In this document: positions 1 through 64,000 of the stretch, piece by piece | Numbering within the stretch: the first letter of the stretch is position 1 | Layout of the letters: every line of letters starts with the position of its first letter | Assembly: GCA_964563025.1 (NCBI GenBank) | Contig: CAZLVK010000003.1 | Location: 84,061 to 148,060 of the forward strand | Direction: 5' to 3' | From: an uncultured Bacteroidaceae bacterium | Lineage (GTDB): Bacteria > Bacillota > Clostridia > Christensenellales > CAG-917 | DNA length: 64,000 nucleotides | The notes under the pieces: generated by a model | Database searches by the model: none | What the model was told of the DNA's origin: nothing | Seen by the model: the letters and a program-made list of their open reading frames with translations, nothing else | Translations under genes and position numbers: made by a program

Positions 1-129
1 CAGAGGAGTGCATTAGCACGACGTAGGAATCTCGCGGAAGCGAAACGACAGTTTAAGTCGTTGCGGTACCTTTCCAGGAGATTCCCACGCTTCGCTCGGA
101 ATGACAATATGGGTGCGGGTGTCCCGCCC
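1..129. repeat. Composite hairpin repeat: module X (1-51, cut by window edge), module Y (69-111), GC hairpin (111-129)
   Basis: X and Y recur at 37418-37528. Y plus the GGGTGCGGGTGTCCCGCCC hairpin recurs inverted at 51595-51663, and Y recurs inverted at 39894-39937. Stems differ between copies by compensatory changes. Confidence 0.7.
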
Positions 130-221
130 TTAAAAGGGGACGCGGTCACGAAGTGACCCTTGGGGGCAACTCATGCATGGTTTTGATGCTTGCCGTCAAA
201 ACTTGCCCCGTCCCCAAGTAG

Positions 222-254
222 AAAAACGATGCGAGGTTTCCGCATCGTTTTTTT
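222..254 (-). terminator. Rho-independent terminator after the ATPase gene (bidirectional shape)
   Basis: Stem acgatgcg/cgcatcgt, 7-nt loop, A-run on one side and T-run on the other. It starts 10 nt past the stop codon at 264. Confidence 0.75.
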
Positions 255-263
255 GCAAGCAAT

Positions 264-1493
264 CTAAAACTTCTCGTTGTTGCAGATGAACTCAGTCAAA
301 TTCATATGCTTGACTCCGCTACGCTTTTGCAACAAATAGTCCGTTGTTATCAAATACTTCGGATAATTGTCTCTGATGGATTCAAGCGGACGATATTCGC
401 GTTCCTCGGTTTCATTGCTTTGCGCTATCGTATACGCAACTTGAATATAGGCATATTGCATATCCGCCCCGCGAACGATAAAGTCACACTCGAATTTTCC
501 AAATCTCCCGACACTGACGTAATAATCCAATGATTTCGCATATGTGTATACTATGTTCTCAAGCACAGGACCATAGTTGATTTTGTTGTCGGTGTTCTCG
601 GCAAAGTAGAAACTCAAATCCGCAAGATAATACTTCTTCTCCCCCGACAGCGACCGCTTCGATTTCATATCGAATCGAGGACATTCGTACAAAATCTTTG
701 CGTCTATCAATGACTTTACGTATCGTGCAACGGTGGCTTTGCTAATCACTACTCCATTCTTATGCAAAGCGTCGCATATGCTGTTGAGGCTCGTTGTTGC
801 GCCAAAGTTGTTTATCACGTATCTCCTAATGACCTCAAACGTATCTTTGTTCTTGATTTTCAGGCGTTTGCGTATGTCCTTTTCAAAAATTTCGGAGACG
901 ACGCCTTGTACGTAACGCCTTTTGTCCGCCATATCATCAAACTGTATTGCGCGAGGAAACCCACCCTCGAGGATATAGTTCGTCAACTCAATCGCCGTAT
1001 TGGGATTGATTTCTTTTCCATAAAAACGCTTCATTCCCTCATATTCTTCAAAACTCAACGGAAAAATTTCAAATTCAATGTATCGTCCCGTCAGTTTGGT
1101 GACCAATTCCCCACTCAAAAGATACGAGTTCGAGCCCGTAATGAATATCGACCAATCTCCGTCCGTTCTAAATCCGTTTACGACTTCTTCAAAACCGCTG
1201 ACGTTCTGGACTTCGTCAATGAATAAATACTTCTTTTCTTGCGTCGCAGACTTCGACATAATCAATTCTTCCAGTTGAGACGCCGTTTTTACGTTCCTAT
1301 ATTCGCGTTTGTCAAGGTCGAGATATATAATATTCTCTTCAGACACTCCCGATGCCTTCAACTCATCGGCTATCATCTGCATCAGGCTCGATTTCCCGGA
1401 ACGCCGAACTCCCGTTATAACCTTAATAATATCGTCCGCATGGTAGAAACCACGAATTTTCGTCAAATAATTTTCTCTAACATATAAACTCAT
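264..1493 (-). CDS. AAA+ ATPase with C-terminal DUF4143-like region (COG1373 type)
   Basis: Walker A GVRRSGKSS and Walker B LFIDEVQ, with the overall layout of AAA_14+DUF4143 proteins. Start moved to ATG 1493 (MSLYVREN), which has an AAGGAG RBS 8 nt upstream. Confidence 0.8.
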   Translation of the reverse strand: MSLYVRENYLTKIRGFYHADDIIKVITGVRRSGKSSLMQMIADELKASGVSEENIIYLDLDKREYRNVKTASQLEELIMSKSATQEKKYLFIDEVQNVSGFEEVVNGFRTDGDWSIFITGSNSYLLSGELVTKLTGRYIEFEIFPLSFEEYEGMKRFYGKEINPNTAIELTNYILEGGFPRAIQFDDMADKRRYVQGVVSEIFEKDIRKRLKIKNKDTFEVIRRYVINNFGATTSLNSICDALHKNGVVISKATVARYVKSLIDAKILYECPRFDMKSKRSLSGEKKYYLADLSFYFAENTDNKINYGPVLENIVYTYAKSLDYYVSVGRFGKFECDFIVRGADMQYAYIQVAYTIAQSNETEEREYRPLESIRDNYPKYLITTDYLLQKRSGVKHMNLTEFICNNEKF

Positions 1494-1542
1494 ACGAAAG
1501 TCTCCTTTGATAATAAAATAGCAAAACAACCTCGAAATGTCA

Positions 1543-1591
1543 AGTTATCGTTACCGATTTTGTCATTTTTGCAAAATCGGTAACGATAACT
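1543..1591. repeat. Perfect 20-bp inverted repeat with 9-nt loop
   Basis: agttatcgttaccgattttg / caaaatcggtaacgataact, read directly. It lies 50 nt upstream of the ATPase start codon. Confidence 0.9.
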
Positions 1592-1610
1592 GCCATTTTA
1601 GGCGCCACTA

Positions 1611-1702
1611 AACTTGCCGTTAGGCAAATATAACTTCGGCAAAGCCGAAATATCACTGCCGTAGGCAATATCACTTTTTGCCAACGGCAAAAAATATCAC
1701 TC
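1611..1702 (+). repeat. AATAT[A/C]AC-core hairpin array (locus 1)
   Basis: Core aatataact/aatatcact alternates with short perfect hairpins: TGCC-gtta-GGCA, TCGGC-aaa-GCCGA, GCC-gta-GGC, TTTTGCC-aac-GGCAAAA. Confidence 0.8.
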
Positions 1703-1704
1703 TC

Positions 1705-1734
1705 AAAAAAAACGATGCGAGGTTTTCGCATCGT
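1705..1734 (-). terminator. Rho-independent terminator ending the MoxR-vWA operon
   Basis: The stem acgatgcg/cgcatcgt is identical to the 222-254 terminator and the loop differs by 1 nt. On the minus strand it is followed by a run of 7-8 T. Confidence 0.85.
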
Positions 1735-1742
1735 TTTGTGAG

Positions 1743-3950
1743 TTATTCATCTTCGGATTCGGCGACGTACATTATCGCACGCTCTTTTCCGCTTCCGAAG
1801 CCCGTAGGACTTGCAAGCACAAGTTTGTACGCTTCGTTCATTTCTATCGCCATACCGAGGCTCGCGCCGTCTACGTGGGTGGACACTATCGCTTTATATT
1901 CCTCGTTATAGGTCACTTTCAGCACTTCGTAGGAATCGTTCTTCCAAACGGTCGCCAATATCTCTCCGTCCTTTTCCTCGAACTCCACCCTTGCGGTGAA
2001 CTTCTTCATCGTTGCGGTGTACTCCCCTGTCATGAGTTCGGTCACCGACGGCGCCGAATTGACGGTTATCGTGACCGTTGCAACAACCGTTTTCATAAGC
2101 ACGGAGCGCATTTCGACAACGTATACGCCCGCCGTATCCGCCACAAAGCGCACGCTGTCGCTGTCCGCAATGGGCGCAACAGAAGCCGTCGCACCTTCGG
2201 GAGAACTCGTTATCTTGGCAATGTACGTTGCGTCGACGTAATCCTTTTTGTCATCGCTGACTCCCGCTCTCATCGTCAAGGATTGCCCTTCGTACACTTC
2301 CGCCGTCATCGTTTTTTTCGACGACTTCTTCCACGAGTAACCGACGTCCGAATATTCGTACACTTCGGGATAAAGCACGCTGGGCGAGGAATACTCTGCA
2401 TAAAGCGTAATCGTCTTCTCGCATCCGCTCTCGGTCAAGAACAGCAAACGAATATAGCCCGCGACTTTTGACCTTATGAAATACGAACTGTCTGTCCACA
2501 CCGGGTTGCTCGTCGTACCCGAGGACGTCAGCAAATACTTCCTACCGTCGTCCATAAGACGATAAACGCTCACCGGATCGTAGACGAAATCTCCCGTGGC
2601 GGAATCTACGTCTTTGAGACTCAACTGTATGCCGTAATTTCCGCCTCCAGTCGGGAAGGAAACCGTGTTTTCGTCCTTCTCGTCGGTGACGGGATAATAT
2701 TCTTTGTCGTTTGTGTTGTAGTAATATACCGTGAAGTCCGAAACCTTGAACGCAGACTCGGTGTATTCGTGCTCGGGCTCGTCGGGATAGTCCGCAATAA
2801 GTTCCTGCTTATACTCGACGACTTCGTTGTAGGTGGGATTCCCCGTCGCATTAGCCGTCGTTTCGTTCGTGTTGGGATTGAAAGACACCTCGAATTCGTC
2901 GTAGGAGTCCGTCGTCATTATGATGTATTTGATTGCGCCGCTGTCCGTCAGCATAAACCTGCAATTTATCTTGGCATAATATTGAGGTACGCTGTAATAG
3001 CCGAAACTGAACCAGTAGACCGTTTCGCCGTTCGGATTGATGATTTTTCCGCTCGTATCTTCCACTTCGGAGGTGGATTTGCCTTCCTTGAAGTCGTAGT
3101 TGGTGTTCTTCTTGCCCCAAATATAGGCGTTGTAGAGCAAACCCTCCGCACCGTAGAAGTCTTTGTCTATGCGGGATACCCTATAATGGAAACCGTTGAG
3201 GTCATACGTCGTTACTGCATACTTGATGATCTCCGTCCCGCTCGAATAAGAATATCTCGACACGCCGTACACCTCTCCGTCGTCGGTCAGAGATACCCAT
3301 ATGTCTTGCATCTCTCCCGCATTGTAGGAGTGCATATAGTCAACGCCGTATTCGTAATTGAAGGACGCATAGTTGTGTTCTCCGGGACTGTTCCAGCCGA
3401 TGTCGTAGACTCCGCTACCCTTTCTTATCAAGTCCTTGTTGGACGAGCCGAGCAATACCGCATCCTCGACGGATTCGGGATCGAATTCCTTCTTGGGAAT
3501 CGCTACCGTGAAAGATACGTTGCCGTATTCGCTCGCAATGACCGCCGACAACTGACCTTCGCTGACAACGGTCGGCTCTTTGTAAATTTCGTATTCCTCG
3601 TAGCCCGCGCCGTTTTGAGTCAATTTGGGCAGAGTTATCGTCTGCTTATGCTCCGCGTTTTCACGGCATACTCTCGTAAGTTCGCCTTTGCCGTCGCGGT
3701 AGAAGGACGGAGCGACGGTGACTTCCCATTCTCCCCATACGTGATTGTCCTGAACGGTTGCGATAGGTCTCTCGACGACCTCTCCGCAATCCACGCACGA
3801 GCCTCTCTCGACGCCCTCCGTGGTGCACGTAGGCTCTTGCACCGTCTTCCATCTCAATATTTCGTGCTCTTCGTTACACGCCGTCAGCAACGTCGCCAAA
3901 AGGAGTACGAGAACTGCCACGCTTATTATCAATAATCTGTTTCTTTTCAT
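1743..3950 (-). CDS. Large secreted lipoprotein, unknown family (735 aa)
   Basis: RBS aggaggagga before ATG 3950. Signal peptide plus lipobox LLTAC. Cys/His-rich N-terminal module (CTTEG..C..CG...H.W). Last gene of the operon. Confidence 0.75.
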   Translation of the reverse strand: MKRNRLLIISVAVLVLLLATLLTACNEEHEILRWKTVQEPTCTTEGVERGSCVDCGEVVERPIATVQDNHVWGEWEVTVAPSFYRDGKGELTRVCRENAEHKQTITLPKLTQNGAGYEEYEIYKEPTVVSEGQLSAVIASEYGNVSFTVAIPKKEFDPESVEDAVLLGSSNKDLIRKGSGVYDIGWNSPGEHNYASFNYEYGVDYMHSYNAGEMQDIWVSLTDDGEVYGVSRYSYSSGTEIIKYAVTTYDLNGFHYRVSRIDKDFYGAEGLLYNAYIWGKKNTNYDFKEGKSTSEVEDTSGKIINPNGETVYWFSFGYYSVPQYYAKINCRFMLTDSGAIKYIIMTTDSYDEFEVSFNPNTNETTANATGNPTYNEVVEYKQELIADYPDEPEHEYTESAFKVSDFTVYYYNTNDKEYYPVTDEKDENTVSFPTGGGNYGIQLSLKDVDSATGDFVYDPVSVYRLMDDGRKYLLTSSGTTSNPVWTDSSYFIRSKVAGYIRLLFLTESGCEKTITLYAEYSSPSVLYPEVYEYSDVGYSWKKSSKKTMTAEVYEGQSLTMRAGVSDDKKDYVDATYIAKITSSPEGATASVAPIADSDSVRFVADTAGVYVVEMRSVLMKTVVATVTITVNSAPSVTELMTGEYTATMKKFTARVEFEEKDGEILATVWKNDSYEVLKVTYNEEYKAIVSTHVDGASLGMAIEMNEAYKLVLASPTGFGSGKERAIMYVAESEDE

Positions 3951-3962
3951 TCTCCTCCTCCT

Positions 3963-5456
3963 TTATTTGAACACTAAGCATGCGAACAGCCATTGGTTTT
4001 TCTCGGACGACATAAATATTAAATTGCCGTCCATGTCGTATTCCGCTATGCCTTGGCCGTCTTTGAAAAGCATGCTCGAAGTGCTATACCGTTGCAGGAA
4101 AAGTTTCAATTCGGCTGTCACGGGATAGTAGCCGTCTTCTGCATAACTTGCATATTTCTCTATGAAAGATACATAGTTATAATATTTTACGTTGCCTTCG
4201 TCGTCCGTGCCTTTGATTGTTCTCGGCTTGTTCAGCGGGTGCATAAATCCGCCCGAACCGACGGGAGACGCAGATTCGTTTTCACTCGTGTCGATGACGA
4301 GATTATCCCTTGAAATCGTTGCGTAAAGCATCTTTCTCACGCCGTTTTCCATCACGTAATAGTAGTCGAGGTCGGCGTCGTAGAGGATATTGCTGTCATC
4401 GAGTAGTCCGCTATAACTGCCGTAATAGCCATAGTACGTGTAAGGCTTGTCCTTCTCCGATGCAGACTCGGACGGATCATATTTCGCGTAAGCGGCGTTT
4501 AGGTCGTTGAACGCTATGCTCGCAAGTGCGTCGAAATCGTGCGTCGATTCGACTTCTTCGGTCTCAACCGAACTGCTTCCGCCCGAAAACTCTCCGTCTC
4601 GTTCGAGGAGGAAGTCGACGTATATCGGGAACACGTTCTTATCGAGCGTGGTCGCATATATGTGGAAACAATATCGGTTGCCTATTTTCTCGCCTGCGAT
4701 TTGCGCTTCCCAACGGAAGTTCTTCGTGTAAGTGTTCTCCTCACCGCCGCCTCTGACTTCTTCGTCGGGGTCATCGTAATTCACGTATCCGCCTGCATTC
4801 GCGGCGTGCTGGTCGAGCAACGGATTGAGTTTGTTCGCGGTGACGTCAATCATCGATTCGAGAGAATAGTTGCCCGCATACGTAGGTATGAAAGAGAACC
4901 ACAAACCGTTTTCATAATTATCTTTGGTGAGGACCGCTCTGTACGCACCCGTGGTCGAAATCTTGAAACTGTCGATTCCTGTCAAACCCGTCGCGGTGGG
5001 ATTGTTCACCTCGCACAACTTGAAGAGTTTGATTTCAACGTTCTTGTCCTTCGACTCGGAGTTCACGTAGTAAATATTGGGATTATAGGTGTAGCCCTCG
5101 GGAATTTTGGACAACGTGACCCTATAGTCGCCGTCGAGTCCCGTAACCGTTGCCACACCGTTTTTGTCGAAATTTGCCGAATAATAAGCGCCGTTTCCGC
5201 TCTCGACGTCCGTCCAAATCGCCTTCACGTCTACGAGATACGCCTTGGGCAGAGTTACGCTGAGAGTGACGGTATATGCGTCGTCGGGCGAACCGCTGCC
5301 GCTCGAACCTTGGTCTACGCCGGTATTCCCGGCATTACCGCTCCCCGTTACGTCGTCGGTGGCGGGATTATAATTGCACGCAACCATAAGTACGGTAAGG
5401 ACGAAAATAATCACCGCAACCAAAATCTTTTTCAATTTTCCGTCTGCAATTCTCAT
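3963..5456 (-). CDS. Secreted lipoprotein, unknown family (497 aa)
   Basis: The ORF track starts at 5567, but that overlaps the upstream gene. ATG 5456 (MRIADGKLKK) has a GGAAGGAAG RBS and gives a signal peptide plus lipobox LMVAC. Confidence 0.75.
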   Translation of the reverse strand: MRIADGKLKKILVAVIIFVLTVLMVACNYNPATDDVTGSGNAGNTGVDQGSSGSGSPDDAYTVTLSVTLPKAYLVDVKAIWTDVESGNGAYYSANFDKNGVATVTGLDGDYRVTLSKIPEGYTYNPNIYYVNSESKDKNVEIKLFKLCEVNNPTATGLTGIDSFKISTTGAYRAVLTKDNYENGLWFSFIPTYAGNYSLESMIDVTANKLNPLLDQHAANAGGYVNYDDPDEEVRGGGEENTYTKNFRWEAQIAGEKIGNRYCFHIYATTLDKNVFPIYVDFLLERDGEFSGGSSSVETEEVESTHDFDALASIAFNDLNAAYAKYDPSESASEKDKPYTYYGYYGSYSGLLDDSNILYDADLDYYYVMENGVRKMLYATISRDNLVIDTSENESASPVGSGGFMHPLNKPRTIKGTDDEGNVKYYNYVSFIEKYASYAEDGYYPVTAELKLFLQRYSTSSMLFKDGQGIAEYDMDGNLIFMSSEKNQWLFACLVFK

Positions 5457-5457
5457 A

Positions 5458-8172
5458 TTACTTCCTTCCTTTGCCGAAGAGGCTTCGTATGTCTTCCCAC
5501 TTAATCTTGCGCACGATGACGTCCGCGACGAACAGCACCACCGCGATGATGAGAAGAACAAGTGCAAGATTGACCACGTAACTCGAAATCATACTCTCGT
5601 CGTTTTCAATCTTGATGAGATCGTCCTCGTTCATTACCGTGCCCTCGGAGCCTATCATCTTGTGAAGTACCGCTTCGTCGTAAACGGCGAAACTGTCGTA
5701 TTCGGGCAGATATGACACGTAGTAGGTATAGTTTGCGGAGTACGATTCTCTCCCCGGCGCGACGTAGTCGATGACGACTTCGTATTTGCCGAGGTTATAG
5801 GTCGCGAAACTATACTTGTAGCAAGACGTCACAAAGGTCATATCGGTTTCTACGGTCACTCTCTCAGCATTTTCGGTTTCGCCGGGAGAGGTCAACTTAA
5901 TCCTGACGCTTGCGTCGCTCGACACTTTCGAGGGGGTCACGACAAGGTTGATATAGCCGTCCTCGTCGACGGTTTCGAGAGTGAACGGATAGTTTGCTTT
6001 TTCGGCGGGAATATTCGTCGAAAGAAGATTCTCGAGGAAAGGTTCTCTCAGTCGCGAATTATCCCATTCCTTAATATTCGACAGCGAAGTCGCAAGAGAC
6101 GCTACCCTACCGCTACCGTAATTCCAATAGCCGTAAAGCGGAAGCGTCGTCTCGGTGTTGCCGTTGTCGTAAAGAAGGGAAAGCACCGTCGTCGTGCCGG
6201 ATTTTGCTTTGTTGTATATAAATCCGGTGACGTAGTCGCTGGAGACGAATTCCACTCCCGTCAAAGCGGAGTCGGTGGAACGCGTAACCACTACGTTCGC
6301 GTTGTCGTTTATTACCACTTCGGTAAGGTCGTCGATGATGCCGTCGCCGAATACCGCGTCGTTAAGTCCCGCGAGCGTGTTCACGAAAGTGTATTTGCCC
6401 TCGCCCTTTGACGCAATCTCTTTAAGCAGGGCCTCTGCGTCCAATGCCGTTTGCGAGGTATCCGCTCCTCTGCCGACGTCGATAACGGACGTGGAAATAC
6501 GCTTTTTCTTCATGTTTTCCAAGATTTCGATAATCTTAGTTTCTTCGCTCGTTCCGTCTCCTCCGACGTTTTCTACAGTCATACCGTCGCTTATCAGCAT
6601 AACTTGTTTCTCGTTTTGAGGCATTTTTACAATTCTGTTGTACGCCTCTTTCAAGCCCATACTGATTACCGTACCGTGTTCGAGTCCGATATTGTCTATG
6701 GCGTTGAGTGCTTCTTGACGGGAGGAATTTTGTTGTCCCTCCTTCTTCTCGTCGGATATTTCTTTGGCGGAGAATACGATGCGGAAGTCTCCGTTGAAAG
6801 AAACGATGCACAAATTATCTCCTACGCTGAGTTTGGAAACGAGTTGCTTGCTTACCGCCTTTGCAATATCGAATTTTGAAGTGTCGAGCATACTCAGCGA
6901 CGCGTCGACGACTATCGTATACAATTTGGAATCCTTGTCCGTATTGCCGTATCTGAAAGGCAACATACTTGCAAGCGCGTCGAGGTCTTCGTTGTCCTGC
7001 GTATAAACGTTGCCGTAGGTCACGAGACTCTTTCCGAATTTGGAAACGACGGTATTGAGATTGTCGAGCAATAGCGTGTAGTTGCTCACTTTTGTGAGAT
7101 CGACGTCGCTTAATACGATTTCATCGTAACCGCACAACTCCTCTATCGTCAACGGTACGTCGTCCGTAGGCGCGAACGCCGTTACGGTTGCTTTGCCCGA
7201 ATATCTCTCTTCGAGGTTGTACGTATCCTCTTCGCTTTCGGAAATCAAAAGTACATTCACGGAATCCGAAACCGTTTGAGAGAAGGTTGCGTTATTGTTG
7301 AATTGGTTTTCGTCTCCCTCTGCGTTGACGACGACTTCGTATTCAAACGAGCCTTTCACATCGGTTGCGAGGTCGAAAGATACCGTATTATTACCTTTTT
7401 CAAGATTGAGAACTTTATCCGCAATTTTCAAATTTCCTTTATACAAGGACACGGTAGCCTTCGTTTCAAAACTACTGCGAACGGTGACGATTGCCTCTTC
7501 GGATTTGCCGAAATAGGTGTTCCCTGTGGCTGAAACCGCCATCATCTGCACTTCTTTTGCATCCGCGGAAATATTATTGTCGATATAGACGGCGTCGACG
7601 AAAATATTTTCCGAGCGCAATTCGTCTACCGCTCTCTTGAGTGCGTTGGAATCCTTGACGTGCGTTTGCTTTCCGTCCGTCATAAGAACAATCCTCTTTA
7701 TGACTCCGTCTTTGAACAAACCGCTTGCGTAGTCGAGCGCACCCTCTATGTCCGTTTCACCGGTATCGAGCAAATCGGTATCCGCCGCCTTTACGCTCTT
7801 GACGGACTTGCCGAGAGGAACGAGAAGTTGCTGGTCCTTTGCAAAGCAAACTATACCGAGTTTGGAGTTTTTGGGAAGATTTGCTTCGAGTTCTTCGATA
7901 TAATTATCAATCGTGTCGAGGTTCTTTTCGGAGGAATAGGAAACGTCCGCGAGTACATATACGTCGGTTTCGGTAACCGTGGTTTCCACCGTCGTCCCCG
8001 CAAGCGCGAAAGCAAGGCACAGCCCCATGAGAACGTGCAAAACTCCCGACGCGATATTGTGCGCGTTGGCGTTGTCCTTTTTGACAGCCAAAAAGAACGG
8101 TACTGCGAGCAATACCGCGATGGGAATCGCGATTAACAACAGATAGGCGTTATCGAAGTTGATACTGCTCAT
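5458..8172 (-). CDS. Membrane protein with two vWA domains (BatB-like), 904 aa
   Basis: Two N-terminal TM helices and one C-terminal TM helix. Two MIDAS-type motif sets: DVSYS...TDIEGAL...MTDG and DASLS...GTVISMGL...ISDG. Overlaps the upstream gene by 23 nt. Confidence 0.8.
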   Translation of the reverse strand: MSSINFDNAYLLLIAIPIAVLLAVPFFLAVKKDNANAHNIASGVLHVLMGLCLAFALAGTTVETTVTETDVYVLADVSYSSEKNLDTIDNYIEELEANLPKNSKLGIVCFAKDQQLLVPLGKSVKSVKAADTDLLDTGETDIEGALDYASGLFKDGVIKRIVLMTDGKQTHVKDSNALKRAVDELRSENIFVDAVYIDNNISADAKEVQMMAVSATGNTYFGKSEEAIVTVRSSFETKATVSLYKGNLKIADKVLNLEKGNNTVSFDLATDVKGSFEYEVVVNAEGDENQFNNNATFSQTVSDSVNVLLISESEEDTYNLEERYSGKATVTAFAPTDDVPLTIEELCGYDEIVLSDVDLTKVSNYTLLLDNLNTVVSKFGKSLVTYGNVYTQDNEDLDALASMLPFRYGNTDKDSKLYTIVVDASLSMLDTSKFDIAKAVSKQLVSKLSVGDNLCIVSFNGDFRIVFSAKEISDEKKEGQQNSSRQEALNAIDNIGLEHGTVISMGLKEAYNRIVKMPQNEKQVMLISDGMTVENVGGDGTSEETKIIEILENMKKKRISTSVIDVGRGADTSQTALDAEALLKEIASKGEGKYTFVNTLAGLNDAVFGDGIIDDLTEVVINDNANVVVTRSTDSALTGVEFVSSDYVTGFIYNKAKSGTTTVLSLLYDNGNTETTLPLYGYWNYGSGRVASLATSLSNIKEWDNSRLREPFLENLLSTNIPAEKANYPFTLETVDEDGYINLVVTPSKVSSDASVRIKLTSPGETENAERVTVETDMTFVTSCYKYSFATYNLGKYEVVIDYVAPGRESYSANYTYYVSYLPEYDSFAVYDEAVLHKMIGSEGTVMNEDDLIKIENDESMISSYVVNLALVLLIIAVVLFVADVIVRKIKWEDIRSLFGKGRK

Positions 8173-10075
8173 AACAATACACCATCCAATCCGCGAGGAA
8201 AATCACGGCAAGAACTATAAACAAGGCGAGTAGATTGTCGTAAACGCCGTCACGACCTCCGCCGACTGCGGTTCCCGTTATCGAGAACGTTTCCGCTTGT
8301 GCTATCGTCGCACTCTCCGAGTACGGCATTTCGGAATACATATACAAAGTGCGTTCCGCGACGTTGTTTCCGCTACCAACGCGAATTTTTATCGTATACA
8401 AACCGACTTCTTCGAGGGTATACGTACATTCCGAAGACTCCGTGGAAAGGTATTCCTCTTCTCCCGACGGAGTTACGAGCATAAGGCTTTGCGTGTTTGA
8501 AAGCACGTTCAGCGTGACTATGTCCCCGCAAAAATAGTTCGAGTCGTCGATGACTTGCGGGAACGTGTATCTCAAAAGGTTGTCGAACAGTTTGATATAG
8601 TTATACGTGAGAGGTACGTCCGAGTCGTTGAGGCTGAACGCAAACACCACTTCTCTGTTGTTGTAGCCGTTGCTACCCGCAAACACTACGGGATTGCCTT
8701 CGCAAGTGAGCACGGTATAGAAATCCGCGCTTTGGCTGTATCTCGTATATTTGGTCAAATACATAACCTCGTCGGTATTCAAGCCTTCGAGGAGTTTTTT
8801 CGCCTCGGTTTTTGAAGACGTGCCGTAACCGAGTGTTTTCTCGGAATGGTCTCCCGAGTCCGTCTGATATGCAAATCCCGAGTTGGGAACGGTTTTTTCC
8901 GGAGCGAAGAACCACACCGCACCGCCCGACGGCATTTCTTCGGGTGCAAAGCCGTCGAATACGTACAAGCCGTAACTAATTCCCGTGGCGGCGGCCTTGT
9001 CGTAATCCTCGGGTGCCATAACCTCTATCTGTCTATGACCGAGTGCCGTCAACATGGATTTCAGGAAGAACGGCTTTTCGCTGACGATGAGGGTATCGAA
9101 CGAAGTGTCGTGCTTGACGTTGTAAACGATGATTTCGTTGTCCGCGCTTATAGCGTCCTCTTTTTCGATGACGACTCTGACCGATTGATAATCGCCGACG
9201 GAATCGCATTCCACCGTGTAATCGGTGCCGTTTTTGAGGGTATCGTCCGCAAGCGCATCCGACGAAACGTTCACTTTGTCCGCCGTCTTTGCGACCGAAA
9301 CCGTATTGCGTCCCGCGGGATTTTCGCTATCGTCCACGTAGACTAAGACCTTCACGTCGCCGTCCGCGCCGTATGCCGCGATCTTGCCCGTGACTATCAA
9401 TTTGGAATCTTGAATTTTGCAATCCGCACTCAAAAGCGCATAATTGACTTCGCTCGTCGCGACGTTGACTATTTCCACGTTGTCGTGCACGTCGTAGTCG
9501 CAATCGGTCATGAAGTAGATTTTTGAAGAGGGGATTTCGTCGAAATACTCTTGTGCGCTCGAAAGTGCTGTTTCAAAGTCCGCCTGCGCTCCCGAAATCT
9601 CCGCATCGGCAAGTAGTTTGACCGCTTGTTCTTTGTCCTTGACGTCGCGATAAACGACGGAAGACGGCTCCCCTGCGCAAATAAGCGTATAGGTGCTACC
9701 GTTTTCGGAGTCGAGAATGATATTTTCGATATTCTTTTTCGCTCTGTCGAAACGGGATTCTCCGTTCGTGACGGCGGACATACTTCCGGACGCGTCGAGA
9801 ACGAAACAATAGTCGTTCGCTTTGCCCGGCAAAGCAATCGTCGGGTGCGCTATCGCAACGGATATGCAAACGACCGCCAAAATTTGCAAAACGAGACTTA
9901 TCCAATTTTGCAATTTGTTTATGGGGTTTTTACGCTTCAGGAATTTTTCGCTGAGCGTCCATATATAAGTAGACGTAACCGTCTGTTCGGTATATTTGTT
10001 TTTGATGATATAGATGATTATCAAGACGGGTACGCCGATGAGTCCCAACAATCCGAGAGGATATAACAAGTTCAT
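8150..10075 (-). CDS. BatA-like vWA membrane protein (aerotolerance-regulator N-terminal type), 641 aa
   Basis: N-terminus MNLLYPLGLLGLIGVPVLIIIYII resembles the BatA_N double-TM region. MIDAS motif DASGS. C-terminal TM helix. ATGA start/stop overlap with the DUF58 gene. Confidence 0.8.
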   Translation of the reverse strand: MNLLYPLGLLGLIGVPVLIIIYIIKNKYTEQTVTSTYIWTLSEKFLKRKNPINKLQNWISLVLQILAVVCISVAIAHPTIALPGKANDYCFVLDASGSMSAVTNGESRFDRAKKNIENIILDSENGSTYTLICAGEPSSVVYRDVKDKEQAVKLLADAEISGAQADFETALSSAQEYFDEIPSSKIYFMTDCDYDVHDNVEIVNVATSEVNYALLSADCKIQDSKLIVTGKIAAYGADGDVKVLVYVDDSENPAGRNTVSVAKTADKVNVSSDALADDTLKNGTDYTVECDSVGDYQSVRVVIEKEDAISADNEIIVYNVKHDTSFDTLIVSEKPFFLKSMLTALGHRQIEVMAPEDYDKAAATGISYGLYVFDGFAPEEMPSGGAVWFFAPEKTVPNSGFAYQTDSGDHSEKTLGYGTSSKTEAKKLLEGLNTDEVMYLTKYTRYSQSADFYTVLTCEGNPVVFAGSNGYNNREVVFAFSLNDSDVPLTYNYIKLFDNLLRYTFPQVIDDSNYFCGDIVTLNVLSNTQSLMLVTPSGEEEYLSTESSECTYTLEEVGLYTIKIRVGSGNNVAERTLYMYSEMPYSESATIAQAETFSITGTAVGGGRDGVYDNLLALFIVLAVIFLADWMVYCYEQYQLR

Positions 10076-10956
10076 TTCAGCACCCCCATGTCCGTAAGCG
10101 TTTCAAAGAATACCTTGCCCACGGAGTCCTCGTCGGACACGAGCAAATAGTCCGCTCCCCTTGCGTTGCAGAAGTCCTTAATTCTCGTCTGCACGTAATC
10201 GAGAGCCGCTTTGTACGCGTTGATAACGTCTCTATTGATATTTTTGCGATAATATTTGTTCAAATTTTCGGAGTCGAAGAGGTGCATTTTGCCTCTGACT
10301 TTCGGGTTGAGTTCTTCTGTAGACAAAACTTGCACGCAAAGGACGTCCCTCTTTTTCGAGATGATATAGTCAAGTCCCGCCTCGTAATCGTTGTCGGTGA
10401 GGAAGTCGGAAATGACGACGGACATACCGTTGCCGAAACCGACTTTCGTAGGCAAAATCGCTTCGCTGAAACTGCTGTCGCGGTCAAATTCTATATCGTT
10501 GAGTTTGCCTATCGAATTGAGATAGGACTCCTTCCCCGCCATATTGACCACGACTTCTTCCACGCTCGTACCGTGCACCGCGTATATGGAGACCTTGTCC
10601 ATTGCGATAATCGAGAGATAGGCAAGAACGGCTGCAATTTTGAGGGCTTGTTCCGCCTTATGCGCCTTGCCGAAATCCATAGATCTGCTTGCGTCGATAT
10701 AGATGACGGTGTGAAGTCTGCGTTCGTCGAGGTATTGCTTGGTGTAAAGTTTGTCAAAGCGCGCGAAAGCGTTCCAATCTATCTTGGTAACGTCGTCGCC
10801 GGGCATATATTCTCTGAAATCGGCAAATTCACAAGAGGAGCCGAAGGTCTTGCTCTTGTGATTTCCGCCGAACATGCCGGCAACGTTATTTTTTACGAGT
10901 ATCTCGAGAAGTTCTACCTCTTTGAGGAACTCGTCCGTTATCGCTAATTTGCTCAT
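10072..10956 (-). CDS. DUF58 domain protein
   Basis: Hallmark FREYMPGDDVTKIDWNAFARFDKLYTKQY...IYIDASRSM. It sits immediately downstream of MoxR, as in MoxR-DUF58 operons. Confidence 0.85.
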   Translation of the reverse strand: MSKLAITDEFLKEVELLEILVKNNVAGMFGGNHKSKTFGSSCEFADFREYMPGDDVTKIDWNAFARFDKLYTKQYLDERRLHTVIYIDASRSMDFGKAHKAEQALKIAAVLAYLSIIAMDKVSIYAVHGTSVEEVVVNMAGKESYLNSIGKLNDIEFDRDSSFSEAILPTKVGFGNGMSVVISDFLTDNDYEAGLDYIISKKRDVLCVQVLSTEELNPKVRGKMHLFDSENLNKYYRKNINRDVINAYKAALDYVQTRIKDFCNARGADYLLVSDEDSVGKVFFETLTDMGVLK

Positions 10957-10977
10957 AAAACGCTTCCGATAAAATTT

Positions 10978-11967
10978 TTATTTGCAGAGTTTTTTGTTTT
11001 CTTCCACGAGACGGTCGATGACGTCGTCCACGGTGAGTTTCTCGTTGATTGCTGTATAGTTGATTTTGACTCTGTGTCTGAGGACGGGGTGCGCGAGGGC
11101 ATCTATATCCTCGTAGGACACGTTGTAATTTCCTCTCATCAAGGCTCTGACCTTTGCGCAAGTTATAAGTGCTTGTGCCGCTCTCGGAGACGCGCCGTAT
11201 TTGAGATATTTCTTCGCAACAGCGGACGTGGAATCGAGTTCGGGGTGAGAGTTCGCGACGAGGCTGACCGCATAATGCAATACGTCGTCGATGACGGGCA
11301 TTTGTTTTGCGATTTCTCTCATTTCGAGGACGGTTGCGCCGTCTACGACTGCGTCTGCGTTTTCGTCCATGGTTATTTGCGTCATGTTGACGATGTCTTT
11401 AAGTTCGTCGGTTGACGGGAAACTCATGATGAGTTTGAGCATAAAGCGGTCCATTTGCGCTTCGGGAAGCGGATAGGTGCCGTCTTGTTCGATGGGGTTC
11501 TCGGTTGCAAGCACGAAGAAAGGTTCACTGAGTTCGTAAGTCTTTTTCGCAACGGTGATTTTGTGCTCTTGCATAACCTCGAGCATTGCGGATTGCGTCT
11601 TAGGCGTTGCACGGTTGATTTCGTCCGCAAGCACCAGATTTGCAAATATAGGACCTCTTTGGAACACGGAATTGAGTTTGCCGTTTTCGTCCTTTTCGAT
11701 GACGTTTGTACCCGTTACGTCCGAAGGCATAAGGTCGGGAGTGAACTGGATTCTCGAAAAAGGAAGTCCGAGCGTTTTGCCGAGAGAGCGAACGAGACGA
11801 GTCTTGCCTACTCCGGGAACGCCTTCGAGTAGCACGTTACCGCCCGCGATGATTGCAATGATAACGTTGTCGATAATATCGTCTTGACCGACGACGTCTT
11901 TGTGGAGTTCGTCTCTGATGCGGTTGATGACGCTACTGAATTCCTTTACTTTCACTTCGTTTTCCAT
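10978..11967 (-). CDS. MoxR-family AAA+ ATPase
   Basis: Walker A GVPGVGKT, Walker B LADEINR, and ATENPIEQDGTYPLPEAQMDRF, which is typical of the AAA_3/MoxR family. GGAGA RBS. Confidence 0.9.
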   Translation of the reverse strand: MENEVKVKEFSSVINRIRDELHKDVVGQDDIIDNVIIAIIAGGNVLLEGVPGVGKTRLVRSLGKTLGLPFSRIQFTPDLMPSDVTGTNVIEKDENGKLNSVFQRGPIFANLVLADEINRATPKTQSAMLEVMQEHKITVAKKTYELSEPFFVLATENPIEQDGTYPLPEAQMDRFMLKLIMSFPSTDELKDIVNMTQITMDENADAVVDGATVLEMREIAKQMPVIDDVLHYAVSLVANSHPELDSTSAVAKKYLKYGASPRAAQALITCAKVRALMRGNYNVSYEDIDALAHPVLRHRVKINYTAINEKLTVDDVIDRLVEENKKLCK

Positions 11968-12006
11968 GTTTATATCTCCATGCTTTTATTTTTATAATCG
12001 AGACGT

Positions 12007-13521
12007 TCAGTTCTCCCCTTCCGTATTGGAGGCACTGCCGTCGAGAATATCGATATAGTTTTGTATATACACTTTCATTTCCTCGCTCAAACCCGATTCT
12101 TTATCGTTGAGGAGTTCGTTGAGTCTGGCTACGTAATCCGACCATACTTCGCCGTAAGCCACGTGTTCCTTGCTTTCGGGATCGTAGACCGCATCGTCAC
12201 CGCCGTAGATGACGTTGCCGTCGCCGGTACCGCCGCCGTGCATACCGTTGTCGTCGTCGGAGTTGTTACCGCTACTCGAAATACCCGGCAAATCGAGAGT
12301 GGATTGAGTGAGAGTCACGCCGAAAATTTCTTCGAGGGAATTGAAAATCATATCGTTCATCATACGATTGTAGACTTGTTTGACCAAAACCTTGGACGCA
12401 GAAGTCACGAAATCGGTGCATGCATTAGACACGATACTCTTCAAGTCGTCTCTGAACATATATTCGTCCAACACGATGCCGAAAGACGTCGAAAAATCGG
12501 AAAGCGCGGAATACAATTCGTCCCCGCCGAGTTGTTCCTGAACTTCATCCGTTCCCAAGCAATCGTTCAAAGGTTCTACGAAACCTTCTACCGCATCTTT
12601 TATTTCGACCATTTCGGTGAGACTTTTGACTTTTGCGACGAGCGTATTCGTGAAAACGCCGATGGCATCGCGGATTTTGCCTTCCGAAGTCTTCTGCTCC
12701 GTTCTGACCACGCTCAAAGAGTTGATGACGGTATCGCTCTTGTAGGAGTCCGCCGCATTAATCAACGCCGTCGTGAAACTCTTGAGGTCTGCGGAAGTGC
12801 TCATAACTTTGGCGACTTCGCGATAAGAGTTTGCCTCGTTGACCGCCGTATCTATCGCCGTCGCGCAATTCTTGACAGCGGTACGCATACCCGAGTTGGT
12901 TTTAGTATTGCCGAGGTCCTCTTTGAGAAGTTCGAGAGCGGAGACTACGGGAAGCATAACGCGCTCTTCGAGGTCGGAGGCTTGGACGTCCGCAATAAGT
13001 TGGTCGAGGGACTTCAAATCCCATTCGTTGACGACGTACTCGTCGGGGACGACGGGTGCGACGTATCTCGACGGCACGATGACGCCGACAAGGAAAAAGG
13101 ACAAGCCGAGAACGGTTATCACGATATATTGCCAAATCTTTGAGAACTTGATTTTTTGTTTGGGAAGATTTTTGAGGGTTTCTTCGGTATCCGCTCTTTG
13201 AAGATTGAGAATATCCCCGTCCTGCCCCGCAAACTCGACCATAGTCTGAACTTTTTCGTTGAGACCGTATTCACCGTCGAGGAGTTTTGCAAGGGACTTG
13301 TCAGAGTGACGAGTAAGCAAGAAGGTTACGACGAAAGAGACCGCGAACGTGCCGAGGGCTATGACGAGATAGTAATACCACGAAAGATACGCCTCGCCGA
13401 GTTTGAAGCCGAGCATAACCGTACCGACCGCAAACAACGCGAAAAAGACGCCTGCGATAAGGCTCTTCGATATCGCAATCGTCAAATATTTCTTTTTCAG
13501 TTTGAGGAAGGTTTCGGTCAT
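12007..13521 (-). CDS. Membrane protein, unknown function (504 aa), first gene of the MoxR operon
   Basis: Three predicted TM helices in the first ~160 aa, then a long helical-looking and acidic Gly/Asp-rich tail. No family recognised. Confidence 0.7.
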   Translation of the reverse strand: MTETFLKLKKKYLTIAISKSLIAGVFFALFAVGTVMLGFKLGEAYLSWYYYLVIALGTFAVSFVVTFLLTRHSDKSLAKLLDGEYGLNEKVQTMVEFAGQDGDILNLQRADTEETLKNLPKQKIKFSKIWQYIVITVLGLSFFLVGVIVPSRYVAPVVPDEYVVNEWDLKSLDQLIADVQASDLEERVMLPVVSALELLKEDLGNTKTNSGMRTAVKNCATAIDTAVNEANSYREVAKVMSTSADLKSFTTALINAADSYKSDTVINSLSVVRTEQKTSEGKIRDAIGVFTNTLVAKVKSLTEMVEIKDAVEGFVEPLNDCLGTDEVQEQLGGDELYSALSDFSTSFGIVLDEYMFRDDLKSIVSNACTDFVTSASKVLVKQVYNRMMNDMIFNSLEEIFGVTLTQSTLDLPGISSSGNNSDDDNGMHGGGTGDGNVIYGGDDAVYDPESKEHVAYGEVWSDYVARLNELLNDKESGLSEEMKVYIQNYIDILDGSASNTEGEN

Positions 13522-13620
13522 AGCGTTCCGTACTGCACGATTTTGAAAATATGCAATTTCGTTTGAATTATACCGTTCTCAAATGCATAAACGCATAAAA
13601 ATACGGTATTCGTAGTAAAA

Positions 13621-13649
13621 ATTTTACCACACCGAGAATAGTATGTCAA
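13621..13649 (-). promoter_or_regulatory. Candidate sigma-70-type promoter of the MoxR-vWA operon
   Basis: On the minus strand: TTGACA, 17 nt, TAAAAT. About 100 nt upstream of ATG 13521. Confidence 0.5.
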
Positions 13650-13870
13650 ATAATATTTGGGGGTATTCTTCATCTTAAAACAACCGCCGTTTCGAGAGCC
13701 GAAAACCGACGTCTCTGAATGAATAAAAATGCGTGATTTTTCGCATAGCGGGGCCGTCGTCCTCCTATCTTAACACGAGGCAAAAATCCCTAAATAACGC
13801 CGTCGTTTTGTGTCGATTTTTGTCGTATGTCAAAAATCTTGTTTTTGGGAAAACAACCGCTTATACGACG

Positions 13871-13894
13871 AAACCGCCCGTTTATGGGCGGTTT
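13871..13894 (-). terminator. Hairpin downstream of the PI-PLC-like gene (weak terminator)
   Basis: Stem aaaccgccc/gggcggttt. On the minus strand the U-tract is mostly inside the stem. Confidence 0.4.
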
Positions 13895-13932
13895 TCGATG
13901 ACTTTATCCGTCGTTTCGGGAAAATTTGCCGA

Positions 13933-15120
13933 TTACTTCCCGAGAATTTCGTTCACGGTCGCTTGGTTATGTGCGATGATAAGAGCGTTCACGCGGTTGT
14001 TGAAATCACCGTTGTCGCTGTTGCAGAAGTCCACTTGGAATACGGGCATATAGGTGAGCCATCTCTCGAAGTTTTCGTTCTCGATGAGGGACACGTTGTA
14101 GTCCTTTGCAAAGCGAAGCAATGACCAAGAACCGATAATCTCGAAAAACTCTTTCGCGGAGCCTACCGCAAAAGACGCTTGCGTTTGGTTCATACGGAGT
14201 TTGCTTTGATACTTTTCGTCGCTTGCTATTCTGTCGCAAGTTTCGTTGATTTTGCCGATGAGTTTTTCTTCCCCGATACTGCTATGCCATTCGTGGTCCG
14301 CGCAGGAGTCCATATCGTAGCAACGAGAGGTGAGCGCGCTTGTGCCTTCCCAGTCCGCCTCGAACAGTCCTTCTTCTCTTCTATCGAAGATGACGACGCC
14401 GGGAGCGGTACCGTTCTTGGTGAGGTCGTTGTAGGTGAGTTCCCCTATTCTCACACCGCCGTTGCCGTTGTCGAAGGTGTCGGCTTTGTCGATATAGACG
14501 TAGTCGAAAATGGATTTGCCGTTGTAGCGGACGCTGTTCAGAGCGTCGTGGAGTGAGTCGAGAGTGACGCCGTCACCCATATACATAGGTTGGAACAAAA
14601 GTCCGACGATTTCCCCTTTCGCCGCGTCGCTTGCGAGGTATTCGAGGACTTCGAGAATATGATCTGTTAGTTTGCCGGTGAGATGCGCGTGAGTGCCGTA
14701 CCATTCTCCGTCATAGTCGGTGCATTTGATATGGAAAAAGCGCGCGCCTTGCAAAAGTTGCGCTCCGAGACCTACCGCCTGCGTCTTGCCGAAACGATAT
14801 TGAATGCCCGACGAAATGGGATCCACCTTGCCGAGAATGCTGTTTGCGTCGTGATAATCGAGCGGAGTCTCGTCGGTGAGAGTGGACGTGACCGCGTCGT
14901 GAGAGCCGAGCATGGCTATATCCACGTAGCGGGGATTTGCCTCGACTATGCCGTCGATATTGGCAAGGACGGTGGCGTATTTCCCGTTGAGGTTGCCCTC
15001 CCCTACGTTTATCGTGGTGTCGTTGCACACGACCGCAAGGAACATGGTGAAAATCACGACCGGCACGAGAATGCCGATGAAAACTTTGATGCCGTTTTTC
15101 TTGGATTTGTCTTTCTTCAT
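13933..15120 (-). CDS. Membrane-anchored PI-PLC X-domain-like phosphodiesterase
   Basis: N-terminal TM helix. MLGSHDA resembles the PLC X-box HD motif, followed by GARFFHIKC...YGTHAH. GGGAGA RBS. Confidence 0.55.
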   Translation of the reverse strand: MKKDKSKKNGIKVFIGILVPVVIFTMFLAVVCNDTTINVGEGNLNGKYATVLANIDGIVEANPRYVDIAMLGSHDAVTSTLTDETPLDYHDANSILGKVDPISSGIQYRFGKTQAVGLGAQLLQGARFFHIKCTDYDGEWYGTHAHLTGKLTDHILEVLEYLASDAAKGEIVGLLFQPMYMGDGVTLDSLHDALNSVRYNGKSIFDYVYIDKADTFDNGNGGVRIGELTYNDLTKNGTAPGVVIFDRREEGLFEADWEGTSALTSRCYDMDSCADHEWHSSIGEEKLIGKINETCDRIASDEKYQSKLRMNQTQASFAVGSAKEFFEIIGSWSLLRFAKDYNVSLIENENFERWLTYMPVFQVDFCNSDNGDFNNRVNALIIAHNQATVNEILGK

Positions 15121-15142
15121 AATATCTCCCGTTTACCGCAAT

Positions 15143-15171
15143 ATTGTAACATATGTGCATAAATTAGGCAA
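15143..15171 (-). promoter_or_regulatory. Candidate promoter of the PI-PLC-like gene
   Basis: On the minus strand: TTGCCT, 17 nt, TACAAT, with TGT immediately upstream (extended -10). Confidence 0.45.
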
Positions 15172-15193
15172 TAAGAAACCACGCTTTGCGTGG
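15172..15193 (-). terminator. Hairpin ending the giant-adhesin operon (weak terminator)
   Basis: Stem ccacgc/gcgtgg followed on the minus strand by tttcttatt. It is the first hairpin after the stop at 15217. Confidence 0.4.
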
Positions 15194-15216
15194 CGATATG
15201 TAGATAAGTGCAAGTA

Positions 15217-15846
15217 TTACTCAAACGTTATCTTGGTCGAGGACGGAAGCCCTACGTAGGCCTTGAACGTTTCTACGATATTCTCGTCTTTGGTGTTCTT
15301 GGACAACTGCTGATTCGTGCCGAAAGTTATATTGGAGTCCGCGCCGACGATGAACTCGGTCACGGCGTTGCTACCCATAAACGCACCCGCGCCTAAAACG
15401 CACTGCGAACCGCTCTCGAACGTGACGGTAGTCAGTCTCGTCATACCCGAAAACGCACCCGCCTCGATGGACGTTATAGTGTTTGGAACAGTGAGTGTTG
15501 CGGGAATACTCTTGTTCGTCGTGTCCGCATAAAGAGAATTTGACACGGCTCTCACCGTTAGCGATTTGGTAGTGCCGTCTTGTTCGACGTCTATTGATTT
15601 GGGCAGAACGACGTCCTCGATAGCGGCGGCTTGTTTGAAGCCCGTAAGACGAGCACCGTCACTATAAGAGTCGGCGGTCATATACTTTGCGTAGACGTTC
15701 CAATCCGTCACTCCCACCTGCGGAGCGACCGTACTGTCCCCCTCTCCCGACGACCAACGAGAAAGAGTCACGCCGAGCACCGAGCCTAAACATGCAAGGA
15801 GCATAACGGAGACGAGTATTATTAAGATTTTCTTCTTGTTTTTCAT
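15217..15846 (-). CDS. Secreted BspA-type leucine-rich-repeat protein (209 aa)
   Basis: N-terminal signal/anchor helix. The LRR_5-like segment TLTVPNTITSIEAGAFSGMTRLTTVTFESGSQCVLGAGAF. AAGGAA RBS. 9-nt gap to the upstream gene. Confidence 0.7.
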   Translation of the reverse strand: MKNKKKILIILVSVMLLACLGSVLGVTLSRWSSGEGDSTVAPQVGVTDWNVYAKYMTADSYSDGARLTGFKQAAAIEDVVLPKSIDVEQDGTTKSLTVRAVSNSLYADTTNKSIPATLTVPNTITSIEAGAFSGMTRLTTVTFESGSQCVLGAGAFMGSNAVTEFIVGADSNITFGTNQQLSKNTKDENIVETFKAYVGLPSSTKITFE

Positions 15847-15855
15847 ACGCGTTCC

Positions 15856-16695
15856 TTACTCCGCTTCTGTTTGTTGCACGAGGCTGATTTCAAAGTTGAA
15901 GAAGAGGTTTACGTCCATAAGTTCGGGCGGAGTTTCCTCGTCCACGTTTTTGAAGTATACTGTGATGACGATCGTATGTTCCGAGCCCGAGAAAATATTT
16001 GCCTTAAGCGTCGTCGAAACGTCTTTATTATTTTCATTCGGCACATAAACCGTCGCTTTCTCTATCGTCTCGAAAGTGCCGTCGTCATTTTTGACTTTTA
16101 TCGTTTTCTCTTTGCTCGTGTACGCGTTATCCCCGCTGTTTTGCGTGAGGTTGAAAGCGTCCTGATCGCGGGTATACGAAGTCATCGCAACGACGAATTG
16201 TTCCTTGTAATCGGTGAGTGAATCGTTCACCGTTACGTTGCCGTTCTCGTCCGTAGAACGAGGATTTTCAAGGGTAACGGACTCGAGGGTGATTGCCACC
16301 TCCGAAGTGAGACCGTCCTGAGGTGCGCCCGAATATTGGAAATCGAAGGAGATATCCACTTGATTTGCAACGGATTTGAGAGTGCCGTTCTCACCTACGA
16401 TTGCTTCCGCGTCGGGTCCGATGACGGGGATCTTTGCAAGGCTTCCCGTGTGGTCGGCGAGAAGTACGCCCGGATTGATGATGGCGGGATGCAATTTAGA
16501 ACTGGTGTCGTCCGTCGAACTCGACTCACTGCCCGCAACTATCGTTGCGTTGCCCGAAGGTTGTTCGGATGAAATCGTGACGGTATTGTTCGCGCTCTTT
16601 ATATCGCCGAACCACGCCGCCGTCATACCGACTATGCCCACGATGACCGCAAGGAGCATAACCGCCGAAATCAAAATCAAACTTGACTTTTTCAT
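15856..16695 (-). CDS. TasA/camelysin-like protein with SipW-dependent-type signal peptide (279 aa)
   Basis: MKKSSLILISAVMLLAVIVGIVGMTAAWFGDIKSANNTVT compares with B. subtilis TasA ...GTWAAFNDIKSKDATFA. The C-terminus has an alternating beta pattern (LFFNFEISLV). GGAGG RBS. Confidence 0.7.
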   Translation of the reverse strand: MKKSSLILISAVMLLAVIVGIVGMTAAWFGDIKSANNTVTISSEQPSGNATIVAGSESSSTDDTSSKLHPAIINPGVLLADHTGSLAKIPVIGPDAEAIVGENGTLKSVANQVDISFDFQYSGAPQDGLTSEVAITLESVTLENPRSTDENGNVTVNDSLTDYKEQFVVAMTSYTRDQDAFNLTQNSGDNAYTSKEKTIKVKNDDGTFETIEKATVYVPNENNKDVSTTLKANIFSGSEHTIVITVYFKNVDEETPPELMDVNLFFNFEISLVQQTEAE

Positions 16696-16707
16696 AGGTT
16701 ACCTCCC

Positions 16708-17628
16708 CTAACTCTCGCTAATCGACACGACTTCGATTTGTATCTCGAAGGTGAAGGTTGCGCCGGCGTACGCGATTGCCGAATATTTGTTTATATCCGT
16801 CCACTTTGCTTTGAAAGTGCCGTCCTCTGCCGAATAATCATCATAAACTTGCGAAACCGTCTTTTCCCAATCGGTATCGCTATACTGCAACCAATAAAGT
16901 TTTTCGGGAGCAAAAACGATTGTAAACGTTGCATTCGTTTCGTTTGTTTCAAGGTTTGCCGAGGTTGCGGACAAGTTTATAGTGCTCGTAGTGTCAAAAC
17001 CGCTTGAAAGAGTTTTCGAGGATAACGAGGGAATTTCGCCGTAAGGAGTATAGGTCGTTCCGCCGTAACTGAGATACCAGGTGAAGCCGTAGGCAATATC
17101 CGACACTTCGTAACCGTTGCTATTCGGAATTTGTATGGTGAGAGAGGGGGCATCCGTTTTCGTTACGGTGACGGAGGAAAGGGAAATTCTGAGTTCTACC
17201 GTTTTGCCGTCGGTATCGAGACGGAGCGGAAGGCGTGCGCCCTTATTGGTCTCGTCTACATACGGTCCGAAAGCCTCGTCCTGCATATAGATGTTGTAAA
17301 GGGATGCGTCCTTTTCCAATTTCAAAACGTCGGTAGCGTATTTCGAGGTGACGAGATGTCCGCCGTCATCCCCTATCGGGAATTGGTTGTTGACCGTTTC
17401 GGAGCCCAAAACCGCTTTTTGTCCTTCGTACTTATTCGCTTCTTCGTTTATTACGAATTCGAGAGTGAAGATTTCGGCGGTTGACAAGTGGATTGTCGAA
17501 ATTTCGGACGTCACGGAATCCGAGAACCAAGCATAAGAAATCCCCGCCGCCGAGAGGGCGACTACCATAACCATTATCGGCACGAAAATGCCGTAAAAGT
17601 ATTTTTTGTAGGATTTCTTCTTTTCCAT
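16708..17628 (-). CDS. TasA/camelysin-like protein with SipW-dependent-type signal peptide (306 aa)
   Basis: Basic n-region, hydrophobic core, then ISYAWFSDSVTSE. C-terminal TFTFEIQIEVV. AAGGA RBS inside the end of the giant gene. 4-nt gap to that gene. Confidence 0.65.
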   Translation of the reverse strand: MEKKKSYKKYFYGIFVPIMVMVVALSAAGISYAWFSDSVTSEISTIHLSTAEIFTLEFVINEEANKYEGQKAVLGSETVNNQFPIGDDGGHLVTSKYATDVLKLEKDASLYNIYMQDEAFGPYVDETNKGARLPLRLDTDGKTVELRISLSSVTVTKTDAPSLTIQIPNSNGYEVSDIAYGFTWYLSYGGTTYTPYGEIPSLSSKTLSSGFDTTSTINLSATSANLETNETNATFTIVFAPEKLYWLQYSDTDWEKTVSQVYDDYSAEDGTFKAKWTDINKYSAIAYAGATFTFEIQIEVVSISES

Positions 17629-17632
17629 AGTT

Positions 17633-20600
17633 CTATCCTTGCGTTACGCTGTCCAACGTCGTAATCCAGTTGATGCTTTCATCGCTATATTTGAACGGCG
17701 TCGGAGTGGTTTCGCTTGCCGTAGCCGTGCGCACGTTGACAAAGTAGCCGTTCGAGGTCATAGAGCCGATGAACGCCTCGGGAGAGGACTTGAGTTCGTA
17801 ACCCGTGTACATAACGATATGTTTCTTCAACTCGAAGTTCATATAGTTGAACGCGTATATCAGGCTCAAATGTTGCTGATGCGCGATTCCTATACGGCTA
17901 TCCGTCGTGCCGTTTGCGTTGCCGACAAGTTCGCTGACGGTCGCCTTTTGGTAGGCGGTGGCTGTCTTGTTGGTATCTACGGTGATATTGGTCGTAGAGA
18001 GTTTGTAACCGAGCACGTGAGTGTCGATTATATCCGCGAGACGCATACTCTCTCTGGGTGCTACGTCTGCGGTTTCGCTTGCGCTTGCCTGAGGTTGAAC
18101 GTCCGAGACGAAGTCGTAAGTGCCATTCTGGTTAGCGGTTTCGCCCATAACACCGTTATTATAATTCGTATTGCTTCCGTTGTAAAGTTCGTCGTAGGAT
18201 TTTGCGGTGCCGTAAGCGTTGGACTTCGAGACGTAAGTGCCGTTGTTCACGCCGTAAATCGCTTTTTGGAGGTAGTAGCCGTCGGTGACCGTCGCACTGC
18301 CCGTATTTACCGCTCCGAGAATACCGCCCGCGTTTGCAGTAGAAGCGGTGACGTAGATTTCGCTGACGGAAACCACTCCGCTATAGGTATTGCCCGTATA
18401 CGCAAGACCGACTATACCGCCGACGTTAGCAGTAGAAGCGATGACCGTAATCGTCGCAATGACGGTTCCGCCGTAGACGGGAGTGTTCGATACGGTGGTT
18501 TCACCTATGGTGAAATCAGCAACGGACGCCTCGTCTTTGCCGACGAGACCGCCCGCGTTCACGGTTGCGCCGGACGTGACGGTTATCGTGCCGTGGAAGG
18601 TGCAATCGCTGAGGACGTTAACCGATTGGTTGTAACCGACGATACCGCCGACGTTGAGGGTACCGCTCGTGCGAGTGTCGTATACTTGGATATTCGCATT
18701 GCGGAGGTTGACGGATTTCACGGTGCTGACGTTCTCTACGCCGTCCGAAGTGCCGAGGTGCGCGAACATGCCGATATTCGCCGTATCCCCGCTCGTTACG
18801 GTTGCAAGAATGGTGAGATGGTTTATTGTGTACCCTGCGCCGTCGTAGGAGCCGTTGAAGTCGCCCGTGAAGACGGAGTCGCTGAGTATGACCACACTGC
18901 CGACCTTGAACAAGATTACGTTTGTGAGATAACCACTGCTTTCCCAATTTTCGCCGAACGCCTCTTTGATGATTTGAGCGTCTAAGTCGGTGACAATCAT
19001 ATCGAAATCGTTGACTTGCACGAAGTCGGTATAAGTAGGCACTTCGACCTCGATAGGTTGCCAGTAGTAGTAACCGTGTTTCTCTATGACATTTCCTTTT
19101 TCGTCTTCGATGAAGTAGTCGCCGTAAGCGGGTTCTTCGAGGTCGAGACCGGTGTCTTTCTTATATTGCTCGGCTATAGATTGATAAGTCGGATACGCGG
19201 AGTGCTTGGTTATGTCATAAGACTCGTTATACTTCGTATAGTACGCTTCGAGGAAGTCTTCCCACGTGGTCGGATAAGTCGTTACGTCGAGTTCTACGTC
19301 CGTAGGCACCGCCATAGGCACGACGACAAAGTTGTATGCTTTCTCGTCATCACCGCTCGTTTCGTCCGTTTCGTTCTTGAAGTTGCCCTTGTAGTACTCC
19401 GTTGCGATGAGCAAGCCCGCCGCAGAGCCGACTTGGTAACTGCCGTCTTTCACCACGAAGTAGCCGATGATGAGAGTGGGCTGGTTGCGGAGAGTGATAC
19501 AGAGGTCCTTGCCTGTTGCGGACGAGAGAGTCGCGCCGAGGTCGGATTTGGTCGTGCTACCGACGATACGAGTATACTTGGTGTATTCTTTTGCGGTGCC
19601 GTCGCTGTTCTTCATCCAGCCGTTGGCGACTTTCACCTCGACGTCAAGGTTCCAGCTCGAAGGCACGCGGAGAGTGCCCGAAACCTCAACCCAATCGGTG
19701 TTGTAGGTGTTGTCCGCATTTGCGTAACTCTGCGAAGTGTTGGAGTAATTCGCTTTTGCGGTGTACTTGGTGATTTCGATAGTGAGGTTAGACGTGTATG
19801 CACGGACGGAGTTTATCGTGCTACCGTTGGTGACTTCGGAACCGTTGCACAACACGTAAATTTGGGTGTTCTTGTACGTGTCGCCGATAGTGACGTTCGC
19901 AGAACCGCTCTTGCGATTGACGTACGCAATATAGTAGTTGAGATAACTACTGTTATCCGAAGACGAAAGTGCGACTTCGAGCATCTTGTTGTACGCACCG
20001 CCCGACTTATAGGTTTCGCCGTCCTTGAAGATTCCGTTGACGTATTCGTCGAAGCCCGCACGATTGGTTCTGTCCTCTTCTCTGAAGTTGACGGTGACTG
20101 TGATGCTCGCTTGATTTGCAACGAAACCGCTCACGGTGATACCCTTGCCGGTGCGTTGAGACTTGCTCTTGGCGGAAGTCGCCCCGCTCGATTCGACGGA
20201 TGCATATTCGTAGTTGTTGTCGAAGGACTTATACGCCCTACCGTTCGAATCGTTGAGAGTGACGGTGAGTCCCTTGGGCGTGATATGCGCAGTCGCGGAC
20301 GTCGTATAGGTATTGCCCGATGCCCACTCGTAATTCTTCGTGTCTTTAAGACTTGCGGTAAAGCGAACGGTGTATGCGTTTACGCCCGTCTTTGCGTTGG
20401 TGTCCGAAACGGCGGTTGAACCGTTCATATAAACCGCACTCGAAAGAGAAATTGCGCTCTTCGAGGTGTCGCCTTCGTTCGTCGTGGAAACTCTATAACT
20501 GGTCGTGCCGAAATTGCTATACGTCGAAGTGCCGTCGTATACTTTATCCCCGACCGTTCCCGTATAGGTGAACTCAATCTTGGATTTTGCAATGCTGTAG

Positions 20601-23600
20601 GCTTGAGTTAGACCGGTGCCGAGTTCGTAGTTGCCGACGACGGTATCGCTTCCGGTGGCATTGGTGCCGGACACGCTCGAAATTACGGTGACCTTTGCGG
20701 TGTAATCACCGGCATCCTTTTTTCTGAAATTGGTTGCGGTTAGTTCTACGGTTTCATTGTTGTCGAAGATATTCGATATGGTGAGCACACCGTTCGAGTA
20801 AGAAATATTGCCCGACGAAATGGTCTCTCCGCCGACGGTTGCGCCTGTGACGGACGGACCTTGTTCCTTGTTCAAGTATACGTAACTGCCGACGTCCCAA
20901 CTCGTGAGGTTGATTTTTGCAGGTTCTATCGTGAGGGTTGCGGTGCCCGAAGTCAGCCCGGTGAACACGATATCGTAGTTGTCAAGCCGATTTTCCGCCT
21001 TGGACAGACAGTCCGTTAAACGGTCGACGGTACCCGTACCGCTACCGCCGCCATCCGTTGCGAGAGTCGCGGTATAATTGCCTGCGTTGACTGCGACGTT
21101 GTTCGACACTCCGTCACCAGAATAAGTGACGTTGACTCTGAACGTGACTGTTTCTTTGCCGACGTCTTCGGTGTTGGTACTGCTCGTACCTTCCCCTGCC
21201 GAGGTATCGATATAGTGCGCCTTGCCGTCGTAGGTGACGGTGGTTGTTTTGAGCGTCACGCCCGACTTGGAAATTATATACTTGTCGATAGTCCAAGTAA
21301 ACGTGCCTGCGCCCGAAACGACGTAGTTCTTAGCGGCGCCCGTAGCCGAGGACGGTGCTTCTACCGTGACGGTATAAGTCGCGGCGTCGGTTGCTTGTAT
21401 GTCATAGTAAACCGAACTCGTTCCCTGCGACGTCATCTCGCCGACGGTGATGAGTTTGTCATTTGTACTACTGCCCACTTTAGCGGTTGCAGTGATAGTA
21501 AATGTGACGGATTGTGCATCGTTTCCGACAAAGCCCTCGTTGGTTCCGTTTCCGCCTATGGTTATCTTCGTGACGCCTTGATAAGAAGCACCGCCGTTGA
21601 ATTCGTACTCACCATCATTATTCTTTTCCGACCAAGTAGCCGTTACGGTGAGTTTACGTCTATTGACTTGGACGGTGAGAGTGGTTTCTGCAAGGGAGTA
21701 GTTTTTGCCTATATTGCTATCGTTGGTCGTGACGCCGACGCTGTGAGAGCCCGCGCCACAGAAGTAGACTCTGACGGTGTAGGTGTACGTTTGGACGGAC
21801 TCCGCCTTGCCGTATGCGCCGTCACTAAGGACGGTATAACCGCAATCGTTAACGTCTTTTGAACTCTCGCCGTCTTTATAAGAATAGTATGCCGTAGTGC
21901 TGTTTGTGCCGACGGTGGGCATACTACTGCTCTTTTCAACGGCTGTTACGGTCACGTTTTCCGCGGTCAAGCCGAGTATATTCTTCAAATCGTCGTTGTT
22001 TATGCATTCGTAGACGGAGTTTTCGACGATGAACTCGACGTAGTGCTTATATGTGCCGTCATATGTGCCGACAGTAGTGTTTGTGTTGTCGGTGAGCACG
22101 AGGTCGCGCTTGTTTATCGTCCACTTGTATTCGTTGTTTTTGGTGGAATCGACGGAACCGATTGTTATCTTGTTGCCTGCGGAGTCTACGAACCAGATAT
22201 TCGCCTTGACGTCGTAAGTGCCCGCGTCGGTGGCGGTGTTGACGGAGCCGTCCGCCGTGCCGTCGAAGTAGTAGTAGGATTGGTTCATCTTCGCGGAAGA
22301 GTCCACGGTTTCCGACGTCGTATTATAGGTCATACCGGTGATAGGCGCGTAGCGTTGCTGTCCGTTATACACAAGACCGGATTCCATAGTGGTCTTCTTG
22401 TAGTAGATGAGGACGTTGCCGACCGCGCCGTACTTGGTATTGTTGCCGTTTGCGTCCTTTTCGTATTGAGTGGTGTCCCAATCGAAGTAGATAGTACCGG
22501 TCGCACCGCTACTCGTCTTGCCGTGGACGGAGAGTGCGGAGTAGTCGGATTCGGCGTCGCTGTCGCCGGGGTTAGGCGTTGTGCCGTAGAAGTAGACGTA
22601 GTAGCCGGTGCCGTCGGGGACGGTGGCGGTCGTGTAGATATGACCGGTCTCGATTGCGCCACTGTTATAGGTCATCTGAGAGTCATTTATCTCGCCTTTG
22701 ACGGGAGTGTTCGCGATGATATTCCACTGTGCGAGTTCGCTACCCTGAATATCCACTTTGATACTGCCTACGTCGGTGGCATAGACGTAGAAGAAGCCGT
22801 GTTGTATATCCCCTGTCGTGTAGACGATATTACCGGCAGCGCCGTATGAGCCGTAGCCGAGAGCGGAGTTGTAGACAAGTTCGCTGTTATATGTCGTGGC
22901 GAGTTCAGCCCAACTTGTATATCCGAGAGCGGAAGGCTCGTCGGGGTGCGCGGACATATACGCCAACGAGAAGTTGAGTGTGTTCGCGGGAGTGCCGATA
23001 ATAGCGGTATATTTATACGAAGTCGAGGACGTAGTAGTCCACTCTGATTCATTGCTATCGTAGGTGGACGTCGTAGTGACGGTGGTAGTCTTGTAGTAGA
23101 GCGTGGTGCTCATACCCGCTTTGTTATTTGCGTTTATAGCGGTGCCGTTGTCGTCGCTATATAATTGACCGTATTTGGTGGTGGATATAGTCTTAATTTC
23201 GGTATCGGTATTTGTGACCGTTTCAAACGTAGTTTCAGCGTCCAAATACGTGCCATAGCCCGACTTATCTTCTTCACCCGCAACGTTGAAAGCCGCGTCG
23301 AGAGTACCGCTGATATTGTCGGGATCCACCTTGTTGAGGGTGTTGTTGTCGGACTCTTTAATCCAATAGGAGCCGTCGGTGTAGGTGTAAGAGTCGTCGG
23401 CGTAGGTAGCCGCGTATCCGACGATACCGCCGTAAGTGGATTTGCCGTTTTTCAGAGAGCCGATGACTTCGCCTTTGACGTTGAAACAGTTGACGATTGA
23501 CGCCTCGTCGGTGACCGATGAGCCGTTGTAGCCGACGATACCGCCGACGTTATAGCGACCGCTGACGGTGGAGAGATAGACGAGCATATTGTCGATGATG

Positions 23601-26600
23601 ACTTTTGCGCCGTTTATCGCGCCCACGAAACCGCCGACGCCGTCGACACCCGTGCCGTATACGCTACCGTTGACGTAGTAGGAGTTACCGCTCCAATCCG
23701 CCTTGTCGTCTATATCGCTTGCGTCGATGACGCCGATGACTCCGCCGAGACCGCCCGCGTAATTTTTGTTGTTTATTGTGTAAGGCGTATCGGGAGTCGT
23801 ACCGGTTGCGGTGACGGAGACCGTATTGCCTTCGGTGGCGGGTTCGTATGCGAAGTAGGAGTCGGTTATATGAGTGGATTGATTGTTGTCCGCATATTTA
23901 GGAACGGTACTGCTGACGCTCTCGCCGAGAGTTGTGGTCGGATAGTAATCGTTGCCGTAACCGGTGGTGATGAGGCCGATAGCACCGCCCATAGCGGTGT
24001 TGCCGCCGAAGGTCATGCTAGCCGAGTAGTTGGTGAAGGACGCGTAGTTGACAAGTCCGTCCACGACGCCGATGATACCGCCCGCGAAACTGTTTGCGTT
24101 GACTTCGCCGTAGTTTGCAAACGTGACTTTATTGGCTGAAGTGCCCTCGATTTTGCCGTACATAAGGCCGATGATACCGCCTGCGTTGGATATATCCGCG
24201 GTGGCGGTGACTTTGCCGTAGTTGTAAAGTTCGGTCGTGGCGGTGGTTGCGGTGATTGACGCTCCTCCGAGCATTGCGCCTATGACACCGCCGACGTTGC
24301 TGACCGCCGTGACGCTTGCGTTGCCTGTGGTGGAATCGGTGCAAGCGAGAGCGTCGGAGTCCATAGCGAACGCGGTTCCGTCCGCCTTAACGCCGTTTGC
24401 GAGTTTACCGCTGATATTACCGCTGATGAGGAGACCGATTGCACCGCCGACGTACTCGTAGCCGTAAACGCTACCCGTATTGACGAGGGTACCGCTGTTT
24501 GCGAACGCACCCGCGTTTGCGCCGAGGATACCGCCGACGAACTTCTGATATGCGGTTTTGTACGTAGAGTTGCCGACTTGACCGTCGTTCTGGAAGGTGG
24601 CGTCGGTGCCGAAACTGATTTTCGCACTGCCACCGTTGGAGCCGACGATACCGCCGATGATTTCGACATAATTCGACGAAGTTCCCGTGCTGGACGCACC
24701 GACCTGACCGTAGTTGTTGACCTGACAGTATTCGCCGTAGAGATTACCCTCGTTTCTGCCGAGGAATCCGCCTATATACGCCTTGCCGTCAACGGACGAA
24801 TAGAGTTCGATGATAGCAAAGTCACCGTCGGAGCCGTAACTTGCGCCGAGGAATTCCTTTGCGCCGATATAGAGGCCGTTGTCGCCGGATGCGGTGTTTC
24901 CGCCGATGAACCCACCGACGTAGTATTTACCGGTGATTGCACCGCCCTTCGTAGAGGCTTTACCCGAAGTGCCGTCTTCTTTTGCGGTGTAGATTTCGGA
25001 CGTTCTGGTGATAGCGGTGTTGCCCCCGTTGAGGCCGATGAAACCGCCGACGTAGTTCGCGTTTGCGCAAGAAAGCGTAGGTGCGACGAAGAAGGTGCCG
25101 TCGAGGGTACCGCCCGCGCCGTAGCCCGCAAATCCGCCGACATTCTCAACCGTGCCCGAAGTGGGCGTGTTGATTTTGCCGTAGATATGGACGTCGATGG
25201 AGTCGAATACCGCCGACGTGCCCATATAGCCGACCGCACCGCCGATATTGTAAACTTTCTCGGTGCTTGCGAGGGTTGCGTCAATCGTGCCGTGGAAGCC
25301 GAGGGTACCGCGGAAGAGGGAGAACGCCGTAGCATCGTTGGAGATATAGCCGACGATACCGCCGATTGCGGTGCCGAACGTGCCGTCGTTGGTCGTGCCG
25401 ATACGTTGAATGAGAACGTCGCCGTAGACGGTGCAGTCGATGAACGCCATATTGGAATTGGCGTTTGCGACAGCGTTGCCGGCAATTCCGCCGATTGAGT
25501 AACTGCCGTAAATCTTGACTTTTTGGTTGTCTGTCGAAGTCGTCGTAGTGCCTATCGAGCCGACCGAGGAGCCGGTGACGGTGAGGGAGCCTACATCGTC
25601 GCACTTGCCGACGATACCGCCGACGAGAGTGCCGACGGCTTTATCCGAGTTGACCTCCGCGCTTCTGACGTTGCAGTTCTCGACAATTACCTGCGCGCTT
25701 GCGTCCGCTGCGACTTCGTCTTTCGTACGAGAGGACGACACGCCGATGATACCGCCGATATTGGGACCGAAGCCGATGATTTTGGTGTCCCCTACGACGT
25801 TTGCACTTCCGACGATACAGTTCTTGATTGTTATGGTTTCTTCTTTGGCGGGTTCGGCAACGCCGAGAATACCGCCGACCGCATTGGTGCGTGTATTGCC
25901 TGTCTTATTTATCGCTTGAATGGTGAGAGATGCGGTTTCAAGGCCGTCGAGAACGGATTCACCCATTGCGTAGCCGACCAAGCCTGCGTGGACGTTTTTA
26001 CCCGACGAAATCGCTCTGCCGGTGATGGTGCCCGAAACCTTGATATTCGCGACGGTTGCGTCCTCTATGAACGCGAAGAGTCCCGCGTAAATATCCGCGG
26101 AGTGCCCTATCGTTCTGTCGAGTTTGAGTCCTCTGACCTCCGCTTTCGAGGTGCCGTCCCAATCGGTTTGGTGGATGTTGTTTGCGTTTATGGTTTTAAG
26201 GCTGCCGTTTATCGTGCCTTTGAAGGTGCGGTCTGCCGAGTTGCCGAACATACCGACGGGATAATAGTTGACAGCGGAAATAGGTGCTGTCGCAGTGGAT
26301 GCCGTGAAAGCGGAACTGCTTTCGTCGTAATAGGTATTTCTATTTTTCCATTGCGTATAGGAGTTCGTGCCCGTTTCGTAGTAGTTCTTCTTCCGTTGAA
26401 TTACCGCGCCGTACTTGTATATATGATAACTCTTGCCCTCGGTGAGCGTTCCGCCGTTGTTTGCGAACTTGTATGCGTTTGCAAGGCCGTTTTCGTCGGT
26501 AGGCAAGTTGATATAGGTGCATATATCCCCTGCGAGGTTGTTGGTGCTGTCCGCAAACTCTATGTATTCTCCGTCAAAGTCGTAATGGGAGGGATTCGGT

Positions 26601-29600
26601 TGCGTGATAGCGGTCAGACTCATGAGGTCTATGCCGTCTTTGATGATATACGGATTGTGCTCACCGCCTGCAGGTTGCAAGACGTATTGCTCGTTGACCT
26701 CGTCGTAGCCGTAGCCCATGGAAGTCATTGCAAGACCGTTCTTGGTGTCGAGTGCAAAGCACGCGAGTTGCGGGAGACAGCCATAGACATAGATATATCC
26801 GCCGAGGGAGCCATTTTCGATACCTGTGTTGACGCCGGTTGCCGTAACTGTGGTGGCACCGCCATAAGTCTTTGTGCCTTTCGTATTCATAACCGCCGCA
26901 CTGCCGGTAGCTCCGAACGTAACGGTGGAATTGGACTCGTCGTTTGCGGTGCAACTATTATAATTGCGATTTGCCGTAAGCGGAACTATACGCTCGCTAC
27001 TACCGCTAAAATACGCCGCCGTCAAGTCCGCAATCGACGGAAGAATAGTACCACTGTACGAGTAATTCGTTTCATATTCGCAATAAGTCTGCCATTTATA
27101 GTTCTTATAGTTGGTTCCTGATTTGCCGCCGTCAGGCTTATTGCCCGTACCCGAACTTTTATTAGGTCTATATACTTGCCACTTAAGCGAGAAATTATGG
27201 TCACCTATCGTCACGTTGCTGTTGTAGAAATTACCGGTAATCAATCCGATGATGCCCGCGCCGTAGTCCGCTTCGTTCTTCTCTTCGTTAAACCAAGTAG
27301 TATCTAAGTTTGCACCGATAACTATAAGTCCGACGTTGTAGCAGTAGTCCATTTTGATTTTTGCTCCAGACGAAGAATAACCCGCAATACCGCCGACACG
27401 CGCTTCCGGTTGAGTGTTTGCTCCAAGATAAACAATGCCGTTTGCGGTAATCGTGCCTACGTTGTAGCAATATTGGATGTCGACGTCAGTCATCGTGCCG
27501 ATGATACCGCCCGCTTGGACGCCAACACCGCCCTTTGTTCTTGCGGTAAGACCACCGGTATAGACGGAACCGGTATTGTAGCAATAGTATATACATGTGG
27601 TACCGCTGGCGGACGTATATTCACTATCACCGCCGAGTATACCGCCCGCTTTGTTACCCTGTGCAACAACTTGTCCGCTGTTGTAACTTGCGTAAATGTT
27701 AAGCGAGCCTGCTTCTGTACCTATTCCCGCGATACCGCCTACGCAAGTATCGTCGGTGTCGTCGGTACCGATTATATTGCCCGTGTTACCACAATTCCTG
27801 ATTATGCATTCGTTTGCCGACACGCCAAGGATACCGCCAACGTTTGCATCCGAAGCAACTGCCGCCGCGTTACGGCAACTTTCAAAAGTTACTTCGCTTC
27901 CAATATCGCTACCGGTAGTACCCATGATACCACCCACTCCGAAAGACACCTCGCCTTTGGAGCCGTAGTTGCCCGCACTGATAACAGTACCTTCGTTGAC
28001 GCAGTCGACGAATGTGACGTTGTAGGTGAGTGGTCCAGCAGTACCATCATCATCGTTGTCATCGTGCGCCGTGCCGACAAGACCGCCGGTGTTGTGACCG
28101 AGACCACCGCTGACGTACGCTTGGTTTTTGCAGTTGAGGAAGGTGAGGTCGCCGCGTGCTATACCGACGAACGCGCCGATGTCGTTGCCGGATGCGGATG
28201 CGTCCGCCGTGGGATTGTTGTTTTCATCCAACTTCACCACGCCGACGGAACCTGCAATGGTGAGGTTCTTGAAGGTTGCACCCGCCGCTTGCGGGAACAA
28301 GCCGATTTCGTTGTTAGAACCCAAGGCGGAAGCCCACAATCTTACGGTAATCGTATAGCCGTTGCCGTCGAAAGTACCGCCGAAACGGAATTTGTTCACG
28401 TCGGAAGTGGAGTTATAGCCGGCGGGCAACGTGACCGGGTTGCTCGTCGTGCCGATATTTGCGGTGAGTTTGACGTAGCCGGTGTAAGTGCCGTCAGTAC
28501 CTCTCACCGCATTCGCAAAGGAAGTCCAATCGTCCATATCGTTGATGATGAGAGGAGCGACTTCGGTGTTATTTTTGTAACTGAACGAGACGTTTCTGCT
28601 GACGAAAACCGCCGTGCCCGTAACCGTCGAGCCCGACACGGTGTAGTTCGCGATGAAACTGATTTTGAAGGTGCCTGCGTACGGTCCCGCAGTGTTCGTG
28701 AGAGTCACGTCCGCGGTGTACTGTTTTTCTCTGTTTTGGATAGGCTTGGTGAGGGACAGATAAGCGTTCTCCCAAGCGGTTTCGCTGGTGTAGTCCGAGA
28801 CGTTGTTGAAGACCACTTGTCTTGCGCACACGGACATGGACTCTGCGTCCACGCCGAGGTAGATATAAATCATCGACGCGCTCGCGGAGTCGTTCTCCGC
28901 ATCGAACTTGTTGTCGGTGGCGGTTTCGGTACCGCTCGCGTCGTAGAACACGATTTGCGCCTTCGTGGTAGCGTCGGAGAGAGTTCCGGGGGTCGGCAAA
29001 GTCACTCCGAGAGGGATGATACCCTTGCCGAGATAAGAGGTGTTCGTCTTACCGGCGCTGTATTGAGCGGTGGACGTCAGAAGTCCCGCAAAAATCGCCA
29101 TTTCGTAGATATTTGCGGTAGAGGTCGCAAAGTTGCTGTCCGCAATGATATATTTGCCGTTTGCGTTCGGGGAAACGGTGGTATAGTCGGCGCCGTCCGC
29201 AAGGTACAACGCCCACGAATTTTCAAATTTAACCGTCGAGGACGCGTAGCCCGCGACACCGCCCGAACTTGCCGACACTCTGCTCCAATTGAAGCCTTGA
29301 ACGTAGCAATCGGTGAAGGAGACGTTCGCGCCGTCCGCAGAGCCTGCAAGACCGCCCGCGTATTGGGTATTTGCATTGACTTTATCCGTCCCCGCCTCGA
29401 CTGTCTTAGTCCCCGGTTCGGAGACGAAGCAAGAGACGAAACTACCGCCTTTCACTTGTCCGACAAGACCGCCGACGAAACTTCCGCCACTGACTGTTGC
29501 AGTTGAAAACACTCTCGTGAAGAGGTTGTTGCCCGCGCCGAGGTAGCCGGCAATTCCGCCGATATTGTCCGTACCGGCAACTGTATAGACGTCGTCACCC

Positions 29601-32600
29601 GAATACGTGCCGTTATACGACCAAGTATCCGCATCGGAGTTTTCCGCGTTTTCGAGTGCGATAACGTTCGAGCCCCAGACTGCGCCCACGATACCGCCGA
29701 TATAGTTTTGTCCGCTGATATTCGACAAATTTCGCGCTATTTCGGGAGCGAATTTGGTTATGTTCGTCGAAGACGTATCGGTATCCTTGCCGATTGCGCC
29801 CACGATACCGCCGACGTATTCGCTATCCGTGTTTGTCGAAATCGTGGCGTAGTTGACGAGTTTCAGCACCTTGTCGCCGTTGTTGCCGACGACGTACGTG
29901 CTACCGCCCGCGTCGTAGCCCGCGCCTTGCTCGATTGCGCCGATGAACCCGCCGACGTAGTTCGCACCCGCAACGGTGAGGTATGAAGAACTGCTGATAT
30001 TGCCGTATAGTTCACTGCCCTTGCCGAGATAGCCGACTATCGAGCCGACGTAATCATTTCCGCCAACGGTGTATGCTGTTGTGCCCGATGCGTTCACGTA
30101 GCAAGAGTCGATGACTGCGTTATTTGCGTATCCGACGACACCGCCGACGTAGTCTCCGCCACCCGAATTGACGTTGCCGAGCACCGCGATATTCTTGACG
30201 CCCGCCTTGCTACTATTGCCGTAGACGTAACCGAACAAGCCCAAGAAATGGCGGTTTGTTCCGTCTGCATAATTGAGGTGGTCGCCTATCGTGATACTTC
30301 TGGTAGTCGTCGAAATGTCGCTTTCGATATTACCGCCGAAGTAACTGACTGAGGTGCTCTTCGGAGAGGTTGCGGAAGTCACGCCTTGGTTATACGACGT
30401 CGCACTGCCTATCGCATACCCGCCGATCGGGTTGAAGATTATGCCGTCGGGTATCGCTATATCCGCCGTCACCACGAAGTAACAGCCGTCGTAGAAAATC
30501 GTCTTTGCGTTGGTATCTGCGCTCGTGAGTTTCGAGTAGTTCTTGACCGAGTCAATCGGTTGCATAGTGCCGTTGACTATGTCGCTGAGTCTTTGGAGAT
30601 AAATCCAGTTGCTGATGACGAACGGATTGCTTTCGCTACCCCAGGTCTTATCCCTCGTCTTTCCGTCGAGGACGCCGAAATCCGAGTCGATGAGCGTGTA
30701 GTAGAGAGTGACTTCACCGGTGAAGTTTCCGCTACCCTCGAATTTCGTCCATTGTTTTTTCTGCAATCTGTCCACAAGGACGCCGTCCGAAGTGGCGGGC
30801 GTGGAGTGCGTGACGGTAATCGTAGCATAAGTGTAGCCGGAACCGTACATATAAGCATTGCTGACGTTTGTCAAATAGCCGTTTGCATCTCTCGCCTTTC
30901 TATCGCTGACGATATAGAATTTCGTCTTATATCCGCTCCAAGTGTTGCTATCGTATTCTATAACGCCGATTTCGGTATTATCCTTAAACGATGTGATATT
31001 GTAAAGGAAACTATACTTTGACATTCCGTATGCAGATCCGCTGTATCCGTAGACCGCATCCGACGAAGATATGTCGTAAGGCTGTATCGTCACGCCTTGA
31101 TTGTTGAGTTTTTGACCGAAAATTTGACTGCTTGCTTTGATTTCGACCTTATACTTAAATCCGCCGGTGCTGACGTTTACGTCGTCACCGCTTGTTGTCG
31201 TGAAAACAGCAGAGTACCCGGTTATATTCCCATTCCAATTATAATACTTGATTTTGCTTTCGTGTTCATATATAAGGTTCACATTGTCGGTGCCGTTATT
31301 GTATGTGATATTTTCTATCGCAGCGAAACGCACGTCGATATTGCCCGCAAAATCGGATTTATATTTGATTTTGCCGAACGTCACCGAGCCGTCAGAGTTG
31401 GCGGTAGTATTCTCCAAAGAATTCGGAGTCGCATAAGCACCGAGCGACAGAGTACCCGAAATCACGTTGCTTGCCTTACGTAAAGACAAGTAGTTGCCGT
31501 TTTCCGTCTTTACACCGCTCGCTATATAGAAACCGTTTATATCCTTAGTTTTGATATTATCCCACGAAGAACAATCCGTAAACGTACTTCCGCTCACCGT
31601 GCAGGGATAGACCTTTTGACTAATATTCGAGTATATAAGCACGTATTTGCCCGTCGAGGCTGTTGTACCGGTATTGTGATCGGTGTAGACCGAGCCGTAG
31701 TAGAACGCCCAACTGTCCGTCGTCGTGCCCGCCGTCGTGCCGACAATACCGCCGACGTTAGAGCCACTGGTTGCTTCAATTTTGCTCGAACTGTCTATCT
31801 CGACGTAGCAATTCGTGATAGTGTTTCCACTGCCCCCGCCGACTATACCGCCGACGTATTGGTAGCCGGAAATTACACTCTTATTGTAGCAATACGTGAA
31901 CGCAACGTTATTTGCGGAACCGATTATACCGCCCGTGTAGTTTCCATAGGCGGTGACCTTCCCCGTATTCACAAGGTGTGCGAAAGTCCCTCTGGTCGTA
32001 GCATTGCCCACAAAACCGCCCGTGTAGTCACCGTTGCTACGCTCACCGGTGTTTGTGTTGTAACTTCCGCCCGTAATGACACCGGTGTTGACGTTTGAAC
32101 CGGTAAACACAACTTCCGTGCCTTCGCCTATGAAACCGCCTACGCGATTGCCCGTGCCGACTATCGTGCCGGAGTTAGTGCAATTATTGAACGTGGTCTT
32201 TTGGGTTGCATACCCGACGAAACCGCCGACATAACTACCCCATGCACTGATTGACTTTGTATAGGTCAGTCCGCTGAAAGTGAACTCTACCGCACTGTGA
32301 CCGATATAACCGCCGATTTGGCTGTAACCGTAAATGTTGGAATCTGCATAAATACCCGACACGTCCGCGCTCGAATTGTAGCCGATGACGCCACCGGTGT
32401 AATTTGCACGATATAAGTTCCCGCCGATAGTGGTAACGCCCGAACGACAATTCTTAATCGTGCCGGTATTGTAGCCGACGACACCGCCGACGTAACCGCC
32501 GTTTACGACGTTGAATATGCTACCTGTGCTAATAATATTTATATCTGCTTTTCCTATAAGCGTACCGCTATTATATCCGACGACACCGCCGAGCATACCG

Positions 32601-35600
32601 ATACTCTTATATTCCGTGCCGTTTATGGTGACGTCTTGTGCGGTTCTGCCGATGATATTTGAGGTGATAGGAGTGGTCGAGCAATTCGAGAAATCGAGCG
32701 TAACGTCTATATTTGCGCCGACCGCACCGCCGAGAACAACGCCGGTATCGCGAGTACTGCCCGCTATATTGCCTTCGTTAGCGTCGAGTTCGCCGGCGAC
32801 GAGAGTGCCGTCACTGAACGTAATCGTCGCGCCACCCGTCGTATAGCCGAAAATACCACCGCCGAATGCACCGATATGCGAAACGACTTCTTTATTGTCG
32901 TAATGCCAAACCTCTTTATCATCTTGATAGTCTTGCGTGTAATATGTATCATCGTACATATAGCCAACCTTGAAAATACCGGTGAGGTTTTTGCCGTTGG
33001 TGTCGAGTTGCCCGGCGATACCGCCTACGTAACTGCTACCCGCGACCGTGCCGTAATGTTCGAGAGTGACGTTGGTTGTGTCCGCATTGAGCGTCCACTT
33101 GCCGACGATACCGCCGATATAGTCGTTACCGCTGACGATTGCGGTATTGCGCAGATTTGCCCCGCTTGCGATAGCGTTTTGTACATTGCTGATTTCACCG
33201 ACAATACCGCCAACGTAGTCGTGACCGATTATTCTGCCCGAGTTGTTGCCGTTTATGGTTCCGTATTCGATTCTTCCTGCTATACCGCCCGTATAATTAT
33301 AGCCCGTGACGGCGCCCGTGTTTGAAGTAGTGCTCGGGAGAGTGCTGCCGTACAAAAAACCTGCAATGCCACCGACGTAAGATACATTTTCGGCAGAGAT
33401 TTCTCCTTCGTTCGATACGGTTCCGCCGTTGATTTTGGTATCTTGCGAGAAGCCAAAAATACCGCCCGCGTAATTGCCCGAGCCGTTTGCGGTGATTTTC
33501 CCCGTATTCTTGACGGAAGTGGTGCTTGTGTCAAAGATGACTTGACCTTTGATAGTGGTTGTTGTCTTGCCATCAACTGTAGTAGTATATTTATAGACCG
33601 CCGAATAGCCGATGATACCGCCGACTTGATAACTGCCGGTGACTGCACTTTGGTTTTCTACGGTGCCGGTGAAGTTTGCAAAGCAAAGGTAGCCCGCCAC
33701 ACCGCCGACCGAATGACCTGTTGCGGAGATAGTGCCTTTGTTTGTGACGGTATTGAACGAAATTGTAGTAGCCCAAGAAGAGTTTGTGTCGTCGGAATAT
33801 CCGGTTGCGTAGCCGACGAAACCGCCGACGTAGTTCACGCCCTCGACGGAACCGCTGTTCGTGCAATTCGAGAACGAAAGTGTGTCGTCCGCAGTCGCGC
33901 TCTTGAAGTAGCCGACGTAACCGCCTGCGTAATCACCCGTAGCCTTAACGGCAGCGGAGTGGTTGTTGCTCGTGCTGAACGACTTCGTCGTATATCCGAA
34001 ATATCCGCCGACGTAACTCACGCCGTAAACCGCGGAATGGACGTATGCTCCCGTAACGGTGCCTACGTTATATCCCGCAATACCGCCCGTATAATTCTCC
34101 CAATAATTTGAGGTGCCGACCTGAATGCTGGTTTCGCAATTTTTTATTGTTCCGGCGCTCGCGTTGTAGCCGACGATACCGCCGACGTAGTCTCCGCGCG
34201 TGCCTTTGAATTTGAGTATAACCGAGAAAAATTCCGGTTTGACGTCATATATCGTTACCAAATCGACGCCACTTTTGCCTGTGATAGTACCGGCGTTGTA
34301 TCCGACGACACCACCAAGCATTGCGACGTTTGAAAATGTGGTGTCACCGATTGTTTGCGTTCTGGAAATTCTACTAATTATGCTTATATTGAGAGGCGTG
34401 GTCGAGCAATTCGAGAAATCGAGCGTAACGCCTATATTTGCGCCGACCGCACCGCCGACAAAGTTACCCGTATCTTTTCCTATACTTTCACATGCGTCTA
34501 TTTGTCCCGTAACGATGGTGCCGTTCTCGAACGTAATCTTCGCACCACCCGTCGTATAGCCGAAAATACCGCCGGCAAACGAGCCCGTGTGCGCAACTAT
34601 TTCTTGACTATTATTCCCAGAACTGTCGAGAGCCGTGTAATTCGTTCCGCCGTACGTCGTGCCGACCTTGAAAGTGCCGGTGAGGTTTTTGCCGTTGGTG
34701 TTGAGGTTGCCGACTATTCCGCCGACGTAACTGACACCCGCGACCGTTCCGTAATGTTCGAGAGTGCCGGCTGTGGTATCCGCATCGAGTGTCCAGTTGC
34801 CGACGACACCGCCTACGTTTTCACTATAGAGGAAGTCAAACTCTGAAAATTGGAGTTTACCGCTACCATGAGTGCCGTTGTCTATATAGACATAATAATA
34901 TATATAATCGTAAGTTTTATCGAGGTTATAATTTTTCCTATAATAATTGGTTGAACCAAGCCCTATATCTTCGCTTGAATAAATCTTCGTCCACTTGTAC
35001 CCGTCAGTATTATAATCTTCTTTGTCGGGGTATTCGTAGTTACCGCCACCCGTTGGATACGTAGTTTTGAAATTGTTTGTATAAGCGCCCCAAATGTATA
35101 TGCGTTTAGGCATACGGTTGGTTTGGGAAGCCGTATCGTTAGCGTTCGTTATGCTGAAACCGCTGATTAGCGTACCCGACGCGACTTGCATTACGAAACT
35201 CATCGAGCCTTTTTCTTCGGAGTAATACTTCGTCCCTGTGCTTCCGTCGTTGATTTTATCGATAGTCTGATCCGAGTACCCGTAGGCGTCGTATTGAACA
35301 ATAGAATAATCCTTGTCCCCACCATAAGTCGCAGAGCCGATAACGGAGCCGGTGTTTCTTGCGTTTATAACCGAGCCTTTCGCCATATAACCGACGATAC
35401 CGCCGACGTTTATACCGCCGTTGATCGTCCCGCTGTTTTCGCAAGCCGACGTGTTCCCTATCGTAAGAGTTGAGTAACTGAACCCGACAAGACCGCCTAT
35501 GCCCCTCTGTCCCGTTATAGCACCGCTGTTGCTACTGCCGTTTATCGTGACCGTACTTGTCGCATTTGCGTATCCGACAAGACCACCTACGCACGAACGA

Positions 35601-37396
35601 GTATTGCCAGAGCTATCCGTAGTAATGCTTGTGCCCGTGACGGTTGCTTCGTTTCTGCAACCCGAAATGGTGAGTGTTGCGCCATCCGCAAAACCTACGA
35701 GACCGCCGACCTGAATGCCCGCGGTGACTGAACCTTTGGTGGTGCAATTCGTAATCGTGACCGTACCCGAGACGTGCCCAGCGAGCACTGCGTGGGAGTT
35801 TGTCGAAGTCCCCGAGCAAGTGCCGTTGACTGTGAGGTCGTATATATTAGCCCCGCTGCCGAGGTTTCCGAACAACCCCGAATATTTCTGATCGGGAATG
35901 ACCAACCCGCTGATTGTACAGCCGTTGCCATTTATCGACCCTTTGAATTGACTTAATTCTGTGCCTATGGGTGTGAACGACGGACCAATGAAATCCAACT
36001 CAGCCATTTGGATTGTACTTCCGCTATTACACTCTGCGGTAATATTAAAATATCGATAGCAACCTAAATTCGATAGCGTGCCGGTGAAATATTGACTGCT
36101 TGACTTATCGTATTCGTCGGGCAGTGAGGTCGTAAGCGTAACCCAATTTATATTGTCGTTTGAGCCTTTTATCGTGATGCTTTTGAATCTACGGTCATTG
36201 TATTTTGATTCTGTATCGGCACCGTTGTATAGTCGGTACTTTCGGACCGATATTGCGTAGCCGTAGTCTATCTTGACGTCCAGTTTGCCATTCGTACTCT
36301 GGCAATACTTTGTGCTTATGTCTCCGTCAAATAACTTAGCAATTTCTTCACCCGAATTACCTTCGGTTGCGACAGATAAAACCTCTGCTTCTTTCATGCT
36401 ATAGATTCTATCCGAATCATCGCTTAGCATATCGATTGTGCGCCCGCCGGCTGAATATGCGGTTTGTCCGTTAGCCGAATTAGGTTCTACGATATAATAC
36501 GCCGAAACAAAGTCTGAATCTCCGCGATTTACCTTGTCCGAGAATAAATCGAAGTCCGAACGATTGCGGAGTTTATACGGATCTGCTTCCGTTCCGCTTC
36601 CCGGCAAAGAATACGTGCCCTCTATAGAGATTGAAATATCTCTGACTTGTGCAAGGTGTCTTACCTTGTTCTGGTATGAGCCCGATTTCCTTGTAAAACT
36701 ACCGGTAAGTCTAATCTGAATACTTCCACTGCTGTCAACCGTAGCTGTAAGAGAATTTGAACCCGAACTTGTTTCTTTCTTGTCTCTGTTTCCGTACTCA
36801 CTTGCCTTAACCGAAGCGACATTCACAGACGATGAACCGGCTATTACCGAAAGAGTTGCCGTTGATGTGTGTGTCTTATTGTTAGAACTATTACTACCTG
36901 CCGTCTTTGCATAAATATAACCGGTACTGACGTTAATTTTCGTAATGGTCAAACCCTCTTCGGGAACGAGCGTCAAATATGAATATCCACTATACGAATA
37001 TTCGGCTTTATCAGCGCTGTTTGCTTCTATACCCGCGCCGTCGCCGTCCAAAATCGTTGTATATTTAATAGTAGGGCTGGATTGATCAGTGCATACGTAA
37101 GTCCAATAGCCTATTGCAGCCTCTTTTGTGCTGTCATCTGTGTTGTCCCAAGTTTCGTCGAGAGAAAAAGTCGTGCCGTCGATGGCGGAGGCAGAAATAA
37201 TGATTTTGTTGCTACTGTCGATGGAGTAGTATTTGCCAGCGGTAGCGTCGGCGGTTTGGGAACCGCTCTCATTGATTACGTCAGTGTAGAGAATTGCGGA
37301 GAGAGTGACTCCGAGGACGAGGGTGAAGAGCAAAGCAAAAACAGCGAGACGAGTCGCTTTGGTGATGAATGAAGTTTTTGCGCTTGCTGATTTCAT
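17633..37396 (-). CDS. Giant surface protein (6,587 aa): N-terminal signal-anchor, GLUG-motif beta-helix arrays, two discoidin-like domains, YDG/MBG-like repeat region
   Basis: One uninterrupted ORF. Very many GG[IVLF][VAIF]G...(N/S)C repeats typical of GLUG-motif beta-helices. Start set at ATG 37396 (MKSASAKTSF, AAGGA RBS) because the first 22 codons of the tracked ORF lie inside an intergenic repeat. Confidence 0.85.
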   Translation of the reverse strand: MKSASAKTSFITKATRLAVFALLFTLVLGVTLSAILYTDVINESGSQTADATAGKYYSIDSSNKIIISASAIDGTTFSLDETWDNTDDSTKEAAIGYWTYVCTDQSSPTIKYTTILDGDGAGIEANSADKAEYSYSGYSYLTLVPEEGLTITKINVSTGYIYAKTAGSNSSNNKTHTSTATLSVIAGSSSVNVASVKASEYGNRDKKETSSGSNSLTATVDSSGSIQIRLTGSFTRKSGSYQNKVRHLAQVRDISISIEGTYSLPGSGTEADPYKLRNRSDFDLFSDKVNRGDSDFVSAYYIVEPNSANGQTAYSAGGRTIDMLSDDSDRIYSMKEAEVLSVATEGNSGEEIAKLFDGDISTKYCQSTNGKLDVKIDYGYAISVRKYRLYNGADTESKYNDRRFKSITIKGSNDNINWVTLTTSLPDEYDKSSSQYFTGTLSNLGCYRYFNITAECNSGSTIQMAELDFIGPSFTPIGTELSQFKGSINGNGCTISGLVIPDQKYSGLFGNLGSGANIYDLTVNGTCSGTSTNSHAVLAGHVSGTVTITNCTTKGSVTAGIQVGGLVGFADGATLTISGCRNEATVTGTSITTDSSGNTRSCVGGLVGYANATSTVTINGSSNSGAITGQRGIGGLVGFSYSTLTIGNTSACENSGTINGGINVGGIVGYMAKGSVINARNTGSVIGSATYGGDKDYSIVQYDAYGYSDQTIDKINDGSTGTKYYSEEKGSMSFVMQVASGTLISGFSITNANDTASQTNRMPKRIYIWGAYTNNFKTTYPTGGGNYEYPDKEDYNTDGYKWTKIYSSEDIGLGSTNYYRKNYNLDKTYDYIYYYVYIDNGTHGSGKLQFSEFDFLYSENVGGVVGNWTLDADTTAGTLEHYGTVAGVSYVGGIVGNLNTNGKNLTGTFKVGTTYGGTNYTALDSSGNNSQEIVAHTGSFAGGIFGYTTGGAKITFENGTIVTGQIDACESIGKDTGNFVGGAVGANIGVTLDFSNCSTTPLNISIISRISRTQTIGDTTFSNVAMLGGVVGYNAGTITGKSGVDLVTIYDVKPEFFSVILKFKGTRGDYVGGIVGYNASAGTIKNCETSIQVGTSNYWENYTGGIAGYNVGTVTGAYVHSAVYGVSYVGGYFGYTTKSFSTSNNHSAAVKATGDYAGGYVGYFKSATADDTLSFSNCTNSGSVEGVNYVGGFVGYATGYSDDTNSSWATTISFNTVTNKGTISATGHSVGGVAGYLCFANFTGTVENQSAVTGSYQVGGIIGYSAVYKYTTTVDGKTTTTIKGQVIFDTSTTSVKNTGKITANGSGNYAGGIFGFSQDTKINGGTVSNEGEISAENVSYVGGIAGFLYGSTLPSTTSNTGAVTGYNYTGGIAGRIEYGTINGNNSGRIIGHDYVGGIVGEISNVQNAIASGANLRNTAIVSGNDYIGGIVGKWTLNADTTNVTLEHYGTVAGSSYVGGIAGQLDTNGKNLTGIFKVGYMYDDTYYTQDYQDDKEVWHYDNKEVVSHIGAFGGGIFGYTTGGATITFSDGTLVAGELDANEGNIAGSTRDTGVVLGGAVGANIDVTLDFSNCSTTPITSNIIGRTAQDVTINGTEYKSIGMLGGVVGYNSGTLIGKADINIISTGSIFNVVNGGYVGGVVGYNTGTIKNCRSGVTTIGGNLYRANYTGGVIGYNSSADVSGIYADSNIYGYSQIGGYIGHSAVEFTFSGLTYTKSISAWGSYVGGFVGYATQKTTFNNCTNSGTIVGTGNRVGGFIGEGTEVVFTGSNVNTGVITGGSYNTNTGERSNGDYTGGFVGNATTRGTFAHLVNTGKVTAYGNYTGGIIGSANNVAFTYCYNKSVISGYQYVGGIVGGGSGNTITNCYVEIDSSSKIEATSGSNVGGIVGTTAGTTTDSWAFYYGSVYTDHNTGTTASTGKYVLIYSNISQKVYPCTVSGSTFTDCSSWDNIKTKDINGFYIASGVKTENGNYLSLRKASNVISGTLSLGAYATPNSLENTTANSDGSVTFGKIKYKSDFAGNIDVRFAAIENITYNNGTDNVNLIYEHESKIKYYNWNGNITGYSAVFTTTSGDDVNVSTGGFKYKVEIKASSQIFGQKLNNQGVTIQPYDISSSDAVYGYSGSAYGMSKYSFLYNITSFKDNTEIGVIEYDSNTWSGYKTKFYIVSDRKARDANGYLTNVSNAYMYGSGYTYATITVTHSTPATSDGVLVDRLQKKQWTKFEGSGNFTGEVTLYYTLIDSDFGVLDGKTRDKTWGSESNPFVISNWIYLQRLSDIVNGTMQPIDSVKNYSKLTSADTNAKTIFYDGCYFVVTADIAIPDGIIFNPIGGYAIGSATSYNQGVTSATSPKSTSVSYFGGNIESDISTTTRSITIGDHLNYADGTNRHFLGLFGYVYGNSSKAGVKNIAVLGNVNSGGGDYVGGVVGYANNAVIDSCYVNASGTTAYTVGGNDYVGSIVGYLGKGSELYGNISSSSYLTVAGANYVGGFIGAIEQGAGYDAGGSTYVVGNNGDKVLKLVNYATISTNTDSEYVGGIVGAIGKDTDTSSTNITKFAPEIARNLSNISGQNYIGGIVGAVWGSNVIALENAENSDADTWSYNGTYSGDDVYTVAGTDNIGGIAGYLGAGNNLFTRVFSTATVSGGSFVGGLVGQVKGGSFVSCFVSEPGTKTVEAGTDKVNANTQYAGGLAGSADGANVSFTDCYVQGFNWSRVSASSGGVAGYASSTVKFENSWALYLADGADYTTVSPNANGKYIIADSNFATSTANIYEMAIFAGLLTSTAQYSAGKTNTSYLGKGIIPLGVTLPTPGTLSDATTKAQIVFYDASGTETATDNKFDAENDSASASMIYIYLGVDAESMSVCARQVVFNNVSDYTSETAWENAYLSLTKPIQNREKQYTADVTLTNTAGPYAGTFKISFIANYTVSGSTVTGTAVFVSRNVSFSYKNNTEVAPLIINDMDDWTSFANAVRGTDGTYTGYVKLTANIGTTSNPVTLPAGYNSTSDVNKFRFGGTFDGNGYTITVRLWASALGSNNEIGLFPQAAGATFKNLTIAGSVGVVKLDENNNPTADASASGNDIGAFVGIARGDLTFLNCKNQAYVSGGLGHNTGGLVGTAHDDNDDDGTAGPLTYNVTFVDCVNEGTVISAGNYGSKGEVSFGVGGIMGTTGSDIGSEVTFESCRNAAAVASDANVGGILGVSANECIIRNCGNTGNIIGTDDTDDTCVGGIAGIGTEAGSLNIYASYNSGQVVAQGNKAGGILGGDSEYTSASGTTCIYYCYNTGSVYTGGLTARTKGGVGVQAGGIIGTMTDVDIQYCYNVGTITANGIVYLGANTQPEARVGGIAGYSSSGAKIKMDYCYNVGLIVIGANLDTTWFNEEKNEADYGAGIIGLITGNFYNSNVTIGDHNFSLKWQVYRPNKSSGTGNKPDGGKSGTNYKNYKWQTYCEYETNYSYSGTILPSIADLTAAYFSGSSERIVPLTANRNYNSCTANDESNSTVTFGATGSAAVMNTKGTKTYGGATTVTATGVNTGIENGSLGGYIYVYGCLPQLACFALDTKNGLAMTSMGYGYDEVNEQYVLQPAGGEHNPYIIKDGIDLMSLTAITQPNPSHYDFDGEYIEFADSTNNLAGDICTYINLPTDENGLANAYKFANNGGTLTEGKSYHIYKYGAVIQRKKNYYETGTNSYTQWKNRNTYYDESSSAFTASTATAPISAVNYYPVGMFGNSADRTFKGTINGSLKTINANNIHQTDWDGTSKAEVRGLKLDRTIGHSADIYAGLFAFIEDATVANIKVSGTITGRAISSGKNVHAGLVGYAMGESVLDGLETASLTIQAINKTGNTRTNAVGGILGVAEPAKEETITIKNCIVGSANVVGDTKIIGFGPNIGGIIGVSSSRTKDEVAADASAQVIVENCNVRSAEVNSDKAVGTLVGGIVGKCDDVGSLTVTGSSVGSIGTTTTSTDNQKVKIYGSYSIGGIAGNAVANANSNMAFIDCTVYGDVLIQRIGTTNDGTFGTAIGGIVGYISNDATAFSLFRGTLGFHGTIDATLASTEKVYNIGGAVGYMGTSAVFDSIDVHIYGKINTPTSGTVENVGGFAGYGAGGTLDGTFFVAPTLSCANANYVGGFIGLNGGNTAITRTSEIYTAKEDGTSGKASTKGGAITGKYYVGGFIGGNTASGDNGLYIGAKEFLGASYGSDGDFAIIELYSSVDGKAYIGGFLGRNEGNLYGEYCQVNNYGQVGASSTGTSSNYVEIIGGIVGSNGGSAKISFGTDATFQNDGQVGNSTYKTAYQKFVGGILGANAGAFANSGTLVNTGSVYGYEYVGGAIGLLISGNISGKLANGVKADGTAFAMDSDALACTDSTTGNASVTAVSNVGGVIGAMLGGASITATTATTELYNYGKVTATADISNAGGIIGLMYGKIEGTSANKVTFANYGEVNANSFAGGIIGVVDGLVNYASFTNYSASMTFGGNTAMGGAIGLITTGYGNDYYPTTTLGESVSSTVPKYADNNQSTHITDSYFAYEPATEGNTVSVTATGTTPDTPYTINNKNYAGGLGGVIGVIDASDIDDKADWSGNSYYVNGSVYGTGVDGVGGFVGAINGAKVIIDNMLVYLSTVSGRYNVGGIVGYNGSSVTDEASIVNCFNVKGEVIGSLKNGKSTYGGIVGYAATYADDSYTYTDGSYWIKESDNNTLNKVDPDNISGTLDAAFNVAGEEDKSGYGTYLDAETTFETVTNTDTEIKTISTTKYGQLYSDDNGTAINANNKAGMSTTLYYKTTTVTTTSTYDSNESEWTTTSSTSYKYTAIIGTPANTLNFSLAYMSAHPDEPSALGYTSWAELATTYNSELVYNSALGYGSYGAAGNIVYTTGDIQHGFFYVYATDVGSIKVDIQGSELAQWNIIANTPVKGEINDSQMTYNSGAIETGHIYTTATVPDGTGYYVYFYGTTPNPGDSDAESDYSALSVHGKTSSGATGTIYFDWDTTQYEKDANGNNTKYGAVGNVLIYYKKTTMESGLVYNGQQRYAPITGMTYNTTSETVDSSAKMNQSYYYFDGTADGSVNTATDAGTYDVKANIWFVDSAGNKITIGSVDSTKNNEYKWTINKRDLVLTDNTNTTVGTYDGTYKHYVEFIVENSVYECINNDDLKNILGLTAENVTVTAVEKSSSMPTVGTNSTTAYYSYKDGESSKDVNDCGYTVLSDGAYGKAESVQTYTYTVRVYFCGAGSHSVGVTTNDSNIGKNYSLAETTLTVQVNRRKLTVTATWSEKNNDGEYEFNGGASYQGVTKITIGGNGTNEGFVGNDAQSVTFTITATAKVGSSTNDKLITVGEMTSQGTSSVYYDIQATDAATYTVTVEAPSSATGAAKNYVVSGAGTFTWTIDKYIISKSGVTLKTTTVTYDGKAHYIDTSAGEGTSSTNTEDVGKETVTFRVNVTYSGDGVSNNVAVNAGNYTATLATDGGGSGTGTVDRLTDCLSKAENRLDNYDIVFTGLTSGTATLTIEPAKINLTSWDVGSYVYLNKEQGPSVTGATVGGETISSGNISYSNGVLTISNIFDNNETVELTATNFRKKDAGDYTAKVTVISSVSGTNATGSDTVVGNYELGTGLTQAYSIAKSKIEFTYTGTVGDKVYDGTSTYSNFGTTSYRVSTTNEGDTSKSAISLSSAVYMNGSTAVSDTNAKTGVNAYTVRFTASLKDTKNYEWASGNTYTTSATAHITPKGLTVTLNDSNGRAYKSFDNNYEYASVESSGATSAKSKSQRTGKGITVSGFVANQASITVTVNFREEDRTNRAGFDEYVNGIFKDGETYKSGGAYNKMLEVALSSSDNSSYLNYYIAYVNRKSGSANVTIGDTYKNTQIYVLCNGSEVTNGSTINSVRAYTSNLTIEITKYTAKANYSNTSQSYANADNTYNTDWVEVSGTLRVPSSWNLDVEVKVANGWMKNSDGTAKEYTKYTRIVGSTTKSDLGATLSSATGKDLCITLRNQPTLIIGYFVVKDGSYQVGSAAGLLIATEYYKGNFKNETDETSGDDEKAYNFVVVPMAVPTDVELDVTTYPTTWEDFLEAYYTKYNESYDITKHSAYPTYQSIAEQYKKDTGLDLEEPAYGDYFIEDEKGNVIEKHGYYYWQPIEVEVPTYTDFVQVNDFDMIVTDLDAQIIKEAFGENWESSGYLTNVILFKVGSVVILSDSVFTGDFNGSYDGAGYTINHLTILATVTSGDTANIGMFAHLGTSDGVENVSTVKSVNLRNANIQVYDTRTSGTLNVGGIVGYNQSVNVLSDCTFHGTITVTSGATVNAGGLVGKDEASVADFTIGETTVSNTPVYGGTVIATITVIASTANVGGIVGLAYTGNTYSGVVSVSEIYVTASTANAGGILGAVNTGSATVTDGYYLQKAIYGVNNGTYVSKSNAYGTAKSYDELYNGSNTNYNNGVMGETANQNGTYDFVSDVQPQASASETADVAPRESMRLADIIDTHVLGYKLSTTNITVDTNKTATAYQKATVSELVGNANGTTDSRIGIAHQQHLSLIYAFNYMNFELKKHIVMYTGYELKSSPEAFIGSMTSNGYFVNVRTATASETTPTPFKYSDESINWITTLDSVTQG
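32110..33130 (-). repeat. Intragenic duplication, copy B (~340 codons)
   Basis: The protein segment NDYIGGIVGKWTLNADTT...TTFNNCTNSGTIVGTGNRVGGFIG is collinear with copy A. A 59-nt stretch (32675-32733) matches 34400-34458 with 1 mismatch. Confidence 0.8.
33800..34820 (-). repeat. Intragenic duplication, copy A (~340 codons)
   Basis: ENVGGVVGNWTLDADTT...LSFSNCTNSGSVEGVNYVGGFVG is collinear with copy B. They also share ccacccgtcgtatagccgaaaatacc (34546-34571 and 32831-32856). Confidence 0.8.
34825..35290 (-). other. Discoidin (F5/8 type C)-like domain 2 inside the giant protein
   Basis: TIDKINDGSTGTKYYSEEKGSMSFVMQVASGTLISGFSITNANDTASQTNRMPKRIYIWGA...LQFSEFDF resembles the carbohydrate-binding discoidin pattern. 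Confidence 0.55.
35985..36400 (-). other. Discoidin (F5/8 type C)-like domain 1 inside the giant protein
   Basis: EIAKLFDGDISTKYCQSTNGKLDVKIDYGYAISVRKYRLYNGADTESKYNDRRFKSITIKGSNDNINWVTL...IQMAELDF. Confidence 0.6.
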
Positions 37397-37417
37397 GATT
37401 TGTCCTTTATCGGTTAT

Positions 37418-37528
37418 CCTTTCCAGGAGATTGCCACGCAACTCCGTTGCTCGCAATGACAATATGAGTTTGTCATTCAGAGGAGTACGTTAGTACGACG
37501 AAGGAATCTCCCGGAAGGGAAACGGCAG
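37418..37528. repeat. Composite hairpin repeat (module Y 37418-37466, module X 37472-37528) inside the giant-gene leader
   Basis: Same modules as 1-111 but in the order Y then X. Stem positions co-vary between copies (attGc/gCaat vs attCc/gGaat; gtAc/gTac vs gtGc/gCac; cCc/gGg vs cGc/gCg). Confidence 0.8.
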
Positions 37529-37583
37529 TCGATTAGTGCACTTATGCGCATACGCTACGCATACACGCGATTATCACACTATC

Positions 37584-37612
37584 ATTTTATAACGAGAATA
37601 TATGTTTGGCAA
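37584..37612 (-). promoter_or_regulatory. Candidate promoter of the giant-adhesin operon
   Basis: On the minus strand: TTGCCA, 17 nt, TAAAAT, then gatag. Its architecture and downstream leader parallel the promoter at 37972-38000. Confidence 0.5.
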
Positions 37613-37623
37613 GTGTTTTCTTT

Positions 37624-37664
37624 GAAAAAAGCGCAAAAAACTATATTTTTCCAAGGGTAAACTC
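37624..37664. repeat. Left arm of ~40-nt inverted repeat in the divergent promoter region
   Basis: gaaaaaagcgcaaaaaactatatttttccaagggtaaactc versus the reverse complement of 37900-37940, caaaaaagtgcaaaaaaccgtattttttcgggggtaattc. Confidence 0.75.
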
Positions 37665-37899
37665 TGTTCCTCGTAGGGTGTTTAAGAATGTAAAAACCTC
37701 AAAAAGCCCGCTTTTTCTGGGGGTAAATCCTTTTTTGCGCGTCGAGGGCGCATAAGCACGCGCAAGAAAAAATTTTCGACGAGGAAAGCAAAATTTCTCT
37801 CGTTCGAGAAGAAAAACGGTGCGCCAGCCAATCGTTCAACGCTGAACTTTACCCCTCGAAAAACATAACTTTTTTCGCACTCCGAAAAAATTATTTTTT

Positions 37900-37940
37900 T
37901 GAATTACCCCCGAAAAAATACGGTTTTTTGCACTTTTTTG
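37900..37940. repeat. Right arm of ~40-nt inverted repeat in the divergent promoter region
   Basis: See 37624-37664. A second, weaker GGGGTAAA-containing pair lies at 37705-37730 and 37844-37882. Confidence 0.75.
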
Positions 37941-37971
37941 AATTTTTTCCGACAAAAATCAAAAAAATCGC

Positions 37972-38000
37972 TTTACACATTAAGTTTTCAATAGTAGAAT
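37972..38000 (+). promoter_or_regulatory. Candidate promoter of the truncated adhesin paralog
   Basis: TTTACA, 17 nt, TAGAAT, then gatag. Preceded by A/T tracts phased at about 10 bp. Confidence 0.55.
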
Positions 38001-38080
38001 GATAGAAGAAAATCGTGTGTGCGTGTATGTGCATATGAGTTGAGTACCAGAGGCACCGCCGAACAGCATAAGGACAGACT

Positions 38081-39874
38081 ATGACAAAACGCAATGCAAA
38101 ACTCAATCTCACTTCCAAAGTGGCACGCGCCACCGTCTTTGCGCTACTTTTTGTCCTCGTCCTCGGCATATGCTTAGTAACCGCTTTTGACGTAGACCTC
38201 GGCGGTTCCGACGTCGCCTATGCCTCAAAAAATGATAATGTCAGTTCTTCAACTTACGGCTCGATTTCATCCGTCAATTCAAACAATCAAATTACCCTCA
38301 ATGACATTGGTAATGATTTTGCTTACAGTTGGTACACTTATACTAGTTTTGGGTGGGGCGCCGGCTTAACAGGAAATGACTCAAAAGACGGCAAGGTGTC
38401 CATTGAACTTACTTGTGACGGTAGCAATAACTATTCAAATTTGACTTATAGCAAACGTTATAATTTTTCAAGCACAGTTCTCTCATACGTCCAACAGGGA
38501 TATTTTGTTTCAGTTAGTATTTCGGCATCTACAAGTGGTGGCGAAGGACAAGATTACGGCATAAAAGCTATTACGACTACGAGCGGAACTTATAATTCCG
38601 TTCAATCAACACAAGGTCATATTGATGTGAGCGCTGCTGGAATCAATACGGCAAAAACAGCAACGCTTTCTACTTCTACAACAGGAATTGAGATTGAATT
38701 TGCAGGTGCCGACAAAAACGATCCAACATTTGTATTTCAAAACGTAGTCTTAACCTTTAATTACGCTCAATACACCGTAGCTTATAATGCAAACGTACCG
38801 GCCGGCGTTTCACTTTCCGCAACGGGTACGACGAGTAATTCGACGCATACAATTTTTACAGCAAAAAATCTCACCAAAAACGGTTACTCTTTGGTCGGTT
38901 ATAAATTCTTGGGTTGGACGAAGACTCAATATACTACGGCACAGAGTTCTCTTCCGAGCGGTGGTTACACCGACCAACAGTCTGTTACCAACCTCACCAC
39001 GACGAACGGCGCGACCGTGACTTTGTATGCGGTGTGGCAACCGTTGTTCGGCTTGATATACCACGAGAACGGCGACAATGACGATACCACCTCTGTCACC
39101 GTCGAGCAGGGCACTTCAATTACACTACTTACGGCGTCAGGCTTGCCGTCAAACTTCACGAAAGCGGGGCACTATTTCGCAGGGTGGGCGGGCTCAGCCT
39201 CGTCAAAGACGAATATAGGTTCTTCGATTACGGCGGGCGCGAACGGCACGCAACGTCATATCTACGCCATTTGGTTGCCCATCTCGTACACTATCACATT
39301 CAACAAGAACGACAGTAGCGCATCGGGCAGTATGTCAAATATGATCGGCACCTATTCGGGTGCGGTAACTCTCACTGCAAACGCTTTCACAAAACAGGAC
39401 TCTTTCTTCAAAAATTGGTATCTTTCCACAAGTTCCGCAACGCTTGCGGATAAAGCAACTATTGCGGCAAGCACCTTTGCGGGATATTTGACCGCCGCGC
39501 AGTCAAGCATTGATACGTCGAGCGTTACACTCTCACTCACCGCACAATGGACTACCGAAACGTTTGAGTTCGGCAAGTCGGCTAAGGGCACGGGGAAATG
39601 GGGCTCCGCAAATAATCCCTATATCATCCGCACGACGACGCATTGGAACAACCTCGCAACTATCATCAATAATAATTGCCCTACGTCGGGGAGCAACGTG
39701 GTCGGTTCAATCGTCGGTTCCTCACTTGCAAGTTACTCCAATCCTATCGCGACCGCAAACAGCGGCTACTACGGCGCAACGTTCCTCATCGAAAACAACT
39801 TGACTTTCAGCGGAACCTACACCACGGTAGGAAACGTAAACTATCAATTCAAAGGGTCGTTTGTTCTGTCATAG
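38081..39874 (+). CDS. Truncated paralog of the giant adhesin: shared N-terminal anchor and domain, Listeria-Bacteroides (Flg_new) repeats, ends at the start of a beta-helix module (597 aa)
   Basis: N-terminus ARATVFALLFVLVLGICL parallels the giant protein. GYKFLGW / GHYFAGW repeat signatures. The ORF stops at YQFKGSFVLS*, inside the F-x-G-x-F-D-G-N-G motif, 20 nt before repeat module Y. It could equally be called a pseudogene. Confidence 0.6.
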   Translation: MTKRNAKLNLTSKVARATVFALLFVLVLGICLVTAFDVDLGGSDVAYASKNDNVSSSTYGSISSVNSNNQITLNDIGNDFAYSWYTYTSFGWGAGLTGNDSKDGKVSIELTCDGSNNYSNLTYSKRYNFSSTVLSYVQQGYFVSVSISASTSGGEGQDYGIKAITTTSGTYNSVQSTQGHIDVSAAGINTAKTATLSTSTTGIEIEFAGADKNDPTFVFQNVVLTFNYAQYTVAYNANVPAGVSLSATGTTSNSTHTIFTAKNLTKNGYSLVGYKFLGWTKTQYTTAQSSLPSGGYTDQQSVTNLTTTNGATVTLYAVWQPLFGLIYHENGDNDDTTSVTVEQGTSITLLTASGLPSNFTKAGHYFAGWAGSASSKTNIGSSITAGANGTQRHIYAIWLPISYTITFNKNDSSASGSMSNMIGTYSGAVTLTANAFTKQDSFFKNWYLSTSSATLADKATIAASTFAGYLTAAQSSIDTSSVTLSLTAQWTTETFEFGKSAKGTGKWGSANNPYIIRTTTHWNNLATIINNNCPTSGSNVVGSIVGSSLASYSNPIATANSGYYGATFLIENNLTFSGTYTTVGNVNYQFKGSFVLS

Positions 39875-39893
39875 TCGCTTACGCAAAATCTAA

Positions 39894-39937
39894 CTGTCAT
39901 TACGAGCAACGAAGTTGCGTGGCAATCTCCGGGAACG
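39894..39937. repeat. Module Y (inverted copy)
   Basis: ctgtcattacgagcaacgaagttgcgtggcaatctccgggaacgg matches 51615-51663 and the reverse complement of 37418-37466. Confidence 0.8.
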
Positions 39938-39956
39938 GCACCGCTGAACCTCCATA

Positions 39957-40030
39957 GGCACTATCACTCCGACAAAGTCGGAATATAACTTTGCGCAAGC
40001 AAAATATCACTTCTCGAAGAGAAATATCAC
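39957..40030 (+). repeat. AATAT[A/C]AC-core hairpin array (locus 2)
   Basis: Cores separated by CCGAC-aaa-GTCGG, TTGC-gcaa-GCAA and TCTC-gaa-GAGA. The array overlaps the stop codon of the TrpB2 ORF. Confidence 0.8.
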
Positions 40031-41370
40031 CGCGACGGCAATGTCACGGTGCCGGCGCACCGTGACATTGCGCCGCTTAACGCCCTCTCGTAGCCTGCAA
40101 GGTCGAAGTAGCCCGTTCCCGTGAGTCCGAATAGGATAACCTTCTTAACGCCCGTTTCTCGACATTTGACGGCTTCGTCCACCGCAATCTTTATGGCGTG
40201 TGCGCTTTCGGGCGCAGGCAATATCCCCTCTACTCTTGCAAACTTAATCGCAGTGTCGAACACTTCGTTCTGTCCCACCCTTCTCACTTCGTCGAGATAG
40301 CCGTCGTGATACAACTTGCTGACGACCGGACTCATTCCGTGATACCTAAGCCCGCCCGCATGGCTTGACGGCGGAATAAATTCGCAACCGAGGGTATACA
40401 TTTTCGCCATCGGCGTAATCTTCCCCGTATCGCAATAGTCGTATCTATATTCCCCTTTGCTCATACTCGGACAACTCTCGGGCTCCACGGCGATGAAATG
40501 CGGATTTGCCGTTCCTTTCAACTTGTCCCGCACGAACGGCGCGATAAGTCCCGCCAAATTACTCCCTCCGCCGGCGCAACCTATGACGACGTCGGGATAC
40601 GTATCGTGTTTCTCCATTGCGATTTTGCACTCCAAACCTATCACTGATTGGTGCAAAGCGACTTGATTTAGCACACTTCCAAGCACGTATCGTGTACTTT
40701 TCGTCGTTGTCGCAAGTTCGACCGCTTCCGAAATCGCGGTGCCCAGAGAACCGCTGTTGTTCGGATTTTCGGCAAGCATTTTGCGTCCGACCGCCGTCGT
40801 ATCGCTCGGAGACGGTATCACGTTTGCGCCGTATACGCGCATAAGGCTTTTGCGTTGCGGTTTGAGTTCATAACTGCACCGCACCATAAACACCGTGAGG
40901 TCGAGCCCGAAATATCCGCACGCCATACTTAGCGCCGTTCCCCATTGTCCCGCGCCCGTTTCCGTCGTCACGCCTTTGAGACCTTGTTCCTTTGCGTAGT
41001 ACGCTTGCGCTATCGCGCTGTTCAGTTTGTGGCTTCCGCTCGTGTTGTTGCCCTCGAATTTGTAATATATCTCCGCAGGCGTAGCGAGTGCCTTTTCAAG
41101 GCAGTACGCACGCACAAGCGGGGACGGACGATACATTTTGTAAAAGTCGCGTATCCCTTTCGGAATTTCGATATAGGCGTCCTCGTCGTTAAGTTCCTGT
41201 TTCGCAAGTTCGGTGCAAAATATCCTTTCAAGGTCCGAGAGCGTCACCGCTTTGCCTGTCGCGGGATTTATCAGCGGTTCACACTTGTCCTTCATATCCG
41301 CCCGCACGTTATACCACTCCTTAGGCATTTCGTTTTCGCTGAGATAAATTTTGTACGGTATTTCTTTCAT
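40027..41370 (-). CDS. trpB: TrpB-like PLP-dependent enzyme (TrpB2 class tryptophan synthase beta)
   Basis: The long N-terminal extension MKEIPYKIYLSENEMPKEWYN is typical of TrpB2. PLP-lysine context NTSGSHKLN. GCAGGGSNLAG loop. The last ~15 codons run through a repeat hairpin. Confidence 0.85.
   Translation of the reverse strand: MKEIPYKIYLSENEMPKEWYNVRADMKDKCEPLINPATGKAVTLSDLERIFCTELAKQELNDEDAYIEIPKGIRDFYKMYRPSPLVRAYCLEKALATPAEIYYKFEGNNTSGSHKLNSAIAQAYYAKEQGLKGVTTETGAGQWGTALSMACGYFGLDLTVFMVRCSYELKPQRKSLMRVYGANVIPSPSDTTAVGRKMLAENPNNSGSLGTAISEAVELATTTKSTRYVLGSVLNQVALHQSVIGLECKIAMEKHDTYPDVVIGCAGGGSNLAGLIAPFVRDKLKGTANPHFIAVEPESCPSMSKGEYRYDYCDTGKITPMAKMYTLGCEFIPPSSHAGGLRYHGMSPVVSKLYHDGYLDEVRRVGQNEVFDTAIKFARVEGILPAPESAHAIKIAVDEAVKCRETGVKKVILFGLTGTGYFDLAGYERALSGAMSRCAGTVTLPSR
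40038..40071. repeat. Perfect 15-bp inverted repeat (4-nt loop) inside the last codons of the TrpB2 ORF
   Basis: gcaatgtcacggtgc cggc gcaccgtgacattgc, read directly. Confidence 0.9.
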
Positions 41371-41431
41371 ATCGTCCTCCGTGTGCTATATTAGTCTTTT
41401 CTTATTTTATTATTCGTCATCTTTACTCAAT

Positions 41432-41696
41432 AAAAAATCCGCGTGAAACAGATTCCTGCTTCACGCGGACAAAACTCATCGTCTTGCGGTGCCACCGCGC
41501 TTGACGTAACGTCACCGTCACGACCTCTCAAAACTGCAATCACAGTCCGTCCTTTTACGCAGACGTGCGTGCCCGACTACTCGTTTCCTTTCGCCGCGCC
41601 CCTCGGGGGCCCATAACTTCGACTCGTTTGCTATCCGCATTCCACCGCCGCAGACTCTCTTTAGCGCGTTTGTCTCGTCTCTTCCCTTCATCGGTT
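41432..41696 (-). promoter_or_regulatory. T-box riboswitch leader (candidate Trp specifier) upstream of trpB2
   Basis: On the minus strand: GAUGA (K-turn), AGAGAG bulge, GGUGGAA distal loop, T-box sequence GCGGUGGCACCGCAAG, then the terminator ccgcgtgaa/ttcacgcgg plus a U-run. UGG (plus-strand cca at 41611-41613) sits where the specifier is expected. Confidence 0.7.
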
Positions 41697-41702
41697 TATT
41701 TC

Positions 41703-41731
41703 ACTTTATCACGCTAAAGTCATAATGTCAA
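41703..41731 (-). promoter_or_regulatory. Candidate promoter of the T-box leader
   Basis: On the minus strand: TTGACA, 17 nt, TAAAGT. It would place the transcription start just before the Stem I GAUGA. Confidence 0.5.
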
Positions 41732-41895
41732 CCGTTATTTTCAGCCTTAGAAAAATACAAACTCTATTTTTCACTCGACCGCGACAACGCCCGCATTCCA
41801 TCGGATTATATCCCGATTTGAAAACTGACGCCTCATATTGATTTTGTCCGAAACCCGAATCCTTAAAATATTTTTGAAAACTTTCGTCAAATCGC

Positions 41896-41924
41896 TTTAC
41901 ATTTGCCCATACGCCGTATATAAT
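41896..41924 (+). promoter_or_regulatory. Candidate promoter of the amino-acid ABC transporter operon
   Basis: TTTACA, 17 nt, TATAAT. Confidence 0.6.
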
Positions 41925-41990
41925 GCAAGTAGTTTAACGCTTTAATGCGCTAAACTGCTAAATCAAAATCACCTCGCAAGGAGATTCACT

Positions 41991-42803
41991 ATGAAAAAAA
42001 TAATCTGCGCTATCCTAATCGTATCGCTACTCGCCGTCGGCGCGTTCACTCTCGTCGCTTGCAACGGCGGTTCCGATGAAAAAATCGTCACCATAGGTTA
42101 CACCCTCTACGAGCCTATGAACTACGAGGACGAAAACGGCAACCTCATCGGCTTCGATACCGACCTTGCAAAAGCCGTATTTGAAAAACTCGGCTACACC
42201 GTCGTTTTCAAAATCATCGACTGGAACAATAAGTATATCGACCTCAATACCGGTAGCGTGGATTGCCTCTGGAACGGCTTCACCGCCAACTCCGCGGACG
42301 ACGACGGCATACAACGCAGCGAAAAAGTCGACTTCTCTTTTAACTATATGCTCAACGCACAAGCGGTCGTAGTCAAGACGGATTCCACGATTGCATCCGC
42401 ATCCGACCTCGTCGGCAAGACCGGCTACGCCGAGAACGGCTCCGCAGGTGAGGCGTACGCAAACGAACTTCTCGCAGATAACGGTTCGGTCAGCACCGCA
42501 ACCAAACAAACGGACGCAATCCTTCAAGTCAAAACGGGCGCGGCAGAATACGCCGTAGTCGATTATCAACTCGCAAAGAGCATCGTAGGCAAGGGTGACT
42601 TTGCCAACCTCAAAATGATCGACTCCCTCAAATCCGAATCCGAATATTACGCTATCGGCTTCAAGAAAGGCAGTGACCTCACGGCAAAAGTCAATCAAGC
42701 CCTCATAGAACTTGCCGCCGACGGAACCATTCGGGAAATTGCGGAACGTTACGGCGTCGAGACTTCCGTCATCACCGACTTCAGCGACCAAATCAACGGT
42801 TAA
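41991..42803 (+). CDS. Amino-acid ABC transporter substrate-binding lipoprotein (SBP_bac_3 type)
   Basis: AAGGAG RBS. Signal peptide plus lipobox TLVAC. Polar amino-acid SBP pattern (GFDTDLAKAVFEKLG, DCLWNGFT). Confidence 0.85.
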   Translation: MKKIICAILIVSLLAVGAFTLVACNGGSDEKIVTIGYTLYEPMNYEDENGNLIGFDTDLAKAVFEKLGYTVVFKIIDWNNKYIDLNTGSVDCLWNGFTANSADDDGIQRSEKVDFSFNYMLNAQAVVVKTDSTIASASDLVGKTGYAENGSAGEAYANELLADNGSVSTATKQTDAILQVKTGAAEYAVVDYQLAKSIVGKGDFANLKMIDSLKSESEYYAIGFKKGSDLTAKVNQALIELAADGTIREIAERYGVETSVITDFSDQING

Positions 42804-42828
42804 TACATTCAAATCAGCGAGATAAACT

Positions 42829-43518
42829 ATGACTTTCGGCGAAGTAACATTATATTTATTGGACGGGTTCAAAATCACGTGTTTGCTTTTTGCACTCACG
42901 TTGATTTTCTCCCTTCCCCTCGGACTCATCATTTCGTTTTGTTCGATGAGCAAGTTCAAACCGCTCTCGTTCATCACGAAAATTGTGGTTTGGATTGTCC
43001 GCGGAATCCCCCTCATGCTCCAAATTTTCATCATCTACTACGTGCCCGGATTCCTCGACTATAATATCTTCGCATCGGTCGACACCTACTTCATTCTTAA
43101 TTACGGATTGCAGGATATGGGGCGATTCATTGCGGTAGTCATAGCGTTCTCGTTCAACTACGCTTGCTACTTCTCCGAGATATTCAGAGGTGGCATACAA
43201 AGCATCTCCGTCGGTCAACACGAGGCGGCTTGGGTGCTGGGTATGACCAAAACGCAAACCTTCTTCTACGTCATCTTCCCGCAAGTTTTCAAGCGCATAA
43301 TGCCCCCTATGTCCAACGAAGTGATTACCCTCGTCAAAGATACGGCGCTGTCAAGAGTTATACTCGTCGGCGAACTCATCATGAAAGCGGAACAACTCAT
43401 GGCGTCCGCACTCATATGGCCGTTATTTTACTCGGGCGCGTTTTACCTCATCTTCGTAGGGCTCCTCACCGTCCTCTTCAATTGGATTGAGAAAAAACTC
43501 AGTTATTATAAGGTGTGA
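42829..43518 (+). CDS. Amino-acid ABC transporter permease (His/Glu/Gln/Arg/opine family)
   Basis: Multi-TM protein. EAA-like loop EAAWVLGMTKTQTFFYVIFPQ. Positioned between the SBP and ATPase genes. Confidence 0.85.
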   Translation: MTFGEVTLYLLDGFKITCLLFALTLIFSLPLGLIISFCSMSKFKPLSFITKIVVWIVRGIPLMLQIFIIYYVPGFLDYNIFASVDTYFILNYGLQDMGRFIAVVIAFSFNYACYFSEIFRGGIQSISVGQHEAAWVLGMTKTQTFFYVIFPQVFKRIMPPMSNEVITLVKDTALSRVILVGELIMKAEQLMASALIWPLFYSGAFYLIFVGLLTVLFNWIEKKLSYYKV

Positions 43519-43519
43519 T

Positions 43520-44365
43520 ATGTCTATACTCGAAGTCAAAAACTTAAAGAAAAATTTCGGAGACGCAGAGGTTTTGAAAGGTATAGACTTCACCGTCGAA
43601 AAGGGGGAAGTCGTCGTGATAATCGGCTCGTCGGGAAGCGGTAAAACCACCCTACTCCGTTGCCTTAATTTCCTCGAAACGGCGGACGAAGGACAAATCC
43701 TAGTGAACGGCGAAGTGCTGTTCGACGGCGCACAAAAAGCGAAAAAAGAAAACGCAAAAACCGCCCGCGAAAAACGACTCCGCTTCGGACTCGTATTCCA
43801 GTCTTTCAATCTATTCCCGCATATGACGGCGTTCAAGAACGTAAGGCTCGCATCCGGACTTCTCGCCAAAGAAAACATAGACGCCGTCGTCAAGGAAGCG
43901 CGCAAAAACGGAGTTAAAGGTGCGGAACTTAGAGCATTAAAGTCCGATTTGCGCAAAAAGTCAAATTCCGAACTCGACGAAAAGGCGTATGCGCTCCTTG
44001 AAAAAGTCGGGCTTCGCGACCGCGCGAACGCCTATCCTTGCGAACTCAGCGGAGGGCAACAACAGCGTATCGCAATAGCCCGTGCACTTGCTTTGTCTCC
44101 CGATATTCTATGTTTCGACGAACCGACTTCCGCCCTCGATCCCGAACTCACCGGAGAGGTCCTCAAAGTCATCAGAGGGCTGAAAGGTGCGGACAATACG
44201 ATGATTATCGTCACGCACGAAATGGATTTTGCACGCAACGTCGCGGACAAAGTCATCTTCATGGCGGACGGCGTTATCGAGGAAACCGGTACGCCCTATC
44301 AAATCTTTGAAAATCCGCAGAGCGAAAAAACAAGAAATTTTTTGTCCCGTCCGAACGATTTTTAG
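43520..44365 (+). CDS. Amino-acid ABC transporter ATP-binding protein
   Basis: Start at ATG 43520 (MSILEVKNL). Walker [10 protein letters not shown], signature LSGGQQQR, Walker [13 protein letters not shown]. Carries an extra ~30-aa helical insert. Confidence 0.9.
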
Positions 44366-44442
44366 CACTCATATTGTTGTGCATCTCGAATATTTGTTGT
44401 ATAATTCTCCTGAAATCAAAATTTTTACAGGAGAATTTTCTT

Positions 44443-45390
44443 ATGGACAAAAACTTCATCGAGAAGCAACTTGAAGAACTTTCTGCGAAACTCAAAGGCA
44501 AACGCGTCCTCCTCGCTCTTTCTGGCGGTGTAGACAGTTCGGTTTGCGCGGCACTCATTCACAAGGCGGCGCCCGAATCCCTCGTTTGCGTATTCGTCAA
44601 TCACGGACTCCTCCGCAAAGGCGAATTTGAACAAGTACAAGAAGTTTTCAAAGGTCAGTTCGGTATGAACCTCATCGCGGTCGACGCGGTGGATAGATTC
44701 CTTGACAGACTCAAGGGCGTCACCGATCCCGAACAAAAACGTAAGATAATCGGCGACGAATTTATCCGCGTCTTCCAAGACGAAGCCAAGAAACTCGGTC
44801 AAATCGAATTCCTCGCGCAAGGCACCATTCTCCCCGACATCATCGAGAGCGGTACGGACGGCAAGAACAAACTCGTCAAATCCCACCACAACGTCGGCGG
44901 ACTCCCCGAAAACATCGGTTTCGAGGGACTTATCGAACCCGTACGCGACCTCTACAAATACGAAGTCCGCGAAGTCGGCAGAGCGCTCGGTCTCCCCGAT
45001 TTCATCGTTGACCGTCAACCCTTCCCCGGTCCCGGTCTCGGCGTGCGTTGCGTAGGCGAAATCACTCGCGAAAAACTCGAAATATTGAGAGAAGCGGACG
45101 CAATCTTCCGCGAAGAAATCGAAAATGCGGGACTCGGCGATAAGATCTGGCAATACTTCGCAATCATCAACGACTCCCTCACCACCGGCGTCAAGGACGG
45201 CGAAAGACTGTACGGACATATGATAGCACTTCGCGCAATCAACACCCACGACGCAGTCACGGCGGACTGGGCGGAAATTCCCTACCCCGTCATTCGCGCG
45301 GCAAGCAATCGTATCAGCCAAATCGACGGCGTCAACCGCGTCGTATACGACTGCACCACCAAACCCCCCGCGACCATCGAATGGGAATAA
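44443..45390 (+). CDS. guaA: GMP synthase ATP-pyrophosphatase/dimerisation portion only (no GATase domain), 315 aa
   Basis: PP-loop SGGVDSS near the N-terminus. Canonical GuaA C-terminus [17 protein letters not shown] before ATG 44443. No glutamine amidotransferase domain upstream. Confidence 0.85.
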
Positions 45391-45413
45391 AAACCAACCT
45401 CTGAATAAACACA

Positions 45414-45441
45414 AAATCCCGACGTCGGTCGGGATTTTTTA
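45414..45441 (+). terminator. Rho-independent terminator after guaA
   Basis: Stem atcccgac/gtcgggat, loop gtcg, T6 run. Confidence 0.85.
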
Positions 45442-45453
45442 TATGTTTTTTCG

Positions 45454-45526
45454 CATATAACTTCTCAAAGAGAAATATAACTGCGTAGCAATATCAGTTT
45501 GTGGCAATGTCAAAAAATATCACTCA
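45454..45526 (+). repeat. AATAT[A/C]AC-core hairpin array (locus 3, partly degenerate)
   Basis: catataact TCTC-aaa-GAGA aatataact GC-gta-GC aatatcag ... aaaatatcact. Confidence 0.7.
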
Positions 45527-45555
45527 AAAAGAGCACTCCGAAGAGTGCCCTTTTT
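45526..45555 (-). terminator. Rho-independent terminator after the LRR lipoprotein gene (bidirectional shape)
   Basis: Stem gcactc/gagtgc, loop cgaa, flanked by A5 and T5. Confidence 0.65.
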
Positions 45556-45594
45556 ATCTTTGTTTCAGCCCGTACGATTATCTAATCTCACCTT

Positions 45595-46095
45595 TTACAA
45601 CTTGTACCAATAGTACTTTTCATAACTGCCAGTAAAATACTTTGCGTTTACAGATGAATCTGTTACGTCAATCTGTGTTCCGCCAGTTTTGTTTTCCCAA
45701 TCGGAAGCGTTTTCCGTTATGTACCAAGTCGTCGTATCTTCAAACGTTACACTCTCTATAGTGCTACATTTATAGAAGACGTGATGACCTATACTATTCA
45801 CGCTGTCGGGTATTGTCACGCTTGTGAGTCCGATACAATCATAAAAAGCGGAGATACCTATGCTCGTCACGGGAAGATTATTATTCATGGCGGGAATAAT
45901 CAAATCGGTTCCGCTATAATTTCCGATGTAAGTAATCTCATAAGCGTTCTTTTCATCGTTTAGTCCATAATATAATCCCTCCTCTCCATAACTGTATTTG
46001 CTTTCATCATCGTCGTCGTTGCAAGCGACGAACGTGAAAACAAGTGTCAAAACAAGGACGATTGATACAATGGACAAAATGCTTTTTCTTTTCAT
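45595..46095 (-). CDS. BspA-type LRR lipoprotein (166 aa)
   Basis: Start at ATG 46095 (MKRKSILSIV) with a GGAGG RBS. Lipobox FVAC. LRR_5-like PVTSIGISAFYDCIGLTSVTIPDSVNSIGHHVFYKC. Confidence 0.75.
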   Translation of the reverse strand: MKRKSILSIVSIVLVLTLVFTFVACNDDDDESKYSYGEEGLYYGLNDEKNAYEITYIGNYSGTDLIIPAMNNNLPVTSIGISAFYDCIGLTSVTIPDSVNSIGHHVFYKCSTIESVTFEDTTTWYITENASDWENKTGGTQIDVTDSSVNAKYFTGSYEKYYWYKL

Positions 46096-46373
46096 ATTTG
46101 TTCCTCCAAAAAAAATATTAGGTGCAGAAACAACACCCAATAAAAAATATAACAAGTGCATTTCCGCTGATTCTGCGACAAACCACATGCTAATTCCATT
46201 ACGAAAGCTATGTTACGCGAAAAATACACCTGTTACCGAAAAGTAAACAGACTTTCGTAAATGGATATGAAGTTTGTCGCACCTACAGTATACAACTTGA
46301 AGAGCCGAAATGTCAATATTTAGTTGTTTTTTGTGATTACAATATAGGATTTATATACTACATGGGCTAAAAT

Positions 46374-46415
46374 AGCAAAAAAAAGATAAACCGCTCCCCA
46401 TTTGAGAGCGGTTTT
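46374..46415 (-). terminator. Rho-independent terminator after the ABC exporter pair
   Basis: Stem aaaccgctc/gagcggttt, followed on the minus strand by a long T-run. Confidence 0.8.
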
Positions 46416-46435
46416 ACATTTGATTGATTTTCGGT

Positions 46436-48346
46436 TTATTCGAGTTCAAAGGAACCGGTGTAAAGGCGATAATATCTGCCTTTTTGCGCGATGAGTTCGT
46501 CGTGGTTTCCGCGCTCGATGATTTCGCCGTGTTCGATGACGAGTATCATATCCGCGTTGCGAACGGTGGACAGTCTGTGCGCAATGACGAATACCGTTCT
46601 GCCTTGCATGAGTTGGTCCATACCCTGCTCGATGAGTTTCTCGGTGTGCGTGTCGATAGAGGACGTTGCCTCGTCAAGGATAAGCACGGGAGGATTTGCG
46701 ACCGCCGCCCTTGCGATTGCAAGGAGTTGGCGTTGTCCTTGAGAGAGGTTTGCGCCGTCGCCCGTGAGGACGGTGTCGTAGCCGTTGGGCAAGTGGGAGA
46801 TAAAGTAGTCCGCATTTGCAAGTTTTGCCGCGGCATAGATTTCCTCGTCGGTGGCGTCGAGTTTCCCGAAACGGATATTATCCTTGACCGTACCCGTAAA
46901 GAGGTGGGTATCCTGCAACACCATTGCCATAGAGTGGCGCAAATCGTCCTTGTTTATCTTGGTTATATTGATATTGTCGTAGCGGATTTTGCCGTCGTTG
47001 ATATCGTAGAAGCGGTTGATGAGGTTGGTTATCGTTGTCTTGCCCGCGCCGGTAGAGCCGACGAGTGCTATCTTCTGACCGGGTTTCGCGACGAGGTTGA
47101 TATTCTTCAAAACCGTCTTTTCGGGCACGTAGCCGAAAGTCACATCCTCGAATTCGACTTCGCCTTGCCATTTGACGTAGGTGGTCGTATCCGTCGCCTT
47201 GTGGAAGTGTTTCCACGCCCATTTGCCCGTGTACTCTTCGCATTCGATAATATTGCCGTCCTCGTCCTCTCTGGCGTTGACGAGGGTTACGTAGCCGTCG
47301 TCCTCTTCGGGAGTTTGGTCGATGAGTTCGAATATACGCTTTCCGCCCGCTATCGCCTGGAGAATGGTATTCGCTTGTTGCGCCATTTGTCCGAGAGGAT
47401 TGCTGAATTGCTTGGTCAGTTGCACGTAGCCGATGAGTTTGCCGACCGTCATCGCAAGGAAAGACGGTATTCCGATGGGAGAACAGAATATCGTGCCGAC
47501 AATCGCTACGATTGCGTAGTTCGCGTAGCCGAGGTTGTTCATCGTAGGCATAAGTACGTTCGCATACGTGTGACCTTTGCGGTTTGAATAGGTGAGTTGG
47601 CTGTTGAATTTGTCGAAATCCTCGATTTCGGCATCTTCGTGACAGAATACCTTGACGACTTTCAAACCGTCCACGTGCTCCTCGACGAAGCCGACGAGTG
47701 CGCCGTAATCGCGGTGTTGGTTCATAAAGTGCTTGCCCGACTTGCCCGAAATGTACTTGACGAGTATTGACATAAGGCTTATGGATACGAGAAGTATCAG
47801 CGTGAGGAGCCAAGAATAATACATCATCACGCAGAATACCGCAAGCATCGTGAGTGCGTTTGAAATGAGGTTGGGCACCGCGTTTGACAAAAGTTCGCGC
47901 AAGGTGTCCGTGTCGTTGGTGTAGCAACTCATCAAATCGCCGTGGGTGTGGGTGTCGAAGAATTTGACGGGAAGATTCTCCATCTTCGCAAACATATCGT
48001 CACGCACACCTTGCATAATTTGAGTCGTAACCTTCACGCCGATGAAGTTGAACACGTAATGAAGTCCCGCGGCGCATGCGTAAATGACAGCCATAACGCC
48101 GAGCATCGTGGCAAATCCGCCCATGGTGACTTCGGTGGAGCCGTTCATCAACGGTTCGATATAGGTGTCGATAATCAAGGTGAGCATGAGCGTCCCCGCA
48201 ACCGTTGCGATAGTGCTGAGTATAAGGCACACGAGTGCAATCGAAACTTTCGCCTTATAAGGCTTATACAGTTTGAGTATTCTTACGAATATCTCCATAG
48301 GATTTTCGACCTGAGTTCTGCTGAGCAAACTTTTCTTCTTACTCAT
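46436..48346 (-). CDS. ABC transporter ATP-binding/permease (exporter, heterodimer partner 2)
   Basis: Six-TM domain plus NBD. Walker A GSTGAGKTT, signature LSQGQRQ, ILDEATS. ATG 48346 overlaps the upstream stop by 8 nt. Confidence 0.9.
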   Translation of the reverse strand: MSKKKSLLSRTQVENPMEIFVRILKLYKPYKAKVSIALVCLILSTIATVAGTLMLTLIIDTYIEPLMNGSTEVTMGGFATMLGVMAVIYACAAGLHYVFNFIGVKVTTQIMQGVRDDMFAKMENLPVKFFDTHTHGDLMSCYTNDTDTLRELLSNAVPNLISNALTMLAVFCVMMYYSWLLTLILLVSISLMSILVKYISGKSGKHFMNQHRDYGALVGFVEEHVDGLKVVKVFCHEDAEIEDFDKFNSQLTYSNRKGHTYANVLMPTMNNLGYANYAIVAIVGTIFCSPIGIPSFLAMTVGKLIGYVQLTKQFSNPLGQMAQQANTILQAIAGGKRIFELIDQTPEEDDGYVTLVNAREDEDGNIIECEEYTGKWAWKHFHKATDTTTYVKWQGEVEFEDVTFGYVPEKTVLKNINLVAKPGQKIALVGSTGAGKTTITNLINRFYDINDGKIRYDNINITKINKDDLRHSMAMVLQDTHLFTGTVKDNIRFGKLDATDEEIYAAAKLANADYFISHLPNGYDTVLTGDGANLSQGQRQLLAIARAAVANPPVLILDEATSSIDTHTEKLIEQGMDQLMQGRTVFVIAHRLSTVRNADMILVIEHGEIIERGNHDELIAQKGRYYRLYTGSFELE

Positions 48347-50219
48347 TGTCGGCACCTCCTTTCACCGCGGAGTCCGCTTCGACGTCGAAGTCGCCGCCAC
48401 CCTTTTGTTGGGAGTTGTATATATCGCTATAAGTTTCGCTCGTTGCAAGGAGTTCCTCGTGTGAACCTATCGCCTTGATTTTGCCGTTTTCCATAACGAT
48501 AATTCTATCCGCATCCTCGACGGAAGCAATACGTTGCGCAATTATGATGACCGTAGTATCCCCGAATTCGTTCTTGAGTCCCGCGCGAATAGATGCGTCG
48601 GTAGCGGTATCGACGGCGGACGTGGAATCGTCCATAATCATCACTTTCGGGTGTTTAAGCAACGCTCTTGCTATGCTTAACCTTTGTTTTTGTCCGCCGG
48701 ACACGTTTACACCGCCTTGTCCGAGTTCGGTTTCGTAGCCGTTCGGGAAGGACGTGATGAAGTCGTGTGCTTGTGCGACTTTGGTGGCGTGTTCGATTTG
48801 TTCCTGCGTAGCGTTAGGATTGCCCCACAAGAGGTTTTCTTTTATCGTACCGCTGAACAAGACGTTCTTCTGGAGCACCATTGCGACGGCGTCTCTGAGT
48901 TTTTCGATTTTGTATTCTTTGACGTTTCTACCGCCTACTTTGACCTCTCCGTCAAGCACGTCGTAAAGACGAGGTATGAGTTGCACGAGGGTGGTTTTAC
49001 CCGAACCCGTCGCGCCGATGATACCTATTCTCTCTCCCGATTTTATGTGGAGATCGATATTCTCGACGTTGAGATTGTCCGCGTTTTTGCTGTACGAGAA
49101 GTTGACGTTTTCAAAGTCGATGGAGCCGTCCGCTACTTCGTCGTCGGTGGCGTCGTCGGCGTCAACTATGTCTATTTCCTCGTCGAACACTTCGACGATA
49201 CGCTGTACGCTTGCACGCGACATAACTATGGTCACGAACACCACCGCTACCATCGCAAGAGACATAAACACTTGCATAACGTAGGTGAGGAAGGAACTGA
49301 GATAACCTATCTTCATATTGCCGTCGATGATTTCGTTACCGCCCACCCATACGAGGATAATAATGCTTGCATAAATGACGACTTGAAGGAAGGGCATCGC
49401 GATGACGAGCCACTTCTCCGCGTCGAATTGGAGTTTCTGCACTCTTGCGCTGACCTTGCGGAATTTCTCGGTTTCGTGGTCCTCTCTGACGAACGCCTTA
49501 ACCGCGCGAATACCCGTGAGGTTCTCTTGAGTGGACTCGTTCATCCCGTCGTATTCGTCGAGCATTTTCATGAACTTCGGGAAAATCAACTTCACGCCGA
49601 AGGGAAGCACTATCAAAATGACGGGCAACGTCACCGCAAATACTATGGACATACGCGGATTGATGGTGATTGCCGAAGTGAGCGCAAGCACGAGCATTAT
49701 AGGCGAACGCACCAACGTGCGGATTATCGTCATGTACGCCATAAGCACGAAGCCGACGTCGGTGGTCAGTCTCGTGACGATACTTGCGGTGTTGAAGTGG
49801 TCGAGGTTGGCGAAACTGAATCTTTCGATTTTGTTTATCATCTTCACGCGGACGTTGTAGGCAAATCCCGCGGACGCTACCGCCGCAAACTTGCCGGCAA
49901 GAATACCGCAAGCAAGGGAAATCACTGCCATAACGATGATTATCGCTCCGCATAAGCAGATGAATTCCACTCTGTCGTACACCGTGAAAATCGGAGCGTT
50001 AAGGCTTCCGAATTCAAACACGAAAGTGAATTCAGTCGCATTCTCGACGAGACCTACGTTGATAACTTGCGCCATAACGAGAGGTATCAGCACTTCGAGA
50101 ATAACTTCAAATACGACGAGAACGGAGCACAGTATAGACGGAGTTTTGTACTCCCCTATACAGGACGCCAGTTTTCTTATCGCACCCTGAGGTTTTTTTG
50201 CTTGTTGAGTCTTTTCCAT
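48339..50219 (-). CDS. ABC transporter ATP-binding/permease (exporter, heterodimer partner 1)
   Basis: TM domain plus NBD. Walker A GATGSGKTT, signature VSGGQKQR, IMDDSTSAVD. Confidence 0.9.
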   Translation of the reverse strand: MEKTQQAKKPQGAIRKLASCIGEYKTPSILCSVLVVFEVILEVLIPLVMAQVINVGLVENATEFTFVFEFGSLNAPIFTVYDRVEFICLCGAIIIVMAVISLACGILAGKFAAVASAGFAYNVRVKMINKIERFSFANLDHFNTASIVTRLTTDVGFVLMAYMTIIRTLVRSPIMLVLALTSAITINPRMSIVFAVTLPVILIVLPFGVKLIFPKFMKMLDEYDGMNESTQENLTGIRAVKAFVREDHETEKFRKVSARVQKLQFDAEKWLVIAMPFLQVVIYASIIILVWVGGNEIIDGNMKIGYLSSFLTYVMQVFMSLAMVAVVFVTIVMSRASVQRIVEVFDEEIDIVDADDATDDEVADGSIDFENVNFSYSKNADNLNVENIDLHIKSGERIGIIGATGSGKTTLVQLIPRLYDVLDGEVKVGGRNVKEYKIEKLRDAVAMVLQKNVLFSGTIKENLLWGNPNATQEQIEHATKVAQAHDFITSFPNGYETELGQGGVNVSGGQKQRLSIARALLKHPKVMIMDDSTSAVDTATDASIRAGLKNEFGDTTVIIIAQRIASVEDADRIIVMENGKIKAIGSHEELLATSETYSDIYNSQQKGGGDFDVEADSAVKGGADNE

Positions 50220-50256
50220 AATTATTCCTTTTTCTGCGCGACGCGCGAAATTAATA

Positions 50257-50700
50257 TTACTCTATTCTTTGCGATATATTGGACTTCATCTTGTCTATGA
50301 CCTTAAAAAAGACATTGAGGTCTTTTTCGGGGATGCCGTCCGTCAGCGTTTTTTCCGTCTCTTCAAACTGAGCGTCTATCATTTGACAAAGTTCTCTTGC
50401 CTTGTCCGTCAACACGATTTTTCTGAGTCTGCCGTCGTAGTCGACGTTCTCGCGCACGATAAGCCCGTTTTTCTCCATAAGGTTGAGAATTTCGCTTGCG
50501 GTGCTTTTGCGAATGTCGAATCTCTTCTCAATATCCTTTTGGAAAACGTCTCTTTCTCCGTCTGCTTCGCAAAGGAATCCGAGAATGAATCCGTGCATAC
50601 CGGTGAGATTTTCGCACTCGCGCATCAGTTGCGAAGAGCAATGATAACGCTTGATAAGATTGTTCAGGCATTTGACTTCCATGCCTACTATTTTGTCCAT
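50257..50700 (-). CDS. MarR-family transcriptional regulator
   Basis: Winged-HTH pattern (QKDIEKRFDIRKSTASEILNLMEKNGLIVRE...DGRLRKIVLTDKA). Start at ATG 50700 (MDKIVGME). It sits upstream of the ABC exporter pair. Confidence 0.85.
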   Translation of the reverse strand: MDKIVGMEVKCLNNLIKRYHCSSQLMRECENLTGMHGFILGFLCEADGERDVFQKDIEKRFDIRKSTASEILNLMEKNGLIVRENVDYDGRLRKIVLTDKARELCQMIDAQFEETEKTLTDGIPEKDLNVFFKVIDKMKSNISQRIE

Positions 50701-50734
50701 GGACACCGTCCTTTCACGCGCCCGCAAGCGCGTT

Positions 50735-50782
50735 TAGTTAGTACACGAACTATATATTATTCAAATAACAATATAATGTCAA
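50735..50782 (-). promoter_or_regulatory. Candidate marR promoter plus imperfect 18-bp palindrome (putative MarR operator)
   Basis: On the minus strand: TTGACA (50782-50777), 17 nt, TAATAT (50759-50754). The palindrome tagttagtacacgaacta (50735-50752) lies at the predicted transcription start. Confidence 0.5.
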
Positions 50783-50876
50783 TCGTTTGACGCGAAAAAA
50801 GTTCGTTGCCGAACGATTTTTTTCATGTATTTTTATCGTAAGTTTTCGGATATAATCAAACCCTCTCGAAAGCACG

Positions 50877-50902
50877 AAAAAACGGCGCAATTTCGCGCCG
50901 TT
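50877..50902 (-). terminator. Orphan rho-independent terminator
   Basis: Stem aacggcgc/gcgccgtt, followed on the minus strand by T6. No CDS lies between it and the terminator at 51016-51046. Confidence 0.55.
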
Positions 50903-51015
50903 CTATACTATTGCGTTTTTCTATTTGCAACGGCTGTCTATAAAGTTGCGTGCATCGAGAAAAGAGGAAAATACTCCCTCTTCTTCCCCCGCCTTAACCA
51001 CCACGGGATAATGAC

Positions 51016-51046
51016 AAAAAGCAAGCCAAGTCAAGGCTTGCTTTTT
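51016..51046. terminator. Bidirectional-shaped terminator after the small membrane protein gene
   Basis: Stem gcaagcc/ggcttgc, flanked by A5 and T5. Confidence 0.7.
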
Positions 51047-51088
51047 ATCTTCAAATCGTTTGTTTTCTATTTCTATTATCATTAGGAT

Positions 51089-51301
51089 TTAGAGGAGACG
51101 CCAGATACTGTGTTTGGTGATCATAAAGATGAGGTCGAGAACCCAAATCAACCAGCCGCCGAAGATACGGATGATACCCGCAACGATTTTGCCTTCGGAA
51201 AAACGAGTGATGACGCCGAGAATCCATGCGGTGAAAGGAATGATTGCAAGGATAAGGCTGACGATGTAACTAAGACCAAAATAATCTTTTTTTGCTGCCA
51301 T
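51089..51301 (-). CDS. Small hydrophobic membrane protein (70 aa, two predicted TM helices)
   Basis: GGAGG RBS 7 nt before the ATG. Two hydrophobic stretches. Candidate promoter TTTACT, 17 nt, TATAAT at 51358-51330. Confidence 0.6.
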   Translation of the reverse strand: MAAKKDYFGLSYIVSLILAIIPFTAWILGVITRFSEGKIVAGIIRIFGGWLIWVLDLIFMITKHSIWRLL

Positions 51302-51594
51302 AATTATACCTCCGAAACTTTCTAAAATTATTATATCATCAATCGTTTACAAAGTAAACATTAATTTTTTATTTTTTTGAAATTTCGTCCCGACTTACCG
51401 CAATCGACGGTTTATGCGTCCTATACGAACGTTTAACGTTGCTTATGCGGCGAAACCGTCAATGATTTTCTGCGAAAATCGTTCTGACGGCACTTGCAAC
51501 GCAACTTCTCCGCAACGAAAATTTTTTGCTACAACTCAGACTCACTGCGTAACTCAATTTATAGTTCCGCAAAATTTTCGTTTTGATTAAATAA

Positions 51595-51663
51595 GGGCGG
51601 GACACACCCGCACCCGATTGTCATTGCGAGCAACGGAGTTGCGTGGCAATCTCCTTGAAAGGA
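51595..51663. repeat. GC hairpin plus module Y (inverted copy)
   Basis: gggcgggacacacccgcaccc followed by cgattgtcattgcgagcaacggagttgcgtggcaatctcc. This is the reverse complement of the 69-129 arrangement. Confidence 0.8.
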
Positions 51664-51665
51664 AC

Positions 51666-51756
51666 CGCTAATCTTGCCGTAGGCAAATATAACTGCTCGT
51701 TAGGGCAATATCACTCCGACTTGTCGGAATATCACTTCTCGAAGAGAAATATAACT
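51666..51756 (+). repeat. AATAT[A/C]AC-core hairpin array (locus 4)
   Basis: TGCC-gta-GGCA aatataact GCTC-gtta-GGGC aatatcact CCGAC-tt-GTCGG aatatcact TCTC-gaa-GAGA aatataact. Confidence 0.8.
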
Positions 51757-51757
51757 C

Positions 51758-51789
51758 AAAAAAAAGCACCGCGGATACGGTGCTTTTTT
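51758..51789 (-). terminator. Rho-independent terminator ending the glycine-cleavage operon
   Basis: Stem gcaccg/cggtgc, with A8 and T6 flanks. About 15 nt past the gcvPB stop. Confidence 0.85.
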
Positions 51790-51804
51790 CGTGCGTTAAT
51801 TCTT

Positions 51805-53229
51805 TTAGCCTCTCAGTATCGGCTGTCTTGCGGCGCGGACCTCGTCGGGACGAGAGATGACCGCATTGTGCGGTGCGGTATGCAACGCTTCCGGATTATC
51901 GAATGCTTGTTTATGCAGTCCGAGGAGCAACTCCGCGACTTCGTCGAGGGTGTCTTTGCTTTCGGTTTCGGTGGGTTCAAACATAAGCGCTTCATGGACG
52001 ATGAGAGGGAAATACATCGTAGGCGGGTGTATTCCGCCGTCTATCATCGCTTTTGCAATATCCATTGCGCTGACGCCTGTTTCCTCTTTGAGTTTTTCGA
52101 GGGACACGACGAATTCGTGCATACAACGTCTACCCTTTTCGGTGGGATACGCATCCTCGATTTTCGCTTTGAGGTAGTTTGCGTTGAGGACCGCCGTTTC
52201 GGACGCTTCTTTTAAGCCTTCTCCGCCGAGAGTAACGATATAGGCAAGTGCCTTTGCGTATACGCCGAAGTTGCCGTAGAAAGCAGTGACCTTGCCGATG
52301 CTTTCCTCGCTATAATCGAAGTCGTAACCGTTCTCGGTCTTGACGACGCTCGGGTTGGGAAGATACGGCACGAGGGCTTTCTTGCAACCGACGGGACCGC
52401 TACCGGGACCGCCACCGCCGTGAGGAGTGGAGAACGTCTTGTGAAGATTGAGGTGCACGACGTCGAAGCCCATATCGCCGGGACGAACGATACCCATAAC
52501 GGCGTTGAGGTTTGCGCCGTCGTAGTAGAGCAATCCGCCCGCCTCGTGGACGATTTTGTCGATGGCTTCGATATTCTTTTCAAAAAGACCGAGAGTAGTA
52601 GGATTGGTGAGCATGAGCGCGGCGGTATCTTCACCGACGACCTTTCTGAGTTCGTCGAGATCAACGCCTTTTTCGTCGTTGGACTTCACTGCGACAATCT
52701 CGAAGCCCGCCATAGCGGCGGAGGCGGGATTGGTGCCGTGTGCGCTGTCGGGAACAATGATTTTGGTGCGCTTGTTATCCCCTCTTTGCTCGTGGTATTT
52801 CTTGATGAGTTGAAGTCCCGTGTACTCGCCGTGTGCACCCGCACAAGGTTGGAGAGTAACAGCATCCATACCCGTGATTTCGCACAAATCGGCACTTAAA
52901 ACCTCGATAAGTTCAAGTGAACCCTGTATATCTGCGATTTTCTGACGAGGATGAACGGCGGTGAAGCCTTCGAGGCTTGCCACTTCTTCGTTGATTTTAG
53001 GGTTGTATTTCATCGTGCAAGAACCGAGAGGATAGAACCCGTCGTCAACGCCGAATGCACGCTTTGAAAGCGCGGTATAATGACGAACGAGATCGACTTC
53101 CGCGACCGACGGAAGGACGGGTGCGGACTCTCTTTTAAGGCTTGCATCGAACTTGTATTCGGGCACGCCGAGAGGTGCGAACGTTACCGCTCTTTTGCCG
53201 TCTTTGGAAATTTCAAACAAAGTTTTCAC
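51805..53229 (-). CDS. gcvPB: Glycine dehydrogenase (aminomethyl-transferring) subunit 2
   Basis: [11 protein letters not shown], the PLP-lysine region [18 protein letters not shown], and a length typical of GcvPB. Start/stop overlap with gcvPA. Confidence 0.92.
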
Positions 53230-54521
53230 AGCACGCCTCCTACTATTTCGATGACTTTATCCATACTCTCTTTGGTCGCCTTTTCGGTACAGCACCAAAG
53301 GATAGTGTCGTTGTCGAGCACAAGACCGCCGAGAATATTTTCCTTTTCGAGAGCGGAAATTATCTCGTATGCTTTGCCCTCGGTTATGGTTGCAAACTCG
53401 TGGAAGAACTCGCCGCCGAACGCAAGTTTCGCGCCCTTACAAACAAGACCGCTTGCAAGGTAATGAGCGTTCGATGCACAAGCGGTCGCGACTTCTTTGA
53501 GTCCCGTCGCGCCTACCGCGGCAAGATATACGGACACCGTGAGTGCGCAAAGAGCCTCGTTGGAGCAAATGTTACTCGTCGCCTTTTCGCGACGGATATG
53601 TTGTTCCCTTGCTTGCAAAGTGAGCACGTACGCACGATTGCCGTCGTGGTCGACGGTTTCGCCGACGATACGACCCGGCATTCTGCGCATTTCCTTTGCG
53701 GTGGTCGCCATATAACCGATATACGGACCGCCGAAACTCATAGGAAGTCCGAGGGGTTGCGCCTCTCCTACCGCCACGTCCGCGCCTTGTTCGCGAGGAG
53801 TGCGAAGTATACCGAGAGAAACGGGATTTGCGCCGAGAACGAATTTTCCGCCGTTTGCGTGGCAAATTTCAGAAATCGCCGTCGTATCTTCGATGAGTCC
53901 GTAGAAGTTAGGATTTTCGACGTACACCGCGCCGACCGCGCCTATATCGTCCGGCAAAATCGCTTTGCCGTCTACGCTGTCGATGACGTCGAGAGTTATT
54001 CCTCTTGCGGTGAGATAGGTCGTGAGCACGTCCATAACGTCGGGATTGATATTGTCGAACGTGACCACTCTTTTCACTTTATCCGCGCACATAATACATC
54101 CCTCGGCAGCCGCCGTCGCGCCCGAATAGTGAGAGGCGTTGCTGACGTCCATACCGGTGAGGTTGCAAATCATGGTTTGATACTCGAATATCGCTTGGAG
54201 TATGCCTTGGGAGAGTTCCGCCTGATAGGGAGTATACGCGGTCACGAACTCGGAGCGCGAACATATGGACTTCACGACCGACGGGATATAGTGGTCGTAA
54301 GAGCCGGCGCCGAGGAAGATGCTGTCGTATACCCTGTTTTTCTTGGCAAGAGCCTTCATGAAATCGAAGGTTTCCTGCTGAGATTTACCCTCGGGCAAAT
54401 TCAGTTTTCGGGCGCGAAGAGAACGAGGAATATCCTCAAAAAGATCGTCGACGTTTTCAACGCCGATGACTTTGAGCATTTCCCGCCTTTCCGCGTCGGT
54501 CAGGGAAAGATAGTCTGCCAT
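53226..54521 (-). CDS. gcvPA: Glycine dehydrogenase (aminomethyl-transferring) subunit 1
   Basis: N-terminus [32 protein letters not shown] and [13 protein letters not shown] are typical of GcvPA. Confidence 0.92.
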
Positions 54522-54531
54522 AATTCACCTA

Positions 54532-54885
54532 TTATTTTTCGAGTGCCTCGTATTCTTCTTCGCTCATGAGGTCGGAAGGAATTTCGGTGGCTTCGATTTT
54601 GCAAATCCACGCATTCATAGCGTCGTCGTTGATGAGTTCGGGCTCGTCTTCGAGGGCGGAATTGACTTCCACTACGGTGCCCGAAACGGGTGCGTTGATT
54701 TCGCTGACCGCCTTGACGGATTCGACTTCGCACATACTCTCACCCGCCGTAACGGTTGCGCCGACTTCGGGCAAGGAAATGTAAACGATGTCGCCGAGTT
54801 CTTCGGCTGCGAACTTGCTGATACCGACGGTTACGTCGTTTCCGTTGATGTCTGCCCACTCGTGGGTTTTGGAATACTTAGTCAT
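54532..54885 (-). CDS. gcvH: Glycine cleavage system protein H
   Basis: KYSKTHEW...VESVKAVSEINAPVSG (lipoyl-lysine motif). Start at ATG 54885 with an AGGAGA RBS. Confidence 0.92.
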   Translation of the reverse strand: MTKYSKTHEWADINGNDVTVGISKFAAEELGDIVYISLPEVGATVTAGESMCEVESVKAVSEINAPVSGTVVEVNSALEDEPELINDDAMNAWICKIEATEIPSDLMSEEEYEALEK

Positions 54886-54939
54886 AATTATCTCCTGCTC
54901 TATGCTTTGCATAGAATATATTTTTCGTTTTGATTTTTC

Positions 54940-56016
54940 TTATTTTGCTCTCTTATAGAAAGGCATAGGCACGATTTCGAGTTCGATACGTCTACCTCTC
55001 ACGTCCGCGGTCAATTGCTTGTCCGCATATTCTTTCTTTATTCTCAACATACAGACGGGATAGCCGAGGGTGGGACAATGAGTACCGCTCGTGGATATAC
55101 CGACTTTTTCGTCCCCGCTGTACACGTCGCAATGCTCGCGAACGATGCCTTTGCCGACGACTTTCGCGCCCACTCTGACGTATTCGGGAGTATGGTTTTC
55201 AAGAGCGGTTTTGCCGATGAAATTCTCTTTGCCCATCTTGATTGCGAATCCGAGACCGACTTCGTTGACGGGAATATCGTCGCCGAGTTCGTGTCCGTAT
55301 AGAGGCATAGACGCTTCGAGACGCAATGTATCGCGCGCGCCGAGTCCGCAAGGAATACAGCCGAACTCTTCCCCCGCTTCGAGGAGAATATCGTAAAGTT
55401 TTTCGGCATCCTCGTTTTTGCAATACACCTCGAAACCGTCTTCTCCGGTATAGCCCGTGCGGGAAAGATAGGTGCAAATTCCGTCGATGACGACGTTTGC
55501 CTTGAAGGAATAATTCTTCATAGGAATATTCTCTTCTGCAACGAGTTTCGATATGAGGGAAATCGCCTTGGGGCCTTGAACGGCAATCTGTGCGATTTCG
55601 TAGGATTTATTTTCAAAAGTAACGTAATCGGGCAAGTGTTTTTCCACCCAATCCGCATCCTTTTCTACGTTTGCGCCGTTGACGACGATCCAGAACTTTT
55701 CTCCGTTTTCGCGATACACGAGAATATCGTCCACCGCACCGCCGTTTTCGTTGGGAAGAAGGGAGTAGCGAACCTGTCCGTCGTACATACCGCGAATATC
55801 GTTGGTGAGGATAGCGTTGACGGCATCCTCCGCTTTTGCGCCCGTCACGAGCAATTCGCCCATATGCGAAACGTCGAACAGACCGACCGCTTGGCGTACT
55901 GCGTTATGCTCCGCGATAACTCCCGAATATTGCACGGGAAGGTCGTAGCCCGCAAACTCGACGATTTTTCCGCCGAGAGCGACGTGCTTGTTATAAAGAG
56001 GTGTTTTCTTGCCCAT
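54940..56016 (-). CDS. gcvT: Aminomethyltransferase (glycine cleavage T protein)
   Basis: TPLYNKHVALGGKIVEFAGYDLPVQY...GLFDVSHMGE is the GcvT signature. Confidence 0.92.
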   Translation of the reverse strand: MGKKTPLYNKHVALGGKIVEFAGYDLPVQYSGVIAEHNAVRQAVGLFDVSHMGELLVTGAKAEDAVNAILTNDIRGMYDGQVRYSLLPNENGGAVDDILVYRENGEKFWIVVNGANVEKDADWVEKHLPDYVTFENKSYEIAQIAVQGPKAISLISKLVAEENIPMKNYSFKANVVIDGICTYLSRTGYTGEDGFEVYCKNEDAEKLYDILLEAGEEFGCIPCGLGARDTLRLEASMPLYGHELGDDIPVNEVGLGFAIKMGKENFIGKTALENHTPEYVRVGAKVVGKGIVREHCDVYSGDEKVGISTSGTHCPTLGYPVCMLRIKKEYADKQLTADVRGRRIELEIVPMPFYKRAK

Positions 56017-56042
56017 ATGTTCTCCTTTGCGGAAGTACCCGC

Positions 56043-57356
56043 TTAAAACTTGATTTTTTGTGCCGCCTCGAAAATGCTTTCGTACATAGTCGGGTGTGCG
56101 TGTATAGTGGTTGCAATATCCTCTGCGGTGAGATGATTTTTGACGGCAAGCGCGATTTCGGCAACGAGTTCGGTCACGCCGTATCCGAAGAGTTCACCGC
56201 CTCGAACAATGCCTTTATCGTCGCAAATCAGTTTGATAAACCCTCTGTTTGAGCCGTTGATGAGGGATTTACCGTTCCCGCCGAGCAAGAACTTGCCGAC
56301 CTTTGCGCCCTCGAAATCCGTCTCTCCGACCATTGCGACTTCGGGGGAAGTATAGACGCACGACGGCACGACCGAGAGGTCTATATCGCAATTATATCCG
56401 TACATATCCGCAAGCGCCACGTATGCGGATGCGGTCGCGAAGTGCGCAAGTTGCACTTTGCCGTTGCAATCTCCGACGGCGTATACGCCCGCCGCGGACG
56501 TGCGCATTTTCTCATCCGTGCATATGAAACGGCCGTCTGTTTCTACGCCTGCGTTTTCAAGTCCTATATCTTTTATATTCGCTTTTCTGCCTATTGCCAC
56601 TATAACCGCGTCGCAAGGGATTGTTTCTGCACTGCCGTTCTTCTCGTAGGTCACGGAAGTCTCGGAAATTTCGACGACCTTTGCGGACGTGACGAAACTC
56701 ACCCCTTTCTTCTTCATGACAGAGGAGAGTTGCACGCTGATTTCCTTGCCGAACATAGGCAAAATTCTATCCGTCGCCTCAACGACGGTTACGGTCTTAC
56801 CGAGTCCCGCGAAGTAGGACGTAAATTCCATTCCGATAACTCCACCGCCGATGACGACGATATTGTTACCCTCGACGGGTGCGGACAGCACGTCGTCCGA
56901 ATTGAGGGCGTATTCGATGCCTTTTATCGGGAGTTTTGCGGGAGAAGAACCGACGGCAACGAGGATATTATCCCCTTCGACGATTTCCTCTCCGATCGCT
57001 ATACTGTGAGGAGATACGAATTTGCCCTCGCCCTCGATATACGCGACCTTGCCCGCTTTCAGCATAGAGCGGATGCCCGAACGCAGAGTTTCTACGATTT
57101 TGTCCTTGTGTGCGTAAATCGCGCCCTCGTCAAACGTTGCGTCAGCGTTTACGCCGAGTTCCGCCCACTCCGTGCGAGAGGAATAAAGGTCGGCGGAATG
57201 CAAAAGCGCCTTAGTCGGGATACAACCGCGATTAAGGCAAGTTCCGCCTACGAAAGACTTTTCTATGAGAGCGACGGATTTGCCGAGTTCCGCCGCCTTG
57301 AGCGCGGCGGGATAGCCCGCGGGACCACCGCCTAAAATCACCAAATCATACTTCAT
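56043..57356 (-). CDS. lpdA: Dihydrolipoyl dehydrogenase
   Basis: YDLVILGGGPAGY (FAD-binding), the redox-active GGTCLNRGCIPTK, and C-terminal HAHPT. Start at ATG 57356. Confidence 0.9.
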   Translation of the reverse strand: MKYDLVILGGGPAGYPAALKAAELGKSVALIEKSFVGGTCLNRGCIPTKALLHSADLYSSRTEWAELGVNADATFDEGAIYAHKDKIVETLRSGIRSMLKAGKVAYIEGEGKFVSPHSIAIGEEIVEGDNILVAVGSSPAKLPIKGIEYALNSDDVLSAPVEGNNIVVIGGGVIGMEFTSYFAGLGKTVTVVEATDRILPMFGKEISVQLSSVMKKKGVSFVTSAKVVEISETSVTYEKNGSAETIPCDAVIVAIGRKANIKDIGLENAGVETDGRFICTDEKMRTSAAGVYAVGDCNGKVQLAHFATASAYVALADMYGYNCDIDLSVVPSCVYTSPEVAMVGETDFEGAKVGKFLLGGNGKSLINGSNRGFIKLICDDKGIVRGGELFGYGVTELVAEIALAVKNHLTAEDIATTIHAHPTMYESIFEAAQKIKF

Positions 57357-58296
57357 ACCACACCTTCTTGATTTCGTCGAGATATTCACCGCTATCGGTT
57401 TTGAGGTTTTTGCCGAGAATTTGATTTTCGAGGAATTCGGACGTTTCGACGTCGAGGCTGTCCGTATACGCCCTAACCGCCGTGACGACGTCGTCTTTGA
57501 CCGTCACCGCGACTTCGACCTTTATTCCGTTTGCGGTCATAGGTATGCGCATATCGTACTCTTCTTTTTTGCCGTAACGCCAATCGTCTGATGCGAAAAT
57601 CATAGTACCGCCCATAATTGCGTTCCCGCCGAGTGCGAAAGGTTGCATTTCTTCGCACGGTATGCCGTCGTATTCCTCTTTGAAAGCGTCTATGAGTGCG
57701 TCGGCAAACCTCTCTTTCGTGATATTTTCGTCGAAAGCGGTGAGAGAGGATACCCGACTCTTCACACTCCTGACCTTCTTTCCGACGAATTTTGTTTCGG
57801 GCGGAGTGAGATAGCGTGCGACCTTATCCGACGGCGAAGTCACGAGCATAGTGCCGTGATGATATTCGTGTCCGTCCTTGCGATAATATGCGTTTCCGCT
57901 GACCTTGAAACCGTCGATTTCGACGTCGTTTCTGCCCGTGAGCGTCGGATTGAGTCCGAAGGAAGACAGAGCGGACAAAAGTATTTTGCGATTTCGGTCG
58001 AGATCGAAGTCCCCCGTACGTCCGAAAAACGTGAAGTTGATATTGCCGAGGTCGTGATAGACCGCACCGCCACCCGACAAACGACGAGCAAGAAGCCCGC
58101 CCTCGGATTCGAGCAAATCGACGTTGACCTCTTGGTAAGCGTCTTGATTGCGTCCGATTACGACGGTGTTCTCGTTCGTCCAAAGATACAAAATAGCCTC
58201 CCCTTCTTCGACCTTGTCAAAGAGGGCGAGTTCGATACCTTGATTGACGAACACGTTCGTGCTTTCGGATTTTACTATCGTGAGTTTTGTTATCAT
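57346..58296 (-). CDS. lplA: Lipoate-protein ligase
   Basis: RRLSGGGAVYHDLGNINFTF and KVSGNAYY are typical of LplA. Its end overlaps the lpdA start by 11 nt. Confidence 0.88.
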   Translation of the reverse strand: MITKLTIVKSESTNVFVNQGIELALFDKVEEGEAILYLWTNENTVVIGRNQDAYQEVNVDLLESEGGLLARRLSGGGAVYHDLGNINFTFFGRTGDFDLDRNRKILLSALSSFGLNPTLTGRNDVEIDGFKVSGNAYYRKDGHEYHHGTMLVTSPSDKVARYLTPPETKFVGKKVRSVKSRVSSLTAFDENITKERFADALIDAFKEEYDGIPCEEMQPFALGGNAIMGGTMIFASDDWRYGKKEEYDMRIPMTANGIKVEVAVTVKDDVVTAVRAYTDSLDVETSEFLENQILGKNLKTDSGEYLDEIKKVWYEV

Positions 58297-58353
58297 AGAT
58301 AACAGTATAGCAAACTACGCACCAATTATCAAGAGCAAATGTAAATAATTAAA

Positions 58354-58388
58354 CGAAAAAACCGCGGAATGATTTTCCGCGGTTTTTC
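58354..58388. terminator. Bidirectional-shaped terminator after the 210-aa lipoprotein gene
   Basis: Stem accgcggaa/ttccgcggt, with A and T runs on the two sides. Confidence 0.8.
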
Positions 58389-58401
58389 TTCCAATCTATC
58401 G

Positions 58402-59034
58402 TCAATGTATATCGTAGCCGAATGATGTTCCGATTTCGAAATCCTCGTAATCGGGGAAATTTTCCAAGGATAAAGTCGTTTCATTAAAATCGTAAAGAGT
58501 ATAAACGCCAATTTCTCCATCGCTGAAATTTCGAGTAAATATTATCTTTCCGTCCTCAATGCGCATAGTTGCGTTGTCATTGTCAACGTCCGTTATGAAT
58601 TCTTCAAGCGTTTCACGCCCATAGTTTTCGCAGAATTCTTTTATTGATCTTTCAAGTTCAAGTACCTCAACCTGAATATAACTTTCGTCGGACATATTTA
58701 ATGCAAAATATTTATTCCCCTCGTAAAAGCATGCACTCCTTGACGACTCGCTTTCTTCGTCGTAATCTATTGCGGTATATCCTGTTTCACACATATTAAT
58801 TATAATCTTATATTGAATCGAATCATTATGAATACTCTCGTAAATCATTTTATAATTCGTCACTTCTGCAAATATGGTTTTGATTTCGTCCAAACTCATG
58901 CCGTCCGATAATTCTATAGCGGACGAGTTGTTCGCCGTACCCGAATTTTCTTCTTTTTCATCGCACGCTACGAATATACAAAAAAGCATACAAAGCGCAA
59001 TCAAAGTTGCCACGATTTTGATTTTTTTGTTCAT
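58402..59034 (-). CDS. Lipoprotein, unknown function (210 aa)
   Basis: Signal peptide plus lipobox FVAC. AGGAGG RBS. No family recognised. Confidence 0.7.
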   Translation of the reverse strand: MNKKIKIVATLIALCMLFCIFVACDEKEENSGTANNSSAIELSDGMSLDEIKTIFAEVTNYKMIYESIHNDSIQYKIIINMCETGYTAIDYDEESESSRSACFYEGNKYFALNMSDESYIQVEVLELERSIKEFCENYGRETLEEFITDVDNDNATMRIEDGKIIFTRNFSDGEIGVYTLYDFNETTLSLENFPDYEDFEIGTSFGYDIH

Positions 59035-59070
59035 GATTTATCCTCCTAAATCTTTTTACAACTAAATTAT

Positions 59071-59119
59071 AATCACCTAATGTGCGATTGTCAAGACTAA
59101 AATCACCCGATATGCGATT
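59071..59119. promoter_or_regulatory. Two dyad-symmetric direct repeats (putative XRE operators)
   Basis: aatcacctaatgtgcgatt (59071-59089) and aatcacccgatatgcgatt (59101-59119), 30 bp apart. Each is AATCAC-N7-GCGATT. Confidence 0.5.
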
Positions 59120-59143
59120 ATTTATTCGCAAAGAGGTGAGTTT

Positions 59144-59353
59144 ATGGAACTTAAAGATATTCAAGAAAGACTGAGAAAGGCAATCAAAGAAAGCGGTATC
59201 GAACAAAAAGAATTAGCCAAAACGGTTGGTGTGTCCCCTCAAACAATTTCAAAATATATGCGTAGAAATATATTTCCCGCCCTCGACACGTTTGCAAAAC
59301 TGTGTCGCGCTCTCGATGTTTCCGCAGACTCGATTTTAGGCGTTTCAGAATGA
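59144..59353 (+). CDS. XRE-family helix-turn-helix transcriptional regulator (69 aa)
   Basis: HTH_3 pattern GIEQKELAKTVGVSPQTISKYMRRNIFPALDTFAKLCRAL. GAGGTG RBS. Confidence 0.85.
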   Translation: MELKDIQERLRKAIKESGIEQKELAKTVGVSPQTISKYMRRNIFPALDTFAKLCRALDVSADSILGVSE

Positions 59354-59395
59354 TTTTACGCTAACCGTATTTCTAACAATCAAAACCATTCCCTT

Positions 59396-59427
59396 AAAAA
59401 GAAAAGCGCACTGTAAGTGCGCTTTTT
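59396..59427. terminator. Bidirectional terminator between the XRE gene and upp
   Basis: Stem gcgcact/agtgcgc, loop gta, with A-rich and T5 flanks. Confidence 0.8.
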
Positions 59428-59452
59428 GTGTTTTGTTTTCTGTTTACTATGA

Positions 59453-60091
59453 TTATTTGGTTCCGAAGAGACGGTCGCCCGCATCGCCGAGTCCGGGAAG
59501 GATGTAACCGACGTCGTTGAGTTGACGATCGAGCGTGGAGACGTAGATTTTCACGTCGGGGTGTGCTTCCGCAACCGCTTCGACACCTTCGGGTACGCCG
59601 ATTATGTTCATGAGACGAATATCCTTGCAACCACGATCTTTGAGGAATTTGATTGCCGCAACTGCGCTACCGCCCGTTGCGAGCATCGGATCGAGAAGAA
59701 TTGCTATGCTGTCTTCGATGCCTTGGGGAAGTTTGCAATAATATTCGTGAGGAATGAGGGTTTCTTCGTCGCGGTAGAGACCGATATGTCCGACGTGTGC
59801 GGTGGGGAACAGAGTATGAACGCCGTTCACCATGCCGAGACCTGCGCGAAGGATAGGAACGATAGAGACCGCATTGTCCGCGACCATGGTTTGTTCGGTT
59901 TCTTCGAGAGGAGTTTTGACCATAACTTTCTTGGTGGGAACGTCTTTGAACGCTTCGTAGACCATGAGAGTGGTGATTTCTTCGACGAGTTCGCGGAACT
60001 CTTTCATACCGGTTTTTTCATCGCGAAGGATTGCGACTTTGTGTTGAATAAGGGGGTGATTGAAAATCGTTACGTTTTTATAGTCTTTCAT
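59453..60091 (-). CDS. upp: Uracil phosphoribosyltransferase
   Basis: VTIFNHPLIQHKVAILRDEKTG...LLDPMLATGGSA...YILPGLGDAGDRLFGTK is the Upp signature. Confidence 0.93.
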   Translation of the reverse strand: MKDYKNVTIFNHPLIQHKVAILRDEKTGMKEFRELVEEITTLMVYEAFKDVPTKKVMVKTPLEETEQTMVADNAVSIVPILRAGLGMVNGVHTLFPTAHVGHIGLYRDEETLIPHEYYCKLPQGIEDSIAILLDPMLATGGSAVAAIKFLKDRGCKDIRLMNIIGVPEGVEAVAEAHPDVKIYVSTLDRQLNDVGYILPGLGDAGDRLFGTK

Positions 60092-60151
60092 TTTTTACCT
60101 CATTTCGTTAGAAACCGCCCTATTATTCATAGAGCGGTTTCGTATTACTGA

Positions 60152-61759
60152 TTATTCTGCGTCGCTTGCGTTGTCGGATGCGACTTCTTCTTGTGCTTCT
60201 TCTGCGTTTTCTTCTTTGACGACGGAGACGCCGACTTCAAAGTGCGCTTCGGTCGCTACCGCACCGGTGATAAGGCTATCGGTTTCACCTTCTTCGAGTT
60301 CGATACCCTTGTCTTCTTGACCTTTTTCAATCTTGGTGATGATGGTGTAGACCAAAATTCCGAGGATGAGTGCGGTTGCGATGGAAGTGATGGTGATGGT
60401 CTTGGAGACGGTGCCGTCGTTTTCAAGCGCATAGGGGATTTGGATAGAGAGTCCGCCGATACCCGCGATGAGGATAGTGCTGACGGTGAAGAGGTTCTTG
60501 TTGTCGCCGAGGTCGATGTCTTTGAACATCTTGAGACCGCTGACTGCGATGAATCCGTAAAGCGTGAGGCAGACGCCGCCCATTACGCAAGAAGGAATGG
60601 TTTGAAGCAAGGACATAATCGGAGTGACAAAACTCAGGACTATGCACATGACCGCCGCTGCGAAAATGGTGGTTATGGATGCGTTCTTGGTGATTGCTAC
60701 ACAACCAACGGATTCGCCGTAAGTGGTGTTGGGGCAAATACCGAACACGGTACCGACCATGGAGCCGACGCCGTCGCCGAGGAGGGTTCTTTCAAGTCCG
60801 GGTTCGCCTTCGACGAGGTCACGACCGATAATGGAGCCGAGGTTCTTGTGGTCTGCGATATGTTCCGCAAAGACGACGAATGCAACGGGGATGAACGCGA
60901 GTGCGATTTCCGCTACGCCTGCGCCGGTGATAACGGTTGCCGCGCCGTTGGTCGCTGCTTGAACCGCTTCGTTGACGTTGCCGTGGACGAGTTCTTTGAT
61001 TGCTTCGATGAGTGCGAAGTCAGGATAATTGAGGAATGCGGTGACGCCGGTGAATTGACCGTCGACCACGAAGTTTTGAACGAGAGGAGTCCAGTTGACT
61101 ATCTTGAGATATTCAACGTCGAAGCAGTAGCCGAAAATCGAGAAGAAGGATGCGACTACGTAGCCTGCGCCGATACCGATAATGAACGGAATAAGTCTAC
61201 CCATTTTGAATTTCTTTTGGGTGGAGCAAATGCAGATGGTGACGAGAGTCACGAGGCCGCAGAAGAGTGCGACGAGGTTGTAACTTGCATTGACGGTTGC
61301 GCCGCTTGCTTTGACGATGTCACCCATTGCAGAGCCTGCAAGAGAGAGTCCGATAAGCGCGACGGTCGGTCCGATGACGACGGGAGGCATGAGTTTGGAT
61401 ACCCATTTGGTGCCGACGAAGTGAATCACGAGTGCGATGATAACGTACACGAGACCTGCGAGGATACCGCCGATGATGATTCCGCAATAACCGAACATAA
61501 GCGCGGTAGAAAGGGAACTGAGGAATGCAAATGACGACGATACGATGACCGGGCTCTTAAACTTCGTGAAAAGAAGATAAGTGATAGTGCCGAGACCTGC
61601 GCCGAGAATTGCCGCGGGGATTTGAGTGGGCAAACCGATAATCGTAGGCACCGCGATGGTTGCCGCCATGATGGCGAGAACTTGTTGGAGCGCGAAAATC
61701 AAGAGTTTCCCGAACTTAGGTTTGTCTTCAACGTCATAGATAAGACCGTTTTTGTTCAT
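60152..61759 (-). CDS. pyrP: Uracil/nucleobase permease (NCS2 family) with acidic C-terminal extension
   Basis: Multi-TM protein with NCS2-like motifs (FALQQVLAIMAATIAVP, EHIADHK, GICPNTTYGESVG). Start at the second ATG, 61759 (GGAG RBS). Sits between pyrR and upp. Confidence 0.85.
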   Translation of the reverse strand: MNKNGLIYDVEDKPKFGKLLIFALQQVLAIMAATIAVPTIIGLPTQIPAAILGAGLGTITYLLFTKFKSPVIVSSSFAFLSSLSTALMFGYCGIIIGGILAGLVYVIIALVIHFVGTKWVSKLMPPVVIGPTVALIGLSLAGSAMGDIVKASGATVNASYNLVALFCGLVTLVTICICSTQKKFKMGRLIPFIIGIGAGYVVASFFSIFGYCFDVEYLKIVNWTPLVQNFVVDGQFTGVTAFLNYPDFALIEAIKELVHGNVNEAVQAATNGAATVITGAGVAEIALAFIPVAFVVFAEHIADHKNLGSIIGRDLVEGEPGLERTLLGDGVGSMVGTVFGICPNTTYGESVGCVAITKNASITTIFAAAVMCIVLSFVTPIMSLLQTIPSCVMGGVCLTLYGFIAVSGLKMFKDIDLGDNKNLFTVSTILIAGIGGLSIQIPYALENDGTVSKTITITSIATALILGILVYTIITKIEKGQEDKGIELEEGETDSLITGAVATEAHFEVGVSVVKEENAEEAQEEVASDNASDAE

Positions 61760-61813
61760 AGTGTTACTCTCCATTTTTAATTTTCTTGTGTTTTATGCTT
61801 TTTGTTGATACCT

Positions 61814-61848
61814 ATAAAAAAACCTTGTCGGCGCAGAATACGGACAAG
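61814..61848 (-). terminator. Leader terminator (candidate PyrR-dependent attenuator) upstream of the uracil permease
   Basis: Stem ccttgtc/gacaagg plus U7 on the minus strand. An upstream gacaaga could pair with the 5' arm as an antiterminator. Confidence 0.55.
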
Positions 61849-61923
61849 GCAAAACGAATAATTTCAATATGGTTTTGTCAATCTTGTCTATATCCCGTAT
61901 AGCCCTTAAAGATTTATCATAGT

Positions 61924-61953
61924 GATGATAGCACATTGCCTTTGCGGGTGTCA
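61924..61953 (-). promoter_or_regulatory. Candidate promoter between pyrR and the uracil permease
   Basis: On the minus strand: TTGACA, 18 nt, TATCAT. Confidence 0.5.
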
Positions 61954-61991
61954 ACCGTTTTGACTTAATTGCTACAAAGTGTTTTTGCGTT

Positions 61992-62531
61992 TTACGAATA
62001 CAACTCCACGCAGTTTGCGCCGACGCCGTCCGTCTCCTCGAAACGCACCGCAATCGTCTCCTTTGCGGAAGTCGGAATATTCTTGCCGACATAGTCGGCA
62101 CGTATGGGAAGTTCCCTATGCCCGCGGTCGATAATCACCGCAAGTTGTATGGTTTTCGGGCGTCCGAAGTGCAAAATCGCGTCTATTGCCACCCTTGCCG
62201 TTCTGCCCGTATAAAGCACGTCGTCGCAGAGTATGACGTTCTTGTCGGATATGTCGAAAGGTATATCCGTGCTCTTGACGTCCGCCACTTCTCCTATTTC
62301 GGACAAGTCGTCGCGGTAAAGGGTTATATCTATGATGCCTAAATCCACCTTTTTACCCTCTATATTTTCGACGTTTCTTTGAATACGCTTTGCCATAGGC
62401 ACTCCCCTCGTGTGTATGCCGACGAGCACGACGTCGTCGATGCCGTCGTTCTTTTCGACTATTTCGTGAGAGATGCGCAAAAGCGCGCGACTGAGCGCGG
62501 TTTCGTCAAGCAAAACTTTTTTGAGTTCCAT
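61992..62531 (-). CDS. pyrR: Bifunctional pyr operon regulator / uracil phosphoribosyltransferase PyrR
   Basis: [22 protein letters not shown]...[13 protein letters not shown]...[12 protein letters not shown] is the PyrR signature. AAGGTGA RBS. Confidence 0.92.
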
Positions 62532-62572
62532 ATATCACCTTATATTCACGCGCACGAGCGCGTTACGCTCGA

Positions 62573-63412
62573 TTACTGTCCTGAGATTATCTTCTTCAAC
62601 TCTTCCAAATCGAAGTCGGGAACGTATTCCTCTTTCGCACTGTCGAGTTCTTGAGAAAAGCCGTTCGTAAGTCCCGCGTCGAAAAAAGCGTTTACGGCGG
62701 TGTTGTATTCGAGTTCGTTCAGCCGTCTGCCGAGGGCGGGATGTCCCTCTACCGCGGGAACGGGGAAATACTGCCCCATCACGCTGACGAACATACCCTT
62801 GTCGATTTCCGCTATCGCACTCATGACTCCCCTCGTGTTGCGAAGTCCGCGCGGGAGCACGAGATGGCGCACAATGACTCCCTTCACCATCATTCCGTCG
62901 TCGTCGAAGATATTTCTCGGTTGCTGACGACGCATTTCGGCTATCGCCTTTTTCGCGACTTCAAAATATCCCGGCGCATTCGAGTATTCGACCGCGAGTT
63001 TGTCGTCGCTGTACTTGAAATCGGGGAGCCATACGTCCACGAGCCCTTCGAGTTTTTGGAGATTAGCCACCGTTTCGTAACCGTTGGAATTCCAAACGAT
63101 AGGTATATGCAAAGTCGGCTTGACTATCCGCAAAGTGTCCGCAAGCAAATTGACATTGGGCGGCGGTGTCACGAGGTTTATATTTTCCGCGCCAAGGTCT
63201 TGAAGATAGAGCATTGCACCGATAAGTTGTTCGGGGGTTACGTCAAGCCCCTTCCCCTCGTGCGAAATCTCGTAATTCTGGCAAAACTTGCACCTGAGGT
63301 TGCACCCCGAAAAGAAGATGGTTCCGCTACCTCCCGTACCCGAAATGCACGGTTCCTCGAAACGATGAAGTCCTACCCTTGCAATCTTGAAAGTTCCGTC
63401 TTTCCCCGACAT
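62573..63412 (-). CDS. Radical SAM protein, PflX-like (COG1313 type)
   Basis: HRFEEPCISGTGGSGTIFFSGCNLRCKFCQNYEIS (CxxxCxxC), VDVWLPDFKYSDDKLA, VRHLVLP. Confidence 0.8.
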   Translation of the reverse strand: MSGKDGTFKIARVGLHRFEEPCISGTGGSGTIFFSGCNLRCKFCQNYEISHEGKGLDVTPEQLIGAMLYLQDLGAENINLVTPPPNVNLLADTLRIVKPTLHIPIVWNSNGYETVANLQKLEGLVDVWLPDFKYSDDKLAVEYSNAPGYFEVAKKAIAEMRRQQPRNIFDDDGMMVKGVIVRHLVLPRGLRNTRGVMSAIAEIDKGMFVSVMGQYFPVPAVEGHPALGRRLNELEYNTAVNAFFDAGLTNGFSQELDSAKEEYVPDFDLEELKKIISGQ

Positions 63413-63415
63413 AGG

Positions 63416-64000
63416 CTACCTCTCGATTTTGGCAATAATGCCGTCGTACTTTTTCGCCCACTTGACGACTTTGCCTCGATTATACTTTTTGGGTATGCGT
63501 TTCGCTATCCTCTTTCCACCGAGGGCTTTAACGAGCCACTTAACCGCTTGGCAAACGAGAGAGGGCTTTCTGAGAATAATCAACGCCTTTTTCAGCACGT
63601 CGAGAGCGGAAATTTTTGCGGGATTTTCGCTGTCCGTAGACAACAACGCCATATCGTCATTCGTCACCACTCCGCAACCGAAAAGCCAGTTTATCATAGC
63701 GGGATTGATATTTAAAGCCCATCTTTTGATAATGTCGATGAACATATAATCCGCACCGAGTTCCTCGATGAACTTAAGTTCGTATCCCCAAAGTTCCTTT
63801 GCCGAAAAGTCCGTTTTGCCGTTGAGAGTTTCCGCAAGCCATACCCCCGCTTTCATGGACGCTTCTATACCGCTACCCATAATTGGCATGGTCATAAACG
63901 CACTGTCGCCGACCGCCACGTAGCCGTCCGCAACCATAACCGACAACGGACGACGAACGCCTATATCCACCTTGCGCGGAGAGCGGATTTCTTCTTCGGT
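63416..64000 (-). CDS. FAD/NAD(P)-dependent oxidoreductase, C-terminal part (runs off the window)
   Basis: VAVGDSAFMTMPIMGSGIEASMKAG resembles the GD-motif of FAD-dependent (geranylgeranyl-reductase-like) enzymes. The reading frame stays open to 64000. Confidence 0.55.
   Translation of the reverse strand, partial: TEEEIRSPRKVDIGVRRPLSVMVADGYVAVGDSAFMTMPIMGSGIEASMKAGVWLAETLNGKTDFSAKELWGYELKFIEELGADYMFIDIIKRWALNINPAMINWLFGCGVVTNDDMALLSTDSENPAKISALDVLKKALIILRKPSLVCQAVKWLVKALGGKRIAKRIPKKYNRGKVVKWAKKYDGIIAKIER

Follow-up and report, generated by a model that had tools for sequence, protein, structure and literature searches.

The seven genes read on the minus strand from position 13521 to position 1743 of the window (the whole stretch of 64,000 nucleotides analysed here) on balance probably form one operon for a membrane-spanning, Bat-like complex of the MoxR class plus its own surface lipoproteins, the function and contacts of which we infer. 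What we establish here is which genes are present and that they are tightly coupled, along with the topology predicted for their products and the conservation of the MIDAS residues. Judged by sequence, the core is a Bat-like MoxR-DUF58-BatA-double-vWA cassette of known kind, set apart by an unannotated membrane protein (mem504) and two lipoproteins (lip497 and lip735). The source genome is a MAG, 71% complete, so that further partners may have been missed.

Operon layout and the Bat-like core

ORF calling and translation of the window recovered all seven ORFs in the order given by the sequence-only reading, i.e. the membrane protein, MoxR, DUF58, a BatA-like protein of 641 aa, a double-vWA protein of 904 aa and the lipoproteins of 497 and 735 aa. 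The features are listed below from promoter to terminator.

13621..13649, minus strand: sigma-70-type promoter (TTGACA-17-TG-TAAAAT, with TG extension)
12007..13521, minus strand: gene 1, mem504, 504 aa, 3-TM protein without annotated family
10978..11967, minus strand: gene 2, MoxR-type AAA+ ATPase, cytoplasmic, 329 aa (Pfam AAA_3 2.6e-61, AAA_lid_2 1.2e-16)
10072..10956, minus strand: gene 3, DUF58 protein, cytoplasmic, 294 aa (Pfam DUF58 2.4e-31; weak VWA_2)
8150..10075, minus strand: gene 4, BatA641, BatA-type, 641 aa (Pfam BatA and VWA_2; TIGR02226)
5458..8172, minus strand: gene 5, vWA904, double-vWA membrane protein, 904 aa (Pfam, two VWA_2 stretches; VWA_3)
3963..5456, minus strand: gene 6, lip497, predicted lipoprotein, 497 aa (lipobox Cys27)
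1743..3950, minus strand: gene 7, lip735, predicted lipoprotein, 735 aa (canonical lipobox LTAC, Cys25)
1705..1737, minus strand: intrinsic terminator (12-bp stem, 5-nt loop, U8)

The spacers reported earlier (39, 21, -4, -23, 1 and 12 nt) were exact on re-measurement and, judging from this gene spacing, the seven genes are presumably co-transcribed. The earlier claim of a single candidate promoter also holds, as 13649-13621 was the top score within positions 1-16000 in a consensus scan (11/12 consensus matches plus the TG extension), and the other minus-strand matches within the operon reach 9/12, which is rated as chance level (30 found vs 17.4 +/- 4.3 expected). Similarly, the one strong terminator placed at 1705-1734 is borne out by RNA folding of the hairpin 1734-1705 and its U8 (-19.9 kcal/mol, z = -5.7); this hairpin is not in the list of the scan that found the promoter. 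A near-copy of the terminator, 97% identical, is present at 222-251.

The ATPase belongs to the MoxR-proper (MRP) subfamily of AAA+ proteins, with an AAA_3 core, AAA_lid_2 and intact Walker A (GVPGVGKT at residue 49) and Walker B (LVLADE) motifs, and shares 72-95% identity with its type-1 orthologues. Its gene lies 21 nt from that of the DUF58 protein, which has a vWA-like fold and, at residue 88, the conserved motif DASRS of MIDAS type. BatA641 scores above the cut-offs of PF07584 (BatA; 44.6 bits, cut-off 25.9) and TIGR02226 (28.2 bits, cut-off 23.05). With TM helices predicted at 6-24, 58-76 and 615-633, it starts with the BatA double-TM "aerotolerance regulator" domain. Next come a vWA domain predicted to face outward (DASGS at 94), an ectodomain of ~380 aa, the C-terminal TM helix and an invariant C-terminal tail, DWMVYCYEQYQLR. 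In vWA904, helices are predicted at 12-30, 40-58 and 869-887, and the protein comprises vWA-1 (DVSYS at 76), vWA-2 (DASLS at 423), a distal ectodomain and, after the C-terminal TM helix, a cytoplasmic tail that is basic. The middle parts of both proteins are predicted to lie outside, because the TM1-TM2 loop of BatA641 is rich in K/R and the C-tail of vWA904 is basic (positive-inside rule). These TM positions agree with the topology proposed in the sequence-only reading (two N-terminal helices, one C-terminal helix and an outward middle), and DASGS, DVSYS and DASLS are the intact DxSxS motifs that it had seen in both vWA proteins. The MIDAS residues of all four vWA-type domains (DUF58, BatA641 and the two of vWA904) are conserved among orthologues. 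The conservation scores of BatA641 are 0.80 in the cytoplasmic loop and 0.92 in the C-tail, with 0.45-0.51 in the ectodomain. Across mem504, BatA641 and vWA904, the segments predicted to face the cytoplasm are the best-conserved parts.

MoxR, DUF58 and BatA (double-TM plus vWA) are common to the BatI operon of Bacteroides fragilis, Borrelia bb0170-bb0176 and the bat genes of Leptospira. A second membrane vWA protein is also shared, vWA904 being the counterpart of BatB, as is an outward vWA domain, which was demonstrated experimentally for the BatA-type protein BB0173 of Borrelia, where it is exposed to the periplasm (PMC5700661). At 904 aa, vWA904 is much larger than BatB, from which it also differs by its pair of vWA domains and by a TM helix at the C-terminus. 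Searches for the TPR or SH3 domains of BatC/BatE gave no match in the seven proteins (Pfam, E<=0.01), and BatD (PF13584) had no match in the whole 71%-complete assembly, with B. thetaiotaomicron as a positive control. In contrast to the Bat operons, the operon of the window is hosted by a monoderm Clostridia lineage, begins with an unannotated 3-TM protein and ends with two large unannotated lipoproteins. As described in the work cited in PMC5700661, RL3499-RL3502 of Rhizobium leguminosarum encode MoxR, DUF58 and BatA-type proteins and have an envelope-integrity phenotype; by this description, they resemble the present operon in a core of MoxR, DUF58 and BatA-type membrane vWA proteins and in a role related to the envelope, and the differences are a set of four genes, without lipoproteins, in a diderm host.

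The membrane protein and the two lipoproteins

TM helices of mem504 are predicted at 21-39, 52-70 and 133-151, so that residues 71-132 would form a cytoplasmic loop, which is the best-conserved region of the protein (conservation score 0.57, vs 0.31 for the ectodomain). TM3 is followed by an extracytoplasmic helical domain, which a Gly/Asp-rich linker joins to a small module at the C-terminus. A profile search collected 1773 clusters (50% identity) at E<=1e-3, and 29 members of the family showed no consistent match to Pfam.

The signal peptides of lip497 and lip735 each end in a lipobox whose Cys is invariant, and lipidation of both is predicted. The start of lip497 is the ATG preceding the signal peptide, the longest ORF there being 534 aa; its lipobox (MVAC) is slightly atypical at position -3 and the Cys is invariant in 73 homologues. 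For lip735, the Cys is invariant across the family. We found at least 126 homologues of lip497, all unnamed, and 29 close homologues of lip735. The sequence-only reading could not assign the lipoproteins to any family and called for profile and structure searches. These led to the same result: neither lipoprotein has a family match in Pfam or NCBIfam or a sequence match in the PDB, the structural matches are at the level of domain folds, and mem504 gave no convincing match in Pfam, NCBIfam or PDB sequences.

The AF2 model of lip497 (pLDDT 88.1) shows an Ig/CarboxypepD_reg-like sandwich at ~60-150, a jelly roll with a possible likeness to PPC/collagen-binding domains at ~160-290, and an alpha/beta C-terminal domain (300-497) without structural match in Foldseek, where the protein was matched at domain level only. 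The jelly roll reached target-normalised TM-scores of 0.5-0.68 against the ColG CBD, a pre-peptidase C-terminal domain and the CPE C-domain, over ~120-140 columns, with E of ~5e-4 to 1e-3, 8-12% identity and no Pfam match. In lip735, the lipobox is followed by a Cys/His-rich module in which H29, C42, C52, C55, H70, C95 and H101 are invariant, and then by a chain of beta-rich Ig-like domains (AF2 model, pLDDT 87.9) matched by Foldseek to S-layer, cadherin, invasin and LigA-type Ig chains. For both models, the Foldseek matches were binding-type folds, with no catalytic match. LRR_5 (BspA-type), which is found in the lipoproteins of relatives, was absent from both proteins in Pfam searches.

Linkage of the seven genes and the sister operon

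On the evidence of genome comparison, all seven genes are strictly co-inherited in uncultured gut Clostridia that belong to two orders. Among 61 relatives, the same five genomes, and no others, have lip497, full-length lip735 and a MoxR of this clade (at least 78% identity); in one of them (G043) lip735 is represented by its N-terminal module only. lip497 was found in 12 of the 301 genomes sampled from the order. All 12 encode a full-length mem504 on the same contig and strand, ~8 kb upstream, and full-length mem504 is not present in any of the 301 without lip497. The same seven-gene order occurs in nine other loci (G001, G004, G008, G043, G123, G378 and three metagenome contigs), in which the junction between vWA and lipoprotein genes is overlapping or at most 15 nt. 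G378 belongs to a second order, and the arrangement is kept down to ~25% identity. Compared with three genomes of the same genus, identity is 93-95% for MoxR, 87-89% for DUF58, 70-73% for the vWA proteins and 53-64% for mem504 and the lipoproteins. The fixed operon with MoxR, DUF58 and vWA genes therefore makes lip497 and lip735 likely partners of these proteins, as far as gene order goes. The possibility that the MoxR/vWA machinery has them as clients or partners had been raised from the sequence alone, together with a proposal to analyse co-occurrence. It gains support from comparative genomics (61 relatives, 12/12 linkage of lip497 with full-length mem504 in the 301 genomes, nine loci and the sister operon described below).

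A sister (type-2) operon was read in G034, G253, G302, G137, G119, G236 and G178, where mem(N-module)-MoxR-DUF58-BatA-double vWA precedes the genes of an LRR_5 and then a Flg_new lipoprotein. It has the identical five-gene core order, the same gene-1 N-terminal module, a common TM and MIDAS layout and lipoproteins in equivalent slots. Its MoxR is ~60% identical to that of the window, and its gene-1 ectodomain differs from that of mem504 and is shorter. By gene content, both lipoprotein genes are replaced by other lipoprotein families: the type-2 cargo is of the BspA-type LRR_5 and Listeria-Bacteroides-repeat (Flg_new) classes, whereas in the window it consists of the PPC/Ig-type lip497 and of lip735 with its Cys/His module and Ig chain. 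The lipoprotein slots are thus exchangeable. The presence of both operon types in G137 speaks for a specificity of each core for the cargo encoded with it, and related operons without a downstream lipoprotein gene in G278 C32 and in G037 indicate that linked cargo is not a prerequisite of the core.

Proposed mechanism and alternative readings

In RavA-ViaA, CbbQ-CbbO and NorQ-NorD, an AAA+ MoxR protein works with a MIDAS-bearing vWA adaptor, and the clients are cytoplasmic or membrane enzymes. By analogy only, MoxR would have DUF58 as its candidate cytoplasmic adaptor here; the candidate clients are, in contrast, extracytoplasmic lipoproteins, which would be reached only via membrane proteins. 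In the reading that we favour, a MoxR hexamer and DUF58, as a vWA-like adaptor, would act on three conserved cytoplasmic segments, i.e. loop 71-132 of mem504, the basic tail of vWA904 and, in BatA641, the TM1-TM2 loop together with the C-tail. Remodelling inside the cell, driven by ATP, would assemble the outward ectodomains or switch their state, and the three extracytoplasmic MIDAS sites would then bind acidic residues of the lipid-anchored lip497 and lip735. The lipoproteins, built of binding-type beta domains only, would thereby be matured, held or presented at the surface, and the end result would probably be adhesion or capture, with an external ligand or surface being bound, rather than catalysis. 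No Bat-like system is as yet known to couple a cytoplasmic AAA+ ATPase to action across the membrane.

More tentatively, and with a low probability in our opinion, the cassette could be a surface machine that works "inside-out" under ATP control in monoderm gut bacteria, and in which the MoxR/DUF58 motor would switch the vWA receptors via near-invariant cytoplasmic loops and tails, and the outward MIDAS sites would capture, release or activate interchangeable lipoprotein cargo. The inside-out control of integrins through the I-domain/MIDAS offers a pure analogy, with a membrane-anchored outward vWA/MIDAS and short conserved cytoplasmic tails; homology is claimed only for the vWA fold, and switching in the present system is a proposal. 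If such a machine exists, its cargo classes would include PPC/Ig and Cys/His lipoproteins, as well as LRR/Flg_new proteins in sister operons, and the 25-year-old Bat/MoxR-DUF58 cassettes would gain a general role as energised holders of surface lipoproteins.

MoxR/vWA pairs elsewhere classically mature metal centres (NorQ/NorD, CoxD/E, chelatases). In line with the Bat "aerotolerance" idea, the machine might keep surface proteins reduced or metal-loaded, lip735 being a client in need of metal insertion or thiol protection and lip497 a surface redox accessory. We regard this as rather doubtful. The invariant four-Cys/three-His module directly after the lipid anchor of lip735 and the Cys/His-rich start of every slot-7 lipoprotein examined are consistent with it. 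Also, paralogues of the lip497 C-terminal domain adjoin large AhpC/TSA-thioredoxin lipoproteins in G305, G137 and G043 (in G305 also a polyferredoxin-redoxin membrane protein), and an AhpC-TSA giant lipoprotein is the divergent neighbour of the type-1 locus L019. However, this redoxin neighbourhood is a property of paralogues, outside the operon; Pfam found no redox or metal-handling domain in the operon, BatC, BatD and BatE are absent, and the LRR and Flg_new lipoproteins of the sister operon lack such modules. The literature is divided on a role of Bat proteins in aerotolerance or oxidative stress (PMC5700661 vs PMC3557215), and deletion of the bat genes in Leptospira gave no phenotype, including under oxidative stress (PMC3557215).

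It is unlikely that the lipoproteins are ordinary surface proteins which share the MoxR/vWA transcript without interaction. Large lipoprotein genes are indeed very common in these small genomes, and two related cassettes lack downstream lipoproteins, but the 12/12 linkage, the fixed order and the junctions of at most ~15 nt or overlapping persist although identity falls to 25-35%, lipoproteins occupy these two slots in the sister operon as well, and genomes with two cassettes keep the cargo sets separate. A conflict or defence function seems highly improbable. In ternary MoxR-vWA conflict systems (Kaur et al., 2020; PMC7159879), effector domains accompany a third core element, which is VMAP, iSTAND, FtsH or a vWA-fused beta-propeller, and all of these are absent from the seven proteins in Pfam searches; no PADLOC-style architecture was recognised, as judged without the PADLOC library, and the match of the ATPase to the bpMoxR model of Pfam (58 bits) is far weaker than that to AAA_3 (205 bits). 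Finally, the cassette is very unlikely to be an accessory module serving the giant adhesin (6609 aa, 17633-37462) instead of its own lipoproteins. The last gene of the adhesin run ends at 15217 on the same strand, 1.7 kb from the MoxR-vWA operon, in line with the distance noted previously, and the type-2 operon of G034 adjoins an LRR_5 protein of at least 2421 aa. The shared envelope role suggested for the two operons finds no support in their synteny, which is kept only in two genomes of the same genus (G004 and G008) and is absent from G001 (same genus), G043, G123, G378 and the three metagenome loci. The two operons are separated by a gene that has a promoter and a terminator of its own.

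Organization of the operon and its core proteins

The operon encodes, in order, a membrane protein (mem504), a MoxR-type AAA+ ATPase, a DUF58 protein, a BatA-type vWA protein (BatA641), a double-vWA protein (vWA904) and two lipoproteins (lip497 and lip735), the numbers in the names being lengths in residues. The sequence-only reading of this region, with its ORFs, spacers, promoter, terminator, transmembrane layout and MIDAS motifs, was borne out.

Main features of the operon (window positions)
1743-13521, minus strand: seven ORFs of 504, 329, 294, 641, 904, 497 and 735 aa, separated by spacers of 39, 21, -4, -23, 1 and 12 nt
13649-13621, minus strand: promoter TTGACA-17-TAAAAT with TG extension (11/12), the top sigma-70-type match in the first 16 kb
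1734-1705, minus strand: terminator directly past the last stop codon, a hairpin followed by U8 (-19.9 kcal/mol, z = -5.7), missed by the consensus scan

Promoter matches of 9/12 inside the operon were at chance level (30 seen against 17.4 +/- 4.3 expected). Pfam searches recovered AAA_3/AAA_lid_2 in the MoxR protein, DUF58, BatA and VWA_2 in BatA641, which also matched NCBIfam TIGR02226, and two VWA_2 stretches in vWA904. Hydropathy placed the transmembrane helices at residues 6-24, 58-76 and 615-633 of BatA641 and at 12-30, 40-58 and 869-887 of vWA904. As the loop between TM1 and TM2 of BatA641 and the C-terminal tail of vWA904 are rich in Lys/Arg, the large middle parts of both proteins are predicted to face outward. 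The MIDAS motifs DASGS (position 94 of BatA641), DVSYS and DASLS (positions 76 and 423 of vWA904) are kept in orthologues, and MIDAS residues are conserved in all four vWA-type domains, including that of DUF58.

The terminator hairpin (1708-1737) has a direct copy at 222-251, 97% identical and 1486 nt apart, and the two copies flank an AAA_14/DUF4143 ATPase gene (264-1529). Each copy has A-runs on one flank and T-runs on the opposite flank and so could terminate transcription both ways. Immediately upstream of the ATPase gene, a perfect inverted repeat of 20 nt with a spacer of 9 nt (1543-1591) adjoins a promoter-like site of this gene (1543-1515); it is a possible operator. Also, the 209-aa ORF that closes the neighboring giant-adhesin run (15217-15846) gave an LRR_5 match that was weak and below the cut-off (E = 1e-5).

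Three unannotated protein families

The first reading could not assign the two lipoproteins to any family, and searches of Pfam, NCBIfam and PDB sequences with the 504-, 497- and 735-aa proteins gave nothing usable. For mem504, none of these three collections contained a convincing match, and scanning 29 family members singly against Pfam returned only transmembrane-helix noise. A DUF7867 match (E = 0.008) was dropped, as it appeared in 2 of the 29 members amid such noise; a DUF4175-type likeness is not claimed, as no match of this kind was found at E<=1. The protein consists of an N-terminal transmembrane hairpin, a conserved loop of ~60 residues predicted to be cytoplasmic (invariant D82, L87, T93, M94, Q108, R109 and D111), a third transmembrane helix, a helical ectodomain of ~265 residues and, joined to it by a Gly/Asp-rich linker, a small C-terminal module. 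Its profile, searched against 1.84 billion representatives, matched 1773 metagenome clusters (50% identity) with E<=1e-3, of which 595 reached E<=1e-30, and the best 150 matches were nearly all full-length, at ~500 aa. This is a large family without a Pfam model.

Both lipoproteins carry signal peptides ending in a lipobox Cys, which is invariant within each family. At least 126 homologues of lip497 were found, and the few that are named are "hypothetical protein" entries from Clostridia MAGs and "Candidatus Coproplasma". In its AF2 model (pLDDT 88.1, from a 73-sequence alignment), an Ig/CarboxypepD_reg-like sandwich and a jelly roll are followed by an alpha/beta C-terminal domain. Target TM-scores of 0.5-0.68 suggest a tentative resemblance of the jelly roll to the collagen-binding domain of ColG, to the pre-peptidase C-terminal domain and to an enterotoxin C-domain. 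The C-terminal domain had no Foldseek match in the whole-model search. The invariant residues include no evident catalytic set. For lip735, which has 29 close homologues, the model (pLDDT 87.9) consists of beta-rich domains arranged in a chain, with structural matches to S-layer proteins (SbsC, EA1, Sap), cadherins, invasin/intimin and LigA. With whole models as queries, the Foldseek matches of the two lipoproteins were confined to single domains or chains of Ig domains, and whole-chain TM-scores were low. In lip735, a Cys/His-rich module with invariant H29, C42, C52, C55, H70, C95 and H101 occupies the first 80 residues past the lipid anchor. From their modeled folds and conserved residues, lip497 and lip735 thus look like binding or scaffold proteins rather than enzymes.

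The Cys/His-rich module (3640-3880, lip735 residues 25-107) directly follows the lipobox and has the pattern H..W..PTC..G..C..CG..H..W..C..H. No Pfam model exists for it. Many large Clostridia lipoproteins also contain it, some in more than one copy, as in loci L014 (12690-16622), L018 (11755-15705) and L030 (10266-12449).

Co-inheritance, sister operon and conservation gradient

The source genome is a 1.97-Mb MAG, 71% complete. Among 61 relatives, the MoxR clade, lip497 and full-length lip735 were present together in the same-genus genomes G000 (the source), G001, G004 and G008, and jointly absent from the other seven genomes of the genus. In G043, which belongs to another family and whose MoxR is 78% identical, lip735 was matched over the N-terminal module only. 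In a sample of 301 genomes of the order, lip497 was found in 12, each time with a full-length mem504 gene on the same strand of that contig, ~8 kb upstream; full-length mem504 without lip497 was found in none of the 301. The co-occurrence of these lipoproteins with MoxR-vWA operons, which the first reading named as a check, was seen in this 12/12 linkage and in nine further loci with the identical seven-gene order: G001, G004, G008, G043, G123, G378, which represents a different order of the class, and three metagenome/MAG contigs, where identity of the lip497 homologues is as low as 26-38%. In these nine, the vWA and lipoprotein genes overlap or lie <=15 nt apart. Loci L026, L027 and part of L021 were left out of the locus evidence, as ORFs were mis-called there.

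The last position, that of lip735, is the most variable of the operon. It holds full-length orthologues in G001, G004, G008, G123 and locus L017. G043 and L019 have only the N-terminal Cys/His module together with parts of the C-terminus, and in L018 and G378 another Cys/His-rich lipoprotein takes this place. The operon of G043 lies directly downstream of putative spoIIGA, sigE and sigG genes, recognized by reading translations (L014, 86-2411), a context not common to other loci.

Another 17 genomes of the order have just the N-terminal ~150 residues of mem504, within proteins of 340-430 aa. In the loci read (G034, G253, G302, G137, G119, G236 and G178), a MoxR ~60% identical follows directly, then DUF58, BatA-type and double-vWA proteins. 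Beyond these, this sister operon encodes a BspA-type LRR_5 lipoprotein (925-1045 aa) that contains a Listeria-Bacteroides repeat, and several loci add a Flg_new lipoprotein (1670-1740 aa). Each of these downstream proteins has a lipobox. Both operon types occur in G137 (contigs C28 and C20), G278 carries the window type and a second cassette without downstream lipoproteins (C3 and C32), and the G037 cassette also has none. Taken together, these loci reveal a conserved five-gene core, mostly followed by large lipoproteins of varied families. In G034 the gene directly upstream of the sister operon, on the same strand, encodes a BspA-type LRR_5 protein at least 2421 aa long (L015, 12230-19501).

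Identity to the window proteins in three same-genus genomes was 93-95% for MoxR, 87-89% for DUF58, 73% for BatA641, 70-71% for vWA904, 60-64% for mem504 and 53-60% for the lipoproteins. Within the membrane proteins, conservation also differed by segment. The lipoprotein slots are exchangeable and the cytoplasm-facing parts nearly invariant.

Segment conservation (mean fraction of eight orthologues from window-type operons identical to the window protein)
Protein; membrane or cytoplasm-facing segments; ectodomain
BatA641; TM1 0.86, TM1-TM2 loop 0.80, C-tail (DWMVYCYEQYQLR) 0.92; 0.45-0.51
vWA904; basic C-tail 0.68; 0.42-0.48 beyond vWA-1
mem504; loop 71-132, 0.57; 0.31

Relation to Bat operons and possible functions

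MoxR-DUF58-BatA/vWA cassettes are widely distributed, and we know of no established substrate or mechanism for them. Like Bat-type operons, the window cassette has MoxR, DUF58, BatA and a second vWA protein; unlike them, it lacks BatC, BatD and BatE, adds gene 1 and two lipoproteins, and belongs to a monoderm host. We thus call it Bat-like rather than a Bat operon. Bat-type loci have no settled function, and their deletion in Leptospira gave no oxidative-stress phenotype (PMC3557215). In Borrelia, the vWA domain of the BatA-type protein BB0173 is exposed to the periplasm (PMC5700661). The vWA "force transducers" linked to TolQ (PMC12204202) belong to another system. Full-text searches turned up no paper on lipoprotein-bearing MoxR/vWA cassettes in Firmicutes. 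The window and sister operons provide co-inherited extracellular candidate partners for a long-unexplained cassette, which are directly testable, and the window operon includes three unannotated families. In uncultured gut Clostridia with small genomes, such systems may be major surface-interaction determinants.

Gene linkage and predicted structure lead us to favor, by a little, lip497 and lip735 as specific partners or clients of the MoxR/vWA machinery. We hypothesize that MoxR, with DUF58 as a cytoplasmic vWA-like adaptor, would grip mem504, BatA641 and vWA904 at their conserved cytoplasmic segments, that ATP hydrolysis would assemble or switch the ectodomains, and that the outward MIDAS sites would bind the lipoproteins, which might then be matured, held or presented. 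As a whole, this inside-out model is doubtful.

A role in redox or metal maintenance would be in keeping with the Cys/His module of lip735 and with lip497 C-domain paralogues adjoining AhpC/TSA lipoproteins, and we regard it as unlikely. That the lipoproteins simply hitch-hike on the cassette transcript seems rather improbable. The cassette could also be an accessory of the giant-adhesin operon, but the adhesin neighborhood is kept in G004 and G008 only, which makes this very unlikely. A conflict system is hardly credible, since the defining third components are all absent.

Lipoproteins of ~600-665 aa with the lip497 C-terminal domain were found next to AhpC/TSA-thioredoxin lipoproteins of 920-1120 aa in L032 (G305 C6), L033 (G137 C42) and L034 (G043 C14), with an adjacent polyferredoxin (Fer4_5)-redoxin membrane protein in G305. 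These sets may represent an extracytoplasmic thiol-redox lipoprotein cluster. Also, a 1022-aa AhpC/TSA-thioredoxin lipoprotein is encoded in the source genome ~7.4 kb before the window start (L035, 7621-10689; G000 C3:73620-76688), and its N-terminal beta-sandwich resembles that of lip497 (33% over 132 residues).

Follow-up and report, generated by a model that had tools for sequence, protein, structure and literature searches.

The genes described here lie on the minus strand of a 64,000-nt stretch of DNA (referred to as the window) and encode a giant surface protein of 6,587 aa (17633..37396, ORF and translation), followed by three small proteins of 306, 279, and 209 aa, tentatively referred to as A (16708..17628), B (15856..16695), and C (15217..15846) respectively. 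The initial annotation described four co-directional ORFs separated by 4, 12, and 9 nt, with a separate ribosome-binding site for each downstream ORF and no hairpin terminator until past C, and direct reading of the coordinates and junctions bears this out on all points. At the giant/A junction, a TAG stop codon is followed after 4 nt by the ATG of A, with an AAGGA overlapping the final giant codons; the A/B junction reads TAG, 12 nt including GGGAGG, and the ATG of B; and the B/C junction reads TAA, 9 nt with AAGGA, and the ATG of C. The end of the unit is marked 3' of the C stop codon by a terminator-like hairpin, GCCACGC-AAA-GCGTGG, followed by a T-run (15178..15194, minus strand, from a hairpin scan and direct reading), and elsewhere in the operon, hairpin candidates are confined to the 5' end of A, with two weak 5-bp stems. 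The giant gene most likely starts at the ATG at 37396, which has an AAAGGA 6 nt upstream; the extension from a TTG at 37462 runs through a dispersed repeat. The best sigma-70-like match upstream of the giant gene, TTGCCA-17-TAAAAT at 37584..37612 on the minus strand, is a candidate promoter by consensus match only. The start sites of the four genes are coupled, and the genes are packed tightly into a single unit.

The giant protein begins with a signal or anchor helix at about residues 14-38, which is its single hydrophobic segment, and continues with a head of ~485 aa containing a discoidin-like domain (Pfam F5_F8_type_C_2, E 6e-5), followed by several GLUG-type beta-helix blocks and repeat regions, all in a composition rich in G, T, S, and N. 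The Pfam Glug model gives a borderline score (20.3 bits vs. a cutoff of 20.5) and also a faint match in one relative. The motif GG[ILVFM]xG occurs 66 times in blocks, compared with 1.5 occurrences expected from shuffles, and by this count of the repeated motif the protein carries GLUG repeats (PF07581). It has neither LPXTG nor any other sortase signal, no C-terminal hydrophobic segment or C-terminal anchor, and no SLH domain, choline-binding domain, or other wall anchor. PDB sequence searches with both halves of the protein found no relative, and its first 330 residues, used as a query for homologs, returned only two fragments. Related motifs had been noticed behind the N-terminal helices of the giant (LSAILYTDV) and of a truncated paralog encoded next to it (LVTAFDVD); both are present, but they do not fit the x-F-x-D register, and this part of the initial annotation is weak.

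Proteins A, B, and C have a common N-terminus that is kept across lineages, consisting of a K-rich start, a hydrophobic helix of ~20 residues (the hydrophobic segments are 19-25 residues long), and the pattern G(-5)-x-[ST](-3)-x-A(-1), after which the residues around the putative cleavage site are S-Y-A|W-F-S in A, T-A-A|W-F-G-[DN] in B, and x-W in C. In protein A, the K-rich n-region and the hydrophobic helix lead into G-I-S-Y-A|W-F-S-D, a conserved arm (residues 31-58), and a beta-sandwich body. Protein B has the same type of N-terminus (G-M-T-A-A|W-F-G-D-I-K-S), a conserved arm (residues 25-71), and a beta-sandwich body with a conserved C-terminus, VDEETPPEL...F-N-F-E, while protein C combines a related N-terminal signal (G-V-T-L-S-R-W) and a conserved GD..AP...DWN..KY arm with one putative BspA-type LRR_5 region. 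None of the three has a C-terminal hydrophobic segment. The motifs ISYAWFSDSVTSE in A and MTAAWFGDIKSANNTVT in B were confirmed to be present. A33, W34, and F35 are invariant in 23 relatives of A, as are T25, A26, A27, W28, F29, and G30 in 25 relatives of B, and judging from these alignments the putative cleavage-site motifs of A and B are family features rather than chance occurrences.

AlphaFold models of A and B are moderate (pLDDT 63 and 69 respectively, with a pTM of 0.63 for both). They consist of a continuous N-terminal helix (residues 6-30 in A and 4-27 in B), a low-confidence stretch, and a beta-sandwich with a long strand at its end. The 30-45 residues past the predicted cleavage site have a pLDDT below 50 and are the best-conserved part of both proteins: at least 90% conservation is found in 32% of the columns in the A arm vs. 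17% in its body, and in 30% of the columns in the B arm vs. 13% in its body. Such low pLDDT in conserved arms is expected for a segment that becomes ordered only on a partner, and the arms of A and B, conserved yet predicted to be unstructured, fit a role as docking arms.

Pfam returned nothing for A or B, and both families are without a Pfam or NCBIfam model. When a profile of 51 B-family members was run against the window ORFs, it matched A over residues 20-254 (29.3 bits, E 1.9e-8); A and B are remote paralogs in a small closed family of beta-sandwich proteins. PDB sequence searches with A, B, and profiles of A, B, and A+B gave nothing meaningful. The idea of a type IV pilin, which came from a weak archaeal pilin-like match (8fk7, E 1.4), was discarded for want of a conserved prepilin-peptidase site: neither G|F-T-L-x-E nor an archaeal K-G/A site is conserved ahead of the helix in A, B, or C, and a Pilin_N match occurs in 1 of 51 B-family members (E 0.06). 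Protein C is probably a small BspA-type LRR protein; its LRR_5 (PF13306) match is sub-threshold (25.9 bits vs. a cutoff of 27.7, E 1e-5), and among its orthologs the match is unflagged in one locus (L019) and weak or faint in others. Small LRR_5 proteins are also encoded alone in the window, for example at 45595-46188.

The initial annotation proposed a check of whether the four-gene neighborhood recurs in related genomes, and it does. Starting from relatives of A or B, we found the order giant-A-B-C, on one strand and with tiny gaps or overlaps, in every locus with enough upstream DNA, a count of 19 loci from about 8-9 independent lineages. Both small families are themselves rare: 23 relatives of A were found among 5.8 billion proteins and 38 relatives of B in the homolog search, and an exhaustive HMMER profile search with B gave 70 cluster representatives among 1.84 billion, which, fragments aside, are all 200-335 aa long. 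Across the related loci, identity is 28-75% for A and 26-75% for the cassette proteins, and all four proteins reach values as low as 26-35%. Two of the most distant B relatives were looked up: the first (locus L020, HMMER E 3.6e-8) led to a full giant-A-B-C layout, and the second, on a 2.3-kb contig (locus L019), to at least B followed by an LRR_5 protein. Wherever upstream DNA is present, we saw no relative of A or B without a giant gene. The genes downstream of the cassette, on the other hand, are wholly different between lineages, with a CLC channel, NusB, and exonuclease VII in one and MgtC and Dabb in another, and the closest relatives carry a MoxR-VWA operon there. The giants are collinear across lineages over their last 1,000-3,000 residues at 26-66% identity, and in all of them this collinearity reaches within 10-100 aa of the C-terminus, indicating that they are orthologs rather than arbitrary large proteins. 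Gene order and sequence comparison indicate that the giant and the A-B-C cassette form a real module inherited together across deep divergence. No description of this four-gene cassette was found in the literature searched, and the module is conserved and so far unannotated; we infer its way of working below. As a tentative reading, which we favor without considering it probable, it may be a four-component cell-surface adhesin module of uncultured, Christensenellales-like Clostridia of the gut and rumen.

Downstream of the cassette, a gene with its own promoter-like site and ribosome-binding site encodes a 395-aa protein, referred to as D (13933..15120, minus strand), with an N-terminal transmembrane helix and a globular domain without a family match. 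It lies downstream of the cassette in loci L006, L009-L014, and L016, is inverted in L015, and is absent from L001 and L003. Because some lineages lack D or have it inverted or displaced, and because its conservation exceeds that of A-C, we treated it as a neighbor that probably forms a unit of its own outside the module. A PI-PLC X domain, considered for D because of a GSHD motif, had no support from any model or PDB sequence. The MoxR-DUF58-BatA-VWA operon further downstream (5458-11967) was likewise rejected as a part of the module, being linked to it in close relatives only. The window is also characterized by strong Shine-Dalgarno sites and a split GcvP, two features that make the Bacteroidaceae label of the closest relatives doubtful.

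Upstream of the giant gene and divergent from it lies the gene of its truncated paralog (597 aa, 38081..39874, plus strand), which has a related signal helix but a different head with Listeria-Bacteroides (Flg_new) repeats. The end of the paralog, ...YQFKGSFVLS*, coincides exactly with the start of the first GLUG block in the giant. At this point the two genes share a 16-nt repeat, TCAATTCAAAGGGTCG, of which one copy is located at the head/body boundary of the giant (35936..35951, minus strand; in-frame QFKGS, aa 483-487) and the other, inverted relative to the first, five codons before the stop of the paralog (39844..39859, plus strand). These identical, in-frame copies are the only two in the window, vs. 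0.04 expected. In a related strain (locus L021), a giant-type head occupies the truncated slot beside a trpB-like gene, and is homologous to the giant precisely up to the repeat and no further; repeat and tail together are identical to the window at 31 of 31 positions, compared with a background of 81-90%. Another strain (locus L142) has a giant-type head with a paralog-type start, opposite yet another head type, and the breakpoints within the signal-peptide codons differ between strains. The inverted repeat and these mosaic relatives suggest that recombination may swap the adhesin head with that of the divergent truncated paralog, and if 35936-39859 were inverted, the alternative head would be joined in frame to the giant body.

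DNA-inversion cassettes that swap part of a surface protein are represented by the R64 pilV shufflon and the sap inversion of Campylobacter fetus. Similar to these, the present locus has an oppositely oriented truncated copy with a short in-frame repeat common to the expressed gene, and relatives carry the alternative combination; unlike in these, the N-terminal head would be the swapped part, and the window has no identifiable recombinase gene. A metagenome scan for the repeat gave chance matches only, none of them homologous to the locus, a 16-mer being too short a query for that collection. A 55-nt inverted repeat that flanks the promoter and the paralog (37418-37472 and 39884-39938) was rejected as an inverton, as its core has a third copy at 51619-51653 and is therefore a dispersed REP-like element.

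Proteins A and B were initially annotated as TasA/camelysin-like partly on the strength of a motif in the position of the SipW-dependent cleavage site of TasA, and that positional likeness is real: the register [ST]-x-A | x-F-x-[DNS] is common to TasA, camelysin, A, and B. Our TasA query sequence matched PDB 8aur_A over residues 28-261. As this match begins at residue 28, mature TasA starts at A28, and its cleavage site, T-W-A|A-F-N-D-I-K-S, lines up in register with T-A-A|W-F-G-D-I-K-S of B. Membership in the family, however, failed by HMM. Peptidase_M73 (PF12389) had no match at E<=1 for A or B and none at E<=0.1 in the 51 B-family members. TIGR04088, the model of the SipW-dependent signal peptide class, although the top NCBIfam match for A, scored 16.1 bits on A and 13.7 bits on B against a curated cutoff of 19, and at E<=0.1 matched 5 of 23 A members and 1 of 51 B members, none of them at the cutoff. 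Alignment with TasA by hhalign covered only 32-34 signal-peptide columns at a probability of 6-20%, with nothing for A, and profile searches of PDB sequences with the A and B families did not find TasA.

Nor did the structural comparison uphold the proposed likeness in fold, as Foldseek gave no match at E<=0.001 for A or B, a negative that is not final with models of moderate quality. With the same models, the TasA fiber 8aur_A ranked 16th for A (E 2, TM 0.18-0.23), behind a best, non-significant match to the CfaB pilin (E 0.17), and lay outside the top 50 for B, for which generic beta-sandwiches were returned. The initial annotation also reported that the window encodes neither a sipW-like signal peptidase nor a sortase, and that it has no dedicated secretion gene, in agreement with our Pfam scans of all large ORFs: no S26 or S24 peptidase was found among the window ORFs of at least 150 aa, and no sortase or secretion gene among the large ones. 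In the relatives' loci with gene tables, no gene called up to 10 kb from the cassette had a Pfam match to a signal peptidase either. The likeness of A and B to TasA is limited to the cleavage-site region and the C-terminal F-x-F-E strand. As the HMM and profile tests failed and the fold search gave no significant match, the two proteins cannot be filed as TasA/camelysin members, and the TasA/camelysin reading of them is weakly supported.

From the comparisons above, it is safest to regard A, B, and C as likely accessory subunits that are exported and belong to the giant adhesin. Our favored mechanism, with a probability of roughly 40% as a whole, goes further. In this mechanism, all four proteins would be exported by Sec. 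A type I signal peptidase, perhaps of the SipW type and encoded in another part of the genome, would cut A, B, and C at the conserved [ST]-x-A. The N-terminal arms set free in this way would dock as strands on a partner subunit, in the manner of the TasA and TapA donor strands, and the resulting short hetero-oligomeric adaptor would hold, cap, or nucleate the giant GLUG beta-helix adhesin, which is without another wall anchor. The giant would supply the reach and the binding domains (discoidin, GLUG beta-helices, and repeat modules), to which C would add an LRR binding surface. Such an adaptor is supported by the operon anatomy, the kept gene order, and the collinear giants, by the paralogy of A and B, the small closed B family, and the N-terminal signature common to A, B, and C, and by a giant that has no anchor beyond its N-terminal helix; the docking arms in particular are supported by the TasA-matching register together with the conserved low-pLDDT arms. 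The failed TIGR04088 and Peptidase_M73 tests, the lack of a significant fold match to TasA or any donor-strand pilin, and the absence of sipW from the window and from the called neighbors in relatives argue against it. Near-equimolar coupled translation argues against a long homopolymeric fiber.

The long (~20 residues) and unusually conserved hydrophobic helices would fit uncleaved membrane anchors equally well. If uncleaved, A, B, and C would be type II signal-anchor proteins whose helices pack together and with that of the giant, making up a membrane platform on which the adhesin is anchored, with W-F at the membrane interface. This would account for hydrophobic segments of 19-25 residues, for helix residues that are kept in relatives of 30% identity (M21 and G29 in A; M13, L15, V19, and G23 in B), for the continuous helices 6-30 and 4-27 in the AlphaFold models, for the N-terminal helix being the sole possible anchor of the giant, and for the lack of a dedicated peptidase in the window. 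However, the invariant G(-5), [ST](-3), and A(-1) make a textbook type I signal-peptidase site in the register of the experimentally cleaved TasA, and conservation is highest past this site rather than in the helix; we consider uncleaved anchors somewhat unlikely, albeit the most credible of the alternatives. A and B could also be, in the reading of the initial annotation, true but very divergent TasA/camelysin subunits, processed by a SipW encoded elsewhere and assembled into a donor-strand fiber that carries the giant adhesin. The cleavage-site motif, the rank of TIGR04088 as the top, if below-cutoff, NCBIfam match for A, the resemblance of the C-terminal F-x-F-E strand to FSFEATQ of TasA, and the donor-strand pilins among the top, non-significant fold matches for A all point in that direction, and operons with paralogous TasA-like proteins are known, e.g., sipW-bsaABC (PMC7395162). 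We nevertheless regard it as improbable, since Peptidase_M73 matches none of the 51 + 23 family members, TIGR04088 stays under its cutoff everywhere, hhalign and the PDB profile searches return the signal region only or nothing, Foldseek finds no similarity to TasA, the exhaustive HMMER search ends at 70 clusters with no bridge to the large TasA family, and sipW is linked to the cassette in no locus.

Two further explanations leave the small proteins outside the final structure or independent of it. As extracytoplasmic folding or export helpers, A, B, and C would act on the giant in a chaperone-like manner, which would agree with their expression being coupled to that of a 6,587-residue Sec substrate and with a gene set that is strictly kept together; they bear no likeness to PrsA, accessory Sec proteins, or any chaperone family, however, and an LRR protein with two beta-sandwich proteins looks like a set of structural or binding parts, so that we think helpers a little less plausible again than true TasA subunits. 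Lastly, the three could be secreted binding proteins in their own right, with nothing but a promoter in common with the giant, just as small LRR_5 proteins stand alone elsewhere in the window (45595-46188). That is the least likely explanation and in our view very unlikely, given that order and spacing are kept down to 26-35% identity in front of unrelated downstream genes and that relatives of A and B were never seen without a giant gene where upstream DNA is present.

Among known systems, tapA-sipW-tasA of Bacillus subtilis, which produces a TasA fiber with TapA as its nucleator (PMC9674648, PMC10151520), is one of the closest to the present module. Both operons encode several small exported beta-rich proteins with the [ST]-x-A|x-F-x-D cleavage motif in register and a similar C-terminal F-x-F-E strand. 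The donor strand of TasA consists of residues 28-38, directly past the SipW cut, and the N-terminus of TapA is used similarly (PMC9674648); in A and B, a conserved segment also lies directly past the predicted cut. Unlike in the B. subtilis operon, no sipW is present in or beside ours, the mature domains have no homology detectable by HMM, profile-profile, or fold search, and the first gene of the operon encodes a 6,587-aa protein of a kind missing from the TasA systems. Instead of a homopolymer as in TasA, its gene order and coupling suggest a roughly 1:1 complex. In Clostridium perfringens, sipW-bsaABC(RSD) encodes three small secreted proteins, of which one polymerizes and two improve the yield (PMC7395162, PMC11580942). 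It resembles the present operon as a sortase-independent clostridial operon with three small secreted proteins, but BsaA needs the adjacent sipW and a two-component system, neither of which is present here, and sipW-bsaABC has no giant partner and no sequence similarity that we could find.

Beta-sandwich subunits with an N-terminal extension are also found in the donor-strand pili of Gram-negative bacteria (CFA/I class 5 CfaB/CfaE; P pilus PapK), which are the top Foldseek neighbors of A and also occur among the matches of B, all of them non-significant (E 0.05-0.3, TM <0.4). Unlike those systems, the present locus has no chaperone or usher, and its host appears to be of the monoderm Clostridia type. 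The giant itself is similar to other giant adhesins of Gram-positive bacteria and gut anaerobes in its N-terminal Sec signal, its extreme length, and the repertoire of Glug, F5/8 type C, Listeria-Bacteroides repeat, and LRR_5 domains, and differs from them in lacking an LPXTG, SLH, or choline-binding anchor and in always being followed by a fixed trio of small proteins from unnamed families. A more far-reaching proposal would be a new Gram-positive appendage, in which a giant GLUG adhesin is carried on or nucleated by a donor-arm A-B-C hetero-oligomer, without sortase or adjacent SipW, and its head is switchable by DNA inversion with a silent divergent cassette; we give this combination a low probability.

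How very large adhesins are displayed without a sortase, SLH, or known anchor is poorly understood in gut and rumen Clostridia. The fixed trio beside one orthologous family of adhesins of 5,300-7,250 residues provides candidate anchoring or assembly factors, and two protein families without a Pfam or NCBIfam model are thereby defined. If the arms of A and B are true donor strands, the assembly principle of TasA and TapA would extend to hetero-complexes with giant proteins, and head-cassette exchange, as it appears here, would give abundant uncultured rumen bacteria a further means of varying their binding specificity.

Downstream of the giant-A-B-C cassette lies the gene for protein D (395 aa, 13933-15120, minus strand), which usually adjoins the cassette in related loci and has its own promoter-like site. 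Protein D shares 38-88% identity with its counterparts in relatives; it carries a transmembrane helix at its N-terminus together with a globular domain for which Pfam, NCBIfam and PDB give no match. Further downstream is a Bat-like operon (5458-13521, minus strand) encoding a 504-aa multi-pass membrane protein, a MoxR AAA+ ATPase, a DUF58 protein, a BatA/VWA protein and a 904-aa VWA protein, and its linkage to the cassette is found in the closest relatives only. Beyond the VWA genes are two large ORFs on the same strand (735 and 534 aa, 1743-5567), neither of which has a match in Pfam. Elsewhere in the window is a small stand-alone LRR_5 protein (45595-46188, minus strand, 197 aa as listed), for which an internal start would give a lipoprotein-like signal ending in FVAC; the LRR region of protein C is weakly related to it.

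A second, very divergent giant-A-B-C cassette (L020, Logan SRR10277277) was found in the same sample and sequencing run as L008, a locus identical to the window; one genome could carry both cassettes, or the divergent one could come from a different organism. The closest MAGs (L013-L015 and L018) are labelled "uncultured Bacteroidaceae bacterium"; strong Shine-Dalgarno sites, the split GcvPA/GcvPB, and the presence of Christensenellales and Clostridia among more distant relatives suggest that this label is wrong.

Three copies of a dispersed REP-like repeat (core GAGATTGCCACGCAACTCCGTTGCTCGCAATGACA) occur in the window (37418-37472, 39884-39938 and 51619-51653), the first two forming a 55-nt inverted pair that flanks the giant's promoter region and the divergent truncated paralogue, and one copy is read through by a TTG-extended giant ORF. 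Between strains, the signal-peptide codons of the paralogue and the giant (38081-38207 versus 37270-37396; 90-216 in the related locus L021, 1915-2041 and 1063-1189 in L142) are mosaic with differing breakpoints, a sign that recombination or gene conversion has repeatedly affected the 5' ends of both genes.

A perfect 16-nt inverted repeat, encoding QFKGS in frame, joins the two genes: one copy lies where the head and body regions of the giant gene meet (35936-35951, minus strand), and the other at the 3' end of the paralogue (39844-39859, plus strand). In related strains (L021, repeat at 1523-1538, and L142), the truncated slot holds a giant-type head, with the breakpoint precisely at this repeat. 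Together, these features suggest head-domain exchange between the giant and its truncated paralogue, for which an inversion of approximately 3.9 kb is a possible route.

What the first reader, a model, noticed from the sequence alone, without database searches (positions are those of the whole stretch)
37397..38330. Head-to-head inverted duplication of promoter, leader and N-terminal domain of the adhesin genes
Seen:
- The two divergent genes have parallel promoters and leaders. Minus strand: TTGCCA-17-TAAAATgatagtgtgataatcgcgtgtatgcgtagcgtatgcgcataag. Plus strand: TTTACA-17-TAGAATgatagaagaaaatcgtgtgtgcgtgtatgtgcatatgag.
- Their RBS regions are similar: ataaaggacaaatcATG vs cataaggacagactATG.
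- Both have a ~40-nt upstream arm in inverted orientation (37624-37664 / 37900-37940).
- Their N-terminal helices are homologous: TRLAVFALLFTLVLGVTL vs ARATVFALLFVLVLGICL.
- Their N-domains share landmarks: SIDSSNKIIISASAIDG / SISSVNSNNQITLNDIGN and YWTYVCT / SWYTYTS.
- The symmetry centre is near 37,780.

Inference: an inverted duplication created two co-regulated adhesin starts, and a shared regulator probably acts on the common upstream elements.
Basis: seen in the sequence. Interest (0 to 1): 0.6.

Follow-up and report, generated by a model that had tools for sequence, protein, structure and literature searches.

The report
Invertible head-swapping cassette on giant adhesin
The mirrored promoters, leaders and signal peptides are real, and they sit at the centre of a 3.9-kb DNA segment that related bacteria carry in the opposite orientation, so that one of two unrelated front ends is joined to a single 6,100-residue surface-protein body.

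Summary
The inverted duplication exists. Promoter plus early leader are 77% identical (z 6.7) and RBS plus the first 36 codons are 71% identical (z 9.1). There is also a 2+2 set of upstream repeat units. Similarity stops after the signal peptide: the mature N-domains are not detectably related (hhalign E 0.12).

The pair is the core of a 3,924-bp cassette (35936-39859). It is bounded by perfect, in-frame 16-bp inverted repeats (TCAATTCAAAGGGTCG, codons QFKGS). One repeat lies at residue 483-487 of the 6,587-aa gene. The other lies four codons before the stop of the 597-aa gene.

Flanks are syntenic in relatives, but the heads change place:
- window: A on body, B on stub
- G001: B on body, A on stub
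- G008: B on body, C on stub
- G004: C on body
- Logan contigs: A or C on stub

Stub-position heads stay intact (dN/dS 0.11-0.24). The repeats co-vary within each genome.

No recombinase lies on the 156-kb contig. An Mpi-family master invertase is encoded elsewhere. It is present in the three genomes with a full cassette and was not found in G004.

Verdict: a gene-altering inversion of unusual topology, with alternative promoter-bearing 5' heads and one constant 3' body.

The parts
17633..35935 (-). Constant body of the giant surface protein (residues 488-6587 plus stop). It is GLUG-like and beta-helix repeat rich, with no C-terminal anchor.
   Evidence: ORF list. Composition, and a single hydrophobic segment that is N-terminal. 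GLUG motif hit just under Pfam's cut-off (20.3 vs 20.5 bits). The body start is 83% identical to G001 and 65% to G008, where it follows head B.
35936..35951 (-). Left outer inverted repeat, TCAATTCAAAGGGTCG read on the minus strand. It covers the last base of the S482 codon and codons Q483-F-K-G-S487 of the giant gene.
   Evidence: Perfect 16-mer, found only twice in the genome even when 2 mismatches are allowed.
35952..37396 (-). Head A: signal peptide or anchor (residues 1-38), a ~225-aa domain of unknown family, a module-start motif and an F5/8 type C (discoidin-like) domain.
   Evidence: Translation. Pfam F5_F8_type_C E 4.6e-6 (27.2 bits, just under the 28.2 cut-off). Relatives P0003 (78%) and G001 A.
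37397..37583 (-). Leader of head A. The first ~45 nt are homologous to the B leader. A pair of REP-like dispersed elements (about 37418-37528) follows, then the RBS.
   Evidence: Alignment. REP family with about 40 copies genome-wide. The REP pair folds at -44.8 kcal/mol, z -3.55.
37584..37612 (-). Promoter of head A (TTGCCA-17-TAAAAT, followed by GATAG).
   Evidence: Homologous to promoter B.
37622..37729 (-). Two upstream repeat units, TTTACCCYnnGAAAAA-n5/6-TTTTTTGC, at 37622-37660 and 37692-37729.
   Evidence: Conserved upstream of the promoters in G001, G008 and G004.
37848..37942 (+). Two upstream repeat units in the opposite orientation, at 37848-37878 and 37901-37942.
37972..38000 (+). 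Promoter of head B (TTTACA-17-TAGAAT, followed by GATAG).
38001..38080 (+). Leader of head B, with an alternating purine-pyrimidine tract and the RBS.
   Evidence: The 5' hairpin is not better than shuffles (z 0.12).
38081..39843 (+). Head B: signal peptide, a ~200-aa domain of unknown family, Listeria-Bacteroides (InlB B) repeats and a module-start motif.
   Evidence: Translation. Pfam Flg_new E 1.8e-8. Residues 1-235 are 65% and 56% identical to the N-termini of 6,287-aa and 6,321-aa open frames in G001 and G008.
39844..39859 (+). Right outer inverted repeat, TCAATTCAAAGGGTCG. It covers the last base of the Y588 codon and codons Q589-F-K-G-S593 of the 597-aa gene.
39860..39874 (+). Four-codon stub (FVLS) and stop codon, which receives whichever head faces this side.
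   Evidence: Equivalent stubs are FVLK* (L044), IIFD* (G008, L082), INSL* (G001) and INLL* (L084).
35936..39859 (.). The whole proposed invertible cassette, 3,924 bp.
   Evidence: Span between the repeats. The opposite arrangement on syntenic flanks is seen in G001, G008 and L044.

Best explanation
The two mirrored gene starts are alternative 'heads' of one giant surface protein.

What each head contains:
- a head-specific domain set
- the in-frame junction sequence TCAATTCAAAGGGTCG (QFKGS) at its end.

Proposed mechanism: inversion of the 3,924-bp segment between the two junction copies (35936-35951 and 39844-39859) exchanges the heads.
- In the window's state, head A (487 aa) is fused to the 6,100-aa body, and head B (593 aa) ends after the four-codon stub FVLS.
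- In the flipped state, B would be fused to the body (6,693 aa) and A would be made as a 491-aa protein.

A second recombination zone, the homologous signal-peptide and leader repeats, can flip or convert only the central promoter region.

Shown:
- the repeats, their frame and their uniqueness in the genome
- exchange of head positions between related genomes with conserved flanks
- purifying selection on heads in the stub position
- co-variation of the repeat pair within genomes.

Inferred:
- the inversion is programmed and recurrent within populations
- it is catalysed in trans, most plausibly by the Mpi-family serine invertase at G000:C1:21400-22086
- it changes what the protein binds or displays.
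For: - The 16-bp repeats are perfect and sit in the same reading frame. They occur only twice in the genome, even allowing 2 mismatches. The flanks are dissimilar on both sides.
- The short gene stops four codons after the repeat, at the point where the giant protein continues into its repeat body.
- Flanks are syntenic in G001, G008 and G004. On one side are the body C-terminus and four downstream genes. On the other are the PALP-family gene and SBP_bac_3.
- Head positions differ between genomes:
  - window: A on body, B on stub
  - G001: B on body. A runs into the repeat at the end of contig C10 and continues, through a 15-nt overlap, into C24, which carries the stub and PALP
  - G008: B on body, C on stub
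  - G004: C on body
  - Logan contigs: L044 has A on stub next to PALP. It is 100% identical to the window across the 31-nt B-stub junction and 90% in the PALP flank. L082/L083 and L084 have C on stub.
- Each of the three head types is therefore seen in both positions.
- Three repeat variants exist, each matched within its own genome: G000 CAATTC x2, G008 CAGTTC x2, G001 CAGTTT x2.
- dN/dS is 0.11-0.24 for all head pairs, including body-attached against stub-attached copies.
- Signal peptides are mosaic: B-type first 13-28 codons sit on A or C heads in L044, P0004/L071, G004 and P0139.
- An Mpi-family master invertase is present (NF009949, 307 bits against a cut-off of 272), in a housekeeping context. 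Orthologues are in G008 (92%) and G001 (86%). None was found in G004, whose partner head is deleted with one deletion endpoint inside the repeat core.
Against:
- All flipped states come from other species-level genomes or from strains about 80-90% identical. Rare evolutionary inversions, or allelic replacement of heads, could give the same pattern.
- A perfect 16-bp inverted repeat within 8 kb is not rare at genome scale. About 4 are expected by chance and roughly 30 are seen. Its weight comes from its position and from the comparisons.
- No recombinase lies on the 156-kb contig.
- The Mpi-like gene also occurs in G002, G005 and G006. G002 and G006 have no divergent partner head; G005's locus was not examined.
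- No obvious dyad symmetry is visible in the repeat.
- Expression of either promoter is untested.
Confidence: 0.7

Rival explanations
1. The locus is a static remnant. An old inverted duplication produced a second adhesin gene that was later truncated. The different arrangements in relatives come from a few rare, unprogrammed rearrangements over evolutionary time, either homologous recombination between the short shared segments or replacement of heads by horizontal exchange. There is no switching within populations.
For: - Only comparisons between genomes are available.
- The repeat is about 140 bp in G001, long enough for RecA-type recombination.
- The pair of heads differs between strains (A|B, C|B, C|A), which needs replacement as well as inversion.
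- No recombinase is adjacent.
- Perfect 16-bp inverted repeats occur by chance at genome scale.
Against: - Stub-side heads keep intact frames of 411-597 aa, with their own promoters, in every genome and contig seen. Their dN/dS is about 0.2.
- The repeat is perfectly matched within each of three genomes although it differs between them.
- The repeat boundary is sharp and sits at the same codons everywhere.
- All three head types occur in both positions, which needs repeated exchange.
- 16 bp is too short for efficient RecA-dependent recombination (established knowledge).
Confidence: 0.2
2. One reading: two independent, co-regulated adhesin genes with duplicated starts, controlled by one regulator that binds the shared upstream units. 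DNA rearrangement plays no part.
For: The promoters, leaders and 2+2 upstream units are duplicated and conserved in relatives.
Against: - The short gene ends four codons after a repeat that it shares with the giant gene.
- Its orthologues in G001 and G008 are N-termini of >6,200-aa open frames.
- Head positions are exchanged between genomes.
- The mature N-domains are unrelated.
Confidence: 0.05
3. The arrangement is an assembly artefact, with MAG contigs joined wrongly at repeats.
For: The window comes from a 71%-complete MAG in 146 contigs. The G001 contigs break inside the repeat.
Against: - The repeat in the window and in G008 is 15-16 bp, shorter than the word lengths assemblers usually use (general knowledge; the assemblers' settings were not checked).
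- An independent Logan assembly reproduces window 37490-40017 at 100%.
- Several independent contigs cross head-stub-PALP junctions.
Confidence: 0.02

Closest known systems
Gene-altering programmed inversions, also called shufflon-like systems or 'partial intergenic invertons' (Milman et al. 2023, PMC9881135; Chanin et al. 2023, bioRxiv 10.1101/2023.03.11.532203)
   Same: Inverted repeats inside two oppositely oriented coding sequences. Inversion re-joins gene parts in frame and yields alternative proteins. One partner is very short in any given state. Some such loci lack a nearby recombinase (PMC9881135, introduction).
   Different: Milman et al. report that such targets keep a single copy of the upstream part and switch between versions of the downstream part. 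Here the downstream part (18.3 kb) is single. Two complete upstream parts, each with its own promoter, leader and signal peptide, are the variable elements. The asymmetry is on the 3' side.
Mpi master invertase system of Bacteroides fragilis (serine recombinase acting in trans on many distant invertible regions). Function recalled from general knowledge; family assignment by NCBIfam NF009949.
   Same: A small serine recombinase of the same NCBIfam equivalog family is encoded far from the cassette, among housekeeping genes. The invertible segment carries promoters.
   Different: The known Mpi targets are short promoter-only segments in a Bacteroidota species. Here the segment is 3.9 kb, its ends lie in coding sequence, and the host is a different lineage. 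Catalysis here is only inferred. The B. fragilis repeat consensus (recalled, not checked against a source) is not visible in TCAATTCAAAGGGTCG.
Phage Mu G segment / P1 C segment / Salmonella Hin (Gin, Cin and Hin serine invertases)
   Same: Inversion between short repeats switches between alternative versions of a binding protein. A serine invertase is the candidate enzyme.
   Different: Those systems have an adjacent invertase gene, a constant 5' part with variable 3' parts, and one promoter outside the segment. Here there is no adjacent invertase, the 3' body is constant, and two promoters lie inside the segment.
Campylobacter fetus sap (S-layer) inversion system (general knowledge)
   Same: Oppositely oriented surface-protein genes with conserved 5' ends flank a promoter-bearing region. 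Recombination within the conserved 5' ends re-assigns promoters. This resembles the inner repeat zone and the mosaic signal peptides seen here.
   Different: C. fetus has one promoter and complete alternative genes. Here there are two promoters, and the variable parts are heads joined to one shared body through a second, outer repeat pair.
Ureaplasma mba / UU172 element (Zimmerman et al. 2011, PMC3047005)
   Same: Site-specific inversions at short repeats in and next to surface-protein genes alternate expression and can generate chimeric genes that involve N-terminal paralogues (abstract).
   Different: From the abstract, inversion there alternates expression between neighbouring genes (UU172 and UU171). 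Here two complete heads alternate on one giant 3' body. Only the abstract and outline were read.

Membership tests
Gene-altering programmed inversion (shufflon-like / partial intergenic inverton) | A pair of inverted repeats lying inside two oppositely oriented coding sequences, so that inversion keeps both reading frames | tested here: met
   Perfect 16-mer at 35936-35951 (-) and 39844-39859 (+). Both copies start at the third base of a codon and encode QFKGS.
Gene-altering programmed inversion (shufflon-like / partial intergenic inverton) | Both orientations are found within a species or within one population | tested here: inconclusive
   Exchanged head positions are seen in other species-level genomes (G001, G008) and in strain-level contigs (L044, about 80-90% nt identity).
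Gene-altering programmed inversion (shufflon-like / partial intergenic inverton) | Single upstream (5') part, with alternative downstream parts that lack their own start (the asymmetry attribute of Milman et al.) | tested here: not met
   Both partners have a promoter, leader, RBS and signal peptide. The single-copy part is the 3' body.
Gene-altering programmed inversion (shufflon-like / partial intergenic inverton) | Site-specific recombinase gene next to the locus (usual, not obligatory) | tested here: not met
   No PF00589 or PF00239 match on the 155,920-bp contig. Neighbouring ORFs give no recombinase domains.
Mpi-type trans-acting invertase regulon | The genome encodes an Mpi-family serine recombinase away from its targets | tested here: met
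   G000:C1:21400-22086 scores 307 bits against NF009949, above the cut-off of 272. Its context is housekeeping genes.
Mpi-type trans-acting invertase regulon | The recombinase actually inverts this segment | not testable with these tools
   Only co-occurrence is available. It is present in G000, G001 and G008, which have a full cassette, and was not found in G004, which has a relic. It is also present in G002, G005 and G006; G002 and G006 lack a partner head and G005's locus was not examined.
Mpi-type trans-acting invertase regulon | Several invertible regions in the genome share a repeat motif | tested here: not met
   A genome-wide scan for inverted repeats found no other pair that shares the TCAATTCAAAGGGTCG core.
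Gin/Cin/Hin-type invertible segments | Adjacent serine invertase; constant 5' part with alternative 3' parts | tested here: not met
   No adjacent invertase. The topology is reversed.
C. fetus sap-type promoter inversion | Oppositely oriented genes with conserved 5' ends flank the promoter region, and recombination occurs within those 5' ends | tested here: inconclusive
   The conserved inverted 5' ends are present. Mosaic 5' ends in L044, L071, G004 and L084 show past exchange. There are two promoters rather than one. No direct inversion was seen.

The most novel reading that the evidence does not exclude
A reduced-genome gut bacterium runs a programmed, nested DNA switch of reversed topology. 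An Mpi-family master invertase, acting in trans, flips a 3.9-kb cassette whose ends lie in codons QFKGS, so that one of two promoter-bearing heads is placed on a single 18-kb adhesin body. The heads are drawn from a population pool of at least three unrelated types (A, B, C). A second, inner inversion between the signal-peptide repeats re-assigns the two promoters. The unused head is still made as a short stand-alone protein. This would be the mirror image of Mu G, shufflon and hsdS-type switches. Inversion-prediction schemes that weight a missing 5' part in one partner, such as the model of Milman et al., would rank it low.
Probability: 0.35. Interest if true: 0.8.

Novelty: new variant of a known kind. 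Interest (0 to 1): 0.62.

Why it matters
- The 19.8-kb gene is about 1% of a 1.5-2 Mb genome. Swapping only a 1.5-1.8 kb head would let the cell change the protein's front end without duplicating 18 kb.
- Head A carries a discoidin-like domain and head B carries InlB-type repeats. The switch may therefore change glycan or host binding, or antigenicity, in a gut commensal.
- The layout is one 3' part with several complete 5' parts. This is the reverse of the rule reported for gene-altering inversions (PMC9881135), so prediction models that weight a missing 5' part in one partner would rank it low.
- It also offers a testable target for an Mpi-family invertase outside Bacteroides.

Tried and rejected
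- BLASTN of the plus-strand arm against the genome did not even recover the minus-strand arm, because it is too diverged. I used my own alignments instead.
- Motif hits on C71, C126 and C17 are unrelated sequence.
- An exact degenerate pattern covering all four possible junctions found nothing in the JGI metagenome contigs.
- The search for related loci in genome contigs returned only InlB-repeat proteins from unrelated taxa.
- The homologue search with the 597-aa protein was swamped by repeat proteins.
- Cluster look-ups gave no organism names.
- Nine contigs carrying the SBP gene all start 384 nt upstream of it, so they do not reach the cassette.
- Rfam found no family for either leader. The only hit is a sub-threshold Gut-1 match outside the cassette.
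- The leader 5' hairpins are no better than shuffles.
- hhalign found no relation among the A, B and C mature domains.
- The giant genes of G002, G006 and G013 have no divergent partner.
- Structure prediction was not attempted, because too few admissible sequences were available for an alignment.
Full report
**1. What is at the coordinates**

The region lies between two divergent ORFs.
- On the minus strand is a giant ORF. Its likely ATG is at 37396 and it runs to 17633, giving 6,587 aa.
- On the plus strand is a 597-aa ORF, 38081-39874.

It scores 34.2. Dinucleotide-preserving shuffles give 9.2 +/- 3.5, so z = 7.1.

Broken into blocks:
- promoter plus early leader: 60/78 identical, z 6.7
- RBS plus first 36 codons: 80/113 identical, z 9.1
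- codons 37-250: not significantly similar, z 2.4.

At protein level BLASTP aligns residues 1-73, with 36% identity and E 4e-6. The signal is in the charged N-terminus and the hydrophobic helix. Profiles of the mature domains show nothing: hhalign gives E 0.12 and probability 0.5%. The duplication therefore covers promoter, leader, RBS and signal peptide, but not the 'N-terminal domain'.

The '40-nt arm' is real: 39 nt, 82% complementary, score 43 against 21.9 +/- 2.5. It is one of four copies of a unit, TTTACCCYnnGAAAAA-n5/6-TTTTTTGC. Two copies face each way. The strictest form of the motif occurs nowhere else in the genome, and a looser core has one other match inside unrelated coding sequence. 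Copies of the unit lie in the same intergenic region, next to the adhesin gene start, in G001, G008 and G004.

The ~105 extra nucleotides in the minus-strand leader are two copies of a dispersed REP-like element that has about 40 copies genome-wide. A third copy follows the stop of the 597-aa gene.

**2. The short gene is a head without a body**

The 597-aa protein ends ...NYQFKGSFVLS*. The giant protein reads ...LSQFKGSINGNGCTISGL... at residues 481-498 and then continues for 6,100 residues.

The DNA at both places is the same 16-mer, TCAATTCAAAGGGTCG.
- It lies in inverted orientation at 35936-35951 on the minus strand and 39844-39859 on the plus strand.
- Both copies are in the same codon phase.
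- The flanks are dissimilar on both sides.
- It occurs only at these two places in the 1.97-Mb assembly, even when two mismatches are allowed.

A caveat: perfect 16-bp inverted repeats within 8 kb are not rare genome-wide. About 4 are expected by chance and about 30 are seen. The repeat matters because of where it lies and because of what follows.

**3. Relatives carry the heads in exchanged positions**

A six-frame search of 40 related genomes showed that residues 1-235 of the 597-aa protein ('head B') match the N-termini of open frames of 6,287 aa (G001, 65% identity) and 6,321 aa (G008, 56%).

Both flanks of the locus are syntenic in G001, G008 and G004.
- On the body side are the body C-terminus and four downstream genes.
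- On the other side are a PALP-family gene and an SBP_bac_3 gene.

Between these flanks the arrangements are as follows.

| Genome or contig | Head on the body | Head on the stub (next to PALP) |
|---|---|---|
| Window (G000) | A | B, stub FVLS* |
| G001 | B | A, stub INSL* |
| G008 | B | C (a third, unrelated head), stub IIFD* |
| G004 | C | none; promoter and leader relic joined to part of the repeat and IIFD* |
| L044 (Logan) | not seen | A (81% nt identity to the window's A), stub FVLK* |
| L082 / L083 (Logan) | not seen | C, stub IIFD* |
| L084 (Logan) | not seen | C, stub INLL* |
| L071 (Logan) | not seen | not seen |

Details behind the table:
- In G001, head A runs off the end of contig C10 inside a ~140-bp repeat. 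It continues through a 15-nt overlap into contig C24, which reads ...GISGSTEYQFKGS-INSL* and then PALP.
- L044 is 100% identical to the window's B-stub junction over 31 nt and 90% identical in the PALP flank.
- L071 is a 2.9-kb contig holding a C|A head pair. Both of its ends stop at the repeat.

All three head types thus occur both on the body and on the stub. G000 and G001 hold the same two heads in swapped positions, which a single inversion between the repeats explains.

**4. Signs that this is maintained rather than decaying**

- Stub-side heads are intact frames of 411-597 aa in every case.
- dN/dS is 0.11-0.24 for all head pairs. These include pairs where one copy is body-attached and the other stub-attached: G008 C against G004 C gives dS 0.38 and dN/dS 0.21; window A against L044 A gives 0.24. 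Some pairs are saturated at synonymous sites.
- The repeat core varies between genomes at two synonymous positions but is identical within each genome: CAATTC twice in G000, CAGTTC twice in G008, CAGTTT twice in G001.
- The right-hand limit of identity is the same everywhere (...GGGTC).
- In G004 the deletion that removed the partner head ends inside the core (...|GGTCGATAATTTTTGACTAA).

**5.

Several heads carry a mosaic start.
- L044 A: MTKRNAKLNLTSK (B-type), then ATRLAVFALLF... (A-type).
- P0004/L071 A: B-type for about 28 residues.
- G004 C and P0139 C: B-type starts.
- At DNA level L044 switches from B-like to A-like within codons 12-29.

Exchange, by inversion of the promoter region or by conversion, therefore also happens between the inverted 5' ends. 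Together with the outer repeats this allows four arrangements.

**6. Enzyme**

No tyrosine or serine recombinase lies on the 155,920-bp contig. Nearby ORFs have no such domains.

Elsewhere, among housekeeping genes, the genome encodes a 228-aa serine recombinase at C1:21400-22086. It passes the NCBIfam equivalog model for the 'master DNA invertase Mpi family' with 307 bits against a cut-off of 272.

Distribution of its orthologues:
- present in G008 (92%) and G001 (86%), the two other genomes with a full two-head cassette
- not found in G004, which is 99% complete and has only the relic
- present at about 71% identity in G002, G005 and G006. The giant genes of G002 and G006 have no partner head; G005's locus was not examined.

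The association is suggestive only.

**7. What it most likely does**

Each head brings its own promoter, RBS and signal peptide, so both are probably expressed. Inversion decides which head carries the 6,100-aa body.
- Head A contains a discoidin-like (F5/8 type C) domain.
- Head B contains InlB-type B repeats.
- Head C matches nothing known.

The only hydrophobic segment of the giant protein is the N-terminal one, and there is no recognisable C-terminal anchor. Whether the head is membrane-proximal (uncleaved anchor) or the free end (cleaved signal) is open.

**8. Relation to what is known**

This is a gene-altering inversion in the sense of Milman et al. 2023 (PMC9881135) and a 'partial intergenic inverton' in the sense of Chanin et al. 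(bioRxiv 10.1101/2023.03.11.532203).

Milman et al. find that such loci keep one upstream part and switch downstream parts, and that one partner lacks its start. Here the reverse holds. I found no description of this reversed layout in the papers searched. That search is limited to open-access text.

Earlier notes of this scan describe several C-terminal 'tip' switches on giant surface proteins of gut bacteria. I treated them as leads only. This case concerns the N-terminal end.

**9. Limits**

- The organism could not be named.
- Promoter activity, the role of the four upstream units and the enzyme are all inferred.

Noticed in passing
window 37418-37528, 39894-39960; about 40 further copies in the genome (e.g. 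C1:182440, C2:96830, C18:2346): A dispersed REP/MITE-like family (TGTCATTGCGAGCAACGGAGTTGCGTGGCAATCTCCTGGAAAGG...) with variant stems. A head-to-head pair sits in the 5' leader of the giant gene, directly before its RBS. The pair folds into a long hairpin (-44.8 kcal/mol, z -3.55). Logan contigs tend to break at these elements.
   Followed up: partly
window 39978-40049 (-): Sub-threshold match to Gut-1 RNA (RF01706): 46 bits against a gathering score of 50, E 3.6e-7. It overlaps the 3' end of the PALP-family gene and the hairpin array behind it. The region is conserved in L044.
   Followed up: no
window 1-64000: Rfam at gathering thresholds finds nothing in the whole 64-kb window. No T-box match reached the threshold.
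   Followed up: partly
G000:C1:21400-22086 (-), outside the window: A stand-alone Mpi-family master DNA invertase gene (NF009949, 307 bits) among housekeeping genes. It is present in 6 of 12 genomes of the genus.
   Followed up: partly
G000:C15:150-216 / 2803-2869; C2:97610-97628 / 99736-99754; C22:3225-3248 / 4672-4695 (outside the window): Other perfect inverted-repeat pairs that could bound invertible segments. One is a 67-bp pair spanning 2.7 kb. One is a 19-bp pair 0.6 kb from a tyrosine recombinase gene (C2:100376). One is a 24-bp pair around a tyrosine recombinase gene on C22.
   Followed up: no
window 38014-38036 and 37540-37570 (-): Both leaders begin with an alternating purine-pyrimidine tract (GTGTGTGCGTGTATGTGCATATG / GCGTGTATGCGTAGCGTATGCGCATA). 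Similar tracts follow the promoters in G008 and G004. As RNA hairpins they are not better than shuffles.
   Followed up: partly
window about 41600 (384 nt upstream of the SBP_bac_3 gene at 41991): Eight of the nine Logan contigs that carry a >=90%-identical SBP gene place its start about 384 nt from one contig end. The interval 41400-41800 has an extreme GC skew (-0.33). Something there stops assemblers.
   Followed up: no
L040 5400-5560 (G004): Relic of the partner head. The promoter and leader are joined directly to the last bases of the repeat and the IIFD* stub, and this genome has no Mpi-like gene. It looks like a locked switch.
   Followed up: partly
L071 about 2560-2620: The A-type head on this Logan contig needs a frameshift to reach the junction. 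This is either a true inactivation or an assembly error.
   Followed up: no
window 15856-17628 (-): Two proteins (306 and 279 aa) without any Pfam match lie directly downstream of the giant gene. They are conserved in that position in G001, G008 and G004 at 65-75% identity.
   Followed up: no
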